A stretch of 64,000 nt of DNA from Candidatus Zixiibacteriota bacterium (GTDB taxonomy: Bacteria > Zixibacteria > MSB-5A5 > GN15 > FEB-12). Within the stretch, counting starts at the first letter, position 1, and the number at the start of each line of letters is the position of its first letter. A program made the position numbers and the translations under genes. The stretch is taken from contig JAJRXM010000015.1 in assembly GCA_024276275.1 (NCBI GenBank), positions 18,868-82,867 of the forward strand. The letters are read 5' to 3'. Shown here one piece after another: positions 1 to 64,000 of this stretch. The notes under the pieces were generated by a model. It searched no databases. It worked only from the letters and a program-made list of their open reading frames with translations, and was not told where the DNA came from.

Positions 1-2272
1 CAAGAGCTTCTGTAAATTTTTGTAACTCTTTAGAATCCTGCATATTTGCTTCTTTTGACATCTTTTTTAAATCTTTTAATTCATCTTTCAAATTTTTTAA
101 TTCGTTCTGGACATCTTTTTCCTGCTGTGCGAGTTTTGGAAGGTCAGATTTTTTTGATTCGCTTGTTTTTTTGTTCATCTCTTCTTGTTTACGGGCAAGT
201 TCTTCCGTTTTCCGTACCATCGCTTCCATTTTTTGCTCAAGCTGCATTTTCTTTAAAAGAGCCATAGTCCGTTCAAGCCGTTTAAGAAGTTCCTCCTGAG
301 ACATCTTGAAATCTTCCAAAGCTTTCTTAAGCTTTTGCTGGTCCATATTTTTCAATGCGTCCATCATCTCCTGCTGAGATTTTTTCATCTCAGGAGTAGC
401 AATCTCCTGATACAGCTTTTGTATCTGTGCCATTTTTTCAAGCACTTCACGACTCATTAATGTCTTATCGTTTAGCTCATCAACAGCTTTGTTCATCTGC
501 TCAGCGACTTTTTCTATCTCTTTCACCATCTCGGCATTTTTTTCAGCAATAGACTCAAGTTCTTTTTGGTTTTGCCAATTTGCTTTATCAGGTGCCTTTG
601 AATCTGCTTTAATTTTACGGCTGACATTTTCAAGACGTTAAGCCAACTCTTTACCGGTTTTTAAAATCCGCTGAGTATCATCAATACGTTTTGTATTTGA
701 TTCTTATGTTTGAGCAATTATTTCCTCAAGTGACGGTAACCGTGCGATATACTGGCGGGATTTTGAAATTTTCGGTCCGGAAATCATATCGTTGTCGGCA
801 ATCTCAAATGAATAGATAACATAGTCGCCCGGGAAAAGATTAAGCCGGTCAACATCCCAATTAAATTCAACTTCTCCTTCGGTTTTTATCTTTTCAGAAA
901 AATGCAGTACCGCGACAGTTTCATCTGAAATTTGTCCTTTGTGAACTAAACTATATTTCATCACCAAAGAAGTGAAACCGTAATCATCGAAAATATTTAG
1001 TTTCAAAGGTAGTATCATCTGGTCAGACAAGTTTACGTCAAACCCGGGACGGACAACATCGACCGACGGATACTCATCCGGAATAGCAGTAATGTAGTAC
1101 TCTATCGGGTCAGGATTTTTTTCTCCGAGATGGTCGGTCAGACGGATATGATACGAAATTGATTTATCGACTTGAAACGAAACTTCTCCGATTTTATTTT
1201 CAATATCTACAGGTACTCTACTTGAATCAGAAAAAATAAGTTCTGCTGTTTTAACCGAAAGGTTTGATTCTATTTTCAAATTCACCCGACTGCCGAACAG
1301 AGCAGAAAATGTTCCGTTGTTTTCATCAATAATTGTTGGAGGAAGTTTGGAGTAGTCGGGGTAAAAAATTGACAGCTTAATTCCTTCGACTCTCGGACGG
1401 TCTACAACATCAACAGAAAACGTTTCAGTTTTTATACGACCTGCTTCAATATAGTAATCAAATGATTTATTAATTTGTCGTAATGAAATTCCAAACAGAA
1501 CCGAGTCGCCGTTATCAGAATAAAAATGCTGTTCGTTTCGTAGGTCTATCTCTGACTTTTGCCAGTCACCACCTGTTAAACGGTGATAGATAGCTGCTTT
1601 TTTTGGAAGTTCTCCGCCAAAAAGAGCTCCCTCGATTTTTATATCTTTATACTTCACCCATTCAGTAGAACCTAAAACAGAATGGAGCCTGTATTCAATT
1701 GGAGGAGTAACAACTTTGTCTATATGTGAATAAACTTTGTATGAATAGCTAAACAGTCCCGGCATAAAAAGAAGAAGTGCTGCAGCAACTGCAACCGTAG
1801 AGACAAGCTGTTTTCCTGTTTTAACAAGCGGATAGATAGAAAGTGTTTCGTTGAAATTTAATGATTCCGCCTGTAGTAATGCTTTGGAAATAGTTGCTTC
1901 GACTAATTCCGATGAAGAGCCGTGAGAAAATTTAGTTCTTGAAAACTGTACCGCCGCAATTAAAATCCCTTTGAGTTCACTATGTTTTTTCTCAAGCTCA
2001 ACTGCGATAGAATCAATATCACCGTCAACAAAATGACGAAGAGCATGCTTAACAAAAAAGTATATTGCTATAGCAGCAGAAAGAACCAGCAATGAAATTT
2101 TTAATGGAACCGGAAGCACCACTGCTAGAGCTAACAGAGAAAGAAGAATAGAAACAAGCAGAACAACAGCTGCTGTTGTAAAAAGTCCTGCGGTAAACAG
2201 AAGTATTCTTTTTTTTAGTAATGCCTTTTGTAAATGCTCGACCAATGCCCGGGCTGATTTAATCTGCTGCAT
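1..2272 (-). pseudogene. Large membrane-anchored coiled-coil protein (DUF4175-like), interrupted by two in-frame TAA codons; 3' end runs off the window
   Basis: ORF 704..2272 (522 aa) has N-terminal TM helices and a beta-rich middle. The same frame stays open after the TAA at 704-706 for 21 codons. It then meets a second TAA at 638-640 and is open again to position 1, encoding K/E/Q/L-rich coiled-coil sequence (..KELESIAEKNAEMVKEIEKVAEQMNKAVDEL..). It lies directly downstream of a DUF4159-like gene, a usual partner of DUF4175-type proteins. The family assignment is from memory of the pattern, not a search. Confidence 0.5.
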
Positions 2273-2303
2273 TGTGTCCTCTTTCGTTCAGATGTTAATT
2301 CTG

Positions 2304-3062
2304 TTAATATAACAGAGCGTATGTCAATAAGTTCAGACCCATTTGAAAAGATTCCAGCCGTTTTTCTTCGGGGTCATTATGCACGACTCCGTCTTCCCAA
2401 CCGTCACCGATATCCGACTCGACCAAAAAGTAAACAACTGCCTTCCCATTAACTATAACGGCATATCCGCGGGGAGATTTATTATCATGCTCATGAATTT
2501 TCGGAGGACCGTTCGGGAAATCATAAAATGAATGATACAAGGGATGACTAAAGGGAAGTTCAACTATTTCTCTTTCAGGGAATATCTTTGCCATCTCTTT
2601 TAAAAATGTTTTTTCCATACCATAAGAATCATTGACGAATAAAAATCCGCCGCTCGAAAGATACAAACGAAGCCGTTCGATTTCATCCGCTTCAAATGAA
2701 ATCAGTCCGTGACCGGTAGCAAATAAAAACGGATATTTGAAAAGTTCGGGGTCGTTTATAGATATTTCATATTCAATTGTATCTATAAGAATATCTGAAT
2801 TTTCAGAGGCAAAACTGAGCATATTCGGTATAGCTGACCGTCCCCAATACCAGTCTCCCCCACCTGAATAATGCAGACGGGCTATTTTAACTGCCGACGG
2901 GTTCCTGAGTTCTTTAACCTGATTCCTTTGAGGCAGCTGCCTCATAAGATCATTTATTTGGTTTCTCTGAGCTAACAGATTGCCGGTAAACGAGATAACA
3001 ATTAGAACCGTCAGAATAGATATAGCTATAACTTTGAAATAGTTCATACATATAATATACAC
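2304..3062 (-). CDS. DUF4159 domain protein (secreted/periplasmic)
   Basis: 252-aa ORF with an N-terminal signal/TM segment. The pattern IARLHYSGGGDWYW...DPELFKYPFLFATGHG...E..RLRLYLSSGGFLFVND...FPEREIVELPFSHPLYHSFYDF matches the conserved DUF4159 layout as I recall it. A likely true start is MNYFKV (3047). Confidence 0.65.
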   Translation of the reverse strand: MYIICMNYFKVIAISILTVLIVISFTGNLLAQRNQINDLMRQLPQRNQVKELRNPSAVKIARLHYSGGGDWYWGRSAIPNMLSFASENSDILIDTIEYEISINDPELFKYPFLFATGHGLISFEADEIERLRLYLSSGGFLFVNDSYGMEKTFLKEMAKIFPEREIVELPFSHPLYHSFYDFPNGPPKIHEHDNKSPRGYAVIVNGKAVVYFLVESDIGDGWEDGVVHNDPEEKRLESFQMGLNLLTYALLY

Positions 3063-3121
3063 ATAAACTAAGATATGTGATGAAAAAACTTGAGTTATTT
3101 TGTAGGATAATTAATTGTAGC

Positions 3122-3179
3122 GACAGGGCATTGCCCTGTCTTGTTAGTAGAGGCGTTTTATAAAAACGCCTCTACTAAC
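3122..3179 (-). terminator. Two adjacent perfect hairpins downstream of 3187..4086
   Basis: gacagggca/tgccctgtc (3122-3140) and gttagtagaggcgtttt-ata-aaaacgcctctactaac (3143-3179) lie 8 nt after the stop of the upstream minus-strand gene. The flank is AU-rich but there is no clean U-tract. Confidence 0.45.
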
Positions 3180-3186
3180 ATTTTTA

Positions 3187-4086
3187 CTATGGTTTGATTA
3201 CCAAAGTATCCACTCTGTTAAAACCTCTTACCGACGGAGTGTCAGACGGAAAAACTAATAAAAGTGTTTCACCGGGAATTAACTCTACTTTCTTTTTATA
3301 TTCTGAAATGTAGGTAATATCCGCCGTAAATTCTTTTTCGGATGATATAAGTGTGTCAACTTTGTAAATCCTTTTAAAAATAAGTTCTGTTAACATCGCA
3401 GTTTCTAATTTCTCGGGATAATTTGGAAGCAGGATTTCTGTTAGCAAGCTTACTTTTTCATAGTAACCATCATCACGTTTTTTCCCTATGCTTGTATGAA
3501 ACACTGTTTGTTCAGAAATAGCCCCATTGGTATTTCTATTCATACTCGCATATTTCCCGTCAATAATAGTTCTTGTCCGAAGTGAGATAGGACCGTTAAA
3601 CTTGTAAACAGAAATTGGTTTTTCTTTTACAAGCATTATATTTATACCGACTTCTTTAGCATCTTCAGATGGTTTTACTCTTAGTTTAATTTCTTTATTA
3701 TAAAAAATATCCTGATATATCACATTACGCGAACCAGATACTATCGTGGAACCTTCTAATTTATAAGCTCGAAGAATTCCGCTGAGTAATATCCTATCCG
3801 GAAATTTAGTTAGACGTAGATAACACGGCATTTCAAAAAAGACTTCATCCTCATCGGCATAACTACCGTCGGAAATTCCGACACCGATTTCGTCAGTTTT
3901 ATAATATACCCGATACATAGAGTTATCTTCACCACAGTTCCAATGACTAGAACCGACTATATACTCTAAACCGTTTTCGTCAATATCTATATAGTCTATT
4001 TTCATATACGAACCTTCAAAATCAGCTTTCACTGTTGTACTGATTGTAAAAATCAGCACACCTATAAGCAATAGTTTTTGTAACAT
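3187..4086 (-). CDS. Hypothetical secreted protein, third gene of the ECF sigma operon
   Basis: 299-aa ORF with a signal peptide (MLQKLLLIGVLIFTISTTVKA). It starts 14 nt after the anti-sigma stop. I recognise no family. Confidence 0.6.
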   Translation of the reverse strand: MLQKLLLIGVLIFTISTTVKADFEGSYMKIDYIDIDENGLEYIVGSSHWNCGEDNSMYRVYYKTDEIGVGISDGSYADEDEVFFEMPCYLRLTKFPDRILLSGILRAYKLEGSTIVSGSRNVIYQDIFYNKEIKLRVKPSEDAKEVGINIMLVKEKPISVYKFNGPISLRTRTIIDGKYASMNRNTNGAISEQTVFHTSIGKKRDDGYYEKVSLLTEILLPNYPEKLETAMLTELIFKRIYKVDTLISSEKEFTADITYISEYKKKVELIPGETLLLVFPSDTPSVRGFNRVDTLVIKP

Positions 4087-4100
4087 ATTATCCTCTTGTA

Positions 4101-4520
4101 TTATTCAATTGATTTAACAAGCACTGCAGGTTGAGGAGAGAATTTGACAAACTGAACATTTTGATAGTCTGTTTGTTTTTGCTCTACCTCTATTATCTGT
4201 GGCTCTGCTTGATTATGATTTCCGGTTAACCAAAACGATCCTATCAGAAAAACTAAGACTGCCGCGGCCGCAGGCAGTGGAATTGAAATTTTGGTTTGCC
4301 AGATTTTTCTAAAAATATTTTGATTAGTTTTTTCTTCTACCTCAAAATCTATTGTCGGTAACTTCTGTAATTGAGTTGACTGCTTCAGGAGTATTTGATA
4401 AAATTCTGTACAGCCTGAACAATCCGTAACATGTATTTTTAACTCTTCTACGGAATTTATATCTGCTCCGTCGTCATGGATACTTGATATCATCTGTTGG
4501 TAGTATTCACAATTTTTCAT
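4101..4520 (-). CDS. Anti-sigma factor, zf-HC2 type, single TM
   Basis: 139 aa with an N-terminal H-x3-C-x2-C motif (HVTDCSGCTEF) and one TM helix (IPLPAAAAVLVFLIGSFWL). It starts 3 nt after the sigma-factor stop. Confidence 0.6.
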   Translation of the reverse strand: MKNCEYYQQMISSIHDDGADINSVEELKIHVTDCSGCTEFYQILLKQSTQLQKLPTIDFEVEEKTNQNIFRKIWQTKISIPLPAAAAVLVFLIGSFWLTGNHNQAEPQIIEVEQKQTDYQNVQFVKFSPQPAVLVKSIE

Positions 4521-4523
4521 AAT

Positions 4524-4964
4524 CTATTCCTTTGCTAATACCTGCATTTTTTTTCTAATTCTAAATAACCGCACTCGGACCGCTTCTTCAGATAGTTTTA
4601 ACATTGCAGCAATCTCTTTAACTGGATATCCTTGCTGTTCACGAAGAAGAATAAGTTCCCGTTCGGCAGGTTCAAGTTTTCCTAAAATCTGCCGTATAAA
4701 TATTTTTTGTTCAACCGTAACAGAATCAGATTGGTCTATCGGTATATATTGTATTGGTTTCTTTTTCAAATAATTGTAAATAAGATTTCTTGAACAGATA
4801 AACAGCCAATCTTTCACAGAAAGGATTTCTTGTTTCTGTTTTTTTTGAATTGCAAATTTTAGAAATACTTCATGGACAATATCTTCACTCAATTGTTTGT
4901 CACCGGTCAGATAAAGTGAAAATTGAAAGATACTATCTTTATACTGTTTATATGCCTGTTCCAA
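4524..4964 (-). CDS. ECF-type RNA polymerase sigma-70 family factor
   Basis: 146 aa with a region 2 signature (SEDIVHEVFLKF) and a region 4 HTH (GYPVKEIAAMLKLSEEAVRVRLFRIRKKM). Confidence 0.8.
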   Translation of the reverse strand: MEQAYKQYKDSIFQFSLYLTGDKQLSEDIVHEVFLKFAIQKKQKQEILSVKDWLFICSRNLIYNYLKKKPIQYIPIDQSDSVTVEQKIFIRQILGKLEPAERELILLREQQGYPVKEIAAMLKLSEEAVRVRLFRIRKKMQVLAKE

Positions 4965-5066
4965 TGATTATAAATCTCCATTGTAGGAATCTTAAACTCA
5001 ATTAAACTGATATTTACAATAAAGACAATGAGAGAGTTGTTTTGTTACAAGAAAATATAAGCAAAA

Positions 5067-5438
5067 CTAAAAAATTTTATCTAAATATTCTTCAATAGGC
5101 AAATCGGTATCATCTTCTTTTTCTGTTATATTTTTATGAAGCCAATCATAGTCAATATTACTTATAATAGCTGCTCTTTTGGTGGAATACGGACAAATCT
5201 CAACTATAAGATACTATTCTACATGCCATAAGATTTTCATCGTTAGACAAAAGCTTTGTACACCTTGAGCGTAGCAAGCGTTATGAAAATTAAGTTCTAT
5301 TATATTTTCTTCTCTTACTTGAAACCCATAAATTTTTATTGGAGAAAAATAAGGACCCCGTCCATACCCCGGTAGCATTTGCCATGAGTACCATTTATTT
5401 GTTTCTAATTTGAGTTTATTTTCAGCTTTTGCATCCAA
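5067..5438 (-). CDS. Small orphan protein; the 74-aa ORF (5214..5438) continues in frame past a TAG for 48 more codons
   Basis: ORF-track protein MDAKAENK...ILWHVE ends at the TAG at 5214-5216. The same frame then reads YLIVEICPYSTKRAAIISNIDYDWLHKNITEKEDDTDLPIEEYLDKIF before a TAG at 5067-5069. It is the last gene of the AT-rich cassette, starting 22 nt after the upstream gene stop. I recognise no family. Confidence 0.35.
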
Positions 5439-5460
5439 ATTATCAAACCCTCATTTTTAG

Positions 5461-6384
5461 TTACATATTTATAATATTTTCCAATGTATACATATTGCTT
5501 TCATACAACCCGTAACCATGAAATTTTGCTTGAGAAAATAGAACATTGAAATCAACATTTATTTCCTGACATTTTAATAACTCTTTCTGAAGCTTTGTAT
5601 CAGTTGGCTTGTGATTAGCAAGAACAAACAAGACATCAACTTTTTCATCTAATTTTGTAATCTTATACGAATTACTATTAAGAGCTGGAACTAAGCCTAA
5701 ATCTCTTTTTTGTTGAAATTGTTTGATGACTTCTTTTTTGAGTTCTTTGATTATATTTTCATCTTTAACAAATATTTTATTTTGTTTAAAATGATCTAAC
5801 ATGCCTGCTTCTCCAATCAAAGCAGAATCCCCATATTTCATTTCAATTAAAGTTAAGCGAGGTTTATACTTTTTTGAAAGTTTTCGTGCGGAAGCAGTAG
5901 AGTGCCACCGTATTGCCAATGCATCAAAGCGGGCTCCTTGTCTATTATCATATTCAATATCAGAGATAAAATAATCTGTACCGTGAGCAACCCCTTTGTT
6001 ACCGTTATTATCATATACCAATATTTGTTGAAATGCACGTTCATCTTTCGGATGTTTTCCAAACCAAAGATCCATCCCATTTTTCAAATAACCAATATTT
6101 CTAACCCAACATTCGGTCTCAAATTTTGTACTTATTGTTGTTGGTAAATCAACTTCTCTTTCACCGGTTCCTTTAAAATAATTAAAGTCAAATTTTGCAT
6201 TATAACTATGTTTTGTTTTCCCCTTTGGTTCTAATCTTAATATACTCCCACCTCTATAGTAAATATTAAAGTAGTTCTCTCTTATTTCTAAATCCAATGT
6301 TGAATCAAGAATTACTCTTTCTAAGAGTGGATTTAAAAACCCCTCCATTAATTCTTTTTCAAAGTAATTGTTAAGTATTCGCAT
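5461..6384 (-). CDS. Hypothetical protein with a PD-(D/E)xK-like nuclease motif arrangement
   Basis: 307-aa ORF. Its only recognisable feature is the ordered E...D...ExK pattern: KDERAFQQILV / GARFDALAIRW / RLTLIEMKYG. It is tightly linked (12-nt spacer) to the MBL nuclease gene. Confidence 0.45.
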   Translation of the reverse strand: MRILNNYFEKELMEGFLNPLLERVILDSTLDLEIRENYFNIYYRGGSILRLEPKGKTKHSYNAKFDFNYFKGTGEREVDLPTTISTKFETECWVRNIGYLKNGMDLWFGKHPKDERAFQQILVYDNNGNKGVAHGTDYFISDIEYDNRQGARFDALAIRWHSTASARKLSKKYKPRLTLIEMKYGDSALIGEAGMLDHFKQNKIFVKDENIIKELKKEVIKQFQQKRDLGLVPALNSNSYKITKLDEKVDVLFVLANHKPTDTKLQKELLKCQEINVDFNVLFSQAKFHGYGLYESNMYTLENIINM

Positions 6385-6396
6385 AAATCTCCTGTT

Positions 6397-7710
6397 TTAT
6401 TTTAAAGTTATTGAATTACCATTTTGTAAAATTTTTGTTTTAGAATATTCTTTCTCAAACCACTTTGGCATTATTGTATGAATAGGTATCAGATTACGAG
6501 GTTGCAATGTTTTTATTGTATCTCTTATTGTATTCGCATCGGCATGCCCGCTGGTATGAAGAACTATTTCTTTTGTACCTTTTTCTTTCAGCCAACTAAG
6601 AAATCGTAAACTTTTCTCGTCATCACGATAACCATCCCACATAGAATAAAAAAGAACAGAATTTTCTAATGAAAGTTGATTAAGAAAATCTCTTACCGAC
6701 GGTCTCACTATCATAAAATACTTAGAAGGATTATCTTGAATTTCTTCTTTTGTGATTTTCCATTTTTGAAATTCATATAATGCTTTTTTGCTTGACTGTT
6801 TTACTAAATAAGAACTGAATCTGCTTGAAAAATAAACTTTTACATCTGAAAATTTTTTTGATGGATACGGAATGACATTTGACTGCCCTGCTATCTTTAG
6901 CATATGAGCAGTATATGGGTCGACAACAAAAGTCCTTCCTGTCCTCTTAGCTGTTCGGTAGGCAGTAACTAATCTATCTATATTTTGTGAGCTTGTCCAA
7001 ATCATGGCTAACCCACCATTATTTGAAATTTCTTTCACGGCTTGTTCTTCCAAATCCTTTTCAGTTATTGGTGTTTCGTCAGCTCTTGACAATGTTGTAC
7101 CTTCTATAATCAGTACGTCTAATGGTTGCTTTACTTTCTTTAATGTTTTATCCCACAACTTTTCTTTCCGACCATGTTGCCTAAAATCTCCAGTATAGAA
7201 AATATTTCTGTTTTTGTCCGTTAGTTCAAAAGCAGATGCTTCAAAAGCAGAGTGGTCAACCAAATGAGGCATAACTTCTAAATCTCCAACAATAAACTTA
7301 CTACCCGGACTAAAGAACTTAACTCTATCTTCTTGAATTTTAGGTCGTCCAAGTAATTCTGCTGATTTATTTATCAACTTCAGAGAAACCTTAGAAAAAT
7401 AAATTTTGATTTTCGGTTTTAACCATTGTACAATTCCCCAGTGATCAGGGTGTGAATGAGAAATAAGTACCGCATCTATTGTATTAGGGCGTTTGTCCCA
7501 AATATAAATACCCGGAATATCTGTAAATTCTGAGCTTTCAATTAATTCTTTTCCCTGCTCATACGTAATATCTTTGGGTAAGGGAATTTCAAAAATATTA
7601 GAATCTAATGACAAGCCTAAATCAAGAAGAATTTTTGTATCAGAACTTTGTAATTCAATACAACTCCCTCCTATTTGATTATGCCCTCTATGCATTGTGC
7701 ATGTAATCAT
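6397..7710 (-). CDS. MBL-fold metallo-hydrolase, beta-CASP-type nuclease
   Basis: 437 aa with LLDLG (motif 1), VLISHSHPDHWG (HxHxDH), a later His/Asp (VDHSAFE, YTGDFRQHG) and the C-terminal VLHTSGHADANT...LIPIHT signature typical of the RNase J / CPSF / SNM1 beta-CASP family. Confidence 0.75.
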   Translation of the reverse strand: MITCTMHRGHNQIGGSCIELQSSDTKILLDLGLSLDSNIFEIPLPKDITYEQGKELIESSEFTDIPGIYIWDKRPNTIDAVLISHSHPDHWGIVQWLKPKIKIYFSKVSLKLINKSAELLGRPKIQEDRVKFFSPGSKFIVGDLEVMPHLVDHSAFEASAFELTDKNRNIFYTGDFRQHGRKEKLWDKTLKKVKQPLDVLIIEGTTLSRADETPITEKDLEEQAVKEISNNGGLAMIWTSSQNIDRLVTAYRTAKRTGRTFVVDPYTAHMLKIAGQSNVIPYPSKKFSDVKVYFSSRFSSYLVKQSSKKALYEFQKWKITKEEIQDNPSKYFMIVRPSVRDFLNQLSLENSVLFYSMWDGYRDDEKSLRFLSWLKEKGTKEIVLHTSGHADANTIRDTIKTLQPRNLIPIHTIMPKWFEKEYSKTKILQNGNSITLK

Positions 7711-7953
7711 CTATAATGATACCTTATTTACTATTTTGTCCAAACTAAAAAACCTTTTGTTAAACCAACGCCTGATTATATAGCTTCTGATTATTGAAAT
7801 TATTGTAAACCATAAACCGATAAGAAAATTTTCAGATAATGTTATATTAATATTAAATATTGGAAATATGATAAGCTGGCTTACTATAGCTACACCATAA
7901 CCTATAGCAACATTTATGAGAGATTCTATAAAGCTGTTTTGCTTAGTTTGCAT
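7711..7953 (-). CDS. Small two-TM membrane protein, first gene of the cassette
   Basis: 80 aa with two hydrophobic helices (INVAIGYGVAIVSQLIIFPIF; FLIGLWFTIISIIRSYII) followed by a basic RRWFNKR. Its stop codon abuts the ATG of the MBL gene (7711/7710). It resembles small phage/prophage membrane proteins, by recollection only. Confidence 0.5.
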   Translation of the reverse strand: MQTKQNSFIESLINVAIGYGVAIVSQLIIFPIFNINITLSENFLIGLWFTIISIIRSYIIRRWFNKRFFSLDKIVNKVSL

Positions 7954-8138
7954 TCATTTCTCCTTCTCAATTATTTTATTAGTGTACTCTTTTACAGAAT
8001 ACTTATATCTTATAAAATGAATAATACAACAGCCTACTGACAAAGGATGTCAGTTTAATTTCTGAAACCACAATTTTACTACACAACCTCACCACTTTCA
8101 TATCACACCGCATACTATGAACAACTTAATTTTAGAAC

Positions 8139-8527
8139 AAAACAACAATGTTGGATCCCGTATCAAGTACGGGATGACATTTTGGTGTCGGGGATGACAT
8201 TTGAGGTGCTTACTTCGACCCCGCTTAGGTGGACAGCATGACTTATTATACAGGGATTTTTCGATGCACAAAATTACTACAAAAAATATTAACAAAAATG
8301 GCTTTAAGCCATTTTTTAAGGCAAAGCCATTTCCCCGTAAGGGTCTAAGACCCTTTTGTTTATAGCGATAAAACAGGTTAGAAATAGCATAAAAAAAGAT
8401 GTTTTATATGTGACTGAAGCCATTTTAAAACAACAATGTTGGATCCCAAATCAAGTGTGGGATAACAAAAAAGGCAGAACCGATAAAAGATTCTGCCTTT
8501 GGATTCCCAACCAAGTCAGGAATGACA
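8139..8527. repeat. Cluster of short GC-rich hairpin repeats (TGGATYCC-N9-11-GGRATRACA family)
   Basis: Copies: 8151-8179 ttggatcccgtatcaagtacgggatgaca; 8439-8467 ttggatcccaaatcaagtgtgggataaca; 8499-8527 ttggattcccaaccaagtcaggaatgaca. There is a half-site at 8186-8199. A 21-nt leader, aaaacaacaatgttggatccc, is identical at 8139-8159 and 8427-8447. Another copy lies at 43069-43096. Confidence 0.7.
8467..8499 (-). terminator. Rho-independent terminator candidate for secDF
   Basis: 9-bp stem aaggcagaa/ttctgcctt (8471-8479 / 8491-8499). On the minus strand it is followed by a T6 run (A-run 8467-8472), about 90 nt downstream of the secF stop. Confidence 0.45.
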
Positions 8528-8589
8528 TTATATTATGATGTCCTCAGATTTATGAAAAATTATTCAGACAATAAAAAAGCCATTTAGCT

Positions 8590-9516
8590 TTATTTAAAAC
8601 GTTTTGGTGAACGGGATTCCCATTCGACCACAATTGGCGATGCGACAAAAATTGAACTATACGTTCCAACTACAACACCCAAAATAAGTGCCAATGAAAA
8701 GTTCCGTAATACATCACCACCGAACAAGAAAATTGAACCTACTACAAAAATAACAGTAATAGATGTATTAAATGTACGAGCTAAAACTTCATTGATAGAT
8801 GAGTTAACACAATTTGCAAATTCACCTCTGGTACGGAATTTTTTCAAATTTTCCCGAATACGGTCGAAAACAACCACCGTATCAGTCAATGAATATCCCG
8901 CAAGTGTCAGAAGTGCCGTAACAGTCAACATGTCAAATTCCAAACCTAAAAGCCAGAATATACCCATCACCGCAAGGACATCATGGAATGTCGCGATAGT
9001 CGCAGCAATCCCAGACCTGAAATCAAAACGAATCCAAATATAAACGATGATACCAAAAAGTGAGAGCAAAACAGCAAACTGTGCATCTTTGCGGAGAGTT
9101 TCTCCAACAGCAGGTCCGATTTGATGAGTTTCTACTTTTACAAAAGAATTAGTAGGAAATTTCTCGTCAATTATTTTTTCAAGTGTTGCAAGTTGCATTC
9201 GACTTTCTTCTTCAGTTCCGGGACTTTTAGTTTTGATAATAAAGGCATTATCCTTTTCAAAGCCTGTCAAAATCGTAATAGAAATATCTTCAAACTCTGT
9301 ACCAAGTACAGAACGAAGGTCCTCGATAGCAACCGGTTGTTCAAAGTACCCTTTGATCATCACTCCACCGGCAAAATCAATTCCTAAATTTGCTTTTCCT
9401 GTTGCAATCATAGTAAATCCGACAGCACCAAGGACTATTAAAGCCAATGAAACGATAAAGGCGATTTTGCGAACGCCGATAAAGTTTATATTGGTATCTG
9501 GTATTATTCTAAACAT
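8590..9516 (-). CDS. secF: Protein translocase subunit SecF
   Basis: 308 aa with the typical SecF layout: an N-terminal TM, a periplasmic loop, then five TM helices with LTLAGYSLTDTVVVFDRIREN. It is immediately downstream of secD. Confidence 0.9.
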   Translation of the reverse strand: MFRIIPDTNINFIGVRKIAFIVSLALIVLGAVGFTMIATGKANLGIDFAGGVMIKGYFEQPVAIEDLRSVLGTEFEDISITILTGFEKDNAFIIKTKSPGTEEESRMQLATLEKIIDEKFPTNSFVKVETHQIGPAVGETLRKDAQFAVLLSLFGIIVYIWIRFDFRSGIAATIATFHDVLAVMGIFWLLGLEFDMLTVTALLTLAGYSLTDTVVVFDRIRENLKKFRTRGEFANCVNSSINEVLARTFNTSITVIFVVGSIFLFGGDVLRNFSLALILGVVVGTYSSIFVASPIVVEWESRSPKRFK

Positions 9517-9534
9517 TATTATAAACCCTTTCCA

Positions 9535-11277
9535 TTATATGCTGAGTTTTTGATAGCCTTTGCGGATATCAAAAATCTGTTTGGTAATTACGTATGCGGT
9601 ATAGAGTGAGATTAACACACCCCAGAACAATGTAACCGCAAACCCTTTAATAGGTCCGGATCCTAACAAGAATAATGCTCCGGCAGTAATCAATGTTGTA
9701 ATATGAGAGTCTATAATTGCAACAAATGCCCGTTCATATCCGGCATCAATAGAAGCCCGTACTGTTTTTCCTGTACGTAATTCTTCTCGTATCCTTTCAA
9801 AAATAAGGATATTTGAGTCAATAGAAATACCTATCGTTAATATAATACCTGCAATACCCGGCATAGTCAAAGTAGCACCAAGGGCCGCTAAGACAGACAT
9901 AAGGAAAAAGATATTAAATATAAGACCAACATCAGCAATCACACCGGAAACACGATAGTAGATAGCAATATATAAAAGCACTATCAGTAAACCGACTACT
10001 GAAGCAAAGAAACCTTTTCTAATAGAGTCAGCCCCTAAAGAAGCACCGACAATATTTTTTTCTATGATTTCAACCGGTACAGGTAATGCACCTGCTTTTA
10101 AAACGATTTCCATGTTACGGGCATCTTCCATCGAAGCTGATGAGCCCATAGTAATCTGACCACTTCCTCTTATTTTAGAAGAAATCATCGGAGCAGACTC
10201 TACTCTGTCATCTAATACAATCGCAAGAGGTTTATTTATATTTACTCCGGTAAGTTGTGCAAATCGTGCCGACCCGTCACCGGATAATTTAAAGTTTACA
10301 ACAGATTTGCCATAAGAGTCACGGGATAGAGCTATATTTTCCAGAAGTTTTCCGATAAACTGTACTTTTCTTTTCATAAGATAGAGATAATATACTTCTC
10401 TATTATTGCGAAGTTCAAAACGAGTCGACCAGGCAAAAACAACATCAATCGGCATAAGTCTTTTTACTTCAGGAAGGTTCAGCCACTTATCAACAAGTTC
10501 TTTATCTTTTTTGTTTACCGCAAATCCCGGCCAACTGATACCTGTAGTAGAGTTATAGAGAGCAATTTCTAATCTTGATGATAACGGACGGTCATTTAGT
10601 GAAAGGTCTGTTGATTCATCAAAAGCAAATTCATCGGCTACTCCAGAATCTCCCATTAAATCAGCAAGGATATCATCATCAGATATTTCTTCAGTTGCAT
10701 TATTAGTTTCAGCAACTTCGTCAGTTTCTACTATATCTGCATTATTTTCTGCTTCTTTTTCTTTATTAGCATTTTCTTTTTCAAACACAATCGAATCAAT
10801 TTTTGAAATCAAAAGATTAGCATTTTCAGCAGATTCAAGAAGTTTAAAAGTAAGTTGAGCAGTCTGACCGATAAGCTCTTCAGCACGTTCGGCATCGGTA
10901 TAGCCCGGTAAATCAACCAATATACGGTCTTCACCCTGCTTAACAATTACCGGTTCAGCGACACCAAGACCATCAATACGAGTTCTGATAACTTGAATTG
11001 CTTGTTCGACATCATCTGCTTTAGCGGCAGCATCTTTACCTTCGTTATGTACTTTCAAGACGACATGAATTCCGCCCTGTAAATCTAATCCAAGACGGAT
11101 AGCTTTCTGTTGCATCTGAAGCAAAGCACCCGGATCTTTTTCCTGAAGAGCAGCTTTATCGGCATCGCTCATCGTCCACAGTGAGAACGTTCCCCAAAAT
11201 GCGTAACAGGCTGCCAAAAATAAAACCGCAGTCACAATGACACGCCAATTGTTTTTGGACATATTATTTCCTTTCAA
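9535..11277 (-). CDS. secD: Protein translocase subunit SecD (with an acidic low-complexity insertion)
   Basis: 580 aa with conserved LGLDLQGGIHVVL, a RIDGLGVAEPVI-like region and a C-terminal SecD TM bundle (GIAGIILTIGISIDSNILIFERIREE). There is a D/E-rich insertion at about aa 165-235. Confidence 0.9.
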   Translation of the reverse strand: MKGNNMSKNNWRVIVTAVLFLAACYAFWGTFSLWTMSDADKAALQEKDPGALLQMQQKAIRLGLDLQGGIHVVLKVHNEGKDAAAKADDVEQAIQVIRTRIDGLGVAEPVIVKQGEDRILVDLPGYTDAERAEELIGQTAQLTFKLLESAENANLLISKIDSIVFEKENANKEKEAENNADIVETDEVAETNNATEEISDDDILADLMGDSGVADEFAFDESTDLSLNDRPLSSRLEIALYNSTTGISWPGFAVNKKDKELVDKWLNLPEVKRLMPIDVVFAWSTRFELRNNREVYYLYLMKRKVQFIGKLLENIALSRDSYGKSVVNFKLSGDGSARFAQLTGVNINKPLAIVLDDRVESAPMISSKIRGSGQITMGSSASMEDARNMEIVLKAGALPVPVEIIEKNIVGASLGADSIRKGFFASVVGLLIVLLYIAIYYRVSGVIADVGLIFNIFFLMSVLAALGATLTMPGIAGIILTIGISIDSNILIFERIREELRTGKTVRASIDAGYERAFVAIIDSHITTLITAGALFLLGSGPIKGFAVTLFWGVLISLYTAYVITKQIFDIRKGYQKLSI

Positions 11278-11336
11278 ATAAAATTATAAATTAACTATTA
11301 AATTGTTCTGTAAATTAAAAAAGAGGCTTAAAGTAG

Positions 11337-11807
11337 TTAGCCGGTACCGGAAGGTTTGGCACCTACTAAAGTAAAAAGTCGACCCAAGTTCGATTGCACT
11401 TGAGATGTTGTCGAAACAAGAGTTCTGTGTTTATCTGAGTTCAGAAACTCTTTTAAGATTATTTTTGATTGTTCTTTATTGAGTTTAAAACGGGATTGGT
11501 TATTTTCGGTTTTCAAAATTTGTGGAGCTTTTAAATATGCCTGTTGTTCTGTGTCCGGTTTTCCAGAGTTTTCCATATTCTGAGGTAGTTCGTCAGGAGA
11601 AGGCGGTCCTTGAATCAGTTTTGCTCCTTCAAAAGAAATTACATCATCATGTACTGATTTTTCAACTATTTGTCCTGCAAAAGCACCGTTTGCAATTATT
11701 GAAAAAAGAATTGTAAGAACAACAAAATATCTTACAGATTTTGAAATATGGTGGATTATTTTTTTCATATCAATCCTCGAATATAGCATATTGCTTTTAA
11801 TAGTCAA
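11337..11807 (-). CDS. Hypothetical secreted protein
   Basis: 156-aa ORF. The likely start is MKKIIHH, followed by a signal peptide (VVLTILFSIIANGAFA). I recognise no family. Confidence 0.4.
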   Translation of the reverse strand: MTIKSNMLYSRIDMKKIIHHISKSVRYFVVLTILFSIIANGAFAGQIVEKSVHDDVISFEGAKLIQGPPSPDELPQNMENSGKPDTEQQAYLKAPQILKTENNQSRFKLNKEQSKIILKEFLNSDKHRTLVSTTSQVQSNLGRLFTLVGAKPSGTG

Positions 11808-11913
11808 ATCATTTATTAGACCGTTGACATCTGACTTGCCGTATAATAACTTATCTCAGTATTAGAAAAATCATCTTATTTATAGAAACCGTCTTAAAAT
11901 CGGGAGTTGCCTC

Positions 11914-14672
11914 ATGATTCAAAAATTTCTTTCAAGATTGAAAATATCTGCATTTGTTTTCACAGTATGTACCTCTCTTTTGTCTATTTCAGCTACCGCT
12001 CAGGAGTCAATTTTTCAACTTGAGAACGGTATGAATGTTATTCTAAAAGAAAGCCACTCATCAGCAATGATAACTTCTATGGTCTTTGTAAGATCAGGGA
12101 GCAAATATGAGTCCGAGTATGAAAATGGAATCACCCATTTTTTAGAGCATCTTCTATTTGATGGTACAGCGAATAAAAGCCGTGAGGAAATTGACGGATC
12201 AATTCGGGATTTAGGCGGTTATATCAACGCTTTTACCAGAAAAGATATAACGGCATATTTGGTACTGCTTCCGAAACAATATATTGACTTTGGAATGACA
12301 ACCCAGATTGATATGCTTTTTAATTCTACTATCCCTTTAGAAGAACTCCCTAAAGAGAGAAAAGTAGTAATAGAGGAAATCAACCGGGATAAAGACTCTC
12401 CGGGTTATGCTGCTGAGAATTTCTTTATTAAAAATGCTTTTGCGGGCACCGATTATAACCGACCTGTTTTAGGCTATAAAGCATTTATAGAAAATATTTC
12501 CCGCGATGCTATTGTGAATTATTATAAAAAGTATTACCGACCTGAAAATATGACTTTATTCGTTATCGGTGATTTTGATTCAGAACAAATGAAAGAAAAA
12601 ATTAAACAAACTTTCGGCTCTGTTATTCTACCAAAACCTAAAGTCATCAATACACCTGATACATCAGCAGTTATTCAAACTGAAAAACCGGAATACCAAC
12701 CTATTTCCGGACAAGTGATGTACGACACAGTTGCTAATGTTCAATCAACATATATTGATTTTTCAATTGAAGCTCCAATTTATTCTGATTCCGACTATAT
12801 TCCTTTGGATCTGCTCTGTATGTACTACAGTATGGATGATATTTCTCCTTTAATGAATGCTCTCAAAGGCGGAGCCGAACCTCTTGCAACTGAAGCATCT
12901 ATCGGTCTCAGTATGTATGCAGATTTTTCCCGTATCAGTCTTTCTGTAGTTACCGATAAAGCAGAAAACAAAGATGCTATTATTGATGTAGTAAAAAACT
13001 TTTTTAAAACCGTCGGGACACATCAGGCTGATATCGAAGCACTAAACGGGATTAAAATTTCTGAAAAAACAAGTAATATATACCTTGCAGAAAAACTACA
13101 TTATTTAGGATTTATGACCGGACCGACTGTTATGACAGCCGGATATGAATTTGTTGAAACTTACTCTGAAAAACTATCTAATACAACTTGGGATAGAGCT
13201 GTCGAAGCAGCCACAAGATATCTATCCAATCCAAACTATATCGCTACCTCTGTTAGGCCTGCCTCAGAAAATGAAAAGAAATTTATTCCGTATGAAATGA
13301 CAGAAGAAACAATAAAATCTTTTTTTGATACTGCGGTTTTTGCATATTACAATCTTGATTCGGGGTTAGTGCTTACCTATCCGACTACCGAAGCGGTTTC
13401 ATTTCAACTGACAGACAATTCGATTTATCATCATGAAAAATTTGATAATGGTATGACTCTCATAATAAAATCAAACCCGAGCAGTCGGGTATTTGCTATG
13501 AATGTTATAGGTAAAAACCGTTCTACCAATGAACCTAGCGACAAAGCCGGAATTACTGATTTTATCAATAGATTACTTGAGAAAGGTACCGCTACTCGTA
13601 ACGCATCGGAACTCTCTCGCGATCTATCTAAGATAGGTGCTAATGTTACGCTGTATGACAACCCGTGGATTCCGTATGATGACCGTTATACATCACGTTC
13701 ATTTTCATTTATGAAATTGGAGACAATAGATGATTTTGCCGAAAAAGGGTTTCATCTTTTTTCCGATATGGTTTTGCTTCCTTCATTTGAAAGCTCAGAG
13801 GTTGAAAATGTACGACGCTCTATGCTTGGTGTCATAGGTCGCAATGCGGTTTCACCAAAAAAACTGGCAAACAAACTTTTTTATGAAACCCTTTGTTCTA
13901 AAGAATATGCTAAACCTATAATGGGAACATCTGAGACTATTTCATCAATTACTGTTGATGATTTAAAAAAACAGCATGACCGTTACTATGCTCCCGATAA
14001 CATGATTATTTCTATTGTTACCAATAAACCGATTGATGAAGTGCGTTCGTGGGTATATCAAAGGTTTGGTCGGCTTGCACCTACTAATGCCGAGTATTTC
14101 ACTCCGAAACGAGCTGAGCCGATTTTTGAGACAAAAGCAGTACACAAAGAACTTGATAAAGAACAGATACAAATTTATATAGGCTCTACTCTACCGGGAG
14201 CAAACCACAAAGATGCTGCTGCAATTAAGATAGCAACATCTATTCTTTCAACACGTCTCTATCTCAATCTTCGAGAAAAACAAGGATTGGCATACTCAGT
14301 CGGAGCCGGTACACAATTTGAAAATAACTTCGGTATCGCTTATTCTGTCATAGGCACACAGGCAGAAAACTATCAAAAAGCAGTTGACGGTATATTATTG
14401 GAAATTGACAAACTCAAACTCGACGGTCCGACAGCGGCTGAACTCAATAAAGCCAAGAATCAAACATGGGGTCGATTAATGTCGGTAAAGTTATCATCTA
14501 TCAATCAGGCGTACTATCTTGCCTGGATGACTTTTTTGGTCGTGAGATAGGAAGTGACCAAAAGTATTTAGATAAATTGGCTAAAATTACAATTGATAAC
14601 ATAAGACGGGTTGCGGCAACATATTTTAAAACTGACGGATATGTTATAGCAACAGCAGGAAAAAAGCTGTAA
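11914..14672 (+). pseudogene. Tandem M16-family zinc peptidase (pitrilysin-like), frameshifted near the 3' end
   Basis: 878-aa ORF with the HFLEHLLFDG (HxxEH) zinc motif and a second M16-like half. At about 14525 the conserved C-terminus (..DDFFGREIGSDQKYLDKLAKITIDNIRRVAATYFKTDGYVIATAGKKL) moves to the frame of ORF 14466..14672. Total length is 3n+2, consistent with a 1-nt deletion in tgg(g)atgac. Confidence 0.85.
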
Positions 14673-14687
14673 GAAATGTTTAAAAAA

Positions 14688-14716
14688 AACAGTCTGTCAC
14701 TTGACAGACTGTTTTC
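14688..14716 (+). terminator. Rho-independent terminator after the M16 peptidase gene
   Basis: 10-bp stem cagtctgtca/tgacagactg (14690-14699 / 14702-14711) followed by tttt. An A-run precedes it. Confidence 0.6.
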
Positions 14717-14729
14717 CCTAAGGTATAAT
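14701..14729 (+). promoter_or_regulatory. Sigma70-type promoter for the Na/Pi-phoU pair (TTGACA-17-TATAAT)
   Basis: TTGACA at 14701-14706, a 17-nt spacer, and TATAAT at 14724-14729, 42 nt upstream of the ATG at 14771. The -35 box is embedded in the 3' arm of the preceding terminator. Confidence 0.5.
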
Positions 14730-14770
14730 CTGCGCAAGAAATGGGAACAATTAAAAGTAAAATTGACTAA

Positions 14771-15913
14771 ATGACCGATAAACCAAGTTTACAGTCAGAT
14801 TATGCTACTGCCCAACATAGTTGGACAGTAGTAATTTCAAAAATTTTATTAATTTTCGGACTTCTTTATTTATTCATTTTATCTATTACACTTTTAGGCG
14901 GCTCATTTAAACATATGGGCAAAGAATTCGCCGAAGCTATTTTTCATTCGACATCAAACCCACTTGTAGCTTTAATGATAGGTATACTCTCGACAGCTAT
15001 CGTTCAGTCATCCTCTACAACGACATCTATTATTATTGGACTTGTAGCAATAGGTTCCGGACCTGATGGATTAGGTCTCACATTTGAGGCTGCTATCCCG
15101 ATGATTATGGGAGCAAATATCGGTACTTCTGTAACTAATACTTTAGTCTCATTAGGTCATATTACCAGAGGTGAAGAATTCAGACGGGCCTTTACCGGTT
15201 CGATGCTTCATGATTTTTTCAATGTCTGTGCTGTATCTGTTTTATTACCTATTGAAATTTATTTCGGTTTGATAAGAAAGTCAGCTTTAGTAATGGAGTC
15301 GATGTTCTCAGGTTTTGGAGGGATGAAATTTATGTCGCCTTTAAAGGCGATTACCAAGCCTGTATCAAAATGGATTATTAGTGCTACAGGAGATTCGGGT
15401 CTGATTTCGGCATTATTGGCAATGATCTTTTTATTTATCGCCCTTTATTTTATTGTAAAAGTTCTGAAATCGTTAGTGCTATCAAAGGTTGAAAAATTCT
15501 TCCAAAGATATATTTTCCGAACCCCTGCTCTATCGTTTGTGCTTGGTATAATATTGACAACATTTGTACAATCATCTTCAATAACAACATCATTGGTTGT
15601 ACCTCTTATAGGTGCGGGAGTCATTTCTATAGTACAGGTATACCCGTATCTACTCGGTGCTAATGTCGGTACAACAATAACTGCCTTTTTAGCATCATTT
15701 GTTACCGGTTCGCATGCTGCAGTTGCACTTGCGTTTTCACATTTAATGTTTAATGTATTCGGTATAGCTATTTTCTGGCCATTAAAAGCTATTCCAATTT
15801 GGATGGCAGAAAAATTAAGTTATTTGACACAAAAATCAAAATTAGTGCCGATATTCTATATAATTACAGTATTTTTTATTGTGCCGAGTCTAATTATTTA
15901 TTTCTATAGATAA
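14771..15913 (+). CDS. Na+/phosphate cotransporter family protein (NptA-like)
   Basis: 380-aa polytopic protein with the duplicated Na_Pi_cotrans signature (VQSSSTTTSIIIGLV and VQSSSITTSLVVPLIGAG). Confidence 0.85.
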   Translation: MTDKPSLQSDYATAQHSWTVVISKILLIFGLLYLFILSITLLGGSFKHMGKEFAEAIFHSTSNPLVALMIGILSTAIVQSSSTTTSIIIGLVAIGSGPDGLGLTFEAAIPMIMGANIGTSVTNTLVSLGHITRGEEFRRAFTGSMLHDFFNVCAVSVLLPIEIYFGLIRKSALVMESMFSGFGGMKFMSPLKAITKPVSKWIISATGDSGLISALLAMIFLFIALYFIVKVLKSLVLSKVEKFFQRYIFRTPALSFVLGIILTTFVQSSSITTSLVVPLIGAGVISIVQVYPYLLGANVGTTITAFLASFVTGSHAAVALAFSHLMFNVFGIAIFWPLKAIPIWMAEKLSYLTQKSKLVPIFYIITVFFIVPSLIIYFYR

Positions 15914-15928
15914 GAACGGAGAAATATT

Positions 15929-16603
15929 ATGTTTAATAAATTTAAAGAGTTGTTCGGGTCTGAAAATTTACTCGATATCGCTTTTGATACTACTTTGAAA
16001 ATGTTGGAATTTGACCACCAGATGTATACCGCATCAAGACAAACACTCAGAGAATCAGATACCGATGAGTTACCATTTGATATTAAAAAGATGGATCGTA
16101 AAATCAACAAGTACGAACGAGAAGTACGCCGTAATGTGCTGACCCATCTATCTGTTGCCGGTACCCAAAATTTGGTTCCGGGATTAGCACTTGTTTCTAT
16201 TGTTATCGATGTTGAACGTATTGGAGATTATACTAAAAACATTGCCGGTCTGGCATCCATGCATAAGAAAAAGCTAAAAGGTGGAAACGCCGAAGTTGAA
16301 CTGGTAAAAATTGAAGATAGAATTGAAGAAGAGTTTCCACAAATTCTTGCTGTTCTTAAAAATCAGGACAAACAACTCGGTCGTCAGATTTTAAATTCTG
16401 AAAAAGAAATAGCAAAACTTTCTGATAAAATTGTAAATGATATGATTTTAGAAAGTGATAAGTCTTTAAATAAATCAGATGCTGTTTCTCTTGCGATGTA
16501 TGCCCGTTATCTCAAACGTATTAATGCCCATCTTTCAAATATCGCCAGTTCAATGGTCAATCCATTTCCGAGAATCGGTTTCAGAGAGAAAAAGAAAAAG
16601 TGA
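15929..16603 (+). CDS. PhoU-like phosphate-uptake regulator
   Basis: 224-aa helical protein with a PhoU-type motif (DVERIGDYTKNIA) and a second degenerate repeat (ARYLKRINAHLSNIA). It is adjacent to the Na/Pi cotransporter. Confidence 0.7.
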   Translation: MFNKFKELFGSENLLDIAFDTTLKMLEFDHQMYTASRQTLRESDTDELPFDIKKMDRKINKYEREVRRNVLTHLSVAGTQNLVPGLALVSIVIDVERIGDYTKNIAGLASMHKKKLKGGNAEVELVKIEDRIEEEFPQILAVLKNQDKQLGRQILNSEKEIAKLSDKIVNDMILESDKSLNKSDAVSLAMYARYLKRINAHLSNIASSMVNPFPRIGFREKKKK

Positions 16604-16662
16604 CAAGTCACTTTTATTTAATGAATTCAAAGCATCTGCTAAACAAATAGTGGATGTTTTTT

Positions 16663-17880
16663 TTATGATTTTTTCTTGATATTTAAAGCAAATTTTGCCG
16701 CAGGTAATAAGTTTTTACGATTTAAAACTGCCATAACAACCGCTAAAACAAGATAAACTATCATCATTTCATATCGAATAGTATCTACAATCATCTGTGC
16801 CATAAACAAAGCAAGTAAAACATATCCTTCGGTTTTAGAAAACTTAAGATTCATAATAATCAATACAGCAAATAGCGACTGAGCAGCAGTTAGCATAATT
16901 TCACTATGTTGCAAGTCATCAAGTACAAACGGTTCTATGACTCCGCCTGAGATTGCATAGACAAGCGGAATTGTACCGATTAACAATGTCCATTGATTTA
17001 CTTTAGAAGATATTAATGCTTTAATAGCGGAATTAGCAGCACCCCGAAGCGTCCAGGTAGCTGCGATGATAAATTCGGGTGATTCCGAGGCTATCGGTGC
17101 CAACCATTGGACAAGTAAAAACTTGTCTATATTATATGCCTCGCCGAGATGAATTAACGATTCGGTAAACGGTTCGGCGACAAAGAATATAACTCCACCT
17201 GAAAATAAAAACATAACAGCTGTTACAATACGCCGTGGCAAATTTTTCATGTTAGCTACTATTTTCGGAGGACCGACTATTTCAGGCTCTTCGGTTTCCA
17301 TCTGTGCCGCACGACGAGTATATAATCCGAATAGGGTTACTAAAATAACAGTATCAATAAGATTGAGTTCGCCCTTTAGCGGGATTGTAATCGAATATAG
17401 TGATGCCAACAGTAAATAGAAAATTTCAACACGCTGGATTTGATCTAAGACAATCTCTTTTTTCCGTTTGACATAGACATATAAGAAAAGAATAAAGGGC
17501 CATCCCAAACCAACCAATAACCTATTTGCACCTGTCATGTTAGCAATGGCGTAATGATGTGATGCTATTGCTTCCGGTGTAGTTCCATAGGAATTCCAGG
17601 TAAAAACAAAATCGACAGCATATTCAGGAAGAACTGCCAAAAGAGCTAAAATAGCAACTGCGAGAGATTCTGAAATATCTATTTGGACAACCTCGGCAGC
17701 CCATGAGAGCATAAAAGCAGCAGCAAATATGGCAATACCATAAAAGAGTACGCCGATAATAGGTGTCAAATTTCCATGAGTGAGACCGTTATATAACCCC
17801 GGCAGAGAACAACCAATTGCGATAATAAGGGTAATATAAATACCCGGAGTTATTTTATATTTTTCTCGTTGATGTGACAT
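16663..17880 (-). CDS. CaCA-superfamily-like cation antiporter membrane protein
   Basis: 405-aa polytopic protein with two alpha-repeat-like segments (LLAVLPEYAVDFVF and IASESPEFIIAATW) resembling Na+/Ca2+-exchanger family repeats. Confidence 0.5.
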   Translation of the reverse strand: MSHQREKYKITPGIYITLIIAIGCSLPGLYNGLTHGNLTPIIGVLFYGIAIFAAAFMLSWAAEVVQIDISESLAVAILALLAVLPEYAVDFVFTWNSYGTTPEAIASHHYAIANMTGANRLLVGLGWPFILFLYVYVKRKKEIVLDQIQRVEIFYLLLASLYSITIPLKGELNLIDTVILVTLFGLYTRRAAQMETEEPEIVGPPKIVANMKNLPRRIVTAVMFLFSGGVIFFVAEPFTESLIHLGEAYNIDKFLLVQWLAPIASESPEFIIAATWTLRGAANSAIKALISSKVNQWTLLIGTIPLVYAISGGVIEPFVLDDLQHSEIMLTAAQSLFAVLIIMNLKFSKTEGYVLLALFMAQMIVDTIRYEMMIVYLVLAVVMAVLNRKNLLPAAKFALNIKKKS

Positions 17881-17951
17881 TATGACTTTTAGAGTACGGA
17901 TTTTCGTCTAGAATGTCAAAAAAAAAATGGGTGATTTTGTATTAACGAGAA

Positions 17952-18257
17952 CTATAAATCTCTTACATATTCAGAAATGATAGTGACCGCATCAACAGAA
18001 TTTACAAAATATTTTTGTTTAACTTTTTGATATTCTTCATTAGAAAAGAAAGAATCTTTGTTTTGTTTATTTTCAAAATAAATGATAAAGACTCTGTTTA
18101 TCGGTTGACCTTTATCATTTTGTAATACATTAGAAACAACAAAATCGTATTTGAAACCTCCACCGTACTCTAATAGGATTGGAGTCATCTCTTCTCGATA
18201 CTTTGCATACATCTTATTATCAGTTACTTGAATTCCAACTATTGTTTCATATGCCAT
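17952..18257 (-). CDS. DUF1330-like small protein
   Basis: 101 aa. The N-terminus AYETIVGIQVTDNKMYAKYREEMTPILLEYGGGF resembles the DUF1330 pattern. Confidence 0.5.
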   Translation of the reverse strand: MAYETIVGIQVTDNKMYAKYREEMTPILLEYGGGFKYDFVVSNVLQNDKGQPINRVFIIYFENKQNKDSFFSNEEYQKVKQKYFVNSVDAVTIISEYVRDL

Positions 18258-18258
18258 A

Positions 18259-18786
18259 CTATTGTCCTTGTCGATTTTCTACATAATTAAGAATTTTATT
18301 TATAAAATCAGCTTTGCCGTTTGTGTATTCTTCACGGTTAGTTGGGTATTTTTTTGCTAATTTCTGTTTGAGTAAATTATATTCTTTACAAGCTGATTTA
18401 TGTTGTCTAAGATAATCCCGAAATAAAAGATAGTTATGCCAGCGGTCAGAATCTTTGTCAATAATATGCAGATGATGAGTTCGTTCATGCTCTGAGCCTT
18501 TTACAAAAAGTCGTCTTTCTGAAATTCCTTCCTCTCCTCTATCTTCATACCTGTTTTCTGATAAAATTTTATATATTTGTTCGGTTTGGATATTAGGTGT
18601 TAGACCTATTATAATATCGATAATCGGCTTGGCAAGTAATTCAGGTACAGCAGTACTGCCGATATGCACTATATCAATTTTAATTTTGAGTAATTTAAGA
18701 AGAAATGTTTTTTCTTTGATAAACTCATTATGCCATTGTTTTTGATATGGTATAAGTTTGACAATTCCGCGTTTTAATCCGAGCAT
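18259..18786 (-). CDS. GrpB family protein
   Basis: 175 aa. The motif IVHIGSTAVPELLAKPIIDIIIG and the later HHLHI and RDYLR segments are typical of GrpB/UPF0157. Confidence 0.8.
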   Translation of the reverse strand: MLGLKRGIVKLIPYQKQWHNEFIKEKTFLLKLLKIKIDIVHIGSTAVPELLAKPIIDIIIGLTPNIQTEQIYKILSENRYEDRGEEGISERRLFVKGSEHERTHHLHIIDKDSDRWHNYLLFRDYLRQHKSACKEYNLLKQKLAKKYPTNREEYTNGKADFINKILNYVENRQGQ

Positions 18787-18849
18787 AAAGTGGTCTCGTT
18801 GTTCCGTATGAAATTTTATAAAAATATAAAAGCAGAAAGAATTTTATAC

Positions 18850-19287
18850 CTACCCACGTATTACCATGTTTACTATATCTTTTCGCAAGAGAACACCACA
18901 TAGTTTATTATCCGCAGTAGTAACGAATACTCTTCTAATGTCCTTAAAAATCATCATCGCGGCTACTTCGACAATACGGGTTTCCGGCCGAGCAACTTCA
19001 AATTCATCTCGGTACAACTGGGAAACTTTGATTTTATCTTCCTGTTTGAGAAGTTCCTCAAACGGTTCAACATCCATTGAGTAATTCAAATTAGAAATCA
19101 AAGATTTATAATCAGGCAAAGCTGCTTTAATCAAATCCCGGTCGTTGATTACACCTAAAAGATTATTTTGTTCATCAACAACCGCCAACGCCGACAGACG
19201 GTCGTGGAACATTCGGTTGGCAACCTCTTTAAGGGTGTCATCAGGGGTTACAGTAGCCACCGAGTGACGCATTATATCTTTTACCAT
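18850..19287 (-). CDS. CBS-domain pair protein
   Basis: 145 aa with two CBS repeats (LSALAVVDEQNNLLGVINDRDLIKA; RRVFVTTADNKLCGVLLRKDIV). Confidence 0.8.
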   Translation of the reverse strand: MVKDIMRHSVATVTPDDTLKEVANRMFHDRLSALAVVDEQNNLLGVINDRDLIKAALPDYKSLISNLNYSMDVEPFEELLKQEDKIKVSQLYRDEFEVARPETRIVEVAAMMIFKDIRRVFVTTADNKLCGVLLRKDIVNMVIRG

Positions 19288-19290
19288 CAG

Positions 19291-19758
19291 TTATTTGTCA
19301 ACGGTGATATTGGCATCGGCAATAAGTTTTACTAATTCGCACGGTTTTTTTACCGCCATAATTTTGTCTAGATTTCCCTCTATACGCCCAAAACATGCTA
19401 ACCCGGAAAGAGTTTGCAAATAAAGTTTTGCAATAGTAGCAGGAGTCAGAAGCAGACAAATAACATGAACCGGAATAGAGTCAGGCGTTTTTCCCTCTAA
19501 CCCATATGCTGATACACCTATTAAAATATATAGTTCTTTAACCGCATTGGTACGTGCATGCGGAAATGCAAACCCGTGACCATACGATGTGTTTTCTATC
19601 TCTTCACGACTTCTTACAGACTGCAAAACCTCATCGTAATTCAGATTAACACCTTCATTTTTAATAAGCTCTAAAAGCTCAATAATAGCTTCCTCTTTAC
19701 TTCGTGCTTTTAAGTCGATGATAATACGACGCTCCATCAAAAGATTAGCAAGCTTCAT
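19291..19758 (-). CDS. PTS EIIA type-2 domain protein (PtsN-like)
   Basis: 155 aa. The motif REEIENTSYGHGFAFPHART contains the EIIA-2 phosphorylatable His context (G-x-G-x-A-x-P-H). Confidence 0.75.
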   Translation of the reverse strand: MKLANLLMERRIIIDLKARSKEEAIIELLELIKNEGVNLNYDEVLQSVRSREEIENTSYGHGFAFPHARTNAVKELYILIGVSAYGLEGKTPDSIPVHVICLLLTPATIAKLYLQTLSGLACFGRIEGNLDKIMAVKKPCELVKLIADANITVDK

Positions 19759-19817
19759 GATTGAACCTCTTTATTTGCATTCAATATTTTTCGTTTTAAA
19801 AGTGTGGGTGATGCTAC

Positions 19818-20393
19818 TCAGCCCGAGACTAAAAACTTTACTCCCTCCTCGACTGTCATTTCCAATGGGATGACATCTTCTTTTGGTACAATAATAACCA
19901 TCCCCGAAATAGGAGTTGGTGTTGAGGGCACAAATACTGTTACGTAATCACCTTTTGTTTCAATTTCCAGCCTGTTGGATAAAAAGCTGACAGTGTATGC
20001 ACCTTTACGAGGATATTCCACTAAAACAACTTCCTGAAATGAATTCAGCGAAGGTTTTGTAACAGCTTCCAGAAGTTGTTTGGCGGCAGAATATACCGGA
20101 CGTATAATAGGCATTCGTTCTAAAAAATAATCACCCAGGCGATAAAGTTTTGCTCCAATAATATTTCGTGTAAAGAGACCTGCTAAAATTATTAGTAAAA
20201 GAGTAGTAACTAATCCTAACCCCGGAAGCGAATATCCGAATAGATGAACAATGAGAGGTTGAAGTACACCGTCGATAGTCTCAAAAAGGAACTTCATGAC
20301 AATATATGTAAGAATAAACGGAACGACTACAATAACACCAGAGACAAAATGACGTTTAATAGTACTTACAATTTTATTAAATAACATATCCAT
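19818..20393 (-). CDS. DUF502 family membrane protein
   Basis: 191 aa with two N-terminal TM helices, then RMPIIRPVYSAAKQL and FVPSTPTPISGMVIIVPKEDV, matching the DUF502 pattern. Confidence 0.7.
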   Translation of the reverse strand: MDMLFNKIVSTIKRHFVSGVIVVVPFILTYIVMKFLFETIDGVLQPLIVHLFGYSLPGLGLVTTLLLIILAGLFTRNIIGAKLYRLGDYFLERMPIIRPVYSAAKQLLEAVTKPSLNSFQEVVLVEYPRKGAYTVSFLSNRLEIETKGDYVTVFVPSTPTPISGMVIIVPKEDVIPLEMTVEEGVKFLVSG

Positions 20394-20459
20394 TTCCCTT
20401 ACTATCTTCTATATAAGTATATCCGATAGAAAATCGTTTGTCAATTTATTTGGTATGGT

Positions 20460-21983
20460 CTACTTCAATACTGAGAAACTAAAAGCTGTATAGATTTTAT
20501 CAGTAAAATCTAAAATCGGCTCAGGATAAATACCTGTTACAAAGACACCGACCAAACATATAATCAGAACTATCAGAACAGGTTTATTAAATGTCATCGT
20601 ATAGATAGATGCCTCTTTTGTAAAATACATCTGTTTAATAACATTCACATAGTAGTAAAGTGAGAAAACTGAAGTCAACAATCCGACACCTACAAGCCAG
20701 TAAAGCCATTTAAAAGTACCCGGCATAGTCGCCTGGTCGATTGCTGCTGCAAAGACTTTGTATTTTGCCATAAATCCTCCAAGAGGAGGGATACCGGCAA
20801 GAGAAAGCATAAAGATAGAAAGTACGACCGCAAAGAACGGTGATGTCTGAGAAAGTCCTTTATAATTACCGATCTCTGTTGAACCGGTTTTGTCTTCAAA
20901 AACAGTTACGGCAGCGAAAGCTCCCATATTGGCAAACAGATATACAAAAGTATAGAATGCTACCGAAGAAATTCCATGTTCGTTTAAGGCAAGCATACCG
21001 ATCATTATATATCCTGCCTGAGCAATAGATGAATAGGCAAGCATCCGTTTTATGTCGGTCTGTCTGATAGCAACTACATTTCCTATAATCATCGCTACAG
21101 CCGATAAGATACCTACCAGAACTCCCCAATCGTTCGGTTTCATTTCTACTCCGATAAAACCCCATAGCCCGATTAAGAATATCTTTGCAAATGCAACCAG
21201 TCCTGCAGCTTTAGAACCGACCGATAAAAATGCTGCTATCGGTGTCGGAGCACCCTCGTAAACATCAGGAGCCCATTGATGAAACGGAGGTAGTGCAAGT
21301 TTAAAACCGATTCCGGCAAGAATGCATACATTGGCAATTAAGATAGTAAAGCCGATACTCTGATAACTGAGATGAATCGAAGCAATATTGACAGACATTT
21401 GTAAAAGTTTTGTCGTGCCGGACATTCCATATAAAAATGAGAAACCATACAATAGCATTGCCGAAGAAAAAGCACCGATGACAAAATATTTTATACCTGA
21501 TTCTACAGATAGTTTATCATCTTTATAAAATGCCGCTAAAACAAACAGCGGAATTGTTGTAAGTTCTAAACCTATATATAATGAAACTAATTCCTGCGAT
21601 GATGCCAAAAACATCATGCCTACGGTAGAAAATAATATCAATCCGTAAAATTCACCGCGATGGTTCTGCACTTTTTGTTTTGTAATACCAAACGATGACC
21701 CGACCGCCATAAAGGCCGCACCCAAGAAAATAATCTTAAAGAAAATTGCAAGAGGGTCATTGATAAACATTGCTCCAAAAGCGACACCTTCTCCTGTGAC
21801 AGCCAAAAGTCCACCGGCGATAACAATACCTACCAATGCGGTATAGCCGACCAGCGAATCATTTTTACGTGATGAAAATAAATCAACTGTTATGACAACT
21901 AACGCCCATATAAACAGGAATATTTCCGGCGACATTAGCCGAAGTGTTTCAAGAACATTTACTATAGGTAATTGCGGATTCAT
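20460..21983 (-). CDS. nuoN: NADH-quinone oxidoreductase subunit N
   Basis: 507-aa antiporter-like polytopic protein (ND2 family). It is the last gene of the contiguous nuo cluster. Confidence 0.9.
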   Translation of the reverse strand: MNPQLPIVNVLETLRLMSPEIFLFIWALVVITVDLFSSRKNDSLVGYTALVGIVIAGGLLAVTGEGVAFGAMFINDPLAIFFKIIFLGAAFMAVGSSFGITKQKVQNHRGEFYGLILFSTVGMMFLASSQELVSLYIGLELTTIPLFVLAAFYKDDKLSVESGIKYFVIGAFSSAMLLYGFSFLYGMSGTTKLLQMSVNIASIHLSYQSIGFTILIANVCILAGIGFKLALPPFHQWAPDVYEGAPTPIAAFLSVGSKAAGLVAFAKIFLIGLWGFIGVEMKPNDWGVLVGILSAVAMIIGNVVAIRQTDIKRMLAYSSIAQAGYIMIGMLALNEHGISSVAFYTFVYLFANMGAFAAVTVFEDKTGSTEIGNYKGLSQTSPFFAVVLSIFMLSLAGIPPLGGFMAKYKVFAAAIDQATMPGTFKWLYWLVGVGLLTSVFSLYYYVNVIKQMYFTKEASIYTMTFNKPVLIVLIICLVGVFVTGIYPEPILDFTDKIYTAFSFSVLK

Positions 21984-21989
21984 TTATTC

Positions 21990-23471
21990 TTACCTTGACA
22001 TTATCTGCACTAAGTTATCAAGCGTAGCCAGCATTAAATCTGCCAACGGTTTTGGATAGATACCTACTGCTAAAGTTAAAACAGCAAGCGGTAGGACCGT
22101 AAGTAATTCACGTCCGTTGATATCAGTTAATCCGCCCCATTTGGCCATATTAAATTCTCCAAGAAATACATTTTGGAACATGCGTAGCATATATGCGGCA
22201 CCTAAAACAACACCCAAAACTGAAATACCGACTAAGTATTGATTGAGCGAAGAAAAAGCTCCGATAAAAATCATAAATTCAGATACAAAACCAGACATAC
22301 CCGGAAGTCCCAATGCCGCCATCGAGAACATCAACATAAGGGCAGTATAGACAGGAAGCTTGGAACCTAATCCGCCAAAGACAGCAATTTCACGAGTGTG
22401 GGCTCTATCGTACAGGACACCTACCATGAGGAATAATGCCCCGGTAATCAATCCATGTGAAATCATCTGAAACATAACACCGGTGATAGCAGTAACAGAA
22501 TCATACGCGGCAAGGGCCAGCATACAATATCCCATATGAGAAACCGATGAATAAGCGACTAATTTTTTCAAATCTGTTTGTGCCAAAGAAACTAAGGCAC
22601 CATATATAATTCCGATAACACCTAAGACCGCTATCCAAAATGATAACGCTTGAAGAGCATCGGGGAACATCGGCCAGTTAATACGTAGCATCGCATAGGT
22701 ACCCATTTTTAATAGGACACCGGCAAGAATAACCGAGACAGCCGTCGGTGCCTGCACATGAGCATCGGGAAGCCAAGTATGGAACGGCCAGACAGGAACT
22801 TTTATCGCAAAGGCGATAAAGAAGAAGATAAAACAGACCATCTGGAGTGTATACGACATTGCTCCGCCATGCTCTATAAGCTCAAGCATATTTAACGTAT
22901 GTGGTTCCGATGTAAAGTACATTATCAAAATAGCAACAAGCATGAAAATCGAACCGAATAAGGTATATAAGAAAAATTTAATAGCGGCATATTCTTTTCT
23001 CGGTCCGCCCCAAACACCGATTAAGAAATACATCGGTACCAGCATGATTTCCCAAAATACGTAAAAGAGGAAGAAATCAAGAGCTACAAATACACCCATC
23101 ATGCCTGCTTCAAGAAGTAAGAAGAAAGCAAAGTATTCTTTGACTCTAATTTTAATTGAAAAGGATGCTATCAGAGAAATAGTAGACAAAAGACCGGTCA
23201 GAAAAAGCATCGGAACAGAGATACCGTCTACACCCAAGTGATAATTAACATTTAACGAAGGAATCCATGCGAAAGGACCTTCTACATACGCCATCGCGGC
23301 TGTACCGGAAAAGTTTACAAAATAATCGTAGGTGAGCCAAAATGATATAACCATCGGAATTACAGAGATACCGACGGCAGTATACCGAATAAGATTGTCC
23401 TTATCCTTTGGCATGAGCATTACAATTATCATTCCGAGAATCGGAAAAAATATCAATGAACTTAAAACCAT
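21990..23471 (-). CDS. nuoM: NADH-quinone oxidoreductase subunit M
   Basis: 493 aa, ND4 family (..FHTWLPDAHVQAPTAVSVILAGVLLKMG..). Confidence 0.9.
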   Translation of the reverse strand: MVLSSLIFFPILGMIIVMLMPKDKDNLIRYTAVGISVIPMVISFWLTYDYFVNFSGTAAMAYVEGPFAWIPSLNVNYHLGVDGISVPMLFLTGLLSTISLIASFSIKIRVKEYFAFFLLLEAGMMGVFVALDFFLFYVFWEIMLVPMYFLIGVWGGPRKEYAAIKFFLYTLFGSIFMLVAILIMYFTSEPHTLNMLELIEHGGAMSYTLQMVCFIFFFIAFAIKVPVWPFHTWLPDAHVQAPTAVSVILAGVLLKMGTYAMLRINWPMFPDALQALSFWIAVLGVIGIIYGALVSLAQTDLKKLVAYSSVSHMGYCMLALAAYDSVTAITGVMFQMISHGLITGALFLMVGVLYDRAHTREIAVFGGLGSKLPVYTALMLMFSMAALGLPGMSGFVSEFMIFIGAFSSLNQYLVGISVLGVVLGAAYMLRMFQNVFLGEFNMAKWGGLTDINGRELLTVLPLAVLTLAVGIYPKPLADLMLATLDNLVQIMSR

Positions 23472-23498
23472 TATCTACATACCTCCAAAATCAAACTA

Positions 23499-25574
23499 CT
23501 ATTTTTCATTTTCCGACTCCTGATTTTCTTCTGATACAAATCTTGCTGCGACTGAAAGCAAACCTATAGCAGCAATAAACAAAGCTGTCATCATCGGCCA
23601 ATCGAGATCTATATGTGCAATCTCGAATTTTAACAATATCATTACAATTATAAATACCATACTAAAGATCATATAGAACTGCATCCGCCCGGTCTGCAGA
23701 TATTTTAATACCGCAGCCATCATGCGAACTATAAACCCGGCACCGTTAACGGCACCGTCGATAATCCATTTATCAAACCAGAATTTTAAATCAGCCCACC
23801 ACATGGTAAGGACTGCAGTACCATTTACGGCACCGTCGATTACATTTGAATCAAACTTCCACATCAAACGTCCAAATGCCATAATCGGATTTATAATAGT
23901 TGCTTGATATAGTTCATCGAAATACCATTTATTCCAGAAGAGATTATAAAGCGGTTTAAATCTTGCCATCATAACATCGGGAGAAATAGTTTTTTTCATA
24001 TACATGAGATATGCCAAACCGATACCGCTCAAACCGACAAGAGATGATACAATGTAGTTCATCCAGTCGGCGTGGGGATGGTACGGTTCACTATGATACA
24101 AGAACGATGCGAAGCCATGTTTAAGAGCAGGAATACCTGTCCATCCGGCAAAGATTGCCATAAACGCTAAGAAAATAAGAGGGTATGCCATTGTCTTTGG
24201 AGATTCGTGAGCATGTTCGTAACGATGTTCATCACGCGGTTTACCAAAGAATGTAAGGAAACATAAACGCCACATGTAAAATGCTGTCATAAACGCAATA
24301 AGCAAAGTAAGGACTGTGAAAACAGGATGCCCAAATGTTGTAGCAACAATTTCATCTTTAGAGAAGAAACCTGAGGTCAATGGGAATCCCGCTATAGAAA
24401 GTGAACCTATTAAAAATGCAGGAGCGGTGATTTTCATTTTTTTCCAAAGACCACCCATCTCCATAATATCGTTGGTATGCACGGCATGAATAACAGAACC
24501 TGCCCCCATAAAGAGAAGCGATTTAAAGAATGCGTGGGTCATCAGGTGGAATGTAGCTGCATAGAAACCCGGCGAGTGAATATCATTGGCAGAGTCATAA
24601 CCATACAACCCTAGTGCCATTATCATATAACCGAGTTGGGAAATTGTAGAGTATGCAAGAATTCGTTTAATATCTACCTGTACCAAGGCAATTGTTGCCG
24701 CAAGCAATGATGTTATAACACCTATAATGGCTACAACAAAAGAAGCATCAGCAGAAGCAACAAAGACAGACATTGTGCGGGCAACTAGATAAACACCTGC
24801 TGCAACCATAGTGGCAGAGTGAACAATTGCCGAGACCGGAGTAGGACCTTCCATCGCATCAGGAAGCCAGGTATGAAGCGGGAACTGTGCCGATTTTCCG
24901 ACGGCTCCGCAGAAAACACCGATAGCAAGGATTGTCACCATAACAGGAGGAACAGAACCGGCACCGATAATTGTGAATACTTCAGCAAAGTTAAATGTAC
25001 CGCAATAAAAGGCTATCATCATTAAACCGATAAGAAAACCTAAGTCACCTACCCGTGTAGTCAGGAATGCTTTTTTGCAGGCATCGGCAGCAGATTTTTT
25101 CTCAAACCAGAAACCGATTAACAAATATGATGTCAAGCCTACTAATTCCCAGAATATAAATGTCATAAAGAAATTATCAGAAATCACTAATCCAAGCATT
25201 GAAAATAAGAATAACGAAAGATAGGCAAAGAATCTGCTGAACCGCGGGTCATCTTTCATATACCCTATTGAATAAATCTACACACAGGAACCAATTGATG
25301 TTACAACTACAAGCATCATTGCAGTAAGCGGGTCTATGACCATACCAAGCTGGAGTTTAAAAGTACCGAGTTCTACAATCGAAAAGGCGGCGGTATAGTA
25401 GTCACCATGGCGACTCATAGTCTCTATCAATACAATGATAGACATAATAAGCGAAGTAACAATCATGCTGACAGAAAAAAGTGCGGAAACTTGTTCTTTC
25501 CAACACAGAGCAAAAACAATCATTAAAAATGATAGTAGCGGGAGTAAAACTATAAGATATGCATGTTCAGTCAT
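23499..25574 (-). pseudogene. nuoL: NADH-quinone oxidoreductase subunit L, interrupted by an in-frame TAG
   Basis: ND5 family (HTWLPDAMEGPTPVSAIVHSATMVAAG; long C-terminal helix region). Fragments 25281..25574 and 23499..25259 are in the same frame: ..[30 protein letters not shown].. The TAG at 25278-25280 sits where NuoL homologues have the residue before the conserved (I/M/L)YS..YM. Confidence 0.9.
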
Positions 25575-25584
25575 TTTTTTATTC

Positions 25585-25884
25585 CTACCACTTCATCACA
25601 TTAATATTGTCGTTGCTGATATCCTGCCAGTTGCGGTATAAAAGAAGTACGATAGCTAGTCCGACAACAGCTTCAGCCGCAGCAACAACGATTATGAAAA
25701 GTGAAAACAGCTGACCGATCATTTCGCCCGGCCAGACAAATTTATTAAAAGCTACAAAGTTTATAATTACAGCGTTAAACATTAATTCCAGTGACATCAA
25801 TATGCCGATTATATTCCGACGGGTCAGGACTCCAAAAAGTCCTAAAGCAAAAAGAACCGCCGCAACAGCAATATACGCAACCAT
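25585..25884 (-). CDS. nuoK: NADH-quinone oxidoreductase subunit K
   Basis: 99 aa, three TM helices, ND4L-like, positioned between nuoJ and nuoL. Confidence 0.9.
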   Translation of the reverse strand: MVAYIAVAAVLFALGLFGVLTRRNIIGILMSLELMFNAVIINFVAFNKFVWPGEMIGQLFSLFIIVVAAAEAVVGLAIVLLLYRNWQDISNDNINVMKW

Positions 25885-25885
25885 A

Positions 25886-26455
25886 TTACGACCTTTCCTT
25901 TCTTGCCAGTGCTATAGCACCAATCATTGAGGCAAGCAGCAAAACAGAAACAACTTCAAACGGAAGCATATACTCTGTCATAATATATTTACCTATAATC
26001 AGAATGTTTTCTGTCGGAAGCTGACCTTTGTCTCCAATCCAGAGACCTTTGGTAATAATTTTGTCAGAATTTTTTAAAACAACATTCAGCTTTGTCATAA
26101 TGACCAAAGAGATAGTTCCCAATGCAAATACCGCAGAGATAATTGATACTGTCAAACCGTTTTGGGTTGTCATTGTTTTTTTACCTGAAACATTAGTTGA
26201 AAGCATTATAGCAAATATCATCAGTATCGCCACCGCACCGACATAGATAAGCACTTGTGCGGCAGCTAGAAACTCGGCATTTAAAAGAATAAACAGACCG
26301 GCTACTGAGAATAAACAAAGTATCAGATTTATTGCTGCGTGGAAAATATTTTTCAGAGTTACAACCATAAAACCCGACACAAGCATTGCAATTGATAAAA
26401 GCCAGAAAACAGGTCTTACCGAGAGTTCATTTAATACCGTTTGAAACATATCCAT
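25886..26455 (-). CDS. nuoJ: NADH-quinone oxidoreductase subunit J
   Basis: 189 aa, ND6-like TM protein in the conserved operon position. Confidence 0.85.
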   Translation of the reverse strand: MDMFQTVLNELSVRPVFWLLSIAMLVSGFMVVTLKNIFHAAINLILCLFSVAGLFILLNAEFLAAAQVLIYVGAVAILMIFAIMLSTNVSGKKTMTTQNGLTVSIISAVFALGTISLVIMTKLNVVLKNSDKIITKGLWIGDKGQLPTENILIIGKYIMTEYMLPFEVVSVLLLASMIGAIALARKERS

Positions 26456-26460
26456 AGTTC

Positions 26461-27087
26461 TTATGCCTCTCCCTCGGATTTTGGTTTTTCATCAACCGGT
26501 TTTGTTGTTTCAATTTTATCAGTTTTATTTTCAGTCGCAGACGGTTTCGTTTCTATTTTGTCAGTTTTAATTTCATCAGATTTTGGTTTTGAGTCTACTG
26601 TTTCAGTTGGTTTTGGTGCCACTTTTTTGACTTTTTTCTTTCTTTTGTCAACATAGTCAACATCGCGACCAACATCCTGTAATTTATTTACATCCCAAAG
26701 CAAATCGTCTTTGTTCCCGGTAGAATACTCATACTTACCGGTCAATTTCAAAGCGGAAAAATTGCATGCTTCTTCACAAAGACCACAGTAACAGCAAAGT
26801 GAGAAATCAAGTTCAAACAGTTCTAATTTTTTCTTTTTGTCTTCACCTCTTGGAGCAATAATTCTAATAGCAGCGGTTGGACATGCTCTCATACAAAGTT
26901 CACATGCAGTACAATTAAGAGAACCGTCTTCTTTGTCAGACAACAGCACAACAACACCGCGGGAACGCTCAGGCATTATATCTTTTTCTTCAGGATACTG
27001 TAGGGTAACGGCATGTTTACCGAGATGCTTGCCGGTAATCCCAAGACCTTTAACCAATTCAACTAATCCTTTGATATATCCAAGCAT
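26461..27087 (-). CDS. nuoI: NADH-quinone oxidoreductase subunit I with a K/P/T/E-rich repetitive C-terminal tail
   Basis: Two 4Fe-4S ferredoxin motifs (CTACELCMRACP, CCYCGLCEEACN). The last ~66 aa are low-complexity with the repeat KTDKIET(K/T)KP. Confidence 0.9.
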   Translation of the reverse strand: MLGYIKGLVELVKGLGITGKHLGKHAVTLQYPEEKDIMPERSRGVVVLLSDKEDGSLNCTACELCMRACPTAAIRIIAPRGEDKKKKLELFELDFSLCCYCGLCEEACNFSALKLTGKYEYSTGNKDDLLWDVNKLQDVGRDVDYVDKRKKKVKKVAPKPTETVDSKPKSDEIKTDKIETKPSATENKTDKIETTKPVDEKPKSEGEA

Positions 27088-27090
27088 TTT

Positions 27091-28143
27091 CTATAACTCC
27101 CAGTACCAGCCAAAATGTTTGAATACAGCGGCGATAATTATATTAAGAAATGTAATAGGTACTAACACTTTCCATGCAAATTCCATCAACTGGTCAACCC
27201 GCATACGAGGATAAGTCCATCTGATAAGTATCAGCAAAAAGACTATTGCAAATGTTTTAACAAAGAACCATATAAACGACGGGATAAATTCAAACCCGTG
27301 CCATCCACCGAAAAACAATACAACCGCAATAGCGGAAACTGTAAAGAGGTTAATAAATTCATCTAAAAAGAACATTGCGAATTTCATTCCCGAGTATTCG
27401 ATATTAAATCCCGCAACAAGTTCCTGTTCTGCTTCTGCTAAATCAAACGGTGTTCTGTTTGCTTCGGCAATAGCAGCAATAAGATATGTTAAAAATGCAA
27501 GCGGTCCGAACGGGAAGCGGAAAATATTCCAGTTTAAAAAATTACCGCTTTGAGAATTTACTATATCAACAGTAGAAAGTGACCCGGCAAATAGAACAAC
27601 AACCAAAATCGAGGCTATCATAGGTACTTCATAAGAAACAACCTGTGCCGCCGAACGCATACCGCCTAGGAGTGCATATTTATTATTAGAACCCCACCCT
27701 GCCATCAAGAGAGATATAACAGTAAAGGTTGTAATCGCCATAACATACAGAATACCGATATTCAAATCGGCAACAATTAACCCCTAACCAAATGGAATAA
27801 CAATATATGCCGCAAAGGCAGCTATAAAACATATTACCGGAGCCCAGAAAAAGACCGCTTTATCACGAGTCTCAATAAGGATATCTTCTTTTTGTAAAAG
27901 TTTCAATCCATCTACCAATGTTTGGTACCATCCATGCCACCCGTTACGCATCGGTCCAAACCGTTGCTGCATATGTCCTGCAATTTTTCGTTCCCACCAT
28001 ACTAAGAACAAAGCAATCAACGAAAGCAGACCAAAAGTTGCTACCGCTAAAATTGTATATGTAATAACTGATAACAAACTACCGGACAAACCGCAGGAGC
28101 CTAAAAGTTCTTTCACAGATGTCGCAAGACTTACGGCAATCAT
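27091..28143 (-). pseudogene. nuoH: NADH-quinone oxidoreductase subunit H, interrupted by an in-frame TAG
   Basis: ND1 family. Fragments 27787..28143 and 27091..27783 share one frame: ..AAYIVIPFG*GLIVADLNIGILYVMAITT.. (TAG at 27784-27786), matching the conserved PFG-x-x-x-x-ADLN(I/V)G segment. Confidence 0.9.
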
Positions 28144-29243
28144 CTATCAACCTCCGGAAGGATAACGTCAAACGATGCAAATATCGCTACTAAATCGGCA
28201 ATCAAACAGTCAGTTGCAATTTCAGGAAGAAGTTGTAGATGCGGATATGAACCTCCGCGTGCTTTAACTCGGAAAGGTTTTTTAGTACCGTCTGATACTA
28301 AATAGACACCCATTTAACCGCGTGAATTTTCTATACGGGTATAAGTTTCACCTGCTGCCGGTTTAAAGTTCGGAGATACTTTGGCGCGAATTGGACCTTC
28401 TTCAATACCTTCTAAAGCTTGGGCGACAATTTTACATGATTCCTGAATTTCATCTAAACGAAGCATATATCTATCGAAAACATCACCGTTATGATAGACC
28501 GGAATATTAAAATCAAATCTGTCGTAAATTGAATATGGGTCGTCTCGGCGTAAATCATAATCAATACCGGAAGCTCTTAAAATTGGACCGGAAACGCCGT
28601 AAGCGATAGCAAGGTCAGCATCAAGTTTTCCAATTCCGATAGTACGCATCTTCCAGATAGGGTTTTTATTTAAAAGTCTTTTATATTCTTCAACTTTTTC
28701 AGTAATAGTAGAAATCGTCACTTTACATTGGGGTATAAATTTTTCAGGTATATCTTTTGAAACGCCGCCGACCCGAATATAATTATATGTTAACCGTTGC
28801 CCGCAGGTCATTTCAAAAAGATCCATAATATATTCACGTTCACGGAGTGCATACAAAAACGGTGTTAAAGCGCCGATATCCATGGCAGTAGTACCAAAGA
28901 AAATAAGATGTGAAGCTATTCGGTTAAGCTCAAGCATGATGACCCGAAGATATTCAGCCCGTTCGGGAACTTCGATACCTGACAACCGTTCGGCTGCAAG
29001 TGAAAAGACATAGTTGCATGACATCGCAGTAACATATTCAAACCTGTCAAGAATAGGGATACACATCGCATAGGTTCTGTTTTCGCAAATTTTTTCTATC
29101 GCACGATGCAGATATCCTATATAGGGTACAACTTTGACAACTTTTTCACCATCCATAGTCAACAACAAACGGCAGACACCGTGTGTTGAGGGATGATGCG
29201 GTCCCATATTTATATCAAATTCTTCAGTACGCAAGTCAGTCAT
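28140..29243 (-). pseudogene. nuoD: NADH-quinone oxidoreductase subunit D, interrupted by an in-frame TAA
   Basis: 49-kDa subunit (NMGPHHPSTHGV). The ORF stops at the TAA at 28314-28316, but the frame continues as ..[37 protein letters not shown]...FDVILPEVDR. This is the conserved NuoD C-terminus, with the stop in place of the Glu of the P-R-G-E motif. The real TGA (28140-28142) overlaps the nuoH ATG (ATGA). Confidence 0.9.
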
Positions 29244-29246
29244 CTA

Positions 29247-29717
29247 TTATAAGTCCGGGAAACGAATAAAATCAGGTGCGTCCCAGTCCTTTCTCATCGG
29301 ATAGCCTTCATCCCATTCATCATGGAGAAGGAACCTTGTCAAGTTGTCATGATTGTTTATATGGATACCGTATAATTCCCACATTTCCCGTTCGTACCAA
29401 TTAGCTGCCGGCCAAACCGTCTGAACTGAGTCGATAACAGGATTTTCATGAGGGAGAACAACTTTTATATCTATTCTAATTTTTTTCTTTATTGAACCAA
29501 GATTATATATAGCTTCAAATTTTTCGGTTGTATCGGCACCAGATAAATTGCAGAAATAATCAAACAAAAGCTCAGGATCGTTTTTTAATTTTTCACAAAC
29601 TGTTACCAAATTAACCGCATCTACTTCAAAGAGTAAATCATATTTACCGGCTTCATTATGAGTTAATAAAGAAGTGTAGTTTGTTTCAATATAAGATTTG
29701 AGCTCTTCGTTGGTCAT
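29247..29717 (-). CDS. nuoC: NADH-quinone oxidoreductase subunit C
   Basis: 156 aa, 30-kDa subunit pattern (..WPAANWYEREMWELYGI.F..H..L.R.L), between nuoB and nuoD. Confidence 0.85.
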   Translation of the reverse strand: MTNEELKSYIETNYTSLLTHNEAGKYDLLFEVDAVNLVTVCEKLKNDPELLFDYFCNLSGADTTEKFEAIYNLGSIKKKIRIDIKVVLPHENPVIDSVQTVWPAANWYEREMWELYGIHINNHDNLTRFLLHDEWDEGYPMRKDWDAPDFIRFPDL

Positions 29718-30226
29718 TTTTCCTGCCAGTCAGCCAGTTTACGTTGTTGGATTTGTTTTTGAAGAGTCAAGCAGCCTTCTAATAATGATTCAGGTCTCGG
29801 TGGACATCCCGGGATGAAAACATCAACCGGTATAATATGTTCGATACCTTTTTCAACCGAATAGCTGTCATAATAAAATGGTCCGCCTTTGATAGTACAA
29901 CCACCCATTGCGATAACATAACGAGGTTCAGCCATTTGGTCATAAAGTGTCCGCAGACGAGGTGCCATTTTTTTAGTTATTGTACCGGCAGCAATAATAA
30001 GGTCTGATTGTCGTGGAGATGCCCGGAATATCATACCTAAACGGTCAAAGTCATATCGTGATGCTCCCGTACACATCAGTTCAATGGCACAACAGGCAGT
30101 ACCGAAAAGAAGATACCAGAGAGATTTTGCCTGAGCAAAATTCAGTATTTGTTCTACTGATGTTGTTACAATACCCCCGCCCGGGATTTTTTCCGAGTAA
30201 ATCGGAAGTTTTTTTATTATACCCAT
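29714..30226 (-). CDS. nuoB: NADH-quinone oxidoreductase subunit B
   Basis: 170 aa, PSST/20-kDa subunit with cluster N2 cysteines (GTACCAIE...GGC...IPGCPPRPE). Confidence 0.9.
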
Positions 30227-30572
30227 TTTAATACTCCCTTACGCCAGGCGTAGAATAATCCAAAGAACAATATAAGAATAAAAATTATCATTTCAATTAA
30301 TGCATATAGTCCAAGCCCTCCAAATGCAACTGCCCATGGAAATAAAAATACCGCCTCGACTTCAAAAATAACAAATATCAAAGCAAAAATATAAAAACGG
30401 TTGTTAAAACGAAACCATGAATTACCGACAGGCTCTTCGGCGCATTCATAGTTGGCATTTTTTTGGGGTATGGGTTGTGGGGGCGAATCATTTTTGACAT
30501 AAAAAATGTCATGAGAACAATCCCAACTCCGGCAAAGATAAATACTAAAACGGCCAGATATTCTGCTATCAT
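30217..30572 (-). pseudogene. nuoA: NADH-quinone oxidoreductase subunit A, frameshifted in a homopolymer
   Basis: The N-terminus MIAEYLAVLVFIFAGVGIVLMTFFMSKMIRPHNPYPKK (ORF 30378..30572 frame) joins ..NANYECAEEPVGNSWFRFNNRFYIFALIFVIFEVEAVFLFPWA.. (ORF 30217.. frame) at the A7 run (T7 on the plus strand, 30458-30464). Length is 3n+2, and one extra A restores YPKKNANYEC. Confidence 0.85.
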
Positions 30573-30595
30573 ACAACAACCTCTTTAGACAAACG

Positions 30596-30625
30596 ATTAT
30601 GTGACTTAATTCACAATTTAATCAA
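30596..30625 (-). promoter_or_regulatory. Possible sigma70-type promoter for the nuo operon
   Basis: On the minus strand: TTGATT (30620-30625), an 18-nt spacer, then CATAAT (30596-30601), about 20 nt upstream of the RBS aagagg and the nuoA ATG. This is a weak call. Confidence 0.3.
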
Positions 30626-30785
30626 AGCAAACAACAAAAAAAATCAAAATTGTCAAGTTTTATTTAAAAAAATGTTTTACCCAAGTTGTTAATTACCAAC
30701 AGAATTTGACGATTAGCAACTATTAAAACATTTACTTTTTGCTACTCTTTACAATTTTTGATTCTATAAATATATAACCAATTAT

Positions 30786-30826
30786 CATAAAAAGAGATAC
30801 GGGACAATAAATATCCCATATCTCTC
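30786..30826 (-). terminator. Rho-independent terminator after the cytochrome operon
   Basis: On the minus strand, agagatatggga-tatttattg-tcccgtatctct forms a 12-bp stem with one G-U pair, followed by ttttt. It starts about 13 nt after the stop at 30839. Confidence 0.55.
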
Positions 30827-30838
30827 TATGTTTAAGTA

Positions 30839-32077
30839 CTATTTCTTTTCCACTTTTCTTATAACAAGATATAATCCAATAACTAAAATCGTGAAGATAA
30901 GAGAAGTAACTCCAAGCCCTTTTCGGCGAAAATAGAATTCTTCAATCAGTCCTGCAGAAGTCTCTTTTACTTTTGCAGCTTGTTTCATTCCTTGTTCAGC
31001 TAAAGGTAAAACAGAATCTAAGTTGAAAGAATGTAGTTTAGTACGTGTTTGTATTAACGATTGCTGAAGTTCTTTCATGCTGAACTCAGCATCGGTAGTT
31101 GCCATACCTTTTTCGATTGCCTCATCAAGTACCACTTGTGCTTCAGCATGAGCTTTAACAAGTGATTTGAGGGCTACAGAAATACCAGCGGCAGTTTCTA
31201 TACCTTTGGTTCCGTCATCAACAGAATGACATTCAATACAAAGAGCAGGTTCTTCAGTTCCAACCCATTTGTCTTCCGGTTTTAAAATCTTATGATTAGA
31301 ATGACAAGTCATACACATCGGAAAATCATTTTCCTCGTATGCTTCTTTATGAGGGGAACTATTAAATAGTTCCGATTCAACAGCATGACAGGTACCACAA
31401 ACAGCAATTAATGAAGTAACTCCCGGAGGAGCTGCACCATGATTTCCATGACAATCATTACAGGTCGGAGCCGATAAGTCACCCCGTTCAAATAAAGCTT
31501 GCCCATGTACTGATTCTTTGTAATCAGCAACAGGAGTAGCTTCAAGTCCGTATTTACCCATCAAGTTGCTATCGCTATGACATTTCCCACATGTTTTGGT
31601 AATGTTTAACGGATGTGTACTGGAGTGTGGAAGTTTTGCCGTATTAATCTGATGAACAGAGTGACAAGAAATACAGTTTGCGACATTTGTATCGCCTTTT
31701 TTCAACAACTGTTTACCATGAAATGATGTTTTATACTTTTCAAACTGGTCAGTCGGCATTGCAGGATTATGCTCATGCATATAGGCAGCATCAGAATGAC
31801 AGCTGGCACAGAATTTTGGAACTTCTCTATAAGATGGAACGCCCTTGTATCCTTTTGAGTTGCGAACATCATCCATATCATCAAGCGAGGCATCCCCGCC
31901 GTGACAGTCAACACATCCAAGACCTTTTTGGATATGAACATCTTTTGAAATCATGTGTGAAGGACCGTCATCATCTTCAAAATCTGCATGACATGTCATA
32001 CAGTTATCTTCAGCAGCAGTAACCAATACGGCAGAAAACATACAGATCATGAGATATATGAAACTTTTTTTATACAT
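30839..32077 (-). CDS. Membrane-anchored nonaheme c-type cytochrome
   Basis: 412 aa with a signal peptide and nine CxxCH motifs (CMTCH, CVDCH, CASCH, CISCH, CGKCH, CNDCH, CGTCH, CMTCH, CIECH). It also has a helical region and a C-terminal TM anchor (VTSLIFTILVIGLYLVI). Confidence 0.8.
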   Translation of the reverse strand: MYKKSFIYLMICMFSAVLVTAAEDNCMTCHADFEDDDGPSHMISKDVHIQKGLGCVDCHGGDASLDDMDDVRNSKGYKGVPSYREVPKFCASCHSDAAYMHEHNPAMPTDQFEKYKTSFHGKQLLKKGDTNVANCISCHSVHQINTAKLPHSSTHPLNITKTCGKCHSDSNLMGKYGLEATPVADYKESVHGQALFERGDLSAPTCNDCHGNHGAAPPGVTSLIAVCGTCHAVESELFNSSPHKEAYEENDFPMCMTCHSNHKILKPEDKWVGTEEPALCIECHSVDDGTKGIETAAGISVALKSLVKAHAEAQVVLDEAIEKGMATTDAEFSMKELQQSLIQTRTKLHSFNLDSVLPLAEQGMKQAAKVKETSAGLIEEFYFRRKGLGVTSLIFTILVIGLYLVIRKVEKK

Positions 32078-32086
32078 TGTTATCTC

Positions 32087-33196
32087 CTATTCTACCATGT
32101 ATCCGTAAAGGGTCATAAAAATTATAAATGCTAACACAAAATATCCAAACGCTGTAAACAATTTAGATTTTTGGTCAACTGCTGATTTTTTATCTAAAAA
32201 CGGTACTAAAGCCCAAATTAAACCACCGATGGAAAAGAATATAATCCCAAAATACTCCCCTTCAAGAAAGAGAATATGTGCCGGCAGCATTTTAAGAGCC
32301 TGGAAGGCAAACATAAAATACCATTCGGGACGAATTACTGCAGGCGGAGGTGCAAAAGAATCTGCTTTTTCACCTAACGGCCAGTGAATAACGCCTATAC
32401 CGTCCGGGAAAAATGTTGCAAGAACAGCAATTACATTTAAGACTATCAACCATACTAATACATCACGCAAAATGAAGTTCGGGAAAAACTTCATATATTT
32501 CTTTTCAGCATCAGATTTGTTTACCCAATCAATCGGTTCACTCATACCTTGACGCTGTACCATTATCAAGTGTGCCGATAAAAGAACAGTAAATAAACCT
32601 GGAAGAATCGCAACATGAAGCCCAAAGAAACGTCCGATTGTCGCACCGGTCACTTCTTCACCGCCTCGCATAATAATAAGAAGGTCGTTTCCGATTACCG
32701 GAACTGCTCCAGCCATACCGGTTCCGACCCGTGTAGCAAAAAATGCCAATTCGTTCCAAGGAAGTAAGTATCCCGAGAAACCAAATAAAAGAGATAAACC
32801 AAACAGACCCATACCGGATAACCAGGTTAGTTCTCTCGGTTTGCGATATGCTTTAGTAAAATAGACTGTAAACATGTGTAAGAAAACAAAAAATACCATT
32901 AAATTGGCAGACCATGAATGAACCGCACGAACCAGCCAGCCAAAAGAAACAGTACTCACAATAAACTGTACAGATTCAAAAGCCGAGTCAGCTCCGGGAC
33001 GGTAATACATAAGTAATAAAATTCCGGAAATAACTTGTACTATAAATAGAAACAAAGAAATTCCACCTAAGTAGTAAAAGGTAGAATGTGAATGTTCCGG
33101 GACTACTTTTGTTCCCATGTAATCAACTAAGGCAGATATTTTAAATCGACTATCTACCCAATCAAACATTTTAGAAGAAAGATTTTTATCACTCAT
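32087..33196 (-). CDS. Cytochrome b (fused b6/subunit IV-type) of a bc-type complex
   Basis: 369-aa polytopic protein with conserved His pairs in the N-terminal helices and the Qo-site PEWYF motif (VIRPEWYFMFAFQALK). Its start overlaps the Rieske gene stop. Confidence 0.85.
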   Translation of the reverse strand: MSDKNLSSKMFDWVDSRFKISALVDYMGTKVVPEHSHSTFYYLGGISLFLFIVQVISGILLLMYYRPGADSAFESVQFIVSTVSFGWLVRAVHSWSANLMVFFVFLHMFTVYFTKAYRKPRELTWLSGMGLFGLSLLFGFSGYLLPWNELAFFATRVGTGMAGAVPVIGNDLLIIMRGGEEVTGATIGRFFGLHVAILPGLFTVLLSAHLIMVQRQGMSEPIDWVNKSDAEKKYMKFFPNFILRDVLVWLIVLNVIAVLATFFPDGIGVIHWPLGEKADSFAPPPAVIRPEWYFMFAFQALKMLPAHILFLEGEYFGIIFFSIGGLIWALVPFLDKKSAVDQKSKLFTAFGYFVLAFIIFMTLYGYMVE

Positions 33197-33645
33197 CAGC
33201 TGTCTCCTTTGCTGACAAAGATAGTTTCACCTACTTCTTTCACCTGATACGGTTCAAGCGGACGGGGTGGAGGACCTGAGATATTAGACCCATCCATACC
33301 GTAACGACCATTGTGGCATGAACACCAGATAATTCCTAAATCAGGACGGTGTTGTACAGTACAATCAAGGTGAGTGCAAGTAGCACTTAATGCCATTAGT
33401 TCGTTTGTTTCTGTAAGAAAAATAATTCCCATACTACGGCCATATTTAAAGTATTTAGCTTTTTTCGGCTCACTTTCAATATCAGCTCGGGAAAAAGAAA
33501 GTTTCAGCTGCGACAGTTTTGCTTCTGCTAATTTCGGCGGTGTGATATATTTATATATCGGATAAAACACCGCTACCATTGCAAGGAGAGCAGAACCGCT
33601 TAAAGCTGCTTCAAGAAATCCTCTACGTGATTTTTCTCCTGACAC
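33196..33645 (-). CDS. Rieske [2Fe-2S] subunit
   Basis: 149 aa with a Tat-like N-terminus (SRRGFLEAAL) and a TM helix. Rieske boxes are CTHLDC and CSCHNGRY. Confidence 0.85.
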   Translation of the reverse strand: MSGEKSRRGFLEAALSGSALLAMVAVFYPIYKYITPPKLAEAKLSQLKLSFSRADIESEPKKAKYFKYGRSMGIIFLTETNELMALSATCTHLDCTVQHRPDLGIIWCSCHNGRYGMDGSNISGPPPRPLEPYQVKEVGETIFVSKGDS

Positions 33646-33750
33646 AACTTCTCCTATATGTTTACTCGTTTATTAAACAACTTTAAAAAAATTTATTCGG
33701 TCATACATACTATAAAATACAAAAAATAAAATGACTTATATCAATACAGC

Positions 33751-34140
33751 TTATCTTAGAACAGCTATAGCATCAATTTCTACTTTAACATCCTTCGGTA
33801 AACGACTTACTTCCACTGTTGCTCTTGCCGGAGGATTCTCAGAAAAATAAGATGCATAGACTTCGTTGACAGCAGCAAAATCATTCATATCAGTTAAATA
33901 AATTGTTGTTTTAACAACATCAGCAAAACAGGCTGAACCTGCTTTGAGAACTTGCCCGAGATTATCCATTACTTGTTTACATTGTTCAGCAGCAGTATTT
34001 CCGACCACTTCCATTGATTGTGGATTCAGGGGGATATTTCCGGAAACATATAAAGTTTCAGCACAGGTTACCTTTACAGCTTGAGAATATGGTCCGATAG
34101 CATGTGGGGCTAAATCGGTTTGCACAATCTTCTTCATCAT
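33751..34140 (-). CDS. ridA: RidA/YjgF-family reactive-intermediate deaminase
   Basis: APHAIGPYSQAVKV...TTIYLTDMNDFAAVNEVY...PARATVEVSRLPKDVKVEIDAIA is the canonical RidA pattern. AGGAGG precedes the ATGATG at 34140/34137, so the track ORF start at 34185 is probably too long. Confidence 0.9.
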   Translation of the reverse strand: MMKKIVQTDLAPHAIGPYSQAVKVTCAETLYVSGNIPLNPQSMEVVGNTAAEQCKQVMDNLGQVLKAGSACFADVVKTTIYLTDMNDFAAVNEVYASYFSENPPARATVEVSRLPKDVKVEIDAIAVLR

Positions 34141-34240
34141 ACCTCCTAAAGTATGACGACAATCAAAGGCATTTTTTTTAAGCAATCAAGCGATTTTTTA
34201 TTTTTGGAGAATTATTATAGACTGTTTTGTCTTAGAAAGT

Positions 34241-35227
34241 TTATATAGTTTCTAAACCTTTAGGTCCCATGAGGGTAACAAATGCTTTCATTGCATCTTC
34301 ATCATAAGCCCCTTTAATTGAAAGCATAACTTTTAAAGCAGGAAATGTATCCAATGCTCTTTGATATACCCGTTCTGTAGTCATCGCATCAAATGAATCA
34401 GCTATAGCTACAATTTTAGAAAAAATATGCATTTCATTTAAACCTATTCCGTTTGGATAACCCGAACGGTCACCTCTTTCATGATGCTGTAATATCGGAT
34501 ATAGTGCTTCTTCCGGTATTTCATCAGTCTCTCTCATTAAATCATCACCCCATTTAGGATGTTTTTTCATAATTTCAAACTCTATAGAGTTTAAAGCTGA
34601 TTTTTTATTTAATATTCTATGAGAAATTTTTGATTTTCCGACATCATGCAGTAACGCACCTACACCAAGTTCAAACAAAAAATCGGTGTCATGAAAACCC
34701 ATCTGCTGAGCCAATGCAATTGCAAATGTACAAACATTCACAGAATGAGTATAAGTATAATAGTCAAAAGATGATATTTTCATCAGCGAATGGAACGCTT
34801 GCTGACCTTTTAATATATAGTTGACCGTATTGCCGACTAATTCTTTAGACCGTTTGATATTTTCACCGTAGGTCGGTTTATTAAGAACATCTTTTACAAG
34901 ATTGGTAGATGTTTCATAGAGTATTCCTGCTTTTTTTAATTCAGGAATTAGAGGGTCATGAATTATTTTATTTAAATTCTTTTCTATATATAACTGGTAT
35001 TTATGTTTGCTCTCAGAAGTTATATAGACTTTATCTACTGAATTTTCTAATAATTTTTGACGCGTTCTATCTGTAAAAGGAAGGTCAGCAGAACGATAGA
35101 GTACTAAATTACGATTTATATTTAAGTATAAATCAAAATTTAAAACTGAATCAATTCTGATTGAATCAAGCTGAATCGGTATAAATGCTTGATCTACTTT
35201 GGTATCTGTTGAAATTAAACTCATCAA
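34241..35227 (-). CDS. HD-GYP domain cyclic-di-GMP phosphodiesterase-like protein
   Basis: 328 aa with H..N, LLHDVGK and HHERGDRSGYPNG motifs. Confidence 0.85.
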   Translation of the reverse strand: MMSLISTDTKVDQAFIPIQLDSIRIDSVLNFDLYLNINRNLVLYRSADLPFTDRTRQKLLENSVDKVYITSESKHKYQLYIEKNLNKIIHDPLIPELKKAGILYETSTNLVKDVLNKPTYGENIKRSKELVGNTVNYILKGQQAFHSLMKISSFDYYTYTHSVNVCTFAIALAQQMGFHDTDFLFELGVGALLHDVGKSKISHRILNKKSALNSIEFEIMKKHPKWGDDLMRETDEIPEEALYPILQHHERGDRSGYPNGIGLNEMHIFSKIVAIADSFDAMTTERVYQRALDTFPALKVMLSIKGAYDEDAMKAFVTLMGPKGLETI

Positions 35228-35302
35228 TTTTCCGATATTTTACTGATTTATATAATAATACATTACTTTTTATCTATCGGCAAAAGATGCTCATAGGTTC
35301 AT

Positions 35303-35333
35303 AAAAAAACCCTCTGAAAGATTATTCAGAGGG
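35303..35333 (-). terminator. Rho-independent terminator after 35377..36006
   Basis: 9-bp perfect stem ccctctgaa/ttcagaggg (35310-35318 / 35325-35333), with a T7 run on the minus strand (A-run 35303-35309). Confidence 0.6.
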
Positions 35334-35376
35334 CATGTAGGAGGGAGTAATATAGTGGAGAATTTGATAATTAAGG

Positions 35377-36006
35377 TTACTGCGTATTGTAGTTTTTGAT
35401 TGTACTCATAACCGAATTCAATGATGTAGTGATATTAGTAAGTATTTTGGAGTATTTCTTCAAAAGTTCGGAGTATTGCCAACGCATTTGAAATGCCTGC
35501 TCCGGAAAATCAAACAATTCAAGAAGCACTATTTTATAGATTTCATCTATATAATTGACAACATAATAAGGATAATCAGGGATATTTGAATCCTGTACTT
35601 CCCCTTTACTGATACGTTCACGATATACTTCAATTTTTTCAAGCATAACTGTACCAAAACACCACGGGGTCATAATAATGCCTAAATTGGCTCCGTCAGT
35701 ATAAAACCGTCGAATATTTTTTAACAGAAGATCAATAATGACTGATTTAGCTCTAAAATATGCAATTGACTCATTAAAATCTGTGGTTGTAGTCATCAGT
35801 TTTTCTGAAAGTCTTGATTTTTCTTTTACGGCATTAGCATATGTCAGTTCAAGAAAATGGTAAAAATCATCAAAATAAACTTTACTGTTTTCAGACAGCG
35901 ACATTAAATAATAGCCGTGATCATCTTGGCGAATTTTTGGGTCGTTGGTGCTTTCTAATCTTTCTTGTGAAAATCCTCTTTGATATCTGCCTTCTAACAT
36001 AAACAC
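35377..36006 (-). CDS. Hypothetical protein (orphan, AT-rich)
   Basis: 209-aa ORF with its own terminator. I recognise no family. One sampled 60-nt line is ~25% G+C. Confidence 0.4.
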   Translation of the reverse strand: MFMLEGRYQRGFSQERLESTNDPKIRQDDHGYYLMSLSENSKVYFDDFYHFLELTYANAVKEKSRLSEKLMTTTTDFNESIAYFRAKSVIIDLLLKNIRRFYTDGANLGIIMTPWCFGTVMLEKIEVYRERISKGEVQDSNIPDYPYYVVNYIDEIYKIVLLELFDFPEQAFQMRWQYSELLKKYSKILTNITTSLNSVMSTIKNYNTQ

Positions 36007-36363
36007 TCCTACTTGGTTTTTGTTATCTGCAAACTGTTACTGCAACCGATTTGCCAACTTTATGAAAAATCGTTGCTTTTTGAAACAAAGCCGGTATCTG
36101 ACTAAAAGAAAGTCGGTTATAGGTTCAATTGTTCCGGAGATTAATATCAATTCATTACAATTGTATTGAGCAATTTGGTGCAGAGCATGAACCAAAACTC
36201 ATATATATGCAATCAAAGGACAGTTCTATCTTTTTTTATTAACCAACAATGTATGTGCAAGATTTGAACAATGTGGACTGATTTCAAGAGTTTTAATTCG
36301 TCTTTGTCGATAGTAATAATAGATGAACGTAAAGTATAGTTGAACAATTTTTAGAGGTATTGC

Positions 36364-36618
36364 ATGAACGATAATCAAAAAGGATCACGGACTAAAACAG
36401 GTAAATCAAAAAAAATCAAATTTAAGAGATCAAAAGACTTTTCACCTGACAAGTTAAAACAAAAAGAGAAACGTCAAATCAAACGCAACCGTAAAGAAAA
36501 ACTAGACTTACTTCGTTTAGATGAGTTGGCAGAAGTTGATGAATTAGTAGAGATATACAAAGGAACAGGCTCGCCTGTTCCTTATAATTATACTGGATAC
36601 CAGCCTTCGCTGGTATGA
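36364..36618 (+). CDS. Hypothetical highly basic small protein
   Basis: 84 aa, K/R-rich N-terminal half (..KTGKSKKIKFKRSKDFSPDKLKQKEKRQIKRNRKEK..), with an acidic helix LDELAEVDELVEIY. It is divergent from 35377..36006, and its stop lies inside a 19-nt tandem repeat. Confidence 0.35.
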   Translation: MNDNQKGSRTKTGKSKKIKFKRSKDFSPDKLKQKEKRQIKRNRKEKLDLLRLDELAEVDELVEIYKGTGSPVPYNYTGYQPSLV

Positions 36619-36675
36619 CACTACTAAGCTGGTATAACATTACTAATCTGTCATACTGAACACCCTGCAGGGTGT
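36609..36675. repeat. 19-nt tandem repeat (x2) followed by a 16-nt perfect palindrome
   Basis: gctggtatgacactactaa (36609-36627) and gctggtataacattactaa (36628-36646), then acaccctgcagggtgt (36660-36675). Confidence 0.6.
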
Positions 36676-36706
36676 GAGCGGAGTCGAAGTATGCTCCCTA
36701 AACTAA

Positions 36707-37765
36707 CTATTCAACCCAGTCAGTAATAAAGATATTGGTTTCACCACGTTTGCTATTGTCTCTATTGGAAGCAAAAACTAATTTTTTACCGTCGTGGGAA
36801 AACATCGGGAAACCGTCGAATGTCTCATTATAAGTAATCCGCTCAACCTCTTTAGTATCAATATCAACAGTATACAAGTCAAAATTGCGACCTTTGGGGT
36901 CATCCATGTTGGAACAGAAAATAATAGTTTTCATATTCGGATGCATGTATGGTCCAAAGTTTGCCTTACCGTTGTTGGTTAGCTGAATTATTTTTCTATC
37001 TTCAAGATTCATCATAAACAATTCAAGTTTGCTTGGTCTAATAAATCCGTCTGCAAGCAATTCCTGATATGCTTTTAATTCATCCCCTTCCGGTCGTGAT
37101 GCTCTCCATACAATAGACTTTCCGTCTATTGAGAAAAATGCTCCACCGTCATAGCCGGGGATATCGGTTATCTGTTCAACACCTGAACCATCGGGGTTCA
37201 TAATATACAACTCTAAATCACCTGAGCGAACCGACGTAAAAATAATTTTGTCACCTTGAGGTGAATAAACCGCTTCAGCATCATAACCGTCAGTATTAGT
37301 TAATTGTTTTAAGTTTGAACCGTCAGGGTCTGCTGAAAAAATATCATAACTTTTATATAAAGCCCATACATAGCCGCGTGACATATCGGGTTTTGGAGGA
37401 CAATCATCACCGCCTAGATGTGTTGATGCGTAGATAATGGACTTACCGTCGGGAGCAATAAACGAACAAGTAGATACTCCTTTGCCGGATGAAACCATTG
37501 TTATATCAGACCCGTCGGCATTCATTCTAAAAATAGCATCACATTGTAAATCACCACGACTTGACTGCATAATCAGTTCGGTAGCATCGTAGGAAAAATA
37601 TGCTTCGGCATTTTCACCGCCAAAAGTAAGCTGTTTTGTATTTGAAAAATGTTTTTCCCCATCAAATATAGTAACAGGCTTTACAACCTCTTTTTTTGCT
37701 TCCTCTTTTTTACCGCATCCGACAGCTAATAGCAGTACGGCTAACAAAAATATAGACTTTTTCAA
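36707..37765 (-). CDS. TolB-like beta-propeller lipoprotein (PD40/WD40-like repeats)
   Basis: 352 aa with a lipobox LLAVGC. Repeated ..PDG/SPQG/SIDG/SHDGK..I.F.S motifs (IAPDGKSIIYAS, YSPQGDKIIFTS, FSIDGKSIVWRAS, FSHDGKKLVFASNR). Confidence 0.7.
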   Translation of the reverse strand: MKKSIFLLAVLLLAVGCGKKEEAKKEVVKPVTIFDGEKHFSNTKQLTFGGENAEAYFSYDATELIMQSSRGDLQCDAIFRMNADGSDITMVSSGKGVSTCSFIAPDGKSIIYASTHLGGDDCPPKPDMSRGYVWALYKSYDIFSADPDGSNLKQLTNTDGYDAEAVYSPQGDKIIFTSVRSGDLELYIMNPDGSGVEQITDIPGYDGGAFFSIDGKSIVWRASRPEGDELKAYQELLADGFIRPSKLELFMMNLEDRKIIQLTNNGKANFGPYMHPNMKTIIFCSNMDDPKGRNFDLYTVDIDTKEVERITYNETFDGFPMFSHDGKKLVFASNRDNSKRGETNIFITDWVE

Positions 37766-37866
37766 AATATTCTCCTCTAAATTTTTCTAAACTTCTTGAT
37801 GACTTTTTGATAATAAAGGTTGTAAATTACTTAAAGTAAATGAAAAAATCTAGATGGAGTTAATAA

Positions 37867-40020
37867 ATGAGAAAATTATACATTATTGTGACAATTCTTT
37901 TTATTTCTGCTATACATCTGCAAGCAACAGAACAAGAAGATGTTTTAGAAAAGATACTCTCTGAAGTCGGGTTTTCAAAATCTGATTTAGGTTACCAACC
38001 AAAAGGGTATTGGAATAGATTTCCGTTGGATGTTCCGTACCGTTTGACTTCGTTTGACGCTCTATTTGCTGAACCTCTGAAACTACCTGATTATGCAACC
38101 GTCATGGCAAATACAGTTGAACTATATATGGACCCTGCGTATACCGACAGCAACTCGGACGGTTTATATAAGCTTGTCTATAATTTAGGTGTGGATAAAA
38201 AACTGGGCGGGTTTCGTTCCTATTCGGCTAACCTGCTTCCTACTCCCAATTCAAACAGACCTTTTCAAACTGCAGTTGAACAACTGTTTACTTTAGCAGG
38301 TGAACCTCCTGCTTATTCTACTTTTGGAACAGTCGCCGATTATCCTCCGTATAAAAATAAAATTAAGGAACAAATAGAAAAACTTCCCGATTCGGTGGAG
38401 ATTATCTTAGCAGAATTAGTCGTAAATTTAGGTGAAGCTATCCGCTGGCGAAATCTTGCTTTTCGCAAATGTGACCCGTCCGATATGCAAAAAGTTTTTG
38501 CCATTAGAGATTTAGCAGACACTCAAAACGATGGAACCAAATATTACCCAGAAATAGATGACATAGCTAAATCAATAGATTTTTCATCACTTCATTATGT
38601 CGCCTTAAAAGTTGCGGCAGCATCTGAACAGGCTGAATTAAATCTGCAAAAGTTTAAAAACAAAATGCCGAAAGGTTTTAATCTTGAGTTTGAAACACCG
38701 TTTGGAAAAGTTGTTATTTTTTCAAAAATGCAGAATCAACCGTTTGTGTATGATGCCGATAATTCTCTGCTTATAATAGATTTTGGAAATGACAATATAT
38801 ATACAGGTTCCGCGGGGGCAACATCATCACTACTCAATCCGGTTTCTCTCTTAATTGATTTAGACGGTAACGATCAATACGGTTCAGAAAATGAACCGAC
38901 CCAGACAACAGGAGTCGGGCTTTTAGGAGTCGGACTTGTTATCGACAGCAAAGGGAACGACAGCTATAACGGTTCTATCTATGCCCAAGGTGCAGGACTG
39001 TTCGGCGTCGGAGTTCTTTATGACCGAAGCGGTAACGATAGTTACAAATCATCACTTTCATCACAAGGATGCGGATACTTCGGTATAGGTTTATGCTTTG
39101 ATGGTACCGGTGACGATGAATATTATATTCACGGTTCAGGGCAGGGACTCGGAGGTGTCGGCGGTGGGATCGGTGTATGTGCATCGTTTAGTGGAAATGA
39201 TAAATACACAGCAGAACCGTTCTCGGATGTTTTCAATCGGGGTGACTATCACAGCAAAAACAAAATCAACGGCAATGAAGCACAGGGAGCAGGCTTTGGA
39301 CGGAGGGGCGACGGGTCCGACGGTCACGCATGGGCAGGCGGACTTGGTGCGATAATTGACATCAACGGTAACGACTATTACTACTCGGGTAACTGGTCGC
39401 TTGGGGTCGGCTATTGGTTCGGAACAGGAATCGCTGTCGACCGTCGCGGTGATGATATTTACAAATCATGTTATTTCACACAAGGGTCGGGTGCACATTT
39501 TTGTAACGGTATTCTTTGAGATGAAGATGGTAACGACAGACATGAACTGTATGAAACTGCAGGGGCAGCTCTCGGATTTGGATGGGATTATACCAACGCA
39601 TTTTTAATTAACAAAAACGGTAATGATATTTACATAGCTAAAATAATTTCGATGGGGTTGGCACAAATTCGCTCGACAGCATTCTTAATCGACATCGGCG
39701 GTGATGACAGCTATTATCTTGGCAAAGGAACTCCGGGACTCGGCGAGGCAACCTATCGTAAAGATTATAGTTTTCCGTCAAAGTTGACACCGTATTATTA
39801 CTACGCAAAATCGTTCGGCGGATTTATTGATATCGGCGGTAACGATAAATATTTTGATTACACAGACAGCACTAAAACAATTTCGACTTTATCTAGAAAC
39901 AACTCTCAATGGTTCCAGCCGTCAAAAACCGATTCTACTTTCGGTGCCGACAATTTCGGAATCGGTATTGATATTGAAGAAGGCACTATACCCGAGTTGT
40001 TCTGGTGGGAAGAGGAGTAA
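37867..40020 (+). pseudogene. Secreted GNDxY-repeat protein (RTX-like half-motif, about 12 copies), interrupted by an in-frame TGA
   Basis: Signal peptide, then a ~300-aa unique region, then repeats every ~20-25 aa: DGNDQY, KGNDSY, SGNDSY, TGDDEY, SGNDKY, NGNDYY, RGDDIY, DGNDRH, NGNDIY, GGDDSY, GGNDKY. ORFs 37867..39519 and 39652..40020 share one frame, and the sequence between them is open and continues the repeat: ..FCNGIL*DEDGNDRHELYETAGAALGFGWDYTNAFLINKNGNDIY.. (TGA at 39517-39519). Confidence 0.6.
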
Positions 40021-40122
40021 TGATAAAAGGTTTTCTAAAACAATAAGAATATTATATTAGAACTTAGTAACTAAAGCATACAAAAAATCACATTCTTGTT
40101 ACTTTACAATTCTTCCCCCTTT

Positions 40123-40198
40123 CCTTTCCTGCGTAGGCAGGAAAGGAGTTCTGATGAACCTACTACAACAGCCTACATAGAAGAAGTCCTGATGAACC
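40123..40198. repeat. GC-rich hairpin plus a short direct repeat in an intergenic region
   Basis: Perfect 10-bp hairpin cctttcctgc-gtag-gcaggaaagg (40123-40146). This is followed by tctgatgaacc (40150-40160) and cctgatgaacc (40188-40198), which share ctgatgaacc. Confidence 0.5.
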
Positions 40199-40247
40199 GA
40201 AGAATTATGATGTAAATAGAATCTTAACGGCACCTAAACATGTACCA

Positions 40248-41777
40248 CTAATCACTTCGTAGTGCTTCGACCGGATCGACCTTGGCGGCCTTTGATGCCG
40301 GGAAATATCCTGCCGCAAGCGACACAGCCAAGCCAATGGCAAAAGCAGTCAGCACAAGCCAAAACGGCATTGTAAATAATTCAATCGCATCAACACCCTC
40401 TTTTTCCATATACGACTGTGCGATAAAAGAACCTAACCGCGAGATTAACCATCCGAAAACAATCCCCGCCGAGGCACCGATTGTTCCAATCATCGCAGAT
40501 TCGGTTAAAAACAGAAGTTTAATATACAACTCATCGGCACCGAGAGATTTCAAAATTCCTATCTCACGTTTACGTTCTATGATAGACATCACCATTGTAT
40601 TGACAATACCAAGCGATGCAGTAATGAGAGCAATCAATCCAATCAAACCGAGTCCCATATCAAAATAGAAAAAGAATTTTTGAATCTGTTCAAATTCCTG
40701 AGCAAACGAGAAAGGTCGGTAACCAAGTGCCTTGACAGAATCGGAAACATTTTTGTGCATCACTCCCTGATCAATGTTTAAAGTAATTTTTGAAAATGAT
40801 TTAGGTTTTGCTTTTTGATTGAAGATATCCAACTGCCCGCTAGACATCATCGACATAAAGTCCATCGCACCCCGACCTGCTCCCTTGCTATTAAACTTTT
40901 CTGCTATCGACATAGGAATTAAAATCGGCTTCGTGCTGGTTCGACTGCCGATACCGTTATCTAAAATTCCTACAATAGTAAGAGTGTCCGAAATTATTTC
41001 ATTTCTGTTCATATATCCGTCGATAAATCGCTGGACGGCATCATTTGCTTCTGTTTTTAAAATATTTGTAACATAATTTTTGTTACGAAGTGAATCAAAA
41101 TCAAACTCTTTAATTTTATTTACAAAATTAAAACTATCGGATTTTACAATAGCATACAAACCGCTGTCAACAGAAGATGCTTTTGCTGAAATTATAAGCT
41201 GTTTACCTATCAGAGAATCCGGGAATGCTATTTCGAACTCTTTGATAAACTGATTGGTAAGTAGAATTTCTCGAGAACTATCTGAACCCAGATGTTCACC
41301 ATATAATAGAGTTTTATGTAGTTTTGTTTTATATGCTATCTGCGGTAATACCTGTGCCTCGGTATTGTATATAGAATCATCAATTGAAACAGAGATTGTA
41401 AACGATTCGTATGGATAGGCTAAACTTACTCCGGGGATTTCAGAGAGCTGACGAAGGGCTTCGTTATTTAGCGGTTTAATTTTTGTAGGTTCATTAGTAG
41501 ATAATGTATCTTTTTCCTGCAGGTCATGGGGAAATTCTTTTTCTGCATCTTTTTGATATACAATCATTGTGTTGAACAGCCCAAGGTTGTTAAACTCAGA
41601 TGCGACATTTTCCTGCATACCCGCCCCGAATGACAGCATTGAAACAAATGCCGCGATAGCAATAACAACTCCGGAAGCAGTCAAGAATGTACGAAGTTTC
41701 ATCCGTCGTAAATTACCGACCGAAATATGAAGCATATCACGAAGATTCATTACGGTCTCCATTTTTAATAACTTCAA
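40248..41777 (-). CDS. ABC transporter permease, FtsX/MacB-like
   Basis: 509 aa with an N-terminal TM, a large periplasmic domain and a C-terminal FtsX 3-TM bundle (..IERKREIGILKSLGA..). The likely start is MNLRDML (41750), overlapping the ATPase gene end. Confidence 0.8.
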   Translation of the reverse strand: MKLLKMETVMNLRDMLHISVGNLRRMKLRTFLTASGVVIAIAAFVSMLSFGAGMQENVASEFNNLGLFNTMIVYQKDAEKEFPHDLQEKDTLSTNEPTKIKPLNNEALRQLSEIPGVSLAYPYESFTISVSIDDSIYNTEAQVLPQIAYKTKLHKTLLYGEHLGSDSSREILLTNQFIKEFEIAFPDSLIGKQLIISAKASSVDSGLYAIVKSDSFNFVNKIKEFDFDSLRNKNYVTNILKTEANDAVQRFIDGYMNRNEIISDTLTIVGILDNGIGSRTSTKPILIPMSIAEKFNSKGAGRGAMDFMSMMSSGQLDIFNQKAKPKSFSKITLNIDQGVMHKNVSDSVKALGYRPFSFAQEFEQIQKFFFYFDMGLGLIGLIALITASLGIVNTMVMSIIERKREIGILKSLGADELYIKLLFLTESAMIGTIGASAGIVFGWLISRLGSFIAQSYMEKEGVDAIELFTMPFWLVLTAFAIGLAVSLAAGYFPASKAAKVDPVEALRSD

Positions 41778-42447
41778 CTATTTTACCATAATCCATACGG
41801 ATTATTCTATCGGCGGAATTTTTAGCAAATTGTAAATCATGAGTTACAATTACAATCGTTAAACCTTTTTGATTGAGGTCACTCAAAAGTTCTGCAATCT
41901 GGTTCGTGTTCTTTTGGTCTAAATTCCCCGTCGGTTCATCGGCAAATAGAACAGTCGGGGTTTTTACCAATGCTCTGGCAACTGCTACTCTCTGTTGCTC
42001 GCCACCGGAAAGGTCAGCAGGTTTATGGTCAAGCCGTTCCCCCAACCCGAGTGATTCAAGCATTGCTTTTGCTTTTTGAGTTCGTTCTGTTCTTGGTGTG
42101 TTGTCAAAAAACAGAGCCATCTCGACATTATAAAGAGCTGTATGATGCGGTATAAGATTAAATGATTGAAAGACCATGCCTATTTGATCGGCACGATATG
42201 ATGCTATTTCTTTTTTAGACATTTTAAAGAGATCGATATCCTCAACATGTACTGTACCGCTTGTCGGAGTATCAAGACCGGCGAGCATGTTTAAGATTGT
42301 AGATTTTCCCGAACCGGATGAGCCGACAATGGCGAGATATTCACCTTGATAAATCTGCAAATCGACACCGTCTACCGCCTTGACAGTTGACGAGCCGCGT
42401 TTATAATGACGGCATAGGTTGGCGGTTTCAATCCAGAGTTTATTCAT
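41737..42447 (-). CDS. ABC transporter ATP-binding protein (LolD/MacB-type)
   Basis: Walker A GSSGSGKST, signature LSGGEQQR, Walker B VLFADEPT. Confidence 0.9.
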   Translation of the reverse strand: MNKLWIETANLCRHYKRGSSTVKAVDGVDLQIYQGEYLAIVGSSGSGKSTILNMLAGLDTPTSGTVHVEDIDLFKMSKKEIASYRADQIGMVFQSFNLIPHHTALYNVEMALFFDNTPRTERTQKAKAMLESLGLGERLDHKPADLSGGEQQRVAVARALVKTPTVLFADEPTGNLDQKNTNQIAELLSDLNQKGLTIVIVTHDLQFAKNSADRIIRMDYGKIVEVIKNGDRNESS

Positions 42448-42510
42448 AAGCTAATTATACGAAAAGATTGAGGATTAGTTGTGATAATAATAATTTGAAA
42501 TTTTTAATAA

Positions 42511-43044
42511 TTACTTATATCCATAAATCGTATCAATGGGTACGTTTTGTTCATCTATATATATTGCATTATCGAGATGGATATGTAGTTTCGGAACAAG
42601 AGAGTCAAAAGGAAATCCTAATAAACTTGTAGTACGACAAGTGTCTCCTCCAAACCTTAAATCATAAACAAACTCTTTATCATTACTTACTAATTTCATT
42701 GTATCAATTCCGTTAAAAGGTAATAACGAGTTCTGATATAAGATTTCAATGGCATCAGGTTGAATTTGAAATTGTTCTGAAATAATTGATTGATGATAAG
42801 TCAGTCTTAAAACAAAACTATTCGACCGACCGCACATTGAATTTGTAGTTGATAATAATCCTTTCACATTCAATTTTGAATCTGTGGGATGAAGTAATAT
42901 GTCAATATTATCTACGAAAGAAGTGTCTTCTTTAAAAGAGATTCTATCACCATAAGAGCGAATAAAATATTCAGGATCGGGTAAACAACTTTGAAACGTG
43001 ATAACAAATAGCATCAACATCAAACAAACGAATATTTTTTTCAT
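42511..43044 (-). CDS. Hypothetical lipoprotein
   Basis: 177 aa with a signal peptide and a lipobox-like ITFQSC. I recognise no family. Confidence 0.5.
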   Translation of the reverse strand: MKKIFVCLMLMLFVITFQSCLPDPEYFIRSYGDRISFKEDTSFVDNIDILLHPTDSKLNVKGLLSTTNSMCGRSNSFVLRLTYHQSIISEQFQIQPDAIEILYQNSLLPFNGIDTMKLVSNDKEFVYDLRFGGDTCRTTSLLGFPFDSLVPKLHIHLDNAIYIDEQNVPIDTIYGYK

Positions 43045-43068
43045 TATGTGTTCCTCATAATCAAAACA

Positions 43069-43096
43069 CTGGATTCCTGCCTCCGCAGGAATGACA
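43069..43096. repeat. Hairpin repeat of the TGGATYCC...GGRATRACA family
   Basis: ctggattcctgc-ctcc-gcaggaatgaca has a perfect 8-bp stem and the same termini as the 8139-8527 copies. Confidence 0.6.
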
Positions 43097-43199
43097 TTAT
43101 GAAAAGATGTCAGGTTTCTTGATTTTGAAATCTAACGATTTCAAACCAACGGAACCACAACCTACAAAAACTTTAATAAATGTTACTTCCCACGAAATC

Positions 43200-44003
43200 C
43201 TACTCCGTTGTGCTGACCACCAAATCTATCTCGGTGCGGATATCAAGCTCGGTTCCCTCTGATTCCGATTGCTCAAGCACAGTCTCGGGCAAATAGTTTT
43301 CATCGGTACGGTATGTAACAATACCGACTTTCAGAACTTTATCCTCAATAAGTGCGGATGCCTCATCCAAAGTCATACCGACAACCCTTGGCATAAAGGT
43401 AAAGTTCGATGCTCTCCCGCGGTTGACCATCAGATTGACCGAGGTTCCCATCGGAATTTCAACGCCTTTATTCGGATACGAAAAGACCACAACCTTTTCA
43501 GGAAGTGTATCGGAAAACGCCCAGGCAATTTCGCCCAGCACCAGACCTGCTGTTTCAAGATTCAGCATCGCCTGTCTGACCGACAGTCCGCTTAAATCGG
43601 GAATCGTAATATTTTTTTGTCCGAGTGAAACAACAAATTTTATAGTCCGTCCCTCTTTCACATCGGTACCGGCAATCGGAAACTGGTTTAAGACAATTCC
43701 CTTTTCTTTACCCGGAGAGTATTCTTCAGAACTTATTTCATAGGCAAGGTTCAAATCATTAATACCTAGTTGTGCTTCAGTAAGTCGTTGGTCGGTGAAA
43801 TCGGGTAGCGGAAATTCCTCGCCGTGTCGGGTGATAACAGGCATCACTATTGAGTTTACAACAAAATATAAAATTAATACAATTATAAATGGAATCCCGC
43901 CGTATGACATTATTTTTCTTGAGCTGCTGCCTTCGGGAAATAGATTTGAATAGAACCCGCTATTACTTTTTTTTCTACTGAGTCTTGATGCTTGTATATT
44001 CAT
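43200..44003 (-). CDS. PASTA-domain membrane protein
   Basis: 267 aa with one TM (IPFIIVLILYFVVNSIVMPVI) and three PASTA-like repeats (PDFTDQRLTEAQ.., IPDLSGLSVRQAMLNLETAGLVLG, MPRVVGMTLDEASALIEDKVLKVG). There is no kinase or PBP domain. Confidence 0.7.
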   Translation of the reverse strand: MNIQASRLSRKKSNSGFYSNLFPEGSSSRKIMSYGGIPFIIVLILYFVVNSIVMPVITRHGEEFPLPDFTDQRLTEAQLGINDLNLAYEISSEEYSPGKEKGIVLNQFPIAGTDVKEGRTIKFVVSLGQKNITIPDLSGLSVRQAMLNLETAGLVLGEIAWAFSDTLPEKVVVFSYPNKGVEIPMGTSVNLMVNRGRASNFTFMPRVVGMTLDEASALIEDKVLKVGIVTYRTDENYLPETVLEQSESEGTELDIRTEIDLVVSTTE

Positions 44004-44097
44004 TTTTCACCATTATGCTTTGTTCATGATTTCTCATATATCTTACACACAAAAGTTGGGAAAAAATGATAAAAAGGCAAGTTTTAACAATAAAATA

Positions 44098-45462
44098 TCA
44101 AGCGTGGTCTTTTCGTTTTAATCTGACACAAAATGAACCGTCCAGTTTACCTGCTGAGGGATATGTTTTTACGTACCCTTTGTCATTAACTAAGTCGTCG
44201 GAATAAAACTCTTTGGCAGATTCGACTTCAAACTCTTTATGTTTTGCCAAAAATTCTTCCACAACCATATCATTTTCTTCTTTGATAATCGTACAGGTAG
44301 AATATATCAGCACACCACCCGGTTTGACCAGTTTAGAGGCACGACCAATCATCGATTGCTGAATACTAGCAAGTTTGGTTGTATCTTCTGAAGTTTTTGC
44401 CCAACGCAAATCAGAATGTTTTCCGGCTGAGCCCCAACCCGAACAGGGAGGATCCAATAGCACTCGGTCAAAAGGTCCACCCTTGAAATCATACATATCA
44501 GAAATTACCGGTGAGACAATTTTTATACCGAGTCTTTCGCAGTTACCGACTAAAACCTCAAGCCTTTCCTCAGTTTTATCAATCGCGGTTACTCGCCCTT
44601 TGTTTCTCATTCGTATGGCGGCATAAGTCGTTTTTCCACCGGGAGCGGCAGTCATATCAAGTATCGAATTACCGGGGCGGGGGTTCATCAGGCGTACTGC
44701 CAACCCTGATGATTCATCTTGCACATATACTTTACCGGATGTTATAAGTTCTGACTCAAGAGGTAGTCCTCCGCTTTCTATGCGTAAAAATTCGGGAAGA
44801 TATTTCCCATTTGAAAACTGAATTTTATTTTCTGTTAAGATATTAGCGACTTCATCCGGTTTTGCCTTTAAGAAATTAACCCGATACGTAACATGAGGAG
44901 CTTCATTATAATATGCCAATAAATTTTTTGTCGCTAAAAAGCCAAACTCGTTTAAACAGTATTCAACAAAATGATCAGGATAGCTGTAAAAATCACCCAA
45001 ATATTTTACCGGCTCTTTCTCTTTTGGAGCAAAGATAATTTTGTTCGGTTCTCTGATAGCAGACCGCATGACCGCATTGACAAGATTTGCTTTAGAACGG
45101 TCAATCATGAGTAAAGCCAAATTTACTGATTCAGAAACCGCAGCAGCATCGGGAATTCTATCGGTAAAATGAAGTTGATAAAACCCAAGTCGTAAAATAT
45201 TTTTGAGTTTCAGAGGAAGCTCTGTCGACGGTTTGGCAAGATAGAACTTTATTTCATGGTCAAGTCTGCGACGCATTTTTATAGTTCCGTTTACTAACTG
45301 CAGAAAGAATCTTCGGTCAATCGACCTGAATTCTTGCCCCGAGACTGCCAAGGAAATAGACTTCTCTAGTGTTTCACCTTGTTCCAACAAAATAAGTGCT
45401 TTAACACAGGCAGCCCGTACTTTGTCATGTTTTTGATTATTTGATGTTTTCTTTTCACTCAT
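44098..45462 (-). CDS. rsmB: 16S rRNA (cytosine967-C5)-methyltransferase RsmB/Sun
   Basis: 454 aa with an NusB-like N-terminal domain, SAM motif DMTAAPGGKT, and catalytic motifs LLDPPCSGWG and YSTCT. Confidence 0.85.
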   Translation of the reverse strand: MSEKKTSNNQKHDKVRAACVKALILLEQGETLEKSISLAVSGQEFRSIDRRFFLQLVNGTIKMRRRLDHEIKFYLAKPSTELPLKLKNILRLGFYQLHFTDRIPDAAAVSESVNLALLMIDRSKANLVNAVMRSAIREPNKIIFAPKEKEPVKYLGDFYSYPDHFVEYCLNEFGFLATKNLLAYYNEAPHVTYRVNFLKAKPDEVANILTENKIQFSNGKYLPEFLRIESGGLPLESELITSGKVYVQDESSGLAVRLMNPRPGNSILDMTAAPGGKTTYAAIRMRNKGRVTAIDKTEERLEVLVGNCERLGIKIVSPVISDMYDFKGGPFDRVLLDPPCSGWGSAGKHSDLRWAKTSEDTTKLASIQQSMIGRASKLVKPGGVLIYSTCTIIKEENDMVVEEFLAKHKEFEVESAKEFYSDDLVNDKGYVKTYPSAGKLDGSFCVRLKRKDHA

Positions 45463-45465
45463 ATT

Positions 45466-48015
45466 TTATAATTCCATAGCAGAAATTTTTTGTCCGTTTT
45501 CATCTTCACGATATACATCCAGTCGATGTATGAAATTCGTCAGATAAAGATTAAAATCTTCACCTAACAATTCTCGTAACATCTCTATAGGTTTTGCATA
45601 ACCACCCTCACCGATACCCAAAGTCATATACAATTTTTCACCCTTAATTTCAATAGCATATACGGCCGGTCGTAAATCAATTGTGATTGTATTTTTTTTC
45701 TTTTGACGTTCAACTTCTATTGTCTCTCGAGCTAATAGTTGAGAAATTTTTGTCTCAAGTGATACTTTCTCTATTAGTTTATCCAAGTCAACTGTATAAA
45801 CAGCCCGATTTAAAAGAGCTGAGATTGATTTAGTTTTTTTAATAATAATTTTCGCATCATATAAAGTCAAACCGTCAGGCATGGCATCTTTGAGCTGTTC
45901 CATCATAAACGGCATAAAATTTGAATCAAAAGTTATGTCCATAAATTCTGATTCCGACGTAAAGCCTAATGTAAGCGGAGGTCCGTATGAAAGTTTCATC
46001 GACGGATTAAACCCTTGAGTATAAAATATCGGTAGTTTTGATTTCCGTAAAACTCTCTCAATTAATCGTAAGTTATCAAGATGCCCCATATACTTATAAC
46101 GGCTGTCCTTGCCCCAGCGGAAACGTACTTTGTTTTTTGTCGGTGCAAAAGCTTGTTTTGAGGCAACTTTTTTATTTGAACGCCCAAAGGCCATATTATT
46201 GGTTGTATGTTCGGATACATCCAAATCCCGCTTCTGTCGCGTGTACTCTTTTAATTGTATAGAGGTCCTTTGCCGTTCTTGTTTCATATGTTCAACAGAA
46301 ACACCTTTTCGAATATGCGACCATGGAAGATCTTTTGAAAACGGTATCGGTTTTAACATCTCAGTATAATCTATCCCGTGTTCCTGCAAAGCATTTTCCC
46401 ACAAAGCAAAATCAAAAGATTCATTCCAACCGTCAAACCGTCCACCATTTTTAAAAACAGTCTCTATTACATTTCCCATAGAGCGTCCGCCCCGACCAAC
46501 AAGACCCTGTAGAAGGGATGTTTCCACTACCGGATACTTAAAATTAACAGCAGAAATTCTGTTCTGTCTTTTAATATACAATATCCGCTCTAGCACTTCT
46601 TTGGGTGAGACAATTTCATCCCATTGAAAAGGAGTATGTGCTTTTGGAACAAACGGCGAGAGAGTAACATTGATAGTTTTTCGTCCCGGTGTTTTAGTTC
46701 CGAGTTGATAGATATTTTTTATCATCAGCAAGATAGCATCAAGGTCTTCAGTTGTTTCTGTCGGAAGTCCTACCATAAAATATAGTTTAAGCGTTTTCCA
46801 TCCTTTTTCAAAAGCGAGCGATGCAGTATCATATACTGCCTCATCTTGAAAGTCTTTACGAATAAATTTCCGTAATCGTTCAGAGCCTGCTTCGGGAGAA
46901 ATTGTCAACCCTGACCTGCGAACACGTTTGATTGCATCAAAAAGTTTTGCACTGATAGTTCCGGGACGCAAAGACGGAAGAGTAACAGATATTTTTTCTT
47001 TTTCTAAATTTCTTGCTACTATTGATGCTAAGTTATCTATCTCTTTATAGTCAGATGATGACAGCGATAATAAAGTAACTTCTTCCACCCCCGAGTTTCG
47101 TACCTGTGTTTCAATTAAATCGGCAATTTATTCAACAGGTTTCATTCGCACCGGACGGTAAATAGGTCCTGCCTGACAAAAACGACATCCTTGCGGACAA
47201 CCTCGCATAATCTCAACTGCTAAATGTTCATGAACTGTTTCCACAAGTGGGACTATAGGGTGGTCAGGATAGTACTCACGTTTTAGTTCAGGTTGTACTC
47301 GTGCGAAAATTTCTTTTGGGGAAGATTTTTCAATCGGTTTACGATTTACATCATAAAATGCAGGTATATATACAGATTGTACTTTTTGAGCTATAGTTAA
47401 CAATTTTTCTTTTTTTGTTTTTCCTTTCAGAGTATGCAGAATCTCAAGCATTTCAATAAGCCCTTCTTCAGCATCTCCGATAAAAAACAGATCAATAAAA
47501 TCAGCCATCGGTTCCGGGTTATATGCCGCGGGACCTCCTGCCATAATAATAGGATGCGAATCATTTCGGTCTTTAGAACGAATCGGCATCCCTGCTAGGT
47601 TGAGCATGTTCAATAGATTTGTAAATACCATTTCATACGAGAGTGTAAACCCGACCGCATCGAATTCATTAATATCTCGAAATGATTCTAGAGAGAAGAG
47701 AGGAAGATTTTCTTTGCGAAGAATTTCCTCAGCATCGATATCTACAGCAAAGGTACGTTCGCAAACAAAGCGGTCATCGGAATTTATTATATGATAGATT
47801 GCTTGAAGCCCAAGATAGGATTGCCCTATTTCATATTTATCTGGAAAAGCGTGGCAATACAATGTTTTCCCAGTCGGGTCTTTGGTCACAGTTCCGGGTT
47901 CGCCACCGGCGTATCTGCCTGGTTTTATGACATATGGGAAAAATCTTTTTTCTAATTCATTTTTTAACATATAGGTGCTTCGCTCGCTTAAAGTTACAGA
48001 GCCAAGTATACTCAA
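45466..48015 (-). pseudogene. B12-binding-domain radical SAM protein fused to DUF2344 (TIGR03960/TIGR03936-like), interrupted by an in-frame TAA
   Basis: The N-terminal fragment 47131..48015 ends ..RGCPQGCRFCQAGPIYRPVRMKPVE (CxxxCxxC radical SAM box). The frame continues past the TAA at 47128-47130 into 45466..47127 (..*IADLIETQVRNSGVEEVTLLSLSSSDY..). The C-terminal third (..YKYMGHLDNLRLIERVLRKSKLPIFYTQGFNP..) is DUF2344-like. Confidence 0.8.
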
Positions 48016-48075
48016 TTTTTAATATATCGCAATACAAATAATTTCTGTTCAAAAACCCTTTATTTAAAGCTTTTA

Positions 48076-48103
48076 TTGACAGATTTGAAGAATCGTGTAT
48101 ATT
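48076..48103 (+). promoter_or_regulatory. Sigma70-type promoter candidate (TTGACA-16-TATATT)
   Basis: TTGACA at 48076-48081, a 16-nt spacer, and TATATT at 48098-48103, 28 nt upstream of the first ATG of 48131..50446. Confidence 0.45.
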
Positions 48104-48130
48104 AGAGTCAACTATAAGTAACTAAATATA

Positions 48131-50446
48131 ATGATTCCAGCTTTGGGATGGAATATGTGCAAGGTACAAAAAAGTAGCATTACTTTGTTATTATTAACAA
48201 TGACGCTTTTCTTATTTCTTTTTACACACACTAGTATTGCTCAAGAAAAACTATCAAAAGATTTTAATTTTGATTCTTTTTCTCTAGGAGAAGAAGCTAC
48301 ACAAGATATAATAGGTTGTTCAAAAGAGTTTAATTACAAAAACATCTCTTATTATTTTACTCTCCCGTCTACTAATCATACTTTTACAACTTATGCTCAA
48401 GGCTTTTCGGGACATGGAAGAAAAAAATTATCATCTGTAAATTTACATCTATGGAGCGGTTTTGATAATTTTACAGATACATCAGGACAGGGAATAGAGC
48501 TTATTATTTATGATTATATACCGTCTGTTGGCCCCGGGGCAGAACTTCTTAGGATTCAAGTTCCGGCAATAGACCTCAAGTATGCTCCCGATACAACCTC
48601 AATAGATGTTTCTTCTTATAATTTATATTTTGAAAATACTTTTTATTATATTGGATTTACGGTAGTTAATCAGCTTGTCGATACTATTGCTATTCTGTCC
48701 GATGACGGATCCGGTGTTTTAAGTAGTTCTTACTCTCTTGTATATGGTGACCAAGATGGTGACGGTATCTATACATGGTATTATTTAAATGATATTTATG
48801 GAACTAATTACAAATTCTTAATTGATGCTATCTATTGTTATGAACCTACTACTGTTCGTGTTCCGGAAGATTATAGCACAATACAGGAAGCTGTTGACTC
48901 TGCTTTTAGCTATGATACAATTTTAGTCAATGATGGTATATATTCCGGTCCCGGAAACGGCAATATAGAGATTATCAATAAAAGTTTAGTTTTCAAATCA
49001 GTTAACGGTCCCGAATTTACTTTATTAGATGGAAGTGATTATCCCGCTTCGGGATTTATTTTTAAAAAAGCATTTGGTCATAGCTTACTTCTCCCCGGAG
49101 AAGTCGACGGCTTTTCTTTCAAACATATGTCAGGTGCTATAGTCGGAGAGTATACTCATTCTCTCACTATTAAGAATAGTGTCTTTTATCTCAACCATTC
49201 ATATACCAATAATCCTGCATCATATAAACGTGGAGTTATTGCTTGTGGAGGAATCGATTTACTAATTGAAAACTGCACTATTTCTTCCAGTATTATAAAC
49301 GCTGATGAAGGTATGATTGCAATTACCGGAGGCAATCCGACTATACGGAATACAATCATATCTAATTATTCGCAGGGAACAACGGTTCTCTCATTTCCCG
49401 GGGCTTCTGTTTATCCTGATTTTACGATCGAAAACTCAAATTTCTATTCTTCTTTGAGTAGTACTGAATGGAATAACGATATAATTCATTTGGCAAATGT
49501 AAATGGAAATATATCTGAAGACCCATTGTTTTGTGGAGATACTACCTGGGATTTTCATATCAATGAAATGTCATTTTGTAATGCAACACATCCACTAAAC
49601 AGTACCGGGATTCGAATCGGATATTATGGTGTTGGTTGTTCAGGTTGCGATGATACCGACTCTGACGGAATATGCGATGTCAACGATAACTGTCTGTCAA
49701 CTTACAACCCGTTGCAAACTGATGGCGACTTAGACGGTGAAGGTGATGCATGTGATACATGTCCGAATGACCCTGACAATGATGCTGACGGTGACGGGGT
49801 ATGTGCTGATGTCGATAACTGCCCGACTATATACAACCCATTACAGACAGACAATGATAATGATACTATCGGAGATGATTGTGATAATTGTATGACAGCA
49901 TATAATCCTGACCAATCCGACATTGACCTAGACGGTATTGGTGACAGTTGTGACGTATGTACCGATTCAGACAACGACGGTTTTGGTGACCCCGGATTTC
50001 CAAACAACACTTGTCCCGAAGATAACTGTACTTCAATCTATAACCCTGATCAGTTAGATTCGGACAGTGACGGTATCGGCGATGTTTGTGACGGTTGTTA
50101 TGATACCGACGGAGACGGATTCGGCAACCCCGGGTATACGAATCCATTGTGTGATGATGACAACTGCCCGGACACATACAACCCCGAACAAGCAGATTCT
50201 AACTTAGACGGTATCGGCGATGCATGCTGTTGTATAGGAATTCGAGGTAACATAGATGGAGTTACCGGAGAACTAATAGATATATCAGACCTTATTGCAA
50301 TGGTTGACTATATGTTTATTAATGATATTACATTTTGCCCAAATGAAATAGATGTAAACAGTGACGGAGCTATTGATATTTCCGACTTAGTCTATTTGGT
50401 TGCATATATGTTTCAGGGAGGTCCTGCCCCCGTCAATTGTCCGTAA
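48131..50446 (+). CDS. Large secreted protein: beta-helix-like region, thrombospondin type-3 (Ca-binding) repeats and a C-terminal dockerin-like module
   Basis: 771 aa with a signal peptide. Its middle has parallel beta-helix-like repeats (..IKNSVFY.., ..IENCTISS.., ..IRNTIISN..). At aa ~505-695 there are TSP3-type repeats (DNCxxxYNPxQxDxDxDGxGDxCD, 5-6 copies). The last 73 aa are CCCIGIRGNIDG...IDISDLIAMVDYMF...IDISDLVYLVAYMFQGGPAPVNCP. Confidence 0.7.
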   Translation: MIPALGWNMCKVQKSSITLLLLTMTLFLFLFTHTSIAQEKLSKDFNFDSFSLGEEATQDIIGCSKEFNYKNISYYFTLPSTNHTFTTYAQGFSGHGRKKLSSVNLHLWSGFDNFTDTSGQGIELIIYDYIPSVGPGAELLRIQVPAIDLKYAPDTTSIDVSSYNLYFENTFYYIGFTVVNQLVDTIAILSDDGSGVLSSSYSLVYGDQDGDGIYTWYYLNDIYGTNYKFLIDAIYCYEPTTVRVPEDYSTIQEAVDSAFSYDTILVNDGIYSGPGNGNIEIINKSLVFKSVNGPEFTLLDGSDYPASGFIFKKAFGHSLLLPGEVDGFSFKHMSGAIVGEYTHSLTIKNSVFYLNHSYTNNPASYKRGVIACGGIDLLIENCTISSSIINADEGMIAITGGNPTIRNTIISNYSQGTTVLSFPGASVYPDFTIENSNFYSSLSSTEWNNDIIHLANVNGNISEDPLFCGDTTWDFHINEMSFCNATHPLNSTGIRIGYYGVGCSGCDDTDSDGICDVNDNCLSTYNPLQTDGDLDGEGDACDTCPNDPDNDADGDGVCADVDNCPTIYNPLQTDNDNDTIGDDCDNCMTAYNPDQSDIDLDGIGDSCDVCTDSDNDGFGDPGFPNNTCPEDNCTSIYNPDQLDSDSDGIGDVCDGCYDTDGDGFGNPGYTNPLCDDDNCPDTYNPEQADSNLDGIGDACCCIGIRGNIDGVTGELIDISDLIAMVDYMFINDITFCPNEIDVNSDGAIDISDLVYLVAYMFQGGPAPVNCP

Positions 50447-50552
50447 GACAATCGCTACGTGCTTAAGCCTTGACAGAGCTTTATGCATATTATATATAAT
50501 TATACTGCGTGAATAATTCGGTTTTATTAATACGAATAACATGGGAGAACTT

Positions 50553-50858
50553 ATGACAAAACTAAATAGATATTGTATATTATTTATTATAACTATTACT
50601 GTTTAATTTTCATATACTACATTATTTGCCGTAATTGATACCACCGATTGTTGTCAGAACTTTAGGGGAAATGTTGACAATGATTTAAATGACATAATAG
50701 ATATTTCTGATTTGACTGTTTTTATCGAATACACGATGAATAATTCAGGTACTCCTCGTTTATGTTTATGCTTATGCCTTATGCTTCAGATAGTTGAGGT
50801 CAACTTGCCAATACAACCTACTCTCTTACTATTAATAATGGTATACCGTCTGCTTTAG
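50553..50858 (+). pseudogene. Remnant of a small signal-peptide + dockerin-like-module gene (in-frame TAA, degenerate 3' end)
   Basis: The frame reads ATG MTKLNRYCILFIITITV, then the TAA at 50604-50606, then FSYTTLFAVIDTTDCCQNFRGNVDNDLNDIIDISDLTVFIEYTMNNSGTP. After that it loses the second EF-hand-like half and runs into a TTATG-type microsatellite. Confidence 0.4.
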
Positions 50859-51314
50859 AACTTAGAGTTACTAACGAATACTATGAAATTATAGGTTTCG
50901 ATGAACGTCAGTTTATAATAGATACTCCGATTTTATACAAAGCACCTTAGTTCTACATTCTTAGCTCATCAAGGTTCTTTACGAACTACAGATTACTTCT
51001 GCATTAAGAGAATATCAGTTGACTTAATAAGGATATTTTCATATATTTTAATGTATTAAAAGTTGGAATATAATATTATTATACATATAATATTTAAACA
51101 GGGCATAATACTACATAATATTTTTTCAATTTTGATAGGGTGAATTGGAGGTTACATAAAATACACTTGGTAATACTTTGGACGGTATTAAGAGGACATC
51201 AAGAAAGCTAATTTCGCTTTAGCATATAAAATCTTCTTAAATAATTTATAAAAAATCTAATCTCGAAGTTACAACGATTAATTTCGAGGATATAAACTCT
51301 AAGGGGAGTTTTAA

Positions 51315-53930
51315 ATGAAGTCAAAGAGACACTCAATTATTACTTTACTAATAATTCTTCTTTTGACAAGTGGAATTTCAGCAAAAAGTTTACCTGCTAA
51401 CTACTTAGATACAAACGTAGATGATCTGAAAAATTTAATCCCTATAATCTCAGAAAAAACAGATAATCTTAAAGAATCAAGTACAATAAAAAAAACACCA
51501 ATTATCATAAATTCTTCATCTGCATTTTTCTGGGATAGTAATATTCAACATTATTACGCCCCAAAAGCTGATAAACCAACAATAAATACTTTGAAACGAA
51601 GTTTTGCTGTTGATTACGATGCTGCTCAAATCGCAAGTGCTGATTATTTACGAAGAATGCAGGCTGATATTACTGAAGATAATGCCGGCAACGGCAATGC
51701 ATCAATTCCTGATGATGACCCGGATGATGCCGGTTGGGATTGGACTACTACTATTTTTACTCATTCACCAAATGCTAGTCCTACAAATCTTTATGGTGTC
51801 GCTGCTTTAGGTGCATACTATACATATCTTGAAACAGGTGATGCAGCTTTGTTTACCGTCATGCAGGATGTTGCCGACCATGCTGTTTCAACAGGTCCGT
51901 CTGTCATTAGGTCCGCTGCTGACATGAAGTTTTTAATGCTTTTCAACGACCTCTACTCTACCGAAGTGACAGCAACAACTGTTTATTCTGATGCTGCCAA
52001 AGCAAAATACGACGAACGTATTGTTAGTAACGGTGGAACAGCAACTTCATTAGCTGAATATATCAGAGATTTAAGAGGTGTGACACAAGGTTACCAAAAC
52101 GGTATTATTGCCTGGGATATTGGTATCTACTCTGTTGTAGCTCAAATGTTATTTGATCGATATGGAGCCACTTACAACATTGATGCTGATGATATAGCTG
52201 AAGTTCTTTGGCAGGATTCATATAATAGTAACCCAGGATACTTCGATATTATTGCTGATGCCGGCTATGACCCTACATATACCGATAATAATTTCTGGTG
52301 GTACACACTTGGAATTACCGGTCTTATAAATGCTTTTAATGCTTCAGGTACTCATACCACTGAAATTCCAGACTTAGTTGCCAGAATTCAGGCAAGTCAA
52401 TATCCTAACGGTGCTATTAGTTCCGGTTATGGAGCCAACTCCGGCGATGATAGTTATCAGACTACTGCCTATGCAATGATGGCACTGGGTAGTTTAGACC
52501 AAACTACCTACCAAACCGACATAAACAGCATGGGAGAATGGTTAGGAAACACTCAAGATACTTCCGGTGGCTGGCTGTTTACATCGGGTGAGCATATCCC
52601 GGTAATTGGCGGTGAATGTACCTCAGGGTTATATTATACATTATCTTCACCTGGTGATTTAGTTGATTTCGATGCTGTTCAAGTTGCAGGTGCTAATTAT
52701 GTACGTAAAATGCAGGCTGATATTTCCGAAGATAATGCCGGCAACGGCACTATGGATGATCCCGATGATCCTGATGATGGTGGTTGGGACTGGGTAACTT
52801 CAACTTTTTCTCATGGAACTAGTAACAGTCCTACTAACATATATGGTGCTACAGTTTTAGGAGTCTACTATACATATCTTGAAACAGGTGATGCCGCCTT
52901 GTTTACTGTCATGCAAGATGCCGCCGACCATATTGTTTCAACAGGTCCGTCGATAAACAGATCTGCTACTGATATGCTCTTTTTGATGCACTTCAATAAT
53001 CTATACTCTACTGAAGTGTCATCAACAACAGTTTATTCTGATGCTGCTAAATCAAAATATGACCAACGACTCGCTGATAACGGTGGAACAGCAACATCTT
53101 TTGTTGAATATATCAGAGATGTAAGAGGTGTCACACAAAATTACAAAAATGGTATCATCGCATGGGATATCGGTTTTTACTCTGTTGTTGCTCAAATGCT
53201 TTTTGATGTTTACGGCGGTACTTATGATGTCGATGCTGATGATATTGCTGAAGTTCTTTGGCAAGATTCATATAACAACAACCCGGGATATTTTGATGTT
53301 GTAGCTGATGCAGGATGGGACCCTACCTATACCGATAATAATTTCTGGTGGTACACACTTGGAATTACCGGATTGATAGATGCATTTAATGCTTCCGGAA
53401 ATCATGCCGATGAAATCCCGGGATTAGTCGCAAGGCTTCAAGCAAGTCAATACCCGAGCGGTGCGATAAGTTATTGTTATGGAGCTAATCTTGACGATGA
53501 AGACTGGCAGTCGACCGCATATTCAATGATGTCACTCGGTGTCTTAGATCAAGCAACTCACCAAGCTGAAATCAATAGCATGGGTGACTGGGTTGTTGGA
53601 ACTCAGGATGTTTCCGGTGGATGGGTTTACACATCAGGTGATCATTATCCGCAAACAGGTGGACAATTAACCGCCGGACTCTACTACACGTTAAATAGTT
53701 GCTGCATAAATTTCCGCGGTAATGTTGACAATGACCCTCTTGATGAAATTGACATAAGCGATTTAGTAGTACTTGTAGCTTATGCGTTCGGAAGTGGTTC
53801 CGCCCCGACATGTATGGAAGAAGCTGACATAGACGGTTCAGGAGGTTCAGCACCTGTTGATATTTCTGATATAGTATTGTTAGTTGCCTACATGTTCCAA
53901 AACGGAGCTGCTCCGGCAAACTGTCCATAA
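51315..53930 (+). CDS. Large secreted protein with two tandem ~350-aa alpha/alpha-toroid-like (prenyltransferase/terpene-cyclase-repeat-like) units and a C-terminal dockerin-like module
   Basis: 871 aa with a signal peptide. There are two highly similar units, each with QW-like motifs (ASQYPNGAIS, TQDTSGGWLF / ASQYPSGAIS, TQDVSGGWVY). The last 76 aa are CCINFRGNVDND..IDISDLVVLVAYAF..VDISDIVLLVAYMFQNGAAPANCP. Confidence 0.65.
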   Translation: MKSKRHSIITLLIILLLTSGISAKSLPANYLDTNVDDLKNLIPIISEKTDNLKESSTIKKTPIIINSSSAFFWDSNIQHYYAPKADKPTINTLKRSFAVDYDAAQIASADYLRRMQADITEDNAGNGNASIPDDDPDDAGWDWTTTIFTHSPNASPTNLYGVAALGAYYTYLETGDAALFTVMQDVADHAVSTGPSVIRSAADMKFLMLFNDLYSTEVTATTVYSDAAKAKYDERIVSNGGTATSLAEYIRDLRGVTQGYQNGIIAWDIGIYSVVAQMLFDRYGATYNIDADDIAEVLWQDSYNSNPGYFDIIADAGYDPTYTDNNFWWYTLGITGLINAFNASGTHTTEIPDLVARIQASQYPNGAISSGYGANSGDDSYQTTAYAMMALGSLDQTTYQTDINSMGEWLGNTQDTSGGWLFTSGEHIPVIGGECTSGLYYTLSSPGDLVDFDAVQVAGANYVRKMQADISEDNAGNGTMDDPDDPDDGGWDWVTSTFSHGTSNSPTNIYGATVLGVYYTYLETGDAALFTVMQDAADHIVSTGPSINRSATDMLFLMHFNNLYSTEVSSTTVYSDAAKSKYDQRLADNGGTATSFVEYIRDVRGVTQNYKNGIIAWDIGFYSVVAQMLFDVYGGTYDVDADDIAEVLWQDSYNNNPGYFDVVADAGWDPTYTDNNFWWYTLGITGLIDAFNASGNHADEIPGLVARLQASQYPSGAISYCYGANLDDEDWQSTAYSMMSLGVLDQATHQAEINSMGDWVVGTQDVSGGWVYTSGDHYPQTGGQLTAGLYYTLNSCCINFRGNVDNDPLDEIDISDLVVLVAYAFGSGSAPTCMEEADIDGSGGSAPVDISDIVLLVAYMFQNGAAPANCP
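51609..53699 (+). repeat. Intragenic tandem duplication, period 1053 nt
   Basis: Unit 1 starts at gttgattacgat (51609) and unit 2 at gttgatttcgat (52662). Long near-identical stretches include ctatacatatcttgaaacaggtgatgc and accgataataatttctggtggtacacacttggaattaccgg in both. Confidence 0.85.
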
Positions 53931-53956
53931 GAAACTAGAATACATCACAATATAAC

Positions 53957-53985
53957 AAAAGCCGCCTCACAACGAGTCGGCTTTT
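53957..53985. terminator. Bidirectional terminator between convergent genes
   Basis: The stem aaaagccg/cggctttt (53957-53964 / 53978-53985) has A/T runs on both sides. It lies between the stop of 51315..53930 (+) and the stop of comM (-, 53990). Confidence 0.55.
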
Positions 53986-53989
53986 GTTC

Positions 53990-55528
53990 TTACAACCACA
54001 GCTTTCTATCAAGAGTGCGGTAATGTATAGCCTCGGCAATATGACCCATCTCGATTCTCTCACACCCCGCCAAATCTGCTATAGTACGGGAGACTTTTAT
54101 AATCCTGTCATAAGCCCGTGCCGAAAGTCCTTGTTTAGAAATTGCCATAGATAATAACGACTGCGACTTTTCATCTATAGGACAGAATTTCCGAATATCC
54201 TGCGATTCCATGTGTGCATTACAAAATATATTTTTTTCGTTTGTAAACCGCTCCCGCTGCATCTCTCGTGAACTATCTACCTGTACAACAATTTTTTCTG
54301 ATTTCTCTCCCTGAGTTTCAGATGACAAATCTTTAAACTTCACCGCAGGAACAGTTATATGAATATCTATTCGGTCCATAAGCGGACCGGAAATTTTTGA
54401 CATATACCGTTGAATGTCTCCGGTTGAACAATTACAGTCATGGTTTGGGTCGCCGTAATATCCGCACGGACATGGATTCATCGCAGATATTAACATAAAC
54501 CCTGCAGGATAGGTAAGTGTCATTAATGCTCTTGAAATAGTTACTTGGTTATCTTCCATCGGTTGACGAAGCATTTCCAGAATATCTTTTTTAAACTCGG
54601 GCAGTTCATCTAAAAACAGAACTCCATGATGTGCCAATGACACCTCTCCCGGTTTTGGAATAGTTCCACCCCCTATAAGTCCGGCATACGAAATTGAATG
54701 ATGCGGTGTTCGAAAGGGACGGGTCGCTATAAATGCTGAATCACTCGGCAGCCTCCCCGCCACCGAATGTATTTTAGTAGTTTCAAGTGCTTCTTCTATT
54801 GTCATCTTTGGTAAAATTGTCGGCATGCGACGGGCAAGCATTGTTTTCCCCGACCCGGGTGGTCCGACCATAATAATATTATGCCCTCCCGCTGCAGCAA
54901 CCTCTAAAGCTCGTTTTGCCGATTCCTGTACTTTAACATCTGAAAAATTAAGATGATACCGATGAGCATGCTGAAAAACCGATGCAATATCAACATGAAA
55001 TTTTTTAATAGTAGTTTCATCTTCTAAAAAATGAACTGTTTCCCTTAATGACTTGACCGGATAAACCGGAATAGTATTTGCCATCGCCGCCTCTTTGGCG
55101 TTTTCATGCGGAACTAGAATTCCTTTAATGCCGTTGTTCGGCTGAAAACTCATCACCATCGGAAGAATTCCCGGTACAGGTCGAACACTACCGTCTAGCG
55201 ATAGCTCCCCGAGCATAACAAATTCATCACAACGGTCACGTAAAATTTGTCCGGTAGCAGATAAAATTCCGATTGCAATCGGCAGGTCAAATGCGGAACC
55301 TTCTTTACGAATATCAGCCGGAGCCAAGTTTATCGTTACTCGTTTGGCGGGAAATAAAAAGTCTGAGTTTTTTATAGCAGCAGTTACCCGTTCTTTAGAT
55401 TCACGCACAGCACCGTCAGGCAGACCTACTGTCACAAAAGCCGGAAGTTGTTGTTGTATATCTGACTCAACTTCAACTGTGTATGCTTCAACTCCGAGAG
55501 TTGATGATGAGATAACTTTTGAGAGCAT
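53990..55528 (-). CDS. comM: YifB/ComM family Mg-chelatase-like AAA+ ATPase
   Basis: 512 aa with an N-terminal Lon-protease-like domain (AYTVEVESD..GLPD.AV.ES.ERV), Walker A GPPGSGKT, Walker B VLFLDELPEF and a C-terminal ChlI-like region. Confidence 0.9.
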   Translation of the reverse strand: MLSKVISSSTLGVEAYTVEVESDIQQQLPAFVTVGLPDGAVRESKERVTAAIKNSDFLFPAKRVTINLAPADIRKEGSAFDLPIAIGILSATGQILRDRCDEFVMLGELSLDGSVRPVPGILPMVMSFQPNNGIKGILVPHENAKEAAMANTIPVYPVKSLRETVHFLEDETTIKKFHVDIASVFQHAHRYHLNFSDVKVQESAKRALEVAAAGGHNIIMVGPPGSGKTMLARRMPTILPKMTIEEALETTKIHSVAGRLPSDSAFIATRPFRTPHHSISYAGLIGGGTIPKPGEVSLAHHGVLFLDELPEFKKDILEMLRQPMEDNQVTISRALMTLTYPAGFMLISAMNPCPCGYYGDPNHDCNCSTGDIQRYMSKISGPLMDRIDIHITVPAVKFKDLSSETQGEKSEKIVVQVDSSREMQRERFTNEKNIFCNAHMESQDIRKFCPIDEKSQSLLSMAISKQGLSARAYDRIIKVSRTIADLAGCERIEMGHIAEAIHYRTLDRKLWL

Positions 55529-55562
55529 TTTGTGCCTTTCGGTTCAGCATTTTCGTTTTCAG

Positions 55563-55596
55563 AAGACCGCAAATTTCTGCGGTCTTCCTTTTTCTG
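55563..55596 (+). terminator. Orphan terminator-like hairpin (plus-strand orientation) in the comM 5' leader region
   Basis: Perfect 10-bp stem gaagaccgca-aatttc-tgcggtcttc (55563-55588) followed by ctttttc. There is no plus-strand gene upstream of it. Confidence 0.4.
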
Positions 55597-55683
55597 TTGT
55601 CCCTTTGTAGCAAATCAAAATCTGACTTACCACTGCCCGTGCTTATGATATGTCAGCCCACTGACAACGTCTGTCAGTTTTAA

Positions 55684-55712
55684 TTGAGTTATTTAATATT
55701 TATACATATATT
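55684..55712 (+). promoter_or_regulatory. Sigma70-type promoter candidate for phzF-family gene (TTGAGT-17-TATATT)
   Basis: TTGAGT at 55684-55689, a 17-nt spacer, and TATATT at 55707-55712, 31 nt upstream of the ATG at 55743. It is immediately preceded by the CTGACA-N5-TGTCAG hairpin. Confidence 0.4.
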
Positions 55713-55742
55713 CTTATTGAATCATTAAAAAGAGACAAATAT

Positions 55743-56531
55743 ATGCCCCAAACACTCTACCAAGTTGATGCTTTCACCGATAAACCGTTTTCCGGCAACC
55801 CTGCCGCAGTATGTATATTAGATATTCCTGCCGATGAAGTTTGGATGCAGCAAGTCGCACTTGAAATGAATCTCTCTGAAACAGCCTTTTTATACCCTGA
55901 AAAAGACGGTTATAATCTCAGGTGGTTTACTCCGACAGTCGAGGTTGACTTGTGCGGTCATGCAACTTTGGCAACAGCACATATTTTATTTGAGCAGAAA
56001 ATTTTATTAGAAGAACAAACAGCTGTTTTTTATACAAAATCAGGAAAATTAACAGCTCAAAAACTTCAAAATCAAATCGAACTTGATTTCCCGTCTACAG
56101 CACCTGTTGAACAAACAGCTCCTAAACAATTATTTGAGGCATTAGGTATAAATGCTTTATTTGTCGGTAAAAGCAGGTTTGACTATTTTATAGAAGTAGA
56201 CTCAGCCGAAAAGGTTCGCAAGCTTAAACCAAATTTCTCTCTTTTAAAAGATTTACAAGTACGAGGAGTTATCGTAACCGCACAATCAGATATTGAACAA
56301 TACGATATTATTTCCCGTTTTTTTGCTCCGGGAGCAGGTGTTGATGAAGACCCTGTTACCGGTTCGGCACATTGTACTCTATCTCCATATTGGTCTTCTA
56401 AACTACAAAAAAATGAAATTAAGGCATATCAAGCCTCAAAACGAGGCGGCGAACTAACTATAATTTCTAAAAACAACCGTGTTTTGTTACGTGGTGACGC
56501 TATTACAGTATTGAAAATCGAACTTTTATAA
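55743..56531 (+). CDS. PhzF-family isomerase
   Basis: 262 aa. VDAFTDKPFSGNPAAV...NLSETAF...RWFTP..EVDLCGHATLA...DPVTGSAHC is the canonical PhzF family pattern. Confidence 0.9.
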   Translation: MPQTLYQVDAFTDKPFSGNPAAVCILDIPADEVWMQQVALEMNLSETAFLYPEKDGYNLRWFTPTVEVDLCGHATLATAHILFEQKILLEEQTAVFYTKSGKLTAQKLQNQIELDFPSTAPVEQTAPKQLFEALGINALFVGKSRFDYFIEVDSAEKVRKLKPNFSLLKDLQVRGVIVTAQSDIEQYDIISRFFAPGAGVDEDPVTGSAHCTLSPYWSSKLQKNEIKAYQASKRGGELTIISKNNRVLLRGDAITVLKIELL

Positions 56532-56711
56532 TCTTTTTATTATATCAATAAAATTATTAATTCTTTTTTTGTGTCAGATGAAGCTTGTAAAAGTATACTT
56601 CAATACAAAACGCAATATCAGTTCTTGACAAGAATAGTGGATTATTGTATCGTCAATGTGAAGATAAACCAATACTCATATCATTTTCAAGAATACTTCT
56701 GAGGTTGTGAA

Positions 56712-58052
56712 ATGAAAAAAAAATATTCAATTACCTACCAAACTTTTAAGCATACTAATTTTTAGTTTTTTACTCTTAATCATTGGTTGTGATAACAGCA
56801 CAACAACTATTATTAGTGAAAAGCCGGCTGACACAACAACTGTACCTTTTTTAGCATCAGATTTTTCAGTTGCTGAATCCTGTCAACCATGTCATCCTCA
56901 GCATTATGATGAATGGTCAGGTTCTATGCATGCCTATGCGGTAAAAGACCCCAGCTGGCTCGCTATTCGTGAAGTCGGGCAGAGTCAATATATTAACGCC
57001 TTAGACGGTGCCTGTTCACCTTGTCATTCTCCTATCGGACTGCGAAGCGGTGATATCAAATGGGGACCTTTTGATATTACAGACCTTGACCCTGTTTCTC
57101 AAGAAGGTGTCGGTTGTGATGCATGTCACACAATTACCGGTATAACCCGTTTGTCAAACGGGGGATTTATGTTAGCACCGAGTGATGTAAAACATGGAAC
57201 AATAAAAGACCCGATTCCAAACTCTTTCCACGAATCAAAATACAATGATCTTTACGCTTCATCCGAATACTGTGGCTCATGCCATGACTTTGTAACTAAC
57301 GACGGTTCACCTCTTGAGATTGTTTTTCAAGAATGGCAAGCGGTTTTGCTCTCACCGGAAAAACGTGTAATGACTGCCACATGGAAACCTACACCGGACC
57401 GGCTGCTGTGGGTGGACCGGACAGAACATTGCACCGTCATGATTTTATCGGTGCCGATATTGCTATGATTCCTTTTCCAAACAAGCCCGAACAGTTTGCT
57501 AAGGTAACAGCTATGCTGCAAAACGCTCTCTCTCTTTCTACTACTGCATCACAAACAGCTACAGCCGGACAACAGTATTCATTTGATGTTAATATTATCA
57601 ATGATAAAACCGGTCATAATGTACCGTCCGGTGTTCCCTTTAACCGTCAATTGTGGCTTTCTGTCGTTGTAACCGACAATGCCCAAAATGTTATATTTTC
57701 AAGTGGTCAATTAGATGCCAATGATGATTTGATGGATAGATATTCTGCTTTCCCGGAAAGAGATTCTGCTTTATTTAATGCTCAGGCAACAATGTTAAAA
57801 GCAGACAGCTCTGATGCTTCGGTATGGAATGCTGTCGGTTTAGATAATCCATCAATAAAACCGGGTGAAACAAGAATAATAAATTACAGCTTTGATGTTC
57901 CGAACGGAACTACCGGAGATATAACAATAGATGTTGTTTTAAAGTTTAGATCTTTTGCCCCGCATTTATTTAGAAGTCTTAGTCTGGATAGTTTATTACC
58001 GATTCCAATAATTGATATGAACACAGATAATTTTACAGTAACAATACAATAG
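56712..58052 (+). pseudogene. Pentaheme c-type cytochrome lipoprotein, copy 1 (two frameshifts)
   Basis: The ATG at 56712 is followed by an A9 run (56715-56723). The lipoprotein signal (..LLLIIGC) and ORF 56926..57468 are in the +1 frame. The frame returns to that of the ATG at about 57337-57342 (ORF 57333..58052), where copy 1 lacks 4 nt relative to copy 2 (gaatggcaagc----ggtttt vs gaatggcgagcaggcggtttt). Heme motifs are CQPCH, CSPCH, CDACH, CGSCH and CNDCH. Confidence 0.7.
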
Positions 58053-58078
58053 GGCAGAAAAAATAAATTGTAAAAAGC

Positions 58079-58110
58079 ATATTGTGTGATCTTAAAAGGT
58101 CACACAATAT
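58079..58110 (+). terminator. Long hairpin between the two cytochrome paralogues
   Basis: The stem atattgtgtga(t)c / g(g)tcacacaatat has a 7-nt loop and is extended by outer gggcag (58052-58057) / ctgccc (58111-58116). There is no U-tract, and it abuts the TTGACA of the copy-2 promoter. Confidence 0.4.
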
Positions 58111-58116
58111 CTGCCC

Positions 58117-58145
58117 TTGACACAAATAAGAGATTATGGTATTGT
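58117..58145 (+). promoter_or_regulatory. Sigma70-type promoter candidate for cytochrome copy 2 (TTGACA-17-TATTGT)
   Basis: TTGACA at 58117-58122 and TATTGT at 58140-58145. A related cTTGACA...TATTGT arrangement is upstream of copy 1 (56625-56630 / 56644-56649), so the duplication included the promoter. Confidence 0.4.
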
Positions 58146-58206
58146 TAAAACTAAGCAAAACAACATATTAGTTCAGACTTTCAATAGTACTTCTTAAGGC
58201 TGTGAA

Positions 58207-59541
58207 ATGAAAAAGTATATTCTCATGTCAAAAAAAATATCCGTCATTCTCATCGCTTTTTTTTTAATCGGATGCAGCAATGACAAAACAACATTAACAG
58301 ATAATCCCGGAACTGATTCAACAACAGTACCTTTTTTAGCATCAGATTTTTCATCAGCAGAAACTTGTAAAAGTTGCCATCCACAACATTTTGATGAATG
58401 GTCAGGTTCAATGCATGCGTATGCCGTTAAAAACCCTACCTGGCTTAGACTCAGAGAAATTGGACAAAGCCAATATATCAATGCACTAGACGGAGCCTGT
58501 TCGCCATGCCACTCACCTATCGGCTTGCGAAGCGGAGATATTAAATGGGGACCGCTTGATGTTGAAGCACTTGACCCTGTTTCCCGAGAAGGTGTCGGGT
58601 GTGACCTTTGTCACACGATTACCGGTATTACCCGTCTTTCTAACGGAGGAATTGATTTCGCACCTAGCGATACAAAACAGGGAACAATAAAAGACCCTGT
58701 CTCAAACCCGTTTCACACATCAAAATATAATGACTTATATGCAGAATCTGAATATTGCGGTTCCTGCCATAACCTTAAAAACTCAGACGGTGTTGCCATT
58801 GAAAATATTTTTGGTGAATGGCGAGCAGGCGGTTTTGCCGTTACCGGGAAAACATGTTCTGATTGTCACATGGAAACATATACCGGACCTGCCGCTGTTG
58901 ACGGACCGGATAGAACTTTACACCGTCATGATTTTGTCGGTGTTGATTTTGCCCTCACACCCTTTCCAAACAGAGATAAACAAATGGCAAGGGTTATAGA
59001 AAGACTTCAATCTGCTCTATCTATGACTACTTCAGCACAAACTACTGCTACAGCAGGACAAAATTATTCTTTCGATGTACAAATTATAAATGATAAAACC
59101 TGGCATAATGTGCCGGCCGGCACATCTTTTAATCGTCAGATGTGGCTTTCTATTATAGTAAAAGATAGTGCTCAAAACGTCATATTTTCAAGTGGACAAT
59201 TAGATGCCAACGATGATCTTATGGATAGGTATTCTGAATTCCCTGAACGAGATTCTTCTTTATTTAATGCACAAGCAACATTGTTCAAAGCCGACGGTAC
59301 CGAAGCTTCTTTATGGGATGCTGCCACCATTAGTAACCCTTCAATAGTTTCCGGATAAACACGAGTAATAAATTACAACTTTGACATTCCCCCGACTACC
59401 ACAGGAACACTTACGGTGGAAGTTGCACTTCGTTTTAGGTCGTATGCTCCTTATTTATTCAGGAATATAAATCTAGAGGAGTTTCTTCCTTTACCTATTT
59501 TTGATATGAATACAGACACATTTACAGTAACATTACAATAA
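58207..59541 (+). pseudogene. Pentaheme c-type cytochrome lipoprotein, copy 2 (in-frame TAA)
   Basis: Lipobox FFLIGC. Heme motifs are CKSCH, CSPCH, CDLCH, CGSCH and CSDCH. The ORF stops at the TAA at 59356-59358, but the frame continues: ..NPSIVSG*TRVINYNFDIPPTTTGTLTVEVALRFRSYAPYLFRNINLEEFLPLPIFDMNTDTFTVTLQ. This aligns residue-for-residue with the copy 1 C-terminus (..NPSIKPGETRIINYSFDVPNGTTG..), so TAA corresponds to GAA (Glu) of the paralogue. Confidence 0.75.
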
Positions 59542-59553
59542 GGTTTAAACAAA

Positions 59554-60636
59554 ATGAAAAAAGTATATTTGATTTTTACAGTTCTAACACTCGTGGCTTT
59601 TTTATCGTGTGGTGATGACGGTAACCCGGTAGATCCATTTTCCGGTAACCCTGAAGGAAGATTATATGTGTTGAATCAGAACGACAATACGTTATACATT
59701 TATGATACGAAAACAATGGCTCGTATTGATTCAATAAACACTGTTGTCGATAAACCGCATTACATAGAATTCTCCCCCGATAAACTACATTATTATATTA
59801 CTACGTTTGGAGCAAACGGTACAATTGCCAAATACGATGCAGTTACAAATACATTAACAAACTCTGTGTCACTTGTTTCTTTTCAGCCTACCGCAATAGC
59901 TATTACAGATGACAGCCGATATGGCTATGTATGTAATTTTGCATCTGAATCACTAAATTCACCGACAAAAATATATAAATTTGATTTATCTACAATGACC
60001 TTAGTAGATTCGATGCAGGCAGGAGCTGTGACACATGATGTTAAAATAACATCAGACGGTTCTGTTGTTATTGCCGTAAATAGATATTCTGATAACGTGA
60101 CACTTGTCTATCCTGATGCTGATACTGTTACATTTGTTTCTGTTGACCCTGATGTTGACTACCCACTTGGGTCTAACAATTACGGTCCTTTTGGAGTCAT
60201 TATAGACAACAACGACTCACTCGCATACATTGCCTGTGCCGATGCGAATCAAATACGGGTGTTAGATATTAAAAACAGAATCATTATTGATTCTGTTGAT
60301 ATACCGAATAACGGTTTAGGATTTATTTCAGGTCCGACTCTTCTCGCAGTTTCACCTGATAACTCCCATGTTTTTGTTACTACAAGGTTGAATAACACTA
60401 TTACAGTTATTAAAACCAACCCATTAGAACTTGTAACAGAAATCGCTCATGAAACTCCTGCATCATTTGGTATTGATATTTCTGATGACGGAAGCCGTAT
60501 CTATGCTGCTTGTATTAACACTCCAAGCACACGAGGACGTATATATGTTATTGACGGAAAAACATTTGAAAAAATTGATTCGTTAGATGTCGGCAGGGAA
60601 TCTTTCGGACTCAGATGGCAGCCGAAAAAACCATAA
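59554..60636 (+). CDS. YVTN/YncE-like beta-propeller lipoprotein
   Basis: 360 aa with a lipobox AFLSCG. It has repeated blades with ..LYVLNQNDNTLYIYD.., ..GYVCNFASE.., ..AYIACADANQIRVLD.., ..VFVTTRLNNTITVI.. and ..IYAACINT...GRIYVIDGKT. Confidence 0.75.
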   Translation: MKKVYLIFTVLTLVAFLSCGDDGNPVDPFSGNPEGRLYVLNQNDNTLYIYDTKTMARIDSINTVVDKPHYIEFSPDKLHYYITTFGANGTIAKYDAVTNTLTNSVSLVSFQPTAIAITDDSRYGYVCNFASESLNSPTKIYKFDLSTMTLVDSMQAGAVTHDVKITSDGSVVIAVNRYSDNVTLVYPDADTVTFVSVDPDVDYPLGSNNYGPFGVIIDNNDSLAYIACADANQIRVLDIKNRIIIDSVDIPNNGLGFISGPTLLAVSPDNSHVFVTTRLNNTITVIKTNPLELVTEIAHETPASFGIDISDDGSRIYAACINTPSTRGRIYVIDGKTFEKIDSLDVGRESFGLRWQPKKP

Positions 60637-60664
60637 CAACAAAATTAGTTATTATACTAATTCC

Positions 60665-61180
60665 ATGGCTATTTTAATTGAAATAATTGAAGGTAATATT
60701 ACCGCTGTCGATACCGAAGCAATCGTCAATGCTGCAAATAATGAATTTTGGATGGGGTCAGGTGTGGCGGGGGCTATCAAAGCTGCCGGCGGTGACTATA
60801 TAGAAAAAGAGGCTGTCGCTAAAGGACCGGTTATGCCGGGTGAGGCAGTATTTTCAACAGCAGGTTCTCTGCCGTATAAAGTAATAATCCATGCTGCCGT
60901 TATGGGTCAGGATTTAAAAACAAATGCACGTCTGATTAGTAAATCAACAATAGCATCATTAAATATTGCTGAAGAACTCAAAATAAAGTCTATAGCCTTT
61001 CCAGCATTTGGAACTGGAGTGGGAGGTTTCCCGATGCAGGCGTGTGCTTTTAATATGATAAATGCGGTGCATGAATACGGCAAACATGCCAAGTATATAG
61101 AAAAAGTTTTATTCTGTCTGTTTGATTCTTTCGAGAGAGCTTTGTTTCAAAACTATTTAGACGAACTTGAGAATAGGTAA
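60665..61180 (+). CDS. Macro-domain protein (ADP-ribose binding/hydrolase family)
   Basis: MAILIEIIEGNITAVDTEAIVNAANNEFWMGSGVAGAIKAAGG...IAFPAFGTGVGGFP are canonical macro-domain motifs. I prefer the start at 60665 over the track start at 60587, which overlaps the preceding gene. Confidence 0.85.
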   Translation: MAILIEIIEGNITAVDTEAIVNAANNEFWMGSGVAGAIKAAGGDYIEKEAVAKGPVMPGEAVFSTAGSLPYKVIIHAAVMGQDLKTNARLISKSTIASLNIAEELKIKSIAFPAFGTGVGGFPMQACAFNMINAVHEYGKHAKYIEKVLFCLFDSFERALFQNYLDELENR

Positions 61181-61327
61181 GTAATGTAGGACAGATACCC
61201 TATGTTCCTGCCTTCTTAAATATTGCGGGATCACAGGGATCCCGCCCTAAACAGCTAAACATTTTAGAACCGGAAAATTGTTTTCAAGAATATTATTCTG
61301 GGTAAAGTAAAATCAAGAGGAAATAAC

Positions 61328-61774
61328 ATGAAATGTGTAAACTGTAATGGAAAAAAATTAATAAAAGTTTCAGTTGAAGGTGTATCATTTTCAATGTTAT
61401 CCGAATTAGAAAAGACTTTTAGTCGTGGAGTATATGGATTCAATTCATATGTATGTGTAGCATGTGGTAGAATTAATAAAACTTGGAAACTAACTGAATC
61501 AGCATTATTGAACTTAAATATATTATCTAAAAAAAATAATGTTGAAAATAAAAAATATGTGAAAGGAACTATAGTGAATTGTTCTAACTGTGGATGTGAT
61601 GAGTTTGTAGAAGGTACCTTAGAGGGTGTGTACTTTAAGCCTTCAAAAGAAAATAAAAAAGGTTTTTTAGCCAAACCACTCCATCATCCACACACGATAA
61701 TTTGTCTTAAATGTGGTATTATTGCAGAAATTATTTTAAATGTTGCTGAGTTAAAAAAAGCAATAAAAGAATAA
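61328..61774 (+). CDS. Hypothetical double zinc-ribbon protein (orphan, extremely AT-rich)
   Basis: 148 aa with two similar modules, each with a CxxC...CxxC pair (CVNC..CVAC; CSNC..CLKC) and a shared EG(V/T)..(F/Y) segment. The RBS agagga lies 7 nt upstream, and a terminator follows. Confidence 0.5.
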   Translation: MKCVNCNGKKLIKVSVEGVSFSMLSELEKTFSRGVYGFNSYVCVACGRINKTWKLTESALLNLNILSKKNNVENKKYVKGTIVNCSNCGCDEFVEGTLEGVYFKPSKENKKGFLAKPLHHPHTIICLKCGIIAEIILNVAELKKAIKE

Positions 61775-61799
61775 TAAAAATGCCTAGTTGCTTTTGAAA

Positions 61800-61825
61800 G
61801 TGGGATATTAATATCCCGCTTTTTT
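61800..61825 (+). terminator. Rho-independent terminator after the zinc-ribbon gene
   Basis: The stem gtgggata-ttaa-tatcccgc (one G-U pair) is followed by T6 (61820-61825). Confidence 0.65.
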
Positions 61826-61991
61826 CTACTTTCATTAAATTGCCCCAAGTTACTCTAGCTTCAAGACGAGTGGCACACCCCTTGGGGTGTGTTTACATTC
61901 ATCTTTTACTTTGACAATAGTATTAATGATTTGTTAGTTAAATTGTATATGAAACATAAAGAAATTAAGTTCAGAAAGTAGGGCAGCATCC

Positions 61992-63119
61992 CTACAAAGG
62001 AATCTCTGAAATACGGTACCTCTTATATACCTTGGCACCCATGTGGTCGGCAGATTTTAACATCATTTCATTTGTTTCGAGTATCCAGGAAAGCTCTGCT
62101 TTTTGATAACCTTTTTTTATACCTACCGTATGGCAATTCCAAAACAACAATGAATCGACACCTCGTTTTTGAAATTCGGGAATAACTCCAAAAGTTACCA
62201 GACGTACATACTCTATTTTATTTCTAACTTTTGTATGCCACAAAAGTTTTAAGATACCGAACGGAAACAACGAACCTTTCAGATATTTCAATCCTGCATT
62301 AAGATCAGGAAGTGCCAAGGCAAAACCAATCGGCTTACCGTTACACTCGGCAAAAAAGACTAAATCGGGATCAACAACCTGTTTCAAGTTTTGTGCGGTA
62401 AACATAAATTCTTCTTCATCCATCGGCACAAAGCCCCAGTTTTTTTCCCAAGCTTTGTTATATACTTACATTGCAATTTTTATTTCTTCATCAAATTTTT
62501 TCATATTCAGAGAACGAATAGTAATATTGTTTCGTTTTTGCAGTTTTTGGGCAACAGCCAAAATTCTCGGAGGCATCGGATCATCTTTTGTTAACCGCAG
62601 TGCAAGCAGATCCATTACTTTTTTTAAACCAAATTTTTCAGCGAGCTTCGGAAGATACGGCTGATTATATGTCATCATTACAACCGGAGGAGAATCAAAC
62701 CCGTCGACTAAAAATCCGCACTCATGATTTGTAGAAAAATTAAGAGGACCACGCATCTTTTCAGCACCCTCTTTTTTCAATGTAATCATTGCAACTTTTA
62801 ACAATGTCGATGCAATTTCAAAATCATCGGGACAGTCAAAAAAACCAAACGACCCTATATTTTCTTCATGATATTCATTATGACTATAATTGATACAGGT
62901 TGCTATACGGCCAACAATTTTGTTACCGTCATACGCCAAAAAAAGTTTTACTTTTGCAAACTTATAAAATGGGTTTTTCTTTGTATCAAAAAACTCTTTA
63001 CGTTCCATAGTAAGTGGAGCGACATAGTTTGGATCATCTTTATATAACTTATTTGGGTATTCAATAAATTTTTGTAATTGAGAGGAAGACTCTACTTCTT
63101 TAACTTCTATTTTTGCCAT
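61992..63119 (-). pseudogene. Large GNAT-like N-acyltransferase family protein, interrupted by an in-frame TAA
   Basis: Fragments 62469..63119 and 61992..62465 are in one frame: ..KKFDEEIKIAM*VYNKAWEKNWGFVPMDEEEF.. (TAA at 62466-62468). The bridging sequence (YNKAWEKNWGFVPM) is the conserved core of this family as I recall it. The C-terminal part has a GNAT-like fold pattern (VTFGVIPEFQKRGVDSLL). Confidence 0.7.
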
Positions 63120-63159
63120 TACAACCTTATAATATCAAACGATAGATAATTTGTCGGCA

Positions 63160-64000
63160 CTATGAAATAAGTCCTTTTGCTCGTCCGACTTTCGCCATCA
63201 TCTCGACAACCTGTTCAAGTTGTTCCTGTGTGTGAGTCGCTGTATAAGAGGTACGAATCATTGCCTGACCGAGAGGCACTGCTGGAGATATAACAGGATT
63301 AGTGAAAACACCGTTATCCAACAGTTCTTTCCAAAAGACAAAAGCTGCCATATCATCACCAACAACTATCGGTACAATCGGAGTTTCGGAATCAGCACAG
63401 TTAAACCCTAAACGAGTAAACTCATCTTTCATCATCTTACCGTTTCGCCGTACATTTTCCAGACGTTCCGGTTCTTCTTTTAATATATCCAAACAAGCTA
63501 TCACAGCAGCAGCATTTGATGCCGGAATCGATGCCGAGAAAATCAACGATCTCGCATGATGTTTAATATAGTCGATTACTTTACTATCACCGGCAACAAA
63601 GCCACCCAATGAAGCAAACGACTTTGAAAAAGTTCCCATCGTAAGTTCGACATCATCTATCATGTTAAAATGTTCAGCAGTTCCGGCTCCGGTTTTACCG
63701 ATAACACCAACACCGTGGGCATCATCAACAAGAACTTTAGCATCATAACGGTTAGCAATTTTGACAAGCTCCGGAAGTTTAATAATATCACCTTCCATCG
63801 AAAAGACACCGTCTACAACAACTAATATCCCACCCTTAACCAGTTTGCGTACTTGTGCTATAACTTTGGCAAAATCTTCCATATCATTATGAGCAAATTT
63901 GTATACTTTCGCATACGATAAACGACAACCGTCGACAATACATGCATGCACCTGTTTATCGATTATGATAGCATCACCTTTGGAGGCTAAAGAAGAAATT
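63160..64000 (-). CDS. Alpha-oxoamine synthase family PLP enzyme (BioF/KBL/serine palmitoyltransferase-like), N-terminus outside the window
   Basis: ..LVDDAHGVGVIGKTGAGT...GTFSKSFASLGGFVAG (PLP-lysine context T-F-S-K). The frame is open to position 64000 (..ISSLASKGDAIIIDKQVHACIVDG..). Confidence 0.85.
   Translation of the reverse strand, partial: ISSLASKGDAIIIDKQVHACIVDGCRLSYAKVYKFAHNDMEDFAKVIAQVRKLVKGGILVVVDGVFSMEGDIIKLPELVKIANRYDAKVLVDDAHGVGVIGKTGAGTAEHFNMIDDVELTMGTFSKSFASLGGFVAGDSKVIDYIKHHARSLIFSASIPASNAAAVIACLDILKEEPERLENVRRNGKMMKDEFTRLGFNCADSETPIVPIVVGDDMAAFVFWKELLDNGVFTNPVISPAVPLGQAMIRTSYTATHTQEQLEQVVEMMAKVGRAKGLIS

Follow-up and report, generated by a model that had tools for sequence, protein, structure and literature searches.

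Why should about a fifth of the genes on a bacterial contig be interrupted by a premature stop codon or a one-base frameshift, when the same genes are intact in every relative? This question is raised by the window analyzed here, a stretch of 64,000 nt from an uncultured member of Candidatus Zixiibacteriota (contig JAJRXM010000015.1 of assembly GCA_024276275.1). The stops are carried by the deposited NCBI record itself, a contig of 102,036 bp, and NCBI-derived truncated ORFs of 540 aa (P0011), 550 aa (P0126) and 522 aa (P0247) from this single contig are found in the public protein collection; the lesions are therefore part of the deposited sequence. An initial annotation had listed 11 in-frame stops, with the frame running into conserved sequence past each of them, and four frameshifts. 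All 11 stops are present at their coordinates, on the implied strand and with an open frame on either side. The continuation into conserved sequence was borne out for nine, which lie in conserved genes whose homologues align through the stop, and not for those at 5214 and 50604. The four frameshifts, in nuoA, in the first copy of a cytochrome pair (cyt1, two shifts) and in an M16 peptidase, are all real, and two further stops were found beyond the earlier list. The supported lesions amount to 11 stops and four frameshifts, spread over 12 of ~55 genes (~22%), with the stops alone numbering 11 in ~18,500 codons and touching 10 of ~55 genes. When compared with relatives, as the initial annotation had advised, the genes were found intact at every one of these sites in all relatives. 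Hence, the lesion density is far above chance.

The reading frames do continue across these stops. This is illustrated by the Pfam domains bridging them in NuoL, NuoH, the radical SAM (rSAM) protein and DUF4175, and by close Zixibacteria homologues, which align end to end with identities of 87–89% for nuoH, 86% for nuoL, 83% for rSAM, 85% for a GND-repeat protein and 82% for DUF4175. In the homologue alignments, conservation downstream of each stop equals conservation upstream. Adjacent same-frame ORFs at 4524, 6397, 7711, 9535, 15911, 27091, 32087 and 45466 were considered as well and are ordinary gene boundaries, not lesions.

Four subunits of one complex I (nuo) operon are hit, each once and all on the minus strand. 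In nuoL, a TAG at 25278–25280 occupies residue 99, which is GAG (Glu) in the closest relatives and lies within the Pfam Proton_antipo_N match (residues 68–116). The TAG of nuoH at 27784–27786 falls at residue 120, inside the NADHdh domain (residues 35–338), in a column that holds D (GAT/GAC), E (GAG/GAA), K or R in relatives. In nuoD, a TAA at 28314–28316 strikes residue 310, the invariant Glu of the ...RGE.G.Y motif, shared by every aligned relative (11 in one alignment, 18 in another); NuoD is otherwise 95% identical to that of the relative L001 over residues 1–367 and 93–95% identical to its close Zixibacteria homologues over the same span. The fourth lesion is a frameshift in nuoA at 30458–30464, where the coding strand has A7 and A8 is needed. 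The gene was broken into two frames at this run by tblastn, whereas it is a single frame in L001 and in a second relative, L002, the latter with an A8 run at the site (window CCCAAAAAAATGCC against L002 CCTAAAAAAAATGCT, P K K N A, with A8 in frame).

The tandem multihaem cytochromes are both damaged, with three lesions in total, all on the plus strand. Copy 1 is shifted directly after its start codon (56715–56723), where ATG is followed by A9 and A8 is needed. Read with A8, it begins with MKKNIQLPTKLLSILIFSFLLLIIGC..., a signal peptide and lipobox aligning with copy 2, and upstream of 56926 this corrected frame offers no other start codon. Relative to copy 2 (cyt2), a base is also missing from cyt1 near 57337 (57331–57345), so that ...EIVFQEWQA in one frame is continued by SGFALTGKTCNDCH in the next. 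With copy 1 corrected, the two copies share 70% identity across 447 residues. In copy 2, a TAA at 59356–59358 (residue 384) is aligned to a Glu of its in-window paralogue, SIVSG*TRVINY facing SIKPGETRIINY of copy 1.

The remaining lesions are scattered over other conserved genes. On the minus strand, the DUF4175 protein (Pfam match over residues 273–749) has two in-frame TAA codons. The one at 704–706 replaces residue 523, a conserved Glu (E in 108 of 119 homologues), and the one at 638–640, with the frame open on both sides, corresponds to readthrough residue 545, whose column contains E 56, Q 32 and K 12 in homologues, the five closest having K, Q, E, K and K; with such a mixed column, the ancestral codon is ambiguous between GAA, CAA and AAA. 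A PTS-EIIA-like/CBS protein of 306 aa is split at a Glu by a TAA at 19291–19293 (minus strand), the first of the two additional stops (NITVDK*LMVKDIMRH against L002 NITVDKELMVRDIMRH, 91% identical across 306 aa); 10 relatives have E in this column and three have D. The second, a premature TGA at 19818–19820 on the same strand, stands in place of a Gly and shortens a DUF502 protein by its 19 C-terminal residues (KFLVSG*VASPTLLKRK against L002 KFLVSGGVASPSLIKAK), the codon being TGA where L002 has GGG, after GGA. In a TIGR03960-type B12-binding radical SAM protein, a TAA at 47128–47130 (minus strand) lies at residue 282 within the Pfam Radical_SAM match (residues 253–416), a position that is E in the seven closest homologues, D 64 and E 50 in the whole column, and GAA in the relative L036. 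A GNAT-like protein, aligned with homologues of 370–380 aa over residues 2–373, is interrupted at residue 218 by a TAA at 62466–62468 (minus strand), in a variable column (E 33, D 29, R 15 and others). On the plus strand, the 717-aa GND-repeat protein has a TGA at 39517–39519, residue 551, where 120 homologues, all full length at ~717 aa, show I 78, L 35 and V 5; this TGA likely derives from TTA through T>G. The M16 peptidase has lost one base near its C-terminus, at about 14525 (14520–14530, plus strand): the frame from 14401 ends in ...AYYLAWMTFLVVR, and the frame from 14400 goes on with LDDFFGREIGSDQKYLDKLAKITIDNIRRVAATYF...GKKL. The missing base is placed in a CC or GG doublet, where the exact base lost is presumptive. 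Two TAA codons had initially been reported at an expected Glu, and this holds as a general rule, the column of every judgeable TAA or TAG having Glu as a conserved or accepted residue.

Two listed stops are not retained as lesions in conserved genes. The TAG at 5214–5216 (minus strand) belongs to an orphan ORF, open over ~60 codons upstream of the stop and ~55 downstream, for which no homologue or domain was found. This ORF sits in a low-GC variable island. The TAA at 50604–50606 (plus strand) interrupts a putative signal peptide in its hydrophobic core (LFIITITV*FSYTTLFA), in a short, degenerate dockerin-like remnant without usable homologue, whose frame decays downstream of a GNVDND...IDISDL motif.

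The spectrum of the lesions is an element that goes beyond what had been observed initially. Among the 11 stops, nine or 10 result from G>T on the coding strand, which turned GAA or GAG (Glu) into TAA or TAG and, once, GGA into TGA; one is the TTA to TGA change. G>T is expected to account for 9.5% of nonsense changes under the long-term spectrum of the window (P ~3e-8) and for 18% under uniform substitution (P ~9e-6). Gln, Arg and Trp codons, from which stops usually arise by transition, contributed none. Private G>T and C>A changes are not in excess in the window (48 and 59) over the sister lineage (49 and 60). Radical G>T missense in the window is at the level of controls, and the companions that a G>T process should leave are largely missing: G>T nonsense affects eight of 1,064 targets, against one of 1,841 for radical G>T missense at conserved positions (Fisher P = 0.002). 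When nonsense is also restricted to conserved positions (three of 541), P is 0.039, and the missense deficit weakens to an estimated P ~0.06 for a process limited to 5'-GA contexts. Likewise, coding-strand C>A nonsense was found at none of 822 targets, against 9–10 of 1,452 for G>T (P ~0.01–0.02, estimate). No DNA-level explanation accounts for the deficit of matching G>T missense. No shared sequence motif was detected around the lesion sites, which argues against methylation-linked miscalls. As for the frameshifts, two are changes of one base in A8 runs (A7 in nuoA, A9 in cyt1) and two are one-base losses in doublets. Only two of the 61 runs of at least seven bases are shifted in length, and substitution stops outnumber indels by 11 to four.

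The lesions exist, are absent from all relatives and are not evolutionary in origin, and the code has not changed. Their pattern speaks for faults in the deposited record, or for very recent damage on which selection has not acted, and against decay of the genes or an altered code. They probably arose in sequencing or assembly, not in cells. On balance, and with modest confidence, we favor base-level, non-heritable consensus or template-damage errors of the deposited sequence, the genes being intact in the living organism. Consensus error, one of three options first listed without a choice among them, is in the lead, without the ordinary noisy-assembly profile then associated with it, as judged from the 11 stops against four indels and the two shifted runs out of 61. 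The dominant error class would be a specific coding-strand G>T that converts Glu codons to TAA or TAG, and once GGA to TGA, accompanied by one T>G; length errors of one base in mononucleotide runs would form a minor class. The chemistry of the G>T class matches oxidized-guanine misreading or a channel- or chemistry-specific miscall; for such changes to enter the consensus, the effective depth would have to be very low or the DNA amplified from only a few templates. In line with errors, essential invariant residues such as the NuoD Glu are hit, together with both cytochrome copies and four subunits of complex I; the affected genes are otherwise normally selected, the spectrum is foreign to the lineage, the frameshifts fall in A8 runs and doublets, and terminator usage is that of relatives. 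A disruption of ~22% of genes would also be hard to square with a viable free-living cell. A DNA-level error, nevertheless, cannot see the reading frame, and the missing G>T missense counts against it, as do the zero of 822 C>A nonsense changes, which a strand-symmetric artefact should have produced.

Known sources of error were compared with this profile. Oxidized guanine (GO system) is expected to yield G>T and T>G substitutions, and both are seen in the window, where 9–10 of the 11 stops are G>T and one is T>G. This pair is linked to 8-oxoG, whether as a library artefact or through MutM/MutY/MutT deficiency. Every event, however, affects the coding strand, whereas 8-oxoG should be blind to frame and strand; missense companions and coding-strand C>A are both short, with limited power if only 5'-GA is concerned. 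Library-preparation 8-oxoG artefacts are known at low allelic fraction and in a CCG>CAG context (PMC3616734), whereas the changes of the window stand at consensus level, with CCG at only one of 10 sites. Homopolymer consensus errors of metagenome-assembled genomes (MAGs) resemble the A8>A7 and A8>A9 changes and the two doublet losses, and no such damage is seen in the relatives, whose assemblies come from short reads, but such errors should hit a sizeable share of long runs and be dominated by indels. A raw long-read error profile was rejected on the same two counts, the few long homopolymers shifted and the excess of substitutions. Long-read or flow-based MAG assemblies normally show indels over substitutions, the reverse of the window, and we know of no sequencing platform that fits its error profile.

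It is possible, if rather unlikely, that the lesions are real, very recent and unselected, the sampled cells being a clone with a mutator defect in guanine-oxidation repair (MutM/MutY/MutT type) or a damaged population that had stopped growing, in which G:C>T:A and A:T>C:G transversions and run-length slips are too recent for selection to have acted. The presence of both oxidized-guanine classes suits such cells, and a newly acquired mutator state would give a sharp departure from the long-term spectrum. GC skew keeps one sign over the entire window, and on the plus strand nine of the 10 G>T events read as C>A, which allows for replication-strand asymmetry. Multiple lesions per unit (four in nuo, three in cyt1/cyt2, two in DUF4175) would also be expected once a unit is already dead, but this clustering is not clearly above random (estimated P ~0.04–0.15 per unit). 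The missing missense is as much a problem here as for sequence errors, and a mutator should leave the private G>T and C>A excess over the sister lineage that is not seen. If this density held throughout the genome, roughly one gene in five would be lost, including complex I, SecDF neighbors and a conserved radical SAM enzyme, which seems implausible in a population abundant enough to yield a 102-kb contig.

That the lesions are real and tolerated by decoding, through a Glu-inserting suppressor tRNA or high readthrough for the stops and A-run slippage for the frameshifts, is improbable. Such tolerance fits the nine of nine judgeable TAA/TAG compatible with Glu, a pattern that G>T alone would also give, and the enrichment of stops over radical G>T missense (P 0.002–0.04) is what a frame-aware filter such as selection would produce and a DNA-level process would not. 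The two TGA stops, on the other hand, align with Gly and with Ile/Leu, so that no single rule covers both, and only ~1% of Glu positions are affected. Readthrough or recoding, suggested initially as a rescue, finds no support in terminator usage: 49 curated window genes end in TAA (25), TAG (17) or TGA (7), TAA and TAG making up 86%. In 30 orthologous genes, TAA/TAG/TGA counts are 15/10/5 in the window, 13/10/4 in Dive100 and 8/4/5 in SRR229, and back-up stops lie at the same distance as in relatives. Usage being the same as in relatives, no change in decoding is indicated; a reassigned codon would be depleted as terminator and frequent within most genes, and neither is the case. Neither tRNA genes nor Rfam elements were found within the 64-kb window. 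Slippage rescue, likewise part of the initial proposals, is without comparative support. Transcriptional slippage at poly(A) tracts is a known rescue in AT-rich endosymbionts, which the A7 and A9 tracts of the window resemble, but the orthologous nuoA tract of relatives is an in-frame A8, so that the shift is not conserved, and the other two frameshifts lie outside long tracts.

A more specific version, in which a free-living Zixibacteria member tolerates in-frame UAA/UAG at glutamate through a Glu-inserting suppressor tRNA or ambiguous decoding, GAA/GAG>TAA/TAG being nearly neutral, is more improbable still. If true, it would represent an early, low-frequency stage of a UAR=Glu reassignment so far known only from eukaryotes, and would explain the stop enrichment over other radical G>T changes, but not the two TGA stops or the frameshifts. 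We know of no bacterial UAR-to-Glu decoding. Peritrich ciliates read UAA and UAG as glutamate. In Blastocrithidia nonstop, UAA and UAG are reassigned to glutamate and UGA is also sense (PMC12153298). The likeness lies in TAA/TAG occurring at Glu positions alongside TAA codons that still serve as terminators; those are, however, eukaryotic nuclear codes with stops in most genes, unlike the window in the small share of Glu positions hit, the terminator usage equal to that of relatives and the inconsistent TGA positions.

Ordinary genome decay, that is long-term pseudogenization under relaxed selection as in the pseudogene-rich genomes of recently host-restricted bacteria such as Mycobacterium leprae and Sodalis, shares with the window a similar fraction of genes disrupted by stops and frameshifts (~22%) and several lesions in some units, but is largely refuted and keeps scarcely any probability, the window showing no relaxed selection, no decay past the lesions and a substitution class foreign to its lineage (G>T in 9–10 of 11 stops against the expected 9.5%). 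Indeed, apart from their lesions, the affected genes are under ordinary purifying selection. When three lineages were compared over 5,645 codons, private changes numbered 1305 in the window (354 of them nonsynonymous), 1247 (377) in SRR229 and 1780 (518) in Dive100, the nonsynonymous share being 0.27 against 0.30 and 0.29; with private changes matching those of the sister lineage SRR229, recent pseudogenization over any appreciable time, another of the initial suggestions, is unsupported. Nor is radical change elevated: among 2,521 positions invariant in at least six relatives, 20 private amino-acid changes are found in the window and 32 in the control L002, with deviations at conserved columns of 5/261 in rSAM and 3/292 in the GND protein.

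All 11 in-frame stop codons listed in the initial annotation were found in place, each with the reading frame open on both sides. The nearest relatives of the window proteins are uncultured Zixibacteria, and three of these share synteny with much of the window at 78–97% amino-acid identity, namely Dive100 (GCA_024280215.1, contig JAJRQO010000041.1; loci L002, L037 and L038), SRR229 (two contigs of run SRR22936138; loci L036, L039 and L040) and a third relative, locus L001. Pfam domains cross the stops in NuoL, NuoH, the radical SAM protein and DUF4175, and relatives align end to end across the stops of nuoL, nuoH, nuoD, the radical SAM gene, DUF4175 and a 717-aa GND-repeat protein. The claim that the interrupted genes are conserved held for most of the listed stops; those at 5214, in an orphan ORF, and 50604, in a degenerate remnant, lack such support. 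A systematic comparison with the ORFs of the relatives added two stops, at 19291 and 19818, and revealed no others in the regions that it covered. In DUF4175, the homologues of TAA 704 carry glutamate in 108 of 119 cases, and those of TAA 638 carry Glu (56), Gln (32) or Lys (12). Glutamate is invariant at TAA 28314 (nuoD), is encoded by GAG in the closest relatives at TAG 25278 (nuoL), occurs in the seven closest homologues at TAA 47128 (radical SAM; GAA in SRR229 locus L036) and stands in the tandem paralogue at TAA 59356 (second cytochrome copy). It is found with aspartate at TAA 19291–19293 (EIIA-CBS; 10 Glu, 3 Asp) and is the commonest residue of a variable column at TAA 62466 (GNAT-like), while TAG 27784 (nuoH) corresponds to Asp, Glu, Lys or Arg. 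Finally, TGA 19818–19820 (DUF502) replaces Gly (GGG in L002), and TGA 39517 (GND-repeat protein) corresponds to Ile (78) or Leu (35).

The four one-base frameshifts of the initial annotation were likewise present. In nuoA, the window reads A7 against an in-frame A8 in L002. The first of two tandem cytochrome genes begins with ATG followed by A9, the signal-peptide frame being restored by A8, and misses a further base near 57337; one base is also missing near 14525 in the M16 peptidase gene. Altogether, 11 supported stops and four frameshifts are spread over 12 of the ~55 genes of the window. Other same-frame ORF pairs considered as split genes (sigma/anti-sigma, SecD/SecF, NaPi/PhoU and others) turned out to meet at normal boundaries, and an aminotransferase that looks truncated at 63951 simply runs into the end of the window.

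The substitution spectrum of the stops is narrow. Nine or ten of the 11 correspond to G>T at the first codon position of the coding strand, one is T>G (TTA>TGA), and none arises by transition from a Gln, Arg or Trp codon. A single step can create a stop in the window genes in 7,922 ways; with these weighted by the long-term substitution rates of the lineage itself, the expected G>T share was 9.5% (P ~3e-8 for at least 9 of 11 observed); under uniform substitution it was 18% (P ~9e-6). The window showed no overall surplus of G>T or C>A changes, although the ~15–25 events that would be needed lie within the noise of ~107 background events. Oxidation artefacts of library preparation are also G>T changes, of low allelic fraction and in CCG context (PMC3616734), whereas the window changes stand at consensus level and only the one at 19818 has a CCG context.

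Selection on the window was assessed in a three-lineage comparison over 5,645 codons. The window accumulated 1,305 private changes (354 nonsynonymous, 48 G>T, 59 C>A), SRR229 1,247 (377, 49 and 60) and Dive100 1,780 (518, 86 and 80). Private amino-acid changes at the 2,521 positions that are invariant across six or more relatives number 20 in the window and 32 in the control L002. Deviations at conserved columns amount to 5 of 261 in the radical SAM protein and 3 of 292 in the GND-repeat protein, and conservation is equal on the 5′ and 3′ sides of each stop. These ordinary counts, together with conserved sequence past the stops, exclude long-term relaxed selection, so that the lesions are either unreal or extremely recent. 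Terminators are unchanged as well: 49 curated genes end with TAA (25), TAG (17) or TGA (7), 30 orthologous genes use the three codons in proportions of 15/10/5 in the window and of 13/10/4 and 8/4/5 in two relatives, and the distance to the next in-frame stop is similar to that in relatives.

We lean toward non-heritable, base-level defects of the consensus, in which template damage or miscalls would be combined with run-length errors, as this option accounts most simply for heavily broken genes that stand beside normal purifying selection and unaltered terminators. A possible but doubtful alternative is that the lesions are true mutations of an oxidative type, very recent and not yet seen by selection, which would agree with the G>T spectrum. 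However, a process acting on DNA, be it error or new mutation, takes no account of the reading frame and leaves an excess limited to nonsense changes unexplained. Such an excess was observed when coding-strand G>T changes were counted over the 6,135 positions identical in all relatives: three window events fell on 541 nonsense targets and one on 1,841 targets for radical missense (Fisher P = 0.039), the two control lineages having one radical missense event each. When the count takes in all seven to eight G>T stops of the aligned genes, against 1,064 targets, P falls to 0.002–0.005; it rises to ~0.06 if the process is restricted to G before A. Coding-strand C>A produced no nonsense change at 822 targets. 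Out of frame, GAR>TAR differences (GAA/GAG to TAA/TAG) are symmetric between the window and relatives, but the targets (89 at invariant positions) are too few to count against a process that acts on GAR whatever its frame. This deficit of missense changes could reflect an unknown context-specific miscall; it also fits a frame-aware filter, for instance stops that are tolerated and decoded.

Rescue of real lesions by suppression or slippage was weighed and is judged improbable. Lesions that were both real and decoded would make this the first example from bacteria of UAA/UAG being translated as glutamate; literature searches on Zixibacteria turned up no description of stop-codon anomalies. The slippage proposed initially finds no comparative support, because relatives do not share the nuoA frameshift. 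Classical genome decay, the relaxed-selection option raised at the outset, is hardly credible with 354 nonsynonymous changes among 1,305 in the window against 377 among 1,247 in SRR229. Ordinary assembly noise is not the explanation, since shifts affect just 2 of the 61 mononucleotide runs that reach 7 bases or more, substitutions outnumber indels, and the stop surroundings share no motif of the kind that methylation-linked miscalls would suggest. Nor is the genetic code changed; the two TGA stops match different residues in homologues.

Consensus defects of this kind would raise an issue of data hygiene. The truncated ORFs exist as NCBI-derived products, all from one 102,036-bp contig, and therefore the lesions reside in the deposited sequence. 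They are entries P0011 (540 aa; window 45466–47088), P0126 (550 aa; 37867–39519) and P0247 (522 aa; 704–2272), each an independent singleton in a public protein collection, through which the lesions have spread into protein databases. Inferences on completeness, pseudogenes and metabolism in a phylum with sparse sampling would also be skewed by a genome in which about one-fifth of the genes are broken. From the narrow spectrum comes a cheap, read-free diagnostic applicable to any assembly, in which the homologues' amino acid at each in-frame stop is compared with the lineage's own substitution spectrum. Exact-protein look-ups (NuoI, NuoK, NuoC, NuoB and ORF P0011) did not find the same species elsewhere; NuoI identity reached 78–80% at best in a one-genome-per-species scan, and the best full-length match in a metagenome scan was 76%, the sole exception being one 35-residue fragment at 86%.

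Regarding the affected loci, the complex I operon (20460–33645) encodes 11 subunits (NuoA, B, C, D, H, I, J, K, L, M and N), nuoE/F/G being absent from the window. Directly 5′ of it lie genes for a multihaem cytochrome c (412 aa), a cytochrome b (369 aa) and a Rieske protein (149 aa), a layout kept in relatives. The tandem cytochrome genes (56713–59541) encode paralogous multihaem lipoproteins of ~445 aa each, both disrupted and 70% identical once the frame is corrected, followed 3′ by a YNCE/lactonase-like beta-propeller gene (59554–60636). The GND-repeat protein (37867–40020) belongs to a conserved family without Pfam domain or functional name, with 578 homologues at E ≤ 1e-20, the named ones chiefly from Zixibacteria or unclassified bacterial MAGs.

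At the scale of the window (GC ~37%), tRNA and Rfam scans gave no hit. Of the 16 4-kb bins, 14 show negative GC skew, with a near-steady fall in cumulative skew, and most genes lie on the minus strand, which places the window inside one replichore. On the plus strand, nine of the ten G>T stop events read as C>A. A low-GC island (4001–8000; 31.6%) encodes a metallo-beta-lactamase/RMMBL-fold protein (6397–7710) and ORFs without domain match; Dive100 has an NB-ARC/TPR protein at the syntenic place, and the region is therefore variable. SRR229 carries extra genes at sites empty in the window (L036 10900–12618; L040 7984–8715 and 12166–12996), comprising an AAA_15/AAA_21 ATPase with an OLD-like TOPRIM/DUF3226 partner, a RES-domain gene and a signal peptidase S26 gene, which resemble small insertions of a defence or accessory kind.

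Follow-up and report, generated by a model that had tools for sequence, protein, structure and literature searches.

A predicted PD-(D/E)xK-like and beta-CASP nuclease gene pair in a variable insertion of a Zixibacteria genome, a candidate defence module

Described systems closest to the locus

Several defence modules combine a metallo-beta-lactamase (MBL) nuclease with a protease (HamM in HamMAB, Avs1, Lamassu, canu; Science 2025, PMC12799240). The MBL proteins of the HamM/Avs1 type are ComEC-like DNases without a beta-CASP domain and represent proenzymes activated by a fused trypsin-like protease (PMC12799240). The locus described here lies in the window (the whole 64-kb stretch of DNA that was analysed) and resembles these modules in encoding an MBL-fold nuclease, the putative effector, beside a putative activating partner; however, the pair lacks a protease and its MBL protein is RNase J-like. 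The cassette genes contain no protease domain, no PADLOC Avs1 model was matched, and the MBL protein is of the beta-CASP type, so these modules were rejected as a match.

Hachiman (HamA, DUF1837, with the superfamily-2 helicase HamB) and Shedu are compact modules found in defence islands and possess divergent PD-(D/E)xK effectors, as may also be the case for the partner of the MBL protein, a 307-aa protein referred to here as pd307. HamA and Shedu are the sole defence proteins among the weak, non-significant structural matches of pd307. In contrast to Hachiman, the partner in the pair is a second nuclease rather than a helicase; a helicase gene is present neither in the operon of the window nor as a conserved adjacent gene across 57 loci, and neither the HamA/HamB models nor the PADLOC Shedu model was matched. 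Type II and type IV restriction endonucleases share the PD-(D/E)xK-type core predicted for pd307, whereas the obligatory partner of pd307 is an MBL nuclease, and no restriction endonuclease family model was matched. Restriction-modification was rejected as well, as no methyltransferase was found among the ORFs examined in 2304-11277 or among the gene families that recurrently adjoin the pairs (the exception is an orphan pd307 homologue, L037). A beta-CASP nuclease as immune effector has a precedent in Cas14 of type VII CRISPR, but the match to Cas14 is confined to a 24-residue HxHxDH stretch (NF045584, E=0.0028, 16 bits versus a cut-off of 800), and the locus has neither Cas5/Cas7 genes nor a CRISPR array.

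The MBL protein is most similar to EF2904 (2az4) and RNase J, with which it shares the two-domain MBL and beta-CASP fold (TM 0.66-0.74 to RNase J); HxHxDH, the His of motif 3, the Asp of motif 4, HxSGHA (motif B) and PxH (motif C) align, the MBL motif residues corresponding to HAHEDH, HS and GDF of RNase J. Nevertheless, it is not RNase J proper (TIGR00649, 66.4 bits versus a cut-off of 400; NF047419, 46.5 versus 820). At about 435 aa (437 aa versus about 555) it lacks the C-terminal dimerisation domain, and its gene forms an operon with pd307 in variable islands rather than being a conserved housekeeping gene.

The initial annotation had recognised no named system in this gene combination, and this view is supported by PADLOC v2, Pfam, NCBIfam and the literature. 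No system among the 5,027 models of PADLOC-DB v2.0.0 is matched by the cassette; the three non-MBL proteins have no match at all, and the only one inside the MBL protein is a weak BrxA-like match (E=7.6e-4, 17.7 bits). Our literature search found no published description of the pd307-MBL pair.

An accessory insertion between secF and the DUF4159 gene

Table 1. Coordinates of the cassette genes and of the surrounding insertion in the window
Feature	Position	Strand	Remarks
80-aa two-TM protein, DUF7220	7711..7953	-	Pfam PF23858
437-aa beta-CASP metallo-beta-lactamase nuclease, EF2904 / RNase J type	6397..7710	-	core gene
pd307, 307 aa, predicted PD-(D/E)xK-like core	5461..6384	-	core gene, unannotated family
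Fourth gene, 124-aa orphan cut by TAG (74 aa + 48 codons)	5067..5438	-	from translations
74-aa ORF of the fourth gene	5214-5438	-	TTG start
Low-GC variable region	3063..8589	-	between secF and DUF4159 gene; includes the cassette
ECF sigma gene	4524-4964		within 3063..8589; from family match search
Gene in anti-sigma position	4101-4520		function assumed from position, without significant family match
299-aa gene	3187-4086		within 3063..8589
Non-coding stretch, 636 nt	7954..8589		secF to cassette; repeats and hairpins

The four ORFs of the cassette are all co-directional and separated, in 5'->3' order, by 0, 12 and 22 nt, as initially described; the stop of the DUF7220 gene abuts the MBL start codon. 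The cassette (5067-7953) has a G+C content of 31.3%, compared to a mean of 37.7% (sd 2.0, minimum 32.5%) elsewhere, and none of the 1,051 windows of cassette size elsewhere in the 64 kb, which served as reference, is as low. The cassette genes have a GC3 of 22-26%, and secD, secF and the DUF4159 gene one of 27-36%. The windowed G+C, proposed as a check in the initial annotation, and the GC3 values hence uphold the direction of the compositional shift, but the contrast estimated there (23-30% versus 42-43%) was overstated. Moreover, the sigma-factor gene, taken then as a high-GC flank, has 32.4% G+C and is part of the same low-GC block as the cassette.

The distinct insertion itself is real, but its extent is larger than that of the cassette: it spans 3063-8589 and includes in addition an ECF sigma gene with a putative anti-sigma gene and a 299-aa gene, with 32.3% G+C versus 37.8 ± 1.5% for windows of equal size. 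As the DUF4159 homologue follows straight after secF in relatives (beginning 87-282 nt past it in 13 related metagenome loci, the empty site), this region represents a 5.5-kb variable insertion; other related loci carry different inserts (0.8-3.4 kb) at this site. The cassette region is thus supported as a compositionally distinct accessory insertion. No methyltransferase, integrase or transposase was found among the ORFs examined in 2304-11277, in agreement with the initial annotation; no component for self/non-self discrimination is evident, the same ORFs containing no methylase, and no known defence gene adjoins the cassette in the window. Both observations speak against a role in defence.

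The non-coding stretch between secF and the cassette had been noted for its hairpin repeats, and repeats as well as hairpins are indeed present, although its length is 636 nt instead of ~590. It contains three copies of a 41-nt direct repeat (at 8139, 8427 and 8487), four terminator-like hairpins (1.6 expected) and promoter-like sites on the minus strand, and is likely the promoter and boundary region of the cassette. No further copy of the 16-nt repeat core is present in the window, the third, diverged copy itself being unmatched by it, and the stretch contains no Rfam match and no tRNA.

Hydropathy of the 80-aa protein revealed two hydrophobic segments (~residues 11-35 and 42-61), as expected for the two-TM protein proposed earlier. 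It belongs to DUF7220 (PF23858, E=5.3e-29, 100.8 bits versus a Pfam gathering cut-off of 28; phrog_4276, E=2.8e-26). At least 117 relatives, with up to 70% identity, are found in IMG/VR viral contigs, never beside MBL or pd307 genes, and DUF7220 is joined to the pair solely in L001/L008 and L088/L089. Its gene is a lineage-specific, phage-derived accessory.

The fourth gene was first read as a 74-aa orphan that stays open for 48 codons beyond a TAG. The read-on frame holds (TAG at 5214-5216), but comparison with its relatives identifies it as a 124-aa gene interrupted here by a nonsense codon rather than as one of 74 aa: codon 75 is GAA in the relatives and the post-stop part is still about 65% identical. 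Its family has five members in 5.8e9 proteins, four of which are intact (123-124 aa), and no Pfam match. DUF7220 and this gene are joined to the pair in no more than about five contigs, all of Zixibacteria type and closely related, where the four-gene cassette occupies two different sites (secDF in the window, L088 and L089; gyrB/DciA in L001). The four ORFs are real, but the conserved unit consists of two genes (pd307 and MBL), not four.

The two predicted nucleases

The 437-aa protein (a 432-aa product starting at Met6 in the NCBI record) matches Pfam Lactamase_B_2 (1.7e-12) and RMMBL (8.3e-6). Its best match among PDB sequences is 2az4 (3.6e-20; 1.4e-40 when searched with the family profile), and RNase J entries rank next. 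Foldseek with the AF2 model (pLDDT 91.9) retrieved 2az4 as well (E=3e-28, TM 0.77-0.80), next RNase J, aCPSF and CPSF73, and the top 50 matches are beta-CASP enzymes without exception. The sequences HSHPDHWG and HTSGHAD...IPIHT, from which a beta-CASP MBL nuclease had originally been proposed, are present in the translation and comprise part of a complete motif set: MBL motifs 1-4 (Asp; HxHxDH; His; Asp) are represented by D30, H85-x-H87-x-D89, H153 and D175, and beta-CASP motifs A, B and C by E203, H385-T-S-G-H389-A and P409-x-H411, the latter three invariant. Among 36 family members, H85, H87, D89, H153, D175, E203, H385, S387, G388, H389 and H411 are invariant, and D30 and H90 nearly so (at least 90%). 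Motifs and model together support the assignment as a beta-CASP MBL nuclease in which no catalytic motif is missing, predicted to be a 5'->3' exo/endonuclease. His in motif C is the RNA-type state of beta-CASP enzymes. The close structural relatives of the protein are all housekeeping RNases, which speaks against a role in defence.

For pd307, there is no match among the Pfam, NCBIfam, PADLOC and PHROG models, and yet the family is large (832 relatives in 5.8e9 proteins; 1,063 clusters at 50% identity). The initial annotation compared it with PD-(D/E)xK nucleases on account of DERAFQ, RFDALAI and LIEMKYG, all of which are present in the translation. Indeed, the residues invariant over 34 sequences (41-74% identity) include E115, R116, D142, E144, D154, E181, K183, H198 and H258. 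In the AF2 model (pLDDT 92), with helices 114-128 and 195-228 and strands 138-146, 152-159, 176-184 and 249-256, E115, D154 and E181xK183 are situated on the expected helix and strands. The predicted topology corresponds to an alpha-beta-beta-beta-alpha-beta core in which helix 1 bears the Glu, strand 2 the Asp and strand 3 the (D/E)xK. Structural and profile matches were weak: Foldseek gave Shedu (8ti9, E=0.28), HamA (8vxy, E=0.37) and Dxo1 (4gps, E=1.9), and one family member matched PDDEXK_9 (E=0.004). Motifs and predicted topology, beside these weak matches, suggest a PD-(D/E)xK-like protein, with a predicted role as endonuclease or nucleic-acid sensor. PD-(D/E)xK enzymes yield 5'-phosphate ends.

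Distribution and possible function of the pair

Homologues of pd307 are rare (262 matches in 185,579 species genomes, about 0.14%) and scattered over Zixibacteria, Planctomycetota, Bacteroidota, Omnitrophota, CPR, Myxococcota, Firmicutes and Chloroflexi, among others. An MBL homologue is encoded within 10 kb of pd307 in 63 of 80 species-level genomes with a pd307 homologue, drawn from more than 15 phyla. In 57 of the 80, the two genes are same-strand neighbours, in the order pd->MBL in 38 cases and MBL->pd in 19, mostly with gaps of -35 to +26 nt, overlap or abutment being usual. The pairing recurred in all seven further metagenome contexts. Related MBL genes are also found with other small D...ExK proteins (L172, 'RFDIVG..FEMK'; L173, 'IDLWG..IELK'). 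No conserved synteny of the pair with any housekeeping gene was observed.

The surroundings were surveyed using the 238 ORFs located up to 4.5 kb from 31 pairs, as raw matches with no matched background set. Strong PADLOC matches comprise BrxA/B/C (E=0), PsyrT/PsyrA, DpdF, SngA, SIR2 (9e-155), REase_I, MTase_II (twice), MkoA/MkoC, ShosA, DrmD and five PDC candidates. The genes brxA-brxB-brxC follow 321 nt downstream of the pair in L056, in L254 it is adjoined by Schlafen/AlbA_2 and GIY-YIG genes, and in L260 a WYL-WCX regulator is directly upstream. Orphan pd307 homologues adjoin an N6/N4 DNA methylase (L037), HsdR (L057, following the type I hsdR gene), REase-ARP (L038/62/67/71) and a STAND-TPR ATPase (L075). 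Mobility genes are represented by transposases (rve, four times; Mutator, twice; IS21), integrases, tyrosine and serine recombinases and MobA. Many other neighbours are ordinary housekeeping genes. HTH/WYL regulators and small membrane proteins are attached to the pair in several clades; the small two-TM proteins are DUF7220, a 239-aa protein and a Zn-ribbon-2TM protein. The co-occurrence and variable-island check suggested at the outset thus turned out positive for the pair, whose homologues occupy variable regions rich in defence and mobile-element genes.

Since the pair is mobile across distantly related bacteria and frequently found beside known anti-phage genes, it is a plausible candidate defence system. 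With moderate confidence, based on genomic context, we consider the locus to be a horizontally mobile two-gene nuclease module, most likely an uncharacterised anti-phage or anti-mobile-element defence system. In such a system, pd307 would recognise and endonucleolytically cut invading nucleic acid, or any nucleic acid once activated, and the beta-CASP enzyme, which retains the RNase J catalytic motifs including HxSGHA (motif B) and the His of motif C, would load at the resulting 5'-phosphate ends and degrade DNA or RNA in 5'->3' direction; this endo-then-exo coupling is deduced from family properties alone. In the Zixibacteria-type lineage the pair has gained two further operon genes, the phage-derived DUF7220 and the 124-aa orphan, the latter inactivated here. 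A function in defence would mean a compact nuclease-only system of two genes spanning more than 15 phyla, including many uncultured lineages such as Zixibacteria, Omnitrophota and CPR that current defence catalogues cover poorly. It would provide a function for a family with about 1,000 protein clusters and no Pfam entry, and a role for the EF2904-type beta-CASP proteins, which have a solved structure but no known function. It would also represent a second independent MBL-fold route into immunity, apart from the protease-gated ComEC-like MBLs, and would show an RNase J/CPSF-type enzyme acting as effector in bacteria outside CRISPR.

More tentatively, the pair may belong to a widespread but hitherto undescribed family of immune systems with two nucleases, a proposal that is rather doubtful. 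Here, a dedicated RNase J-like exonuclease working 5'->3' would be supplied with 5'-phosphate entry sites, or with processed 5' ends, by a new PD-(D/E)xK family. As effector, the beta-CASP enzyme would stay constant, and its PD-(D/E)xK partners would be interchangeable. At least three clades would have independently recruited unrelated small two-TM proteins, which could couple the nucleases to the membrane, e.g., at the site of phage DNA entry.

An accessory RNA decay or DNA-end processing pair, i.e., an RNase J paralogue with an endonuclease acting in RNA turnover, stress or repair, would fit the observation that all significant MBL relatives are RNA-processing enzymes (RNase J, aCPSF, CPSF73, IntS11), the His in motif C, and the loci flanked by housekeeping genes only (L004; L257, with AddB-like PDDEXK_1 and HU genes nearby). 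Nevertheless, the extremely patchy distribution, the lack of conserved housekeeping synteny, the recurrence beside BREX, R-M, Mokosh, SIR2, WYL regulators and transposases, the insertion polymorphism and low G+C in the window, the TIGR00649 score and the missing C-terminal domain make such a housekeeping role improbable. Even without a defence function, a PD-(D/E)xK protein and an RNase J paralogue so tightly coupled across phyla would imply an unknown nucleic-acid processing pathway.

Equally improbable appears a cargo or remnant of a mobile element or prophage that serves the element itself (exclusion, addiction, anti-defence processing). The commonness of DUF7220 in phages, the low-GC cassette at an insertion site, the transposases, recombinases and MobA among the neighbours and the decaying fourth gene would agree with it. 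However, pd307 homologues are nearly absent from viral, phage and plasmid collections (2 in 2.9 million viral contigs; zero in 50,697 phage and 72,556 plasmid records), no integrase, att-like tRNA or phage structural gene was seen near the window cassette, and phage DUF7220 is never linked to the pair.

Abortive infection by RNA targeting, in which pd307 would act mainly as sensor or 5'-end processor (cf. Rai1/Dxo1, which prepare 5'-monophosphate RNA) and the RNase J-like enzyme would degrade cellular and phage RNA in 5'->3' direction and so arrest growth, seems quite unlikely: the RNase J-type motifs, the match to the RMMBL 'RNA specificity' domain, the weak Dxo1 match among PD-(D/E)xK folds and, in several clades, attached HTH/WYL regulators and small membrane proteins of the sort seen in many abortive systems are in its favour, but the Dxo1 similarity is not significant and orphan pd307 homologues occur with DNA methylase and R-M genes, which points to DNA.

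The conserved pair and the Zixibacteria cassette

The 307-aa predicted PD-(D/E)xK-like protein (pd307) and the 437-aa beta-CASP metallo-beta-lactamase protein (MBL) are encoded next to each other in bacteria well beyond Zixibacteria. A search with pd307 resulted in 262 hits in 185,579 genomes, and 80 species-level loci of these were fetched. An MBL homologue is also present in 63 of the 80 loci, in 57 cases as a same-strand neighbour (38 with pd307 first, 19 with MBL first), and the gaps between the two genes are mostly -35 to +26 nt. The hosts include Zixibacteria, Planctomycetota, Bacteroidota, Ignavibacteria, Omnitrophota, Peribacteria and Dojkabacteria, as well as Actinomycetes, Myxococcota, Desulfobacterota, Firmicutes, Chloroflexi, Nitrospinota and others; seven further metagenome contexts possess the pair. 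The two remaining cassette genes, encoding DUF7220 and an orphan protein, accompany the pair in close Zixibacteria relatives only (L001/L008, L088/L089; 68-84% identity) and are missing from 78 of the 80 other genome loci. Therefore, the conserved unit is the two-gene pair rather than the four-gene cassette that had been proposed as a module; the latter is an extended form of the pair, peculiar to one lineage. In one small CPR genome (CAYXLW01, a Peribacteria MAG; L013 and L014), the pair occurs twice, on separate contigs, and a gene for ~110 aa follows it both times.

Features of the cassette, its surroundings and the loci compared with it
Feature	Sequence	Position	Strand	Product or content	Source
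DUF7220 two-TM gene	window	7953-7711	minus	80 aa	ORF listing
MBL gene	window	7710-6397	minus	437 aa	ORF listing
pd307 gene	window	6384-5461	minus	307 aa	ORF listing
Fourth ORF	window	5438-5214	minus	74 aa, TTG start	ORF listing
TAG in fourth gene	window	5214-5216			
DUF4159 homologue	window	2304-3062			
secD-secF/DUF4159 site	window	2304-3062 and 8590-11277			
Low-G+C block	window	3063-8589			
ECF sigma, anti-sigma-position and 299-aa genes	window	3187-4964			
41-nt direct repeat	window	8139-8527		three copies	
Pair with brxA-brxB-brxC	L056	5600-12939			
Firmicutes variant	L044 (also L063, L066)	10001-14070		pd307, Zn-ribbon two-TM (121-124 aa), HTH_11 (~200 aa), MBL, RNase_T-like (333 aa)	
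239-aa two-TM variant	L006 (also L017, L022, L026)	5272-5991			
D...ExK paralogues	L072	11231-13998			
MBL homologue, other partner	L172	5249-5989			
MBL homologue, other partner	L173	193-891			

The four ORFs are co-directional with gaps of 0, 12 and 22 nt, as the initial annotation had read them, and every motif cited there was found in the translations. The G+C content of the cassette is 31.3% vs a mean of 37.7 ± 2.0% for equal-sized windows elsewhere in the window, none of which (0 of 1,051) is as low; the AT-richness noted earlier is thus real, with a contrast smaller than the spot counts implied, and the sigma gene that had served as the high-G+C flank has itself just 32.4%. The non-coding right flank, between secF and the cassette, is 636 nt long instead of the ~590 nt first given, and it indeed contains terminator-like hairpins (4 observed vs 1.6 expected) together with three copies of a direct repeat (100, 88 and 61% identity). 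Beyond these copies, the 16-nt core of the repeat does not recur in the window (a search that left the third, diverged copy unmatched). The spacer was also screened for Rfam families, tRNAs and dispersed repeats, and neither a known RNA nor an att-like tRNA or a dispersed repeat turned up.

The small membrane protein belongs to DUF7220 (Pfam PF23858, E=5e-29; PHROGs phrog_4276), and its two hydrophobic segments agree with the two-TM protein initially described. DUF7220 is frequent in viral contigs (IMG/VR, L174-L253; ≤70% identity to the window protein), in which it never lies beside the pair. Viral DUF7220 usually adjoins, or is fused to, an ORF with an SPPY-type DNA-methylase motif near a small-terminase-like gene. 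The fourth ORF, taken for an orphan continuing past a TAG, does read on in frame for 48 codons; the gene proper encodes 124 aa, and the ORF here is a broken copy of it. Three relatives have a Glu codon (GAA) where the TAG stands, and past the stop the identity to the relatives still amounts to about 65%. As these downstream codons are still conserved, the TAG either arose recently by nonsense mutation or stems from an error in the assembly. The NCBI annotation covers the 74-aa part alone. The family has five members among 5.8 billion proteins, and PADLOC, Pfam, NCBIfam and PHROGs scans gave no match.

Two predicted nucleases and their alternative partners

pd307 has no match in Pfam, NCBIfam, PADLOC or PHROGs, and its alignment profile produced only a chance match to PDB sequences. 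The family comprises 832 proteins in 90% clusters and 1,063 clusters at 50% identity; in its longer members (385-616 aa), Pfam revealed no additional domain of informative value, with HTH_8 in one of them. Residues E115, R116, D142, E144, D154, E181, K183, H198 and H258 are invariant. In the AF2 model (pLDDT 92), a helix with E115 precedes three strands that bear D142/E144, D154 and E181-x-K183, respectively; a further, long helix and one more strand come next, so that the modelled order of elements corresponds to the canonical PD-(D/E)xK order. The E/D/ExK arrangement initially recognised is borne out by this model and by the invariance of its residues.

The MBL protein matches Lactamase_B_2 and RMMBL in Pfam, and its closest solved relative in a PDB sequence search is EF2904 (2az4), for which we know of no function, with RNase J next. 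Foldseek with the AF2 model (pLDDT 91.9) retrieved 2az4 (E=3e-28, TM about 0.78), then RNase J, aCPSF, CPSF73 and IntS11. In an alignment of 36 family members, no variation is seen at H85, H87, D89, H153 and D175 of the MBL motifs or at E203, H385-TSG-H389 and H411 of the beta-CASP motifs, and very little at D30 and H90 of the MBL motifs; the motifs of both kinds line up with those of RNase J. The earlier assignment to the MBL/beta-CASP nuclease type is supported by these motifs and by the Foldseek matches. RNase J proper was rejected (TIGR00649 66 bits vs a cut-off of 400, C-terminal domain missing). A weak BrxA-like match at residues 157-236 (PADLOC E=7.6e-4; Pfam BrxA E=0.021) is probably due to chance and was treated as such.

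Two MBL homologues (37-38% identity; L172, L173) have other small D...ExK proteins as partners, not pd307; the constant member of such pairs may thus be the beta-CASP enzyme. In L072, two D...ExK paralogues are located between the pd307 and MBL genes. The hhalign alignments of pd307 with the alternative partners (E=0.015-0.095) are suggestive; they cover the D/ExK motifs only and were not accepted as proof of homology.

Insertion site, mobility and neighbourhood

Metagenomes were searched with the SecF protein of the window. In 13 related loci, the DUF4159 homologue starts 87-282 nt past secF, other secF loci have unrelated inserts of 0.8-3.4 kb or wholly different genes, and in the window the distance is 5.5 kb; the secF-DUF4159 interval behaves as an insertion hot spot. 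secD-secF with DUF4159 and a ~1,136-aa gene directly behind can be found in Zixibacteria-type contigs (L097, L106, L111, L112, L124, L129, among others). The low-G+C block of the window (32.3% vs 37.8 ± 1.5%) holds the cassette, an ECF sigma gene, a gene in anti-sigma position and a 299-aa gene. The last three, for which no homologues follow secF in relatives, are probably also accessory. Their G+C content is low like that of the cassette (32-35%). The four-gene cassette lies next to secDF in two other metagenomes (L088, L089) and next to gyrB/DciA in another Zixibacteria MAG (L001), and has therefore moved as a unit.

The neighbourhood of the pair was sampled as 238 ORFs ≤4.5 kb from 31 pairs, scanned with PADLOC and Pfam. 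Unambiguous PADLOC matches are BrxA/B/C, PsyrT/PsyrA, DpdF, SngA, SIR2 and a type I REase; furthermore, two type II MTases, MkoA/MkoC, ShosA, DrmD and several PDC candidates were matched. The enrichment in defence genes is qualitative. The Pfam scan of these ORFs added transposases, integrases, MobA, bpMoxR-VWA and STAND NTPases, together with ordinary metabolic genes. Rival explanations of the pair are housekeeping RNA or DNA processing, and cargo serving a mobile element. A phage or plasmid origin of pd307 was rejected (2 of 2.9 million viral contigs, none in phage or plasmid records).

In an uncultured Desulfobacterales (L056), the pair is located 321 nt upstream of brxA-brxB-brxC, with BrxA matching 3bhw and 7zge and BrxC matching 9zdx (E=0). 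In L260, a WYL-WCX regulator lies directly upstream of the pair and an IS21 element downstream, and in L254 the pair is flanked by Schlafen/AlbA_2 and GIY-YIG genes and a serine recombinase. Homologues of pd307 without an MBL partner neighbour an N6/N4 methylase, HsdR with Schlafen, REase-ARP or a STAND-TPR ATPase.

Possible function and accessory genes

The pair combines tight linkage, catalytic residues conserved in both proteins, horizontal mobility and a frequent defence or mobile-element context. We rate it as a compact nuclease defence module, i.e., a new gene combination with an unannotated protein family, and lean towards a defence system with a confidence slightly above even. As a nuclease-based module, the pair is comparable to Hachiman and Shedu (PD-(D/E)xK effector), to the HamM/Avs1 MBL nucleases (PMC12799240) and to Cas14 of type VII (beta-CASP effector). 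However, the defining features of each of these are lacking: the pair has neither helicase nor protease and comes with no CRISPR array and no methylase, and none of their PADLOC and NCBIfam models is matched. A limited open-access literature search (beta-CASP, RNase J or MBL with phage defence; DUF7220; 2AZ4) found no description of the pair; together with the PADLOC, Pfam and NCBIfam searches, this agrees with the initial annotation, which recognised no named system.

PD-(D/E)xK enzymes leave 5'-phosphates, and RNase J, a relative of the MBL protein, is a 5'-monophosphate-dependent 5'->3' exonuclease. pd307 would make endonucleolytic cuts, and the RNase J-like MBL enzyme would degrade from the 5'-phosphate ends thus produced; we are less confident of this mechanism than of the defence role. 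The motif C His and the RNase relatives point to an RNA substrate, and an abortive RNA-targeting version of the pair is a further rival explanation. The methylase and restriction-modification partners of orphan pd307 point to a DNA substrate.

The pair has acquired small membrane proteins of three kinds: DUF7220; a 239-aa two-TM protein, unrelated and encoded directly upstream of pd307, in Bacteroidota/Ignavibacteria; and a Zn-ribbon two-TM protein in Firmicutes and relatives. In the latter, an HTH_11 regulator and an RNase_T-like exonuclease are attached as well, which gives three predicted nucleases in one operon. It is a speculation that the WYL/HTH regulators and small membrane proteins of several clades reflect controlled or membrane-associated activation. 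In L032 and L034, an HTH regulator alone is attached to the pair.

Follow-up and report, generated by a model that had tools for sequence, protein, structure and literature searches.

The window analysed here, a stretch of 64 kb, contains a complex I operon of 11 genes, nuoABCDHIJKLMN, on the minus strand at 20460-30572. The operon lacks nuoEFG. Its genes were assigned from their translations, and it was collinear with the operons of relatives L001 and L002 at approximately 79% nucleotide identity. The genes are as follows.

20460-21983, minus strand: nuoN
21990-23471, minus strand: nuoM
23499-25574, minus strand: nuoL
25585-25884, minus strand: nuoK
25886-26455, minus strand: nuoJ
26461-27087, minus strand: nuoI
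27091-28143, minus strand: nuoH
28140-29243, minus strand: nuoD
29247-29717, minus strand: nuoC
29714-30226, minus strand: nuoB
30217-30572, minus strand: nuoA

Four of these genes carry a single lesion each.

25278-25280, minus strand: in-frame TAG in nuoL (GSCV*IYSIGYM), at a Glu column in close relatives (GAG in L001, L002, and L003)
27784-27786, minus strand: in-frame TAG in nuoH (PFG*GLIVADLN), at an Asp/Glu/Lys column (GAT in L001 and L002, GAG in L004 and L010)
28314-28316, minus strand: in-frame TAA in nuoD (ENSRG*MGVY), at a Glu column (GAG/GAA in relatives)
30458-30464, minus strand: frameshift in nuoA with one A missing (CCC-AAAAAAA-TG, A7), against an in-frame A8 in L001 and AAAAAGAA in L002

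All four had been reported in the preliminary description, and each was recovered at the same position by translating the minus strand. The description of the rest of the operon as intact also held. The nuoB, nuoC, nuoI, nuoJ, nuoK, nuoM, and nuoN genes matched their orthologues over the full length, and the overlap of nuoD with nuoH (ATGA) was confirmed in the sequence, as were the cysteine motifs in NuoB and NuoI.

The genomes used for comparison were syntenic Zixibacteria-like MAGs at approximately 79% nucleotide identity. Ancestral states were inferred at this distance because no same-species sequence was found in the collections, in which exact matches to the window proteins came only from the window's own NCBI contig; the closest relatives reached at most approximately 95% amino acid identity. 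At the nuoD, nuoH, and nuoL stops, relatives encoded Glu, Asp/Glu/Lys, and Glu, respectively, and they carried an in-frame A8 in nuoA. The nuoD column was Glu in 52 of 53 aligned loci (Asp in the other one) and in 79 of 79 aligned database homologues. NuoD homologues were near full length (341-372 aa) in all 120 matches listed, none of which ended at the stop of the window. The nuoL column held Glu, Gln, or His over all relatives. In-frame stops occurred at 4 per 6,500 aligned codons in the window versus 2 per approximately 154,000 in the relatives, which is far above chance.

The preliminary description had implied that these lesions are special to nuo. Comparison with the syntenic relatives revealed at least nine others outside the operon, at a comparable density throughout the window.

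5214-5216, minus strand: in-frame TAG in a small conserved gene of approximately 125 aa (5070-5450); Glu in L084 (WHVEEYLIVE)
14519-14521, plus strand: one-base deletion (GG to G) that puts the last approximately 50 codons of an approximately 918-codon gene (11914-14669) out of frame
19291-19293, minus strand: in-frame TAA in a PTS_EIIA_2 and CBS-pair fusion gene (18850-19770), on a domain boundary; GAA/GAG in relatives (Glu 30, Asp 4)
19818-19820, minus strand: in-frame TGA 19 codons short of the natural end of a conserved membrane-protein gene (19761-20393); Gly (GGG/GGT) in relatives
39517-39519, plus strand: in-frame TGA in the gene for a 717-aa repeat protein (37867-40020); Ile/Leu/Val/Phe column in 23 homologues
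47128-47130, minus strand: in-frame TAA in the radical SAM domain of a TIGR03960-type gene (45466-47973); Glu in L081 (GAG) and L082 (GAA)
57336-57342, plus strand: frameshift, probably GGG to GG, in the first of two tandem multiheme cytochrome paralogues (approximately 56.8-58.05 kb)
59356-59358, plus strand: in-frame TAA in the second multiheme cytochrome paralogue (58207-59541), followed in frame by 60 more homologous codons; Glu in the first paralogue (PSIKPGETRIINY)
62466-62468, minus strand: in-frame TAA in a conserved 378-aa gene (61992-63128); Asp (GAT) in L083

The window thus holds at least 13 single-base lesions, comprising 10 in-frame stops and three one-base deletions. An aminotransferase gene at 63160-64000 was rejected as a further broken gene, its apparent truncation being the point at which it crosses the window edge. 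A check of the region 61190-61990 for one more broken gene detected no homology. The nuo operon spans 15.8% of the window and contains 4 of the 13 lesions, which is not a significant enrichment (binomial P(≥4) approximately 0.14). The lesions are not specific to nuo. Its four lesions may well belong to a window-wide scatter of isolated single-nucleotide defects instead of reflecting a state of the operon, an interpretation that we hold with about even confidence. The scatter probably extends genome-wide.

None of the 13 lesions was common to any relative compared; all were private to this assembly, and as many as 70 relatives had a sense codon or an unbroken frame at the sites. It had been proposed that stops shared with related genomes would refute an artefact. 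The ortholog alignment found no such sharing. Truncated products are recorded in NCBI from the 102,036 bp contig, indicating that the lesions belong to the deposited sequence.

The lesion-bearing genes showed no sign of decay. dN/dS was 0.016-0.11 upstream and downstream of the stops alike, mostly similar to or lower than that between L001 and L002. Private deviations at invariant amino acid columns numbered 3 of 1713 in the window (range in relatives, 0-31), and private changes at invariant nucleotides 5 of 3856. Decaying pseudogenes would be expected to have raised dN/dS, too many radical or private substitutions, and lesions inherited with related genomes, and none of these was found. Decay specific to nuo was ruled out by these dN/dS values together with the window-wide survey.

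The lesions shared a mutational signature, which the preliminary description did not mention; nor did it mention that matching missense changes were lacking. A G-to-T change in the first codon position explained nine of the 10 stops (GAR to TAR in eight, GGA to TGA in one), and each of the three frameshifts was the loss of one purine (A8 to A7, GG to G, and GGG to GG). Such G-to-T predominance with one-base purine deletions is the spectrum expected of damaged guanine. All eight in-frame TAA or TAG codons fell at Glu or Asp/Glu columns, and the two TGA codons at one Gly and one Ile/Leu column. From the codon usage of the window, Glu codons provide approximately 12.5% of the single-step changes that create any stop and approximately 17% of those that create TAA or TAG, versus 70% under pure G-to-T change; the GGA-type codon turned into TGA at 19818-19820 also matches the G-to-T prediction. 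The TGA at 39517-39519 was the sole stop not explained in this way. Uniform random error and neutral decay were rejected on the placement of all eight TAR stops at acidic columns with no missense excess. Errors confined to homopolymers were likewise rejected, as two of the three deletions lie in runs of just 2-3 G. A strand-specific C-to-A change on the plus strand only was rejected as well, as the plus-strand gene at 58207-59541 also carries a coding-strand G-to-T change.

With the same codon usage, a context-free G-to-T process predicts approximately six missense changes per stop. However, the window contained 13 G-to-T missense changes versus 15 in L001 and 20 in L002, which is no excess, and the surplus of missense and synonymous over nonsense changes expected of a spectrum blind to reading frame was not found. 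Because the missense excess was not observed, a G-to-T process would need a context preference, and only one of the G-purine type is compatible with the data; the estimated P was approximately 0.02 for G with a purine after it and approximately 0.07 for GAR. No shared methylation-type motif was present around the lesion sites beyond G followed by A or G.

Base changes from G:C to T:A and -1 deletions arise at 8-oxoG and abasic sites under the "A-rule"; they form the spectrum of mutY/mutM mutators and are also a known artefact of library or template damage. The window resembles this spectrum in its nearly exclusive G-to-T changes, in guanines followed by a purine, in its single-purine deletions, and in the indifference of the hits to residue conservation. 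It differs in lacking the larger number of G-to-T missense changes and in the one stop that does not fit. Invariant residues were struck, yet the surrounding sequence kept its constraint, suggesting that the changes went unseen by selection. We infer, at roughly even odds, both a guanine-damage mechanism and an artefactual origin, that is, consensus errors on which selection has not acted. A polymerase would have copied damaged guanines or abasic sites, either placing adenine opposite 8-oxoG or an abasic site, so that G was read as T, or skipping the lesion, so that a purine was lost. The most likely source of such errors would be very few damaged template molecules or a systematic miscall. 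Damage artefacts normally stay at a low allele fraction and reach the consensus only when very few template molecules are sampled, and, for short-read data, a contig of 102 kb speaks against coverage having been extremely low. The absent missense excess and the TGA at 39517-39519 also count against consensus error. In its favor, the MAG of relative L002 bears lesions of the same type, less densely spaced (an AAA-to-TAA change and the loss of an A).

If the lesions are consensus errors, a signature of sequence quality or template damage touches about one gene in five of the assembly. In metabolic reconstructions, complex I, a radical SAM enzyme, and two multiheme cytochromes would then be mistaken for missing or defective, and the truncated products have already been deposited by gene callers.

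Less likely than consensus error, and in our judgment somewhat doubtful, is a real and very recent burst of mutations, due to oxidative or abasic-site damage or to a mutY/mutM-type mutator, in a lineage that was not growing or had passed through a bottleneck. In that case, complex I and roughly one in five genes of the region would be fresh pseudogenes too young to have decayed. The G-to-T and purine-loss signature fits this origin equally well, and the lesions are part of the consensus deposited for a long contig. In bacteria that have recently become host-restricted or bottlenecked, many genes carry a single stop or frameshift each, and the window genes resemble these in having one lesion apiece with sequence and synteny otherwise intact. 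However, the genomes of such bacteria also have elevated dN/dS, abundant missense changes, expanded insertion sequences, and mutations of mixed type, whereas constraint in the window was normal and the mutation type was nearly uniform. Neither missense nor other private changes were in excess, and dN/dS was unchanged. Stops at the invariant Glu of NuoD and in the radical SAM core should also be purged rapidly from a free-living lineage, and a state in which 13 of approximately 58 genes are broken while none shows secondary decay would be an extreme snapshot.

The preliminary description had offered artefact, very recent inactivation, or bypass as explanations. This was the right set of options; its restriction to nuo and the bypass did not withstand the comparison. 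An operon caught at inactivation or rescued by recoding would, if true, represent very recent respiratory gene loss or translational bypass. In one form of this idea, complex I is specifically being lost, with programmed -1 frameshifting or transcriptional slippage at A7 keeping NuoA made. Four lesions inside 10 kb and an A7 tract followed after 5 nt by a hairpin (-16.7 kcal/mol, z = -2.0) are consistent with it. In insect endosymbionts, frameshifts in poly(A) tracts are rescued by transcriptional slippage, and the nuoA A7 is similarly a one-base change of an A run in an otherwise intact gene. In contrast to those cases, the tract is short (7), the frameshifted allele is not conserved in relatives, and the other 12 lesions of the window lie beyond such a rescue. 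In a codon-level alignment, the counterparts of the tract were in frame in the four cleanly aligned relatives, with A8, AAAAAGAA, AAGAAAAA, or GAGAAAAA, and A7 is therefore not a conserved recoding signal. NuoA was continuous across the junction in 47 loci, whereas the window requires two frames. A7, described earlier as a slippage-prone rescue site, is a one-base loss from the A8 or AAAAAGAA of the closest relatives. The hairpin was rejected as a stimulator, as a comparable structure forms in in-frame relatives lacking the slippery run, and no Shine-Dalgarno-like stimulator was present upstream of A7. Together with the lack of a significant excess of nuo lesions and of relaxed constraint in the nuo genes, these results make specific loss of complex I with slippage at A7 very improbable.

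The idea that a Glu-charged suppressor tRNA of the ochre type, with its gene elsewhere in the genome, reads TAA and TAG as glutamate and keeps the genes functional can be largely dismissed: it would account for the eight TAR stops at acidic columns and their absence from every other kind of column, and a frame-aware selective filter would produce the lack of G-to-T missense, but the same codons end 43 of the 51 genes of the window (TAA 28, TAG 15, TGA 8) at the positions used by relatives, just approximately 0.7% of Glu positions are affected, and two TGA stops and three frameshifts are left unaccounted for. The terminator codon was mostly identical to that of relatives, with no depletion of TAA or TAG and no drift toward TGA. 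No tRNA gene was found within the 64-kb window, and searches of the literature on the use of stop codons in Zixibacteria or on a bacterial code that reads UAR as Glu listed no relevant paper. UAR encodes Glu in some eukaryotes (peritrich ciliates and Blastocrithidia), and UGA encodes Gly in bacterial code 25; the TAA/TAG codons at Glu columns and the TGA at a Gly column recall these codes. Unlike in these reassignments, the same codons in the window still end genes at conserved positions, occur at under 1% of Glu codons, include a second TGA at an Ile/Leu column, and are accompanied by no suppressor tRNA within the window. Bypass of the lesions is therefore unsupported, given the normal terminator use of TAA and TAG, the lack of a tRNA in the window, the unconserved nuoA slip site, and the position of the two TGA stops at a Gly and an Ile/Leu column. 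It is equally hard to credit an incipient, partial stop-to-Glu recoding, in which TAR would be near-silent and complex I functional except for nuoA while the same codons still terminate. A nearly pure GAR-to-TAR change without matching missense is nevertheless odd, and the same signature would serve to detect stop-to-Glu recoding.

Translation of the window placed an 11-subunit operon, nuoABCDHIJKLMN, at 20460-30572 on the minus strand. The preliminary description had reported a single lesion in each of nuoA, nuoD, nuoH, and nuoL, and translation reproduced all four at the same positions:

30458-30464, minus strand: frame change in nuoA at CCC-AAAAAAA-TG
28314-28316, minus strand: TAA in nuoD, between ENSRG and MGVY
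27784-27786, minus strand: TAG in nuoH, between PFG and GLIVADLN
25278-25280, minus strand: TAG in nuoL, between GSCV and IYSIGYM

The remaining seven nuo genes matched their orthologues end to end, undamaged as had been described. Truncated forms of NuoD (309 aa plus 57 aa), NuoL (586 aa), and a radical SAM protein (540 aa) are on record from the 102,036 bp NCBI contig, indicating that the lesions are present in the deposited assembly. In NuoI (26461-27087, minus strand), the two 4Fe-4S motifs were followed by a C-terminal tail of approximately 65 aa in which Lys, Glu, Thr, and Pro were abundant; at 212 aa, the orthologue in L001, a locus from a related genome, was about as long. Directly upstream of nuoA (30839-33645, minus strand) were a gene for a 412 aa multiheme cytochrome with many CxxCH motifs, a 369 aa gene, and a Rieske-domain gene. 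These three genes were collinear in relatives, suggesting that a conserved respiratory neighbourhood surrounds the 11-subunit complex I.

Relatives were sought by a NuoM scan with one genome per species, which returned 80 loci; the closest were MAGs labelled Zixibacteria, Calditrichaeota, or Ignavibacteriales. Between 11.9 and 33.5 kb the window was collinear with L001 and a second related locus, L002, at approximately 79% nucleotide identity, and no sequence closer than approximately 95% amino acid identity was found in the collections searched. The column of the nuoD stop was occupied by Glu in 52 of 53 loci and by Asp in one (codons of relatives, GAG/GAA), that of the nuoH stop by Asp, Glu, or Lys in closer relatives (GAT/GAG/AAA), and that of the nuoL stop by Glu, Gln, or His (GAG/GAA/CAA). 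NuoA formed one unbroken alignment across the frameshift junction in 47 loci, and the tract was A8 in L001 and AAAAAGAA in L002. The 120 NuoD homologues among the matches listed from a protein set of 5.8 billion clusters all measured 341-372 aa, close to full length, and none of these ended at the window's stop. The alignment to orthologues called for in the preliminary description was thereby carried out, and relatives had sense codons at the nuo stops. On that description's own criterion, whether related genomes share the stops, these were not inherited.

Lesions, meaning in-frame stops or one-base frameshifts private to this assembly, were also surveyed across the window by comparing it with ORFs taken from stop to stop in syntenic relatives (L001, L002, and L081-L084); one gene was additionally compared with 23 homologues, and another with its tandem paralogue. 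Nine were detected outside nuo:

5214-5216: TAG at a Glu column
approximately 14520: G deletion
19291-19293: TAA at a Glu column
19818-19820: TGA at a Gly column
39517-39519: TGA at an Ile/Leu/Val/Phe column
47128-47130: TAA at a Glu column in a TIGR03960 radical SAM gene
57336-57342: frameshift in a multiheme cytochrome gene
59356-59358: TAA in the tandem paralogue of that multiheme cytochrome gene, where the other copy has Glu
62466-62468: TAA where L083 has Asp

Because the survey was incomplete in places within 1-5 kb and 50-56 kb, the 13 lesions in 64 kb are a minimum. By comparison, relatives had 2 in-frame stops in approximately 154,000 aligned codons. The operon makes up 15.8% of the window and held 4 of the 13 lesions (binomial probability of four or more, approximately 0.14); the lesions themselves are real, but the earlier account of them as peculiar to nuo does not hold.

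The dN/dS check proposed for the flanking intact parts revealed no decay. Between the window and L001, dN/dS was 0.016-0.11 on both the upstream and downstream sides of each stop, in most segments like or below that between L001 and L002. Private deviations affected 3 of 1713 invariant amino acid columns in the window (0-31 in relatives), and private changes affected 5 of 3856 invariant nucleotides (4-21 in relatives). Private amino acid changes against five references numbered 30 in the window, 51 in L001, and 55 in L002, and deep protein alignments showed no excess private change in NuoD, the radical SAM protein, or an MBL-fold protein. These results indicate that the lesions are either very recent or not biological, and that sequence quality is otherwise normal.

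Nine of the ten stops were one G-to-T change at codon position 1 away from a codon present in relatives; eight converted GAA or GAG to TAA or TAG, and one converted a GGA-type codon to TGA. Each of the three frameshifts had lost one purine (A8 to A7, GG to G, and probably GGG to GG). Given the codon usage of the window, Glu codons account for 12.5% of the ways to reach a stop in a single step if all changes are allowed, 44% under strand-symmetric G:C-to-T:A change, and 70% under G-to-T change on the coding strand. Compared with the observed stops, these shares require a guanine-specific process, which acts on more than one DNA strand because an affected gene lies on the plus strand. Lesions of the same kind were found in L002: AAA to TAA at L002 1777-1779, in the homologue of the multiheme cytochrome at window 30839-32077, and a one-A deletion at approximately L002 18670, in the homologue of window 16663-17880. 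In L005, another related locus, an in-frame TAA interrupted the homologue of window 32087-33196 at a Val/Ile column.

Unselected changes are the best fit to the lesions, given the shared signature of G-to-T change and purine loss, the indifference to residue conservation, and the lack of decay. The stops and frameshifts most likely reflect data quality or damage specific to one assembly, and we give about even chances to consensus errors caused by guanine damage, abasic sites, or a systematic miscall. A real, very recent mutational burst ranks next, as a possible but rather doubtful source. One feature is without explanation, namely the near-absence of matching G-to-T missense changes: a context-free process predicts approximately six per stop, whereas the window had 13 in all, no more than L001 (15) or L002 (20), and the two G-to-T events in the window at positions that five references conserve each created a stop. 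A preference for G before purines (estimated P approximately 0.02 for G followed by any purine and 0.07 for GAA/GAG) reduces this conflict.

Reading of UAA and UAG as Glu, which would be a frame-aware filter, would do away with the missense conflict; however, the frameshifts, the pair of TGA stops, and terminator usage all contradict it, and it is highly improbable. Gene terminators in the window occurred in usual proportions (28 TAA, 15 TAG, and 8 TGA) and were common to relatives in position and mostly in codon. The in-frame TGA codons aligned with Gly and with Ile/Leu rather than with a single residue. No tRNA gene was found within the 64 kb window. As for the proposed slippage in nuoA, the A7 run was present, but codon-level alignment to relatives did not identify it as a conserved slippery site. 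A hairpin 5 nt 3' of the run (-16.7 kcal/mol, z = -2.0) also formed in in-frame relatives without an A run, and there was no indication of programmed slippage; incidental polymerase slippage could still occur there.

Several affected genes had features of their own. The tandem multiheme cytochrome paralogues (56800-59541, plus strand; approximately 445 aa each, 69-74% amino acid identity) were both broken. An approximately 800 bp stretch (61190-61990) had no long ORF on either strand and no homology detected by searching, and L083 carried an unrelated 262 aa gene at this position. The gene at 37867-40020 (plus strand), with TGA at an Ile/Leu column, encodes a 717 aa predicted secreted protein of hhhDxxGNDxY repeats, for which Pfam gave no match, although over 1300 homologues were found at E<1e-30. 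At 18850-19770 (minus strand), a PTS_EIIA_2 domain and a CBS pair were fused in all relatives. The TAA in this gene fell exactly at the domain boundary and was followed two codons later by ATG, which would still allow synthesis of two separate polypeptides.
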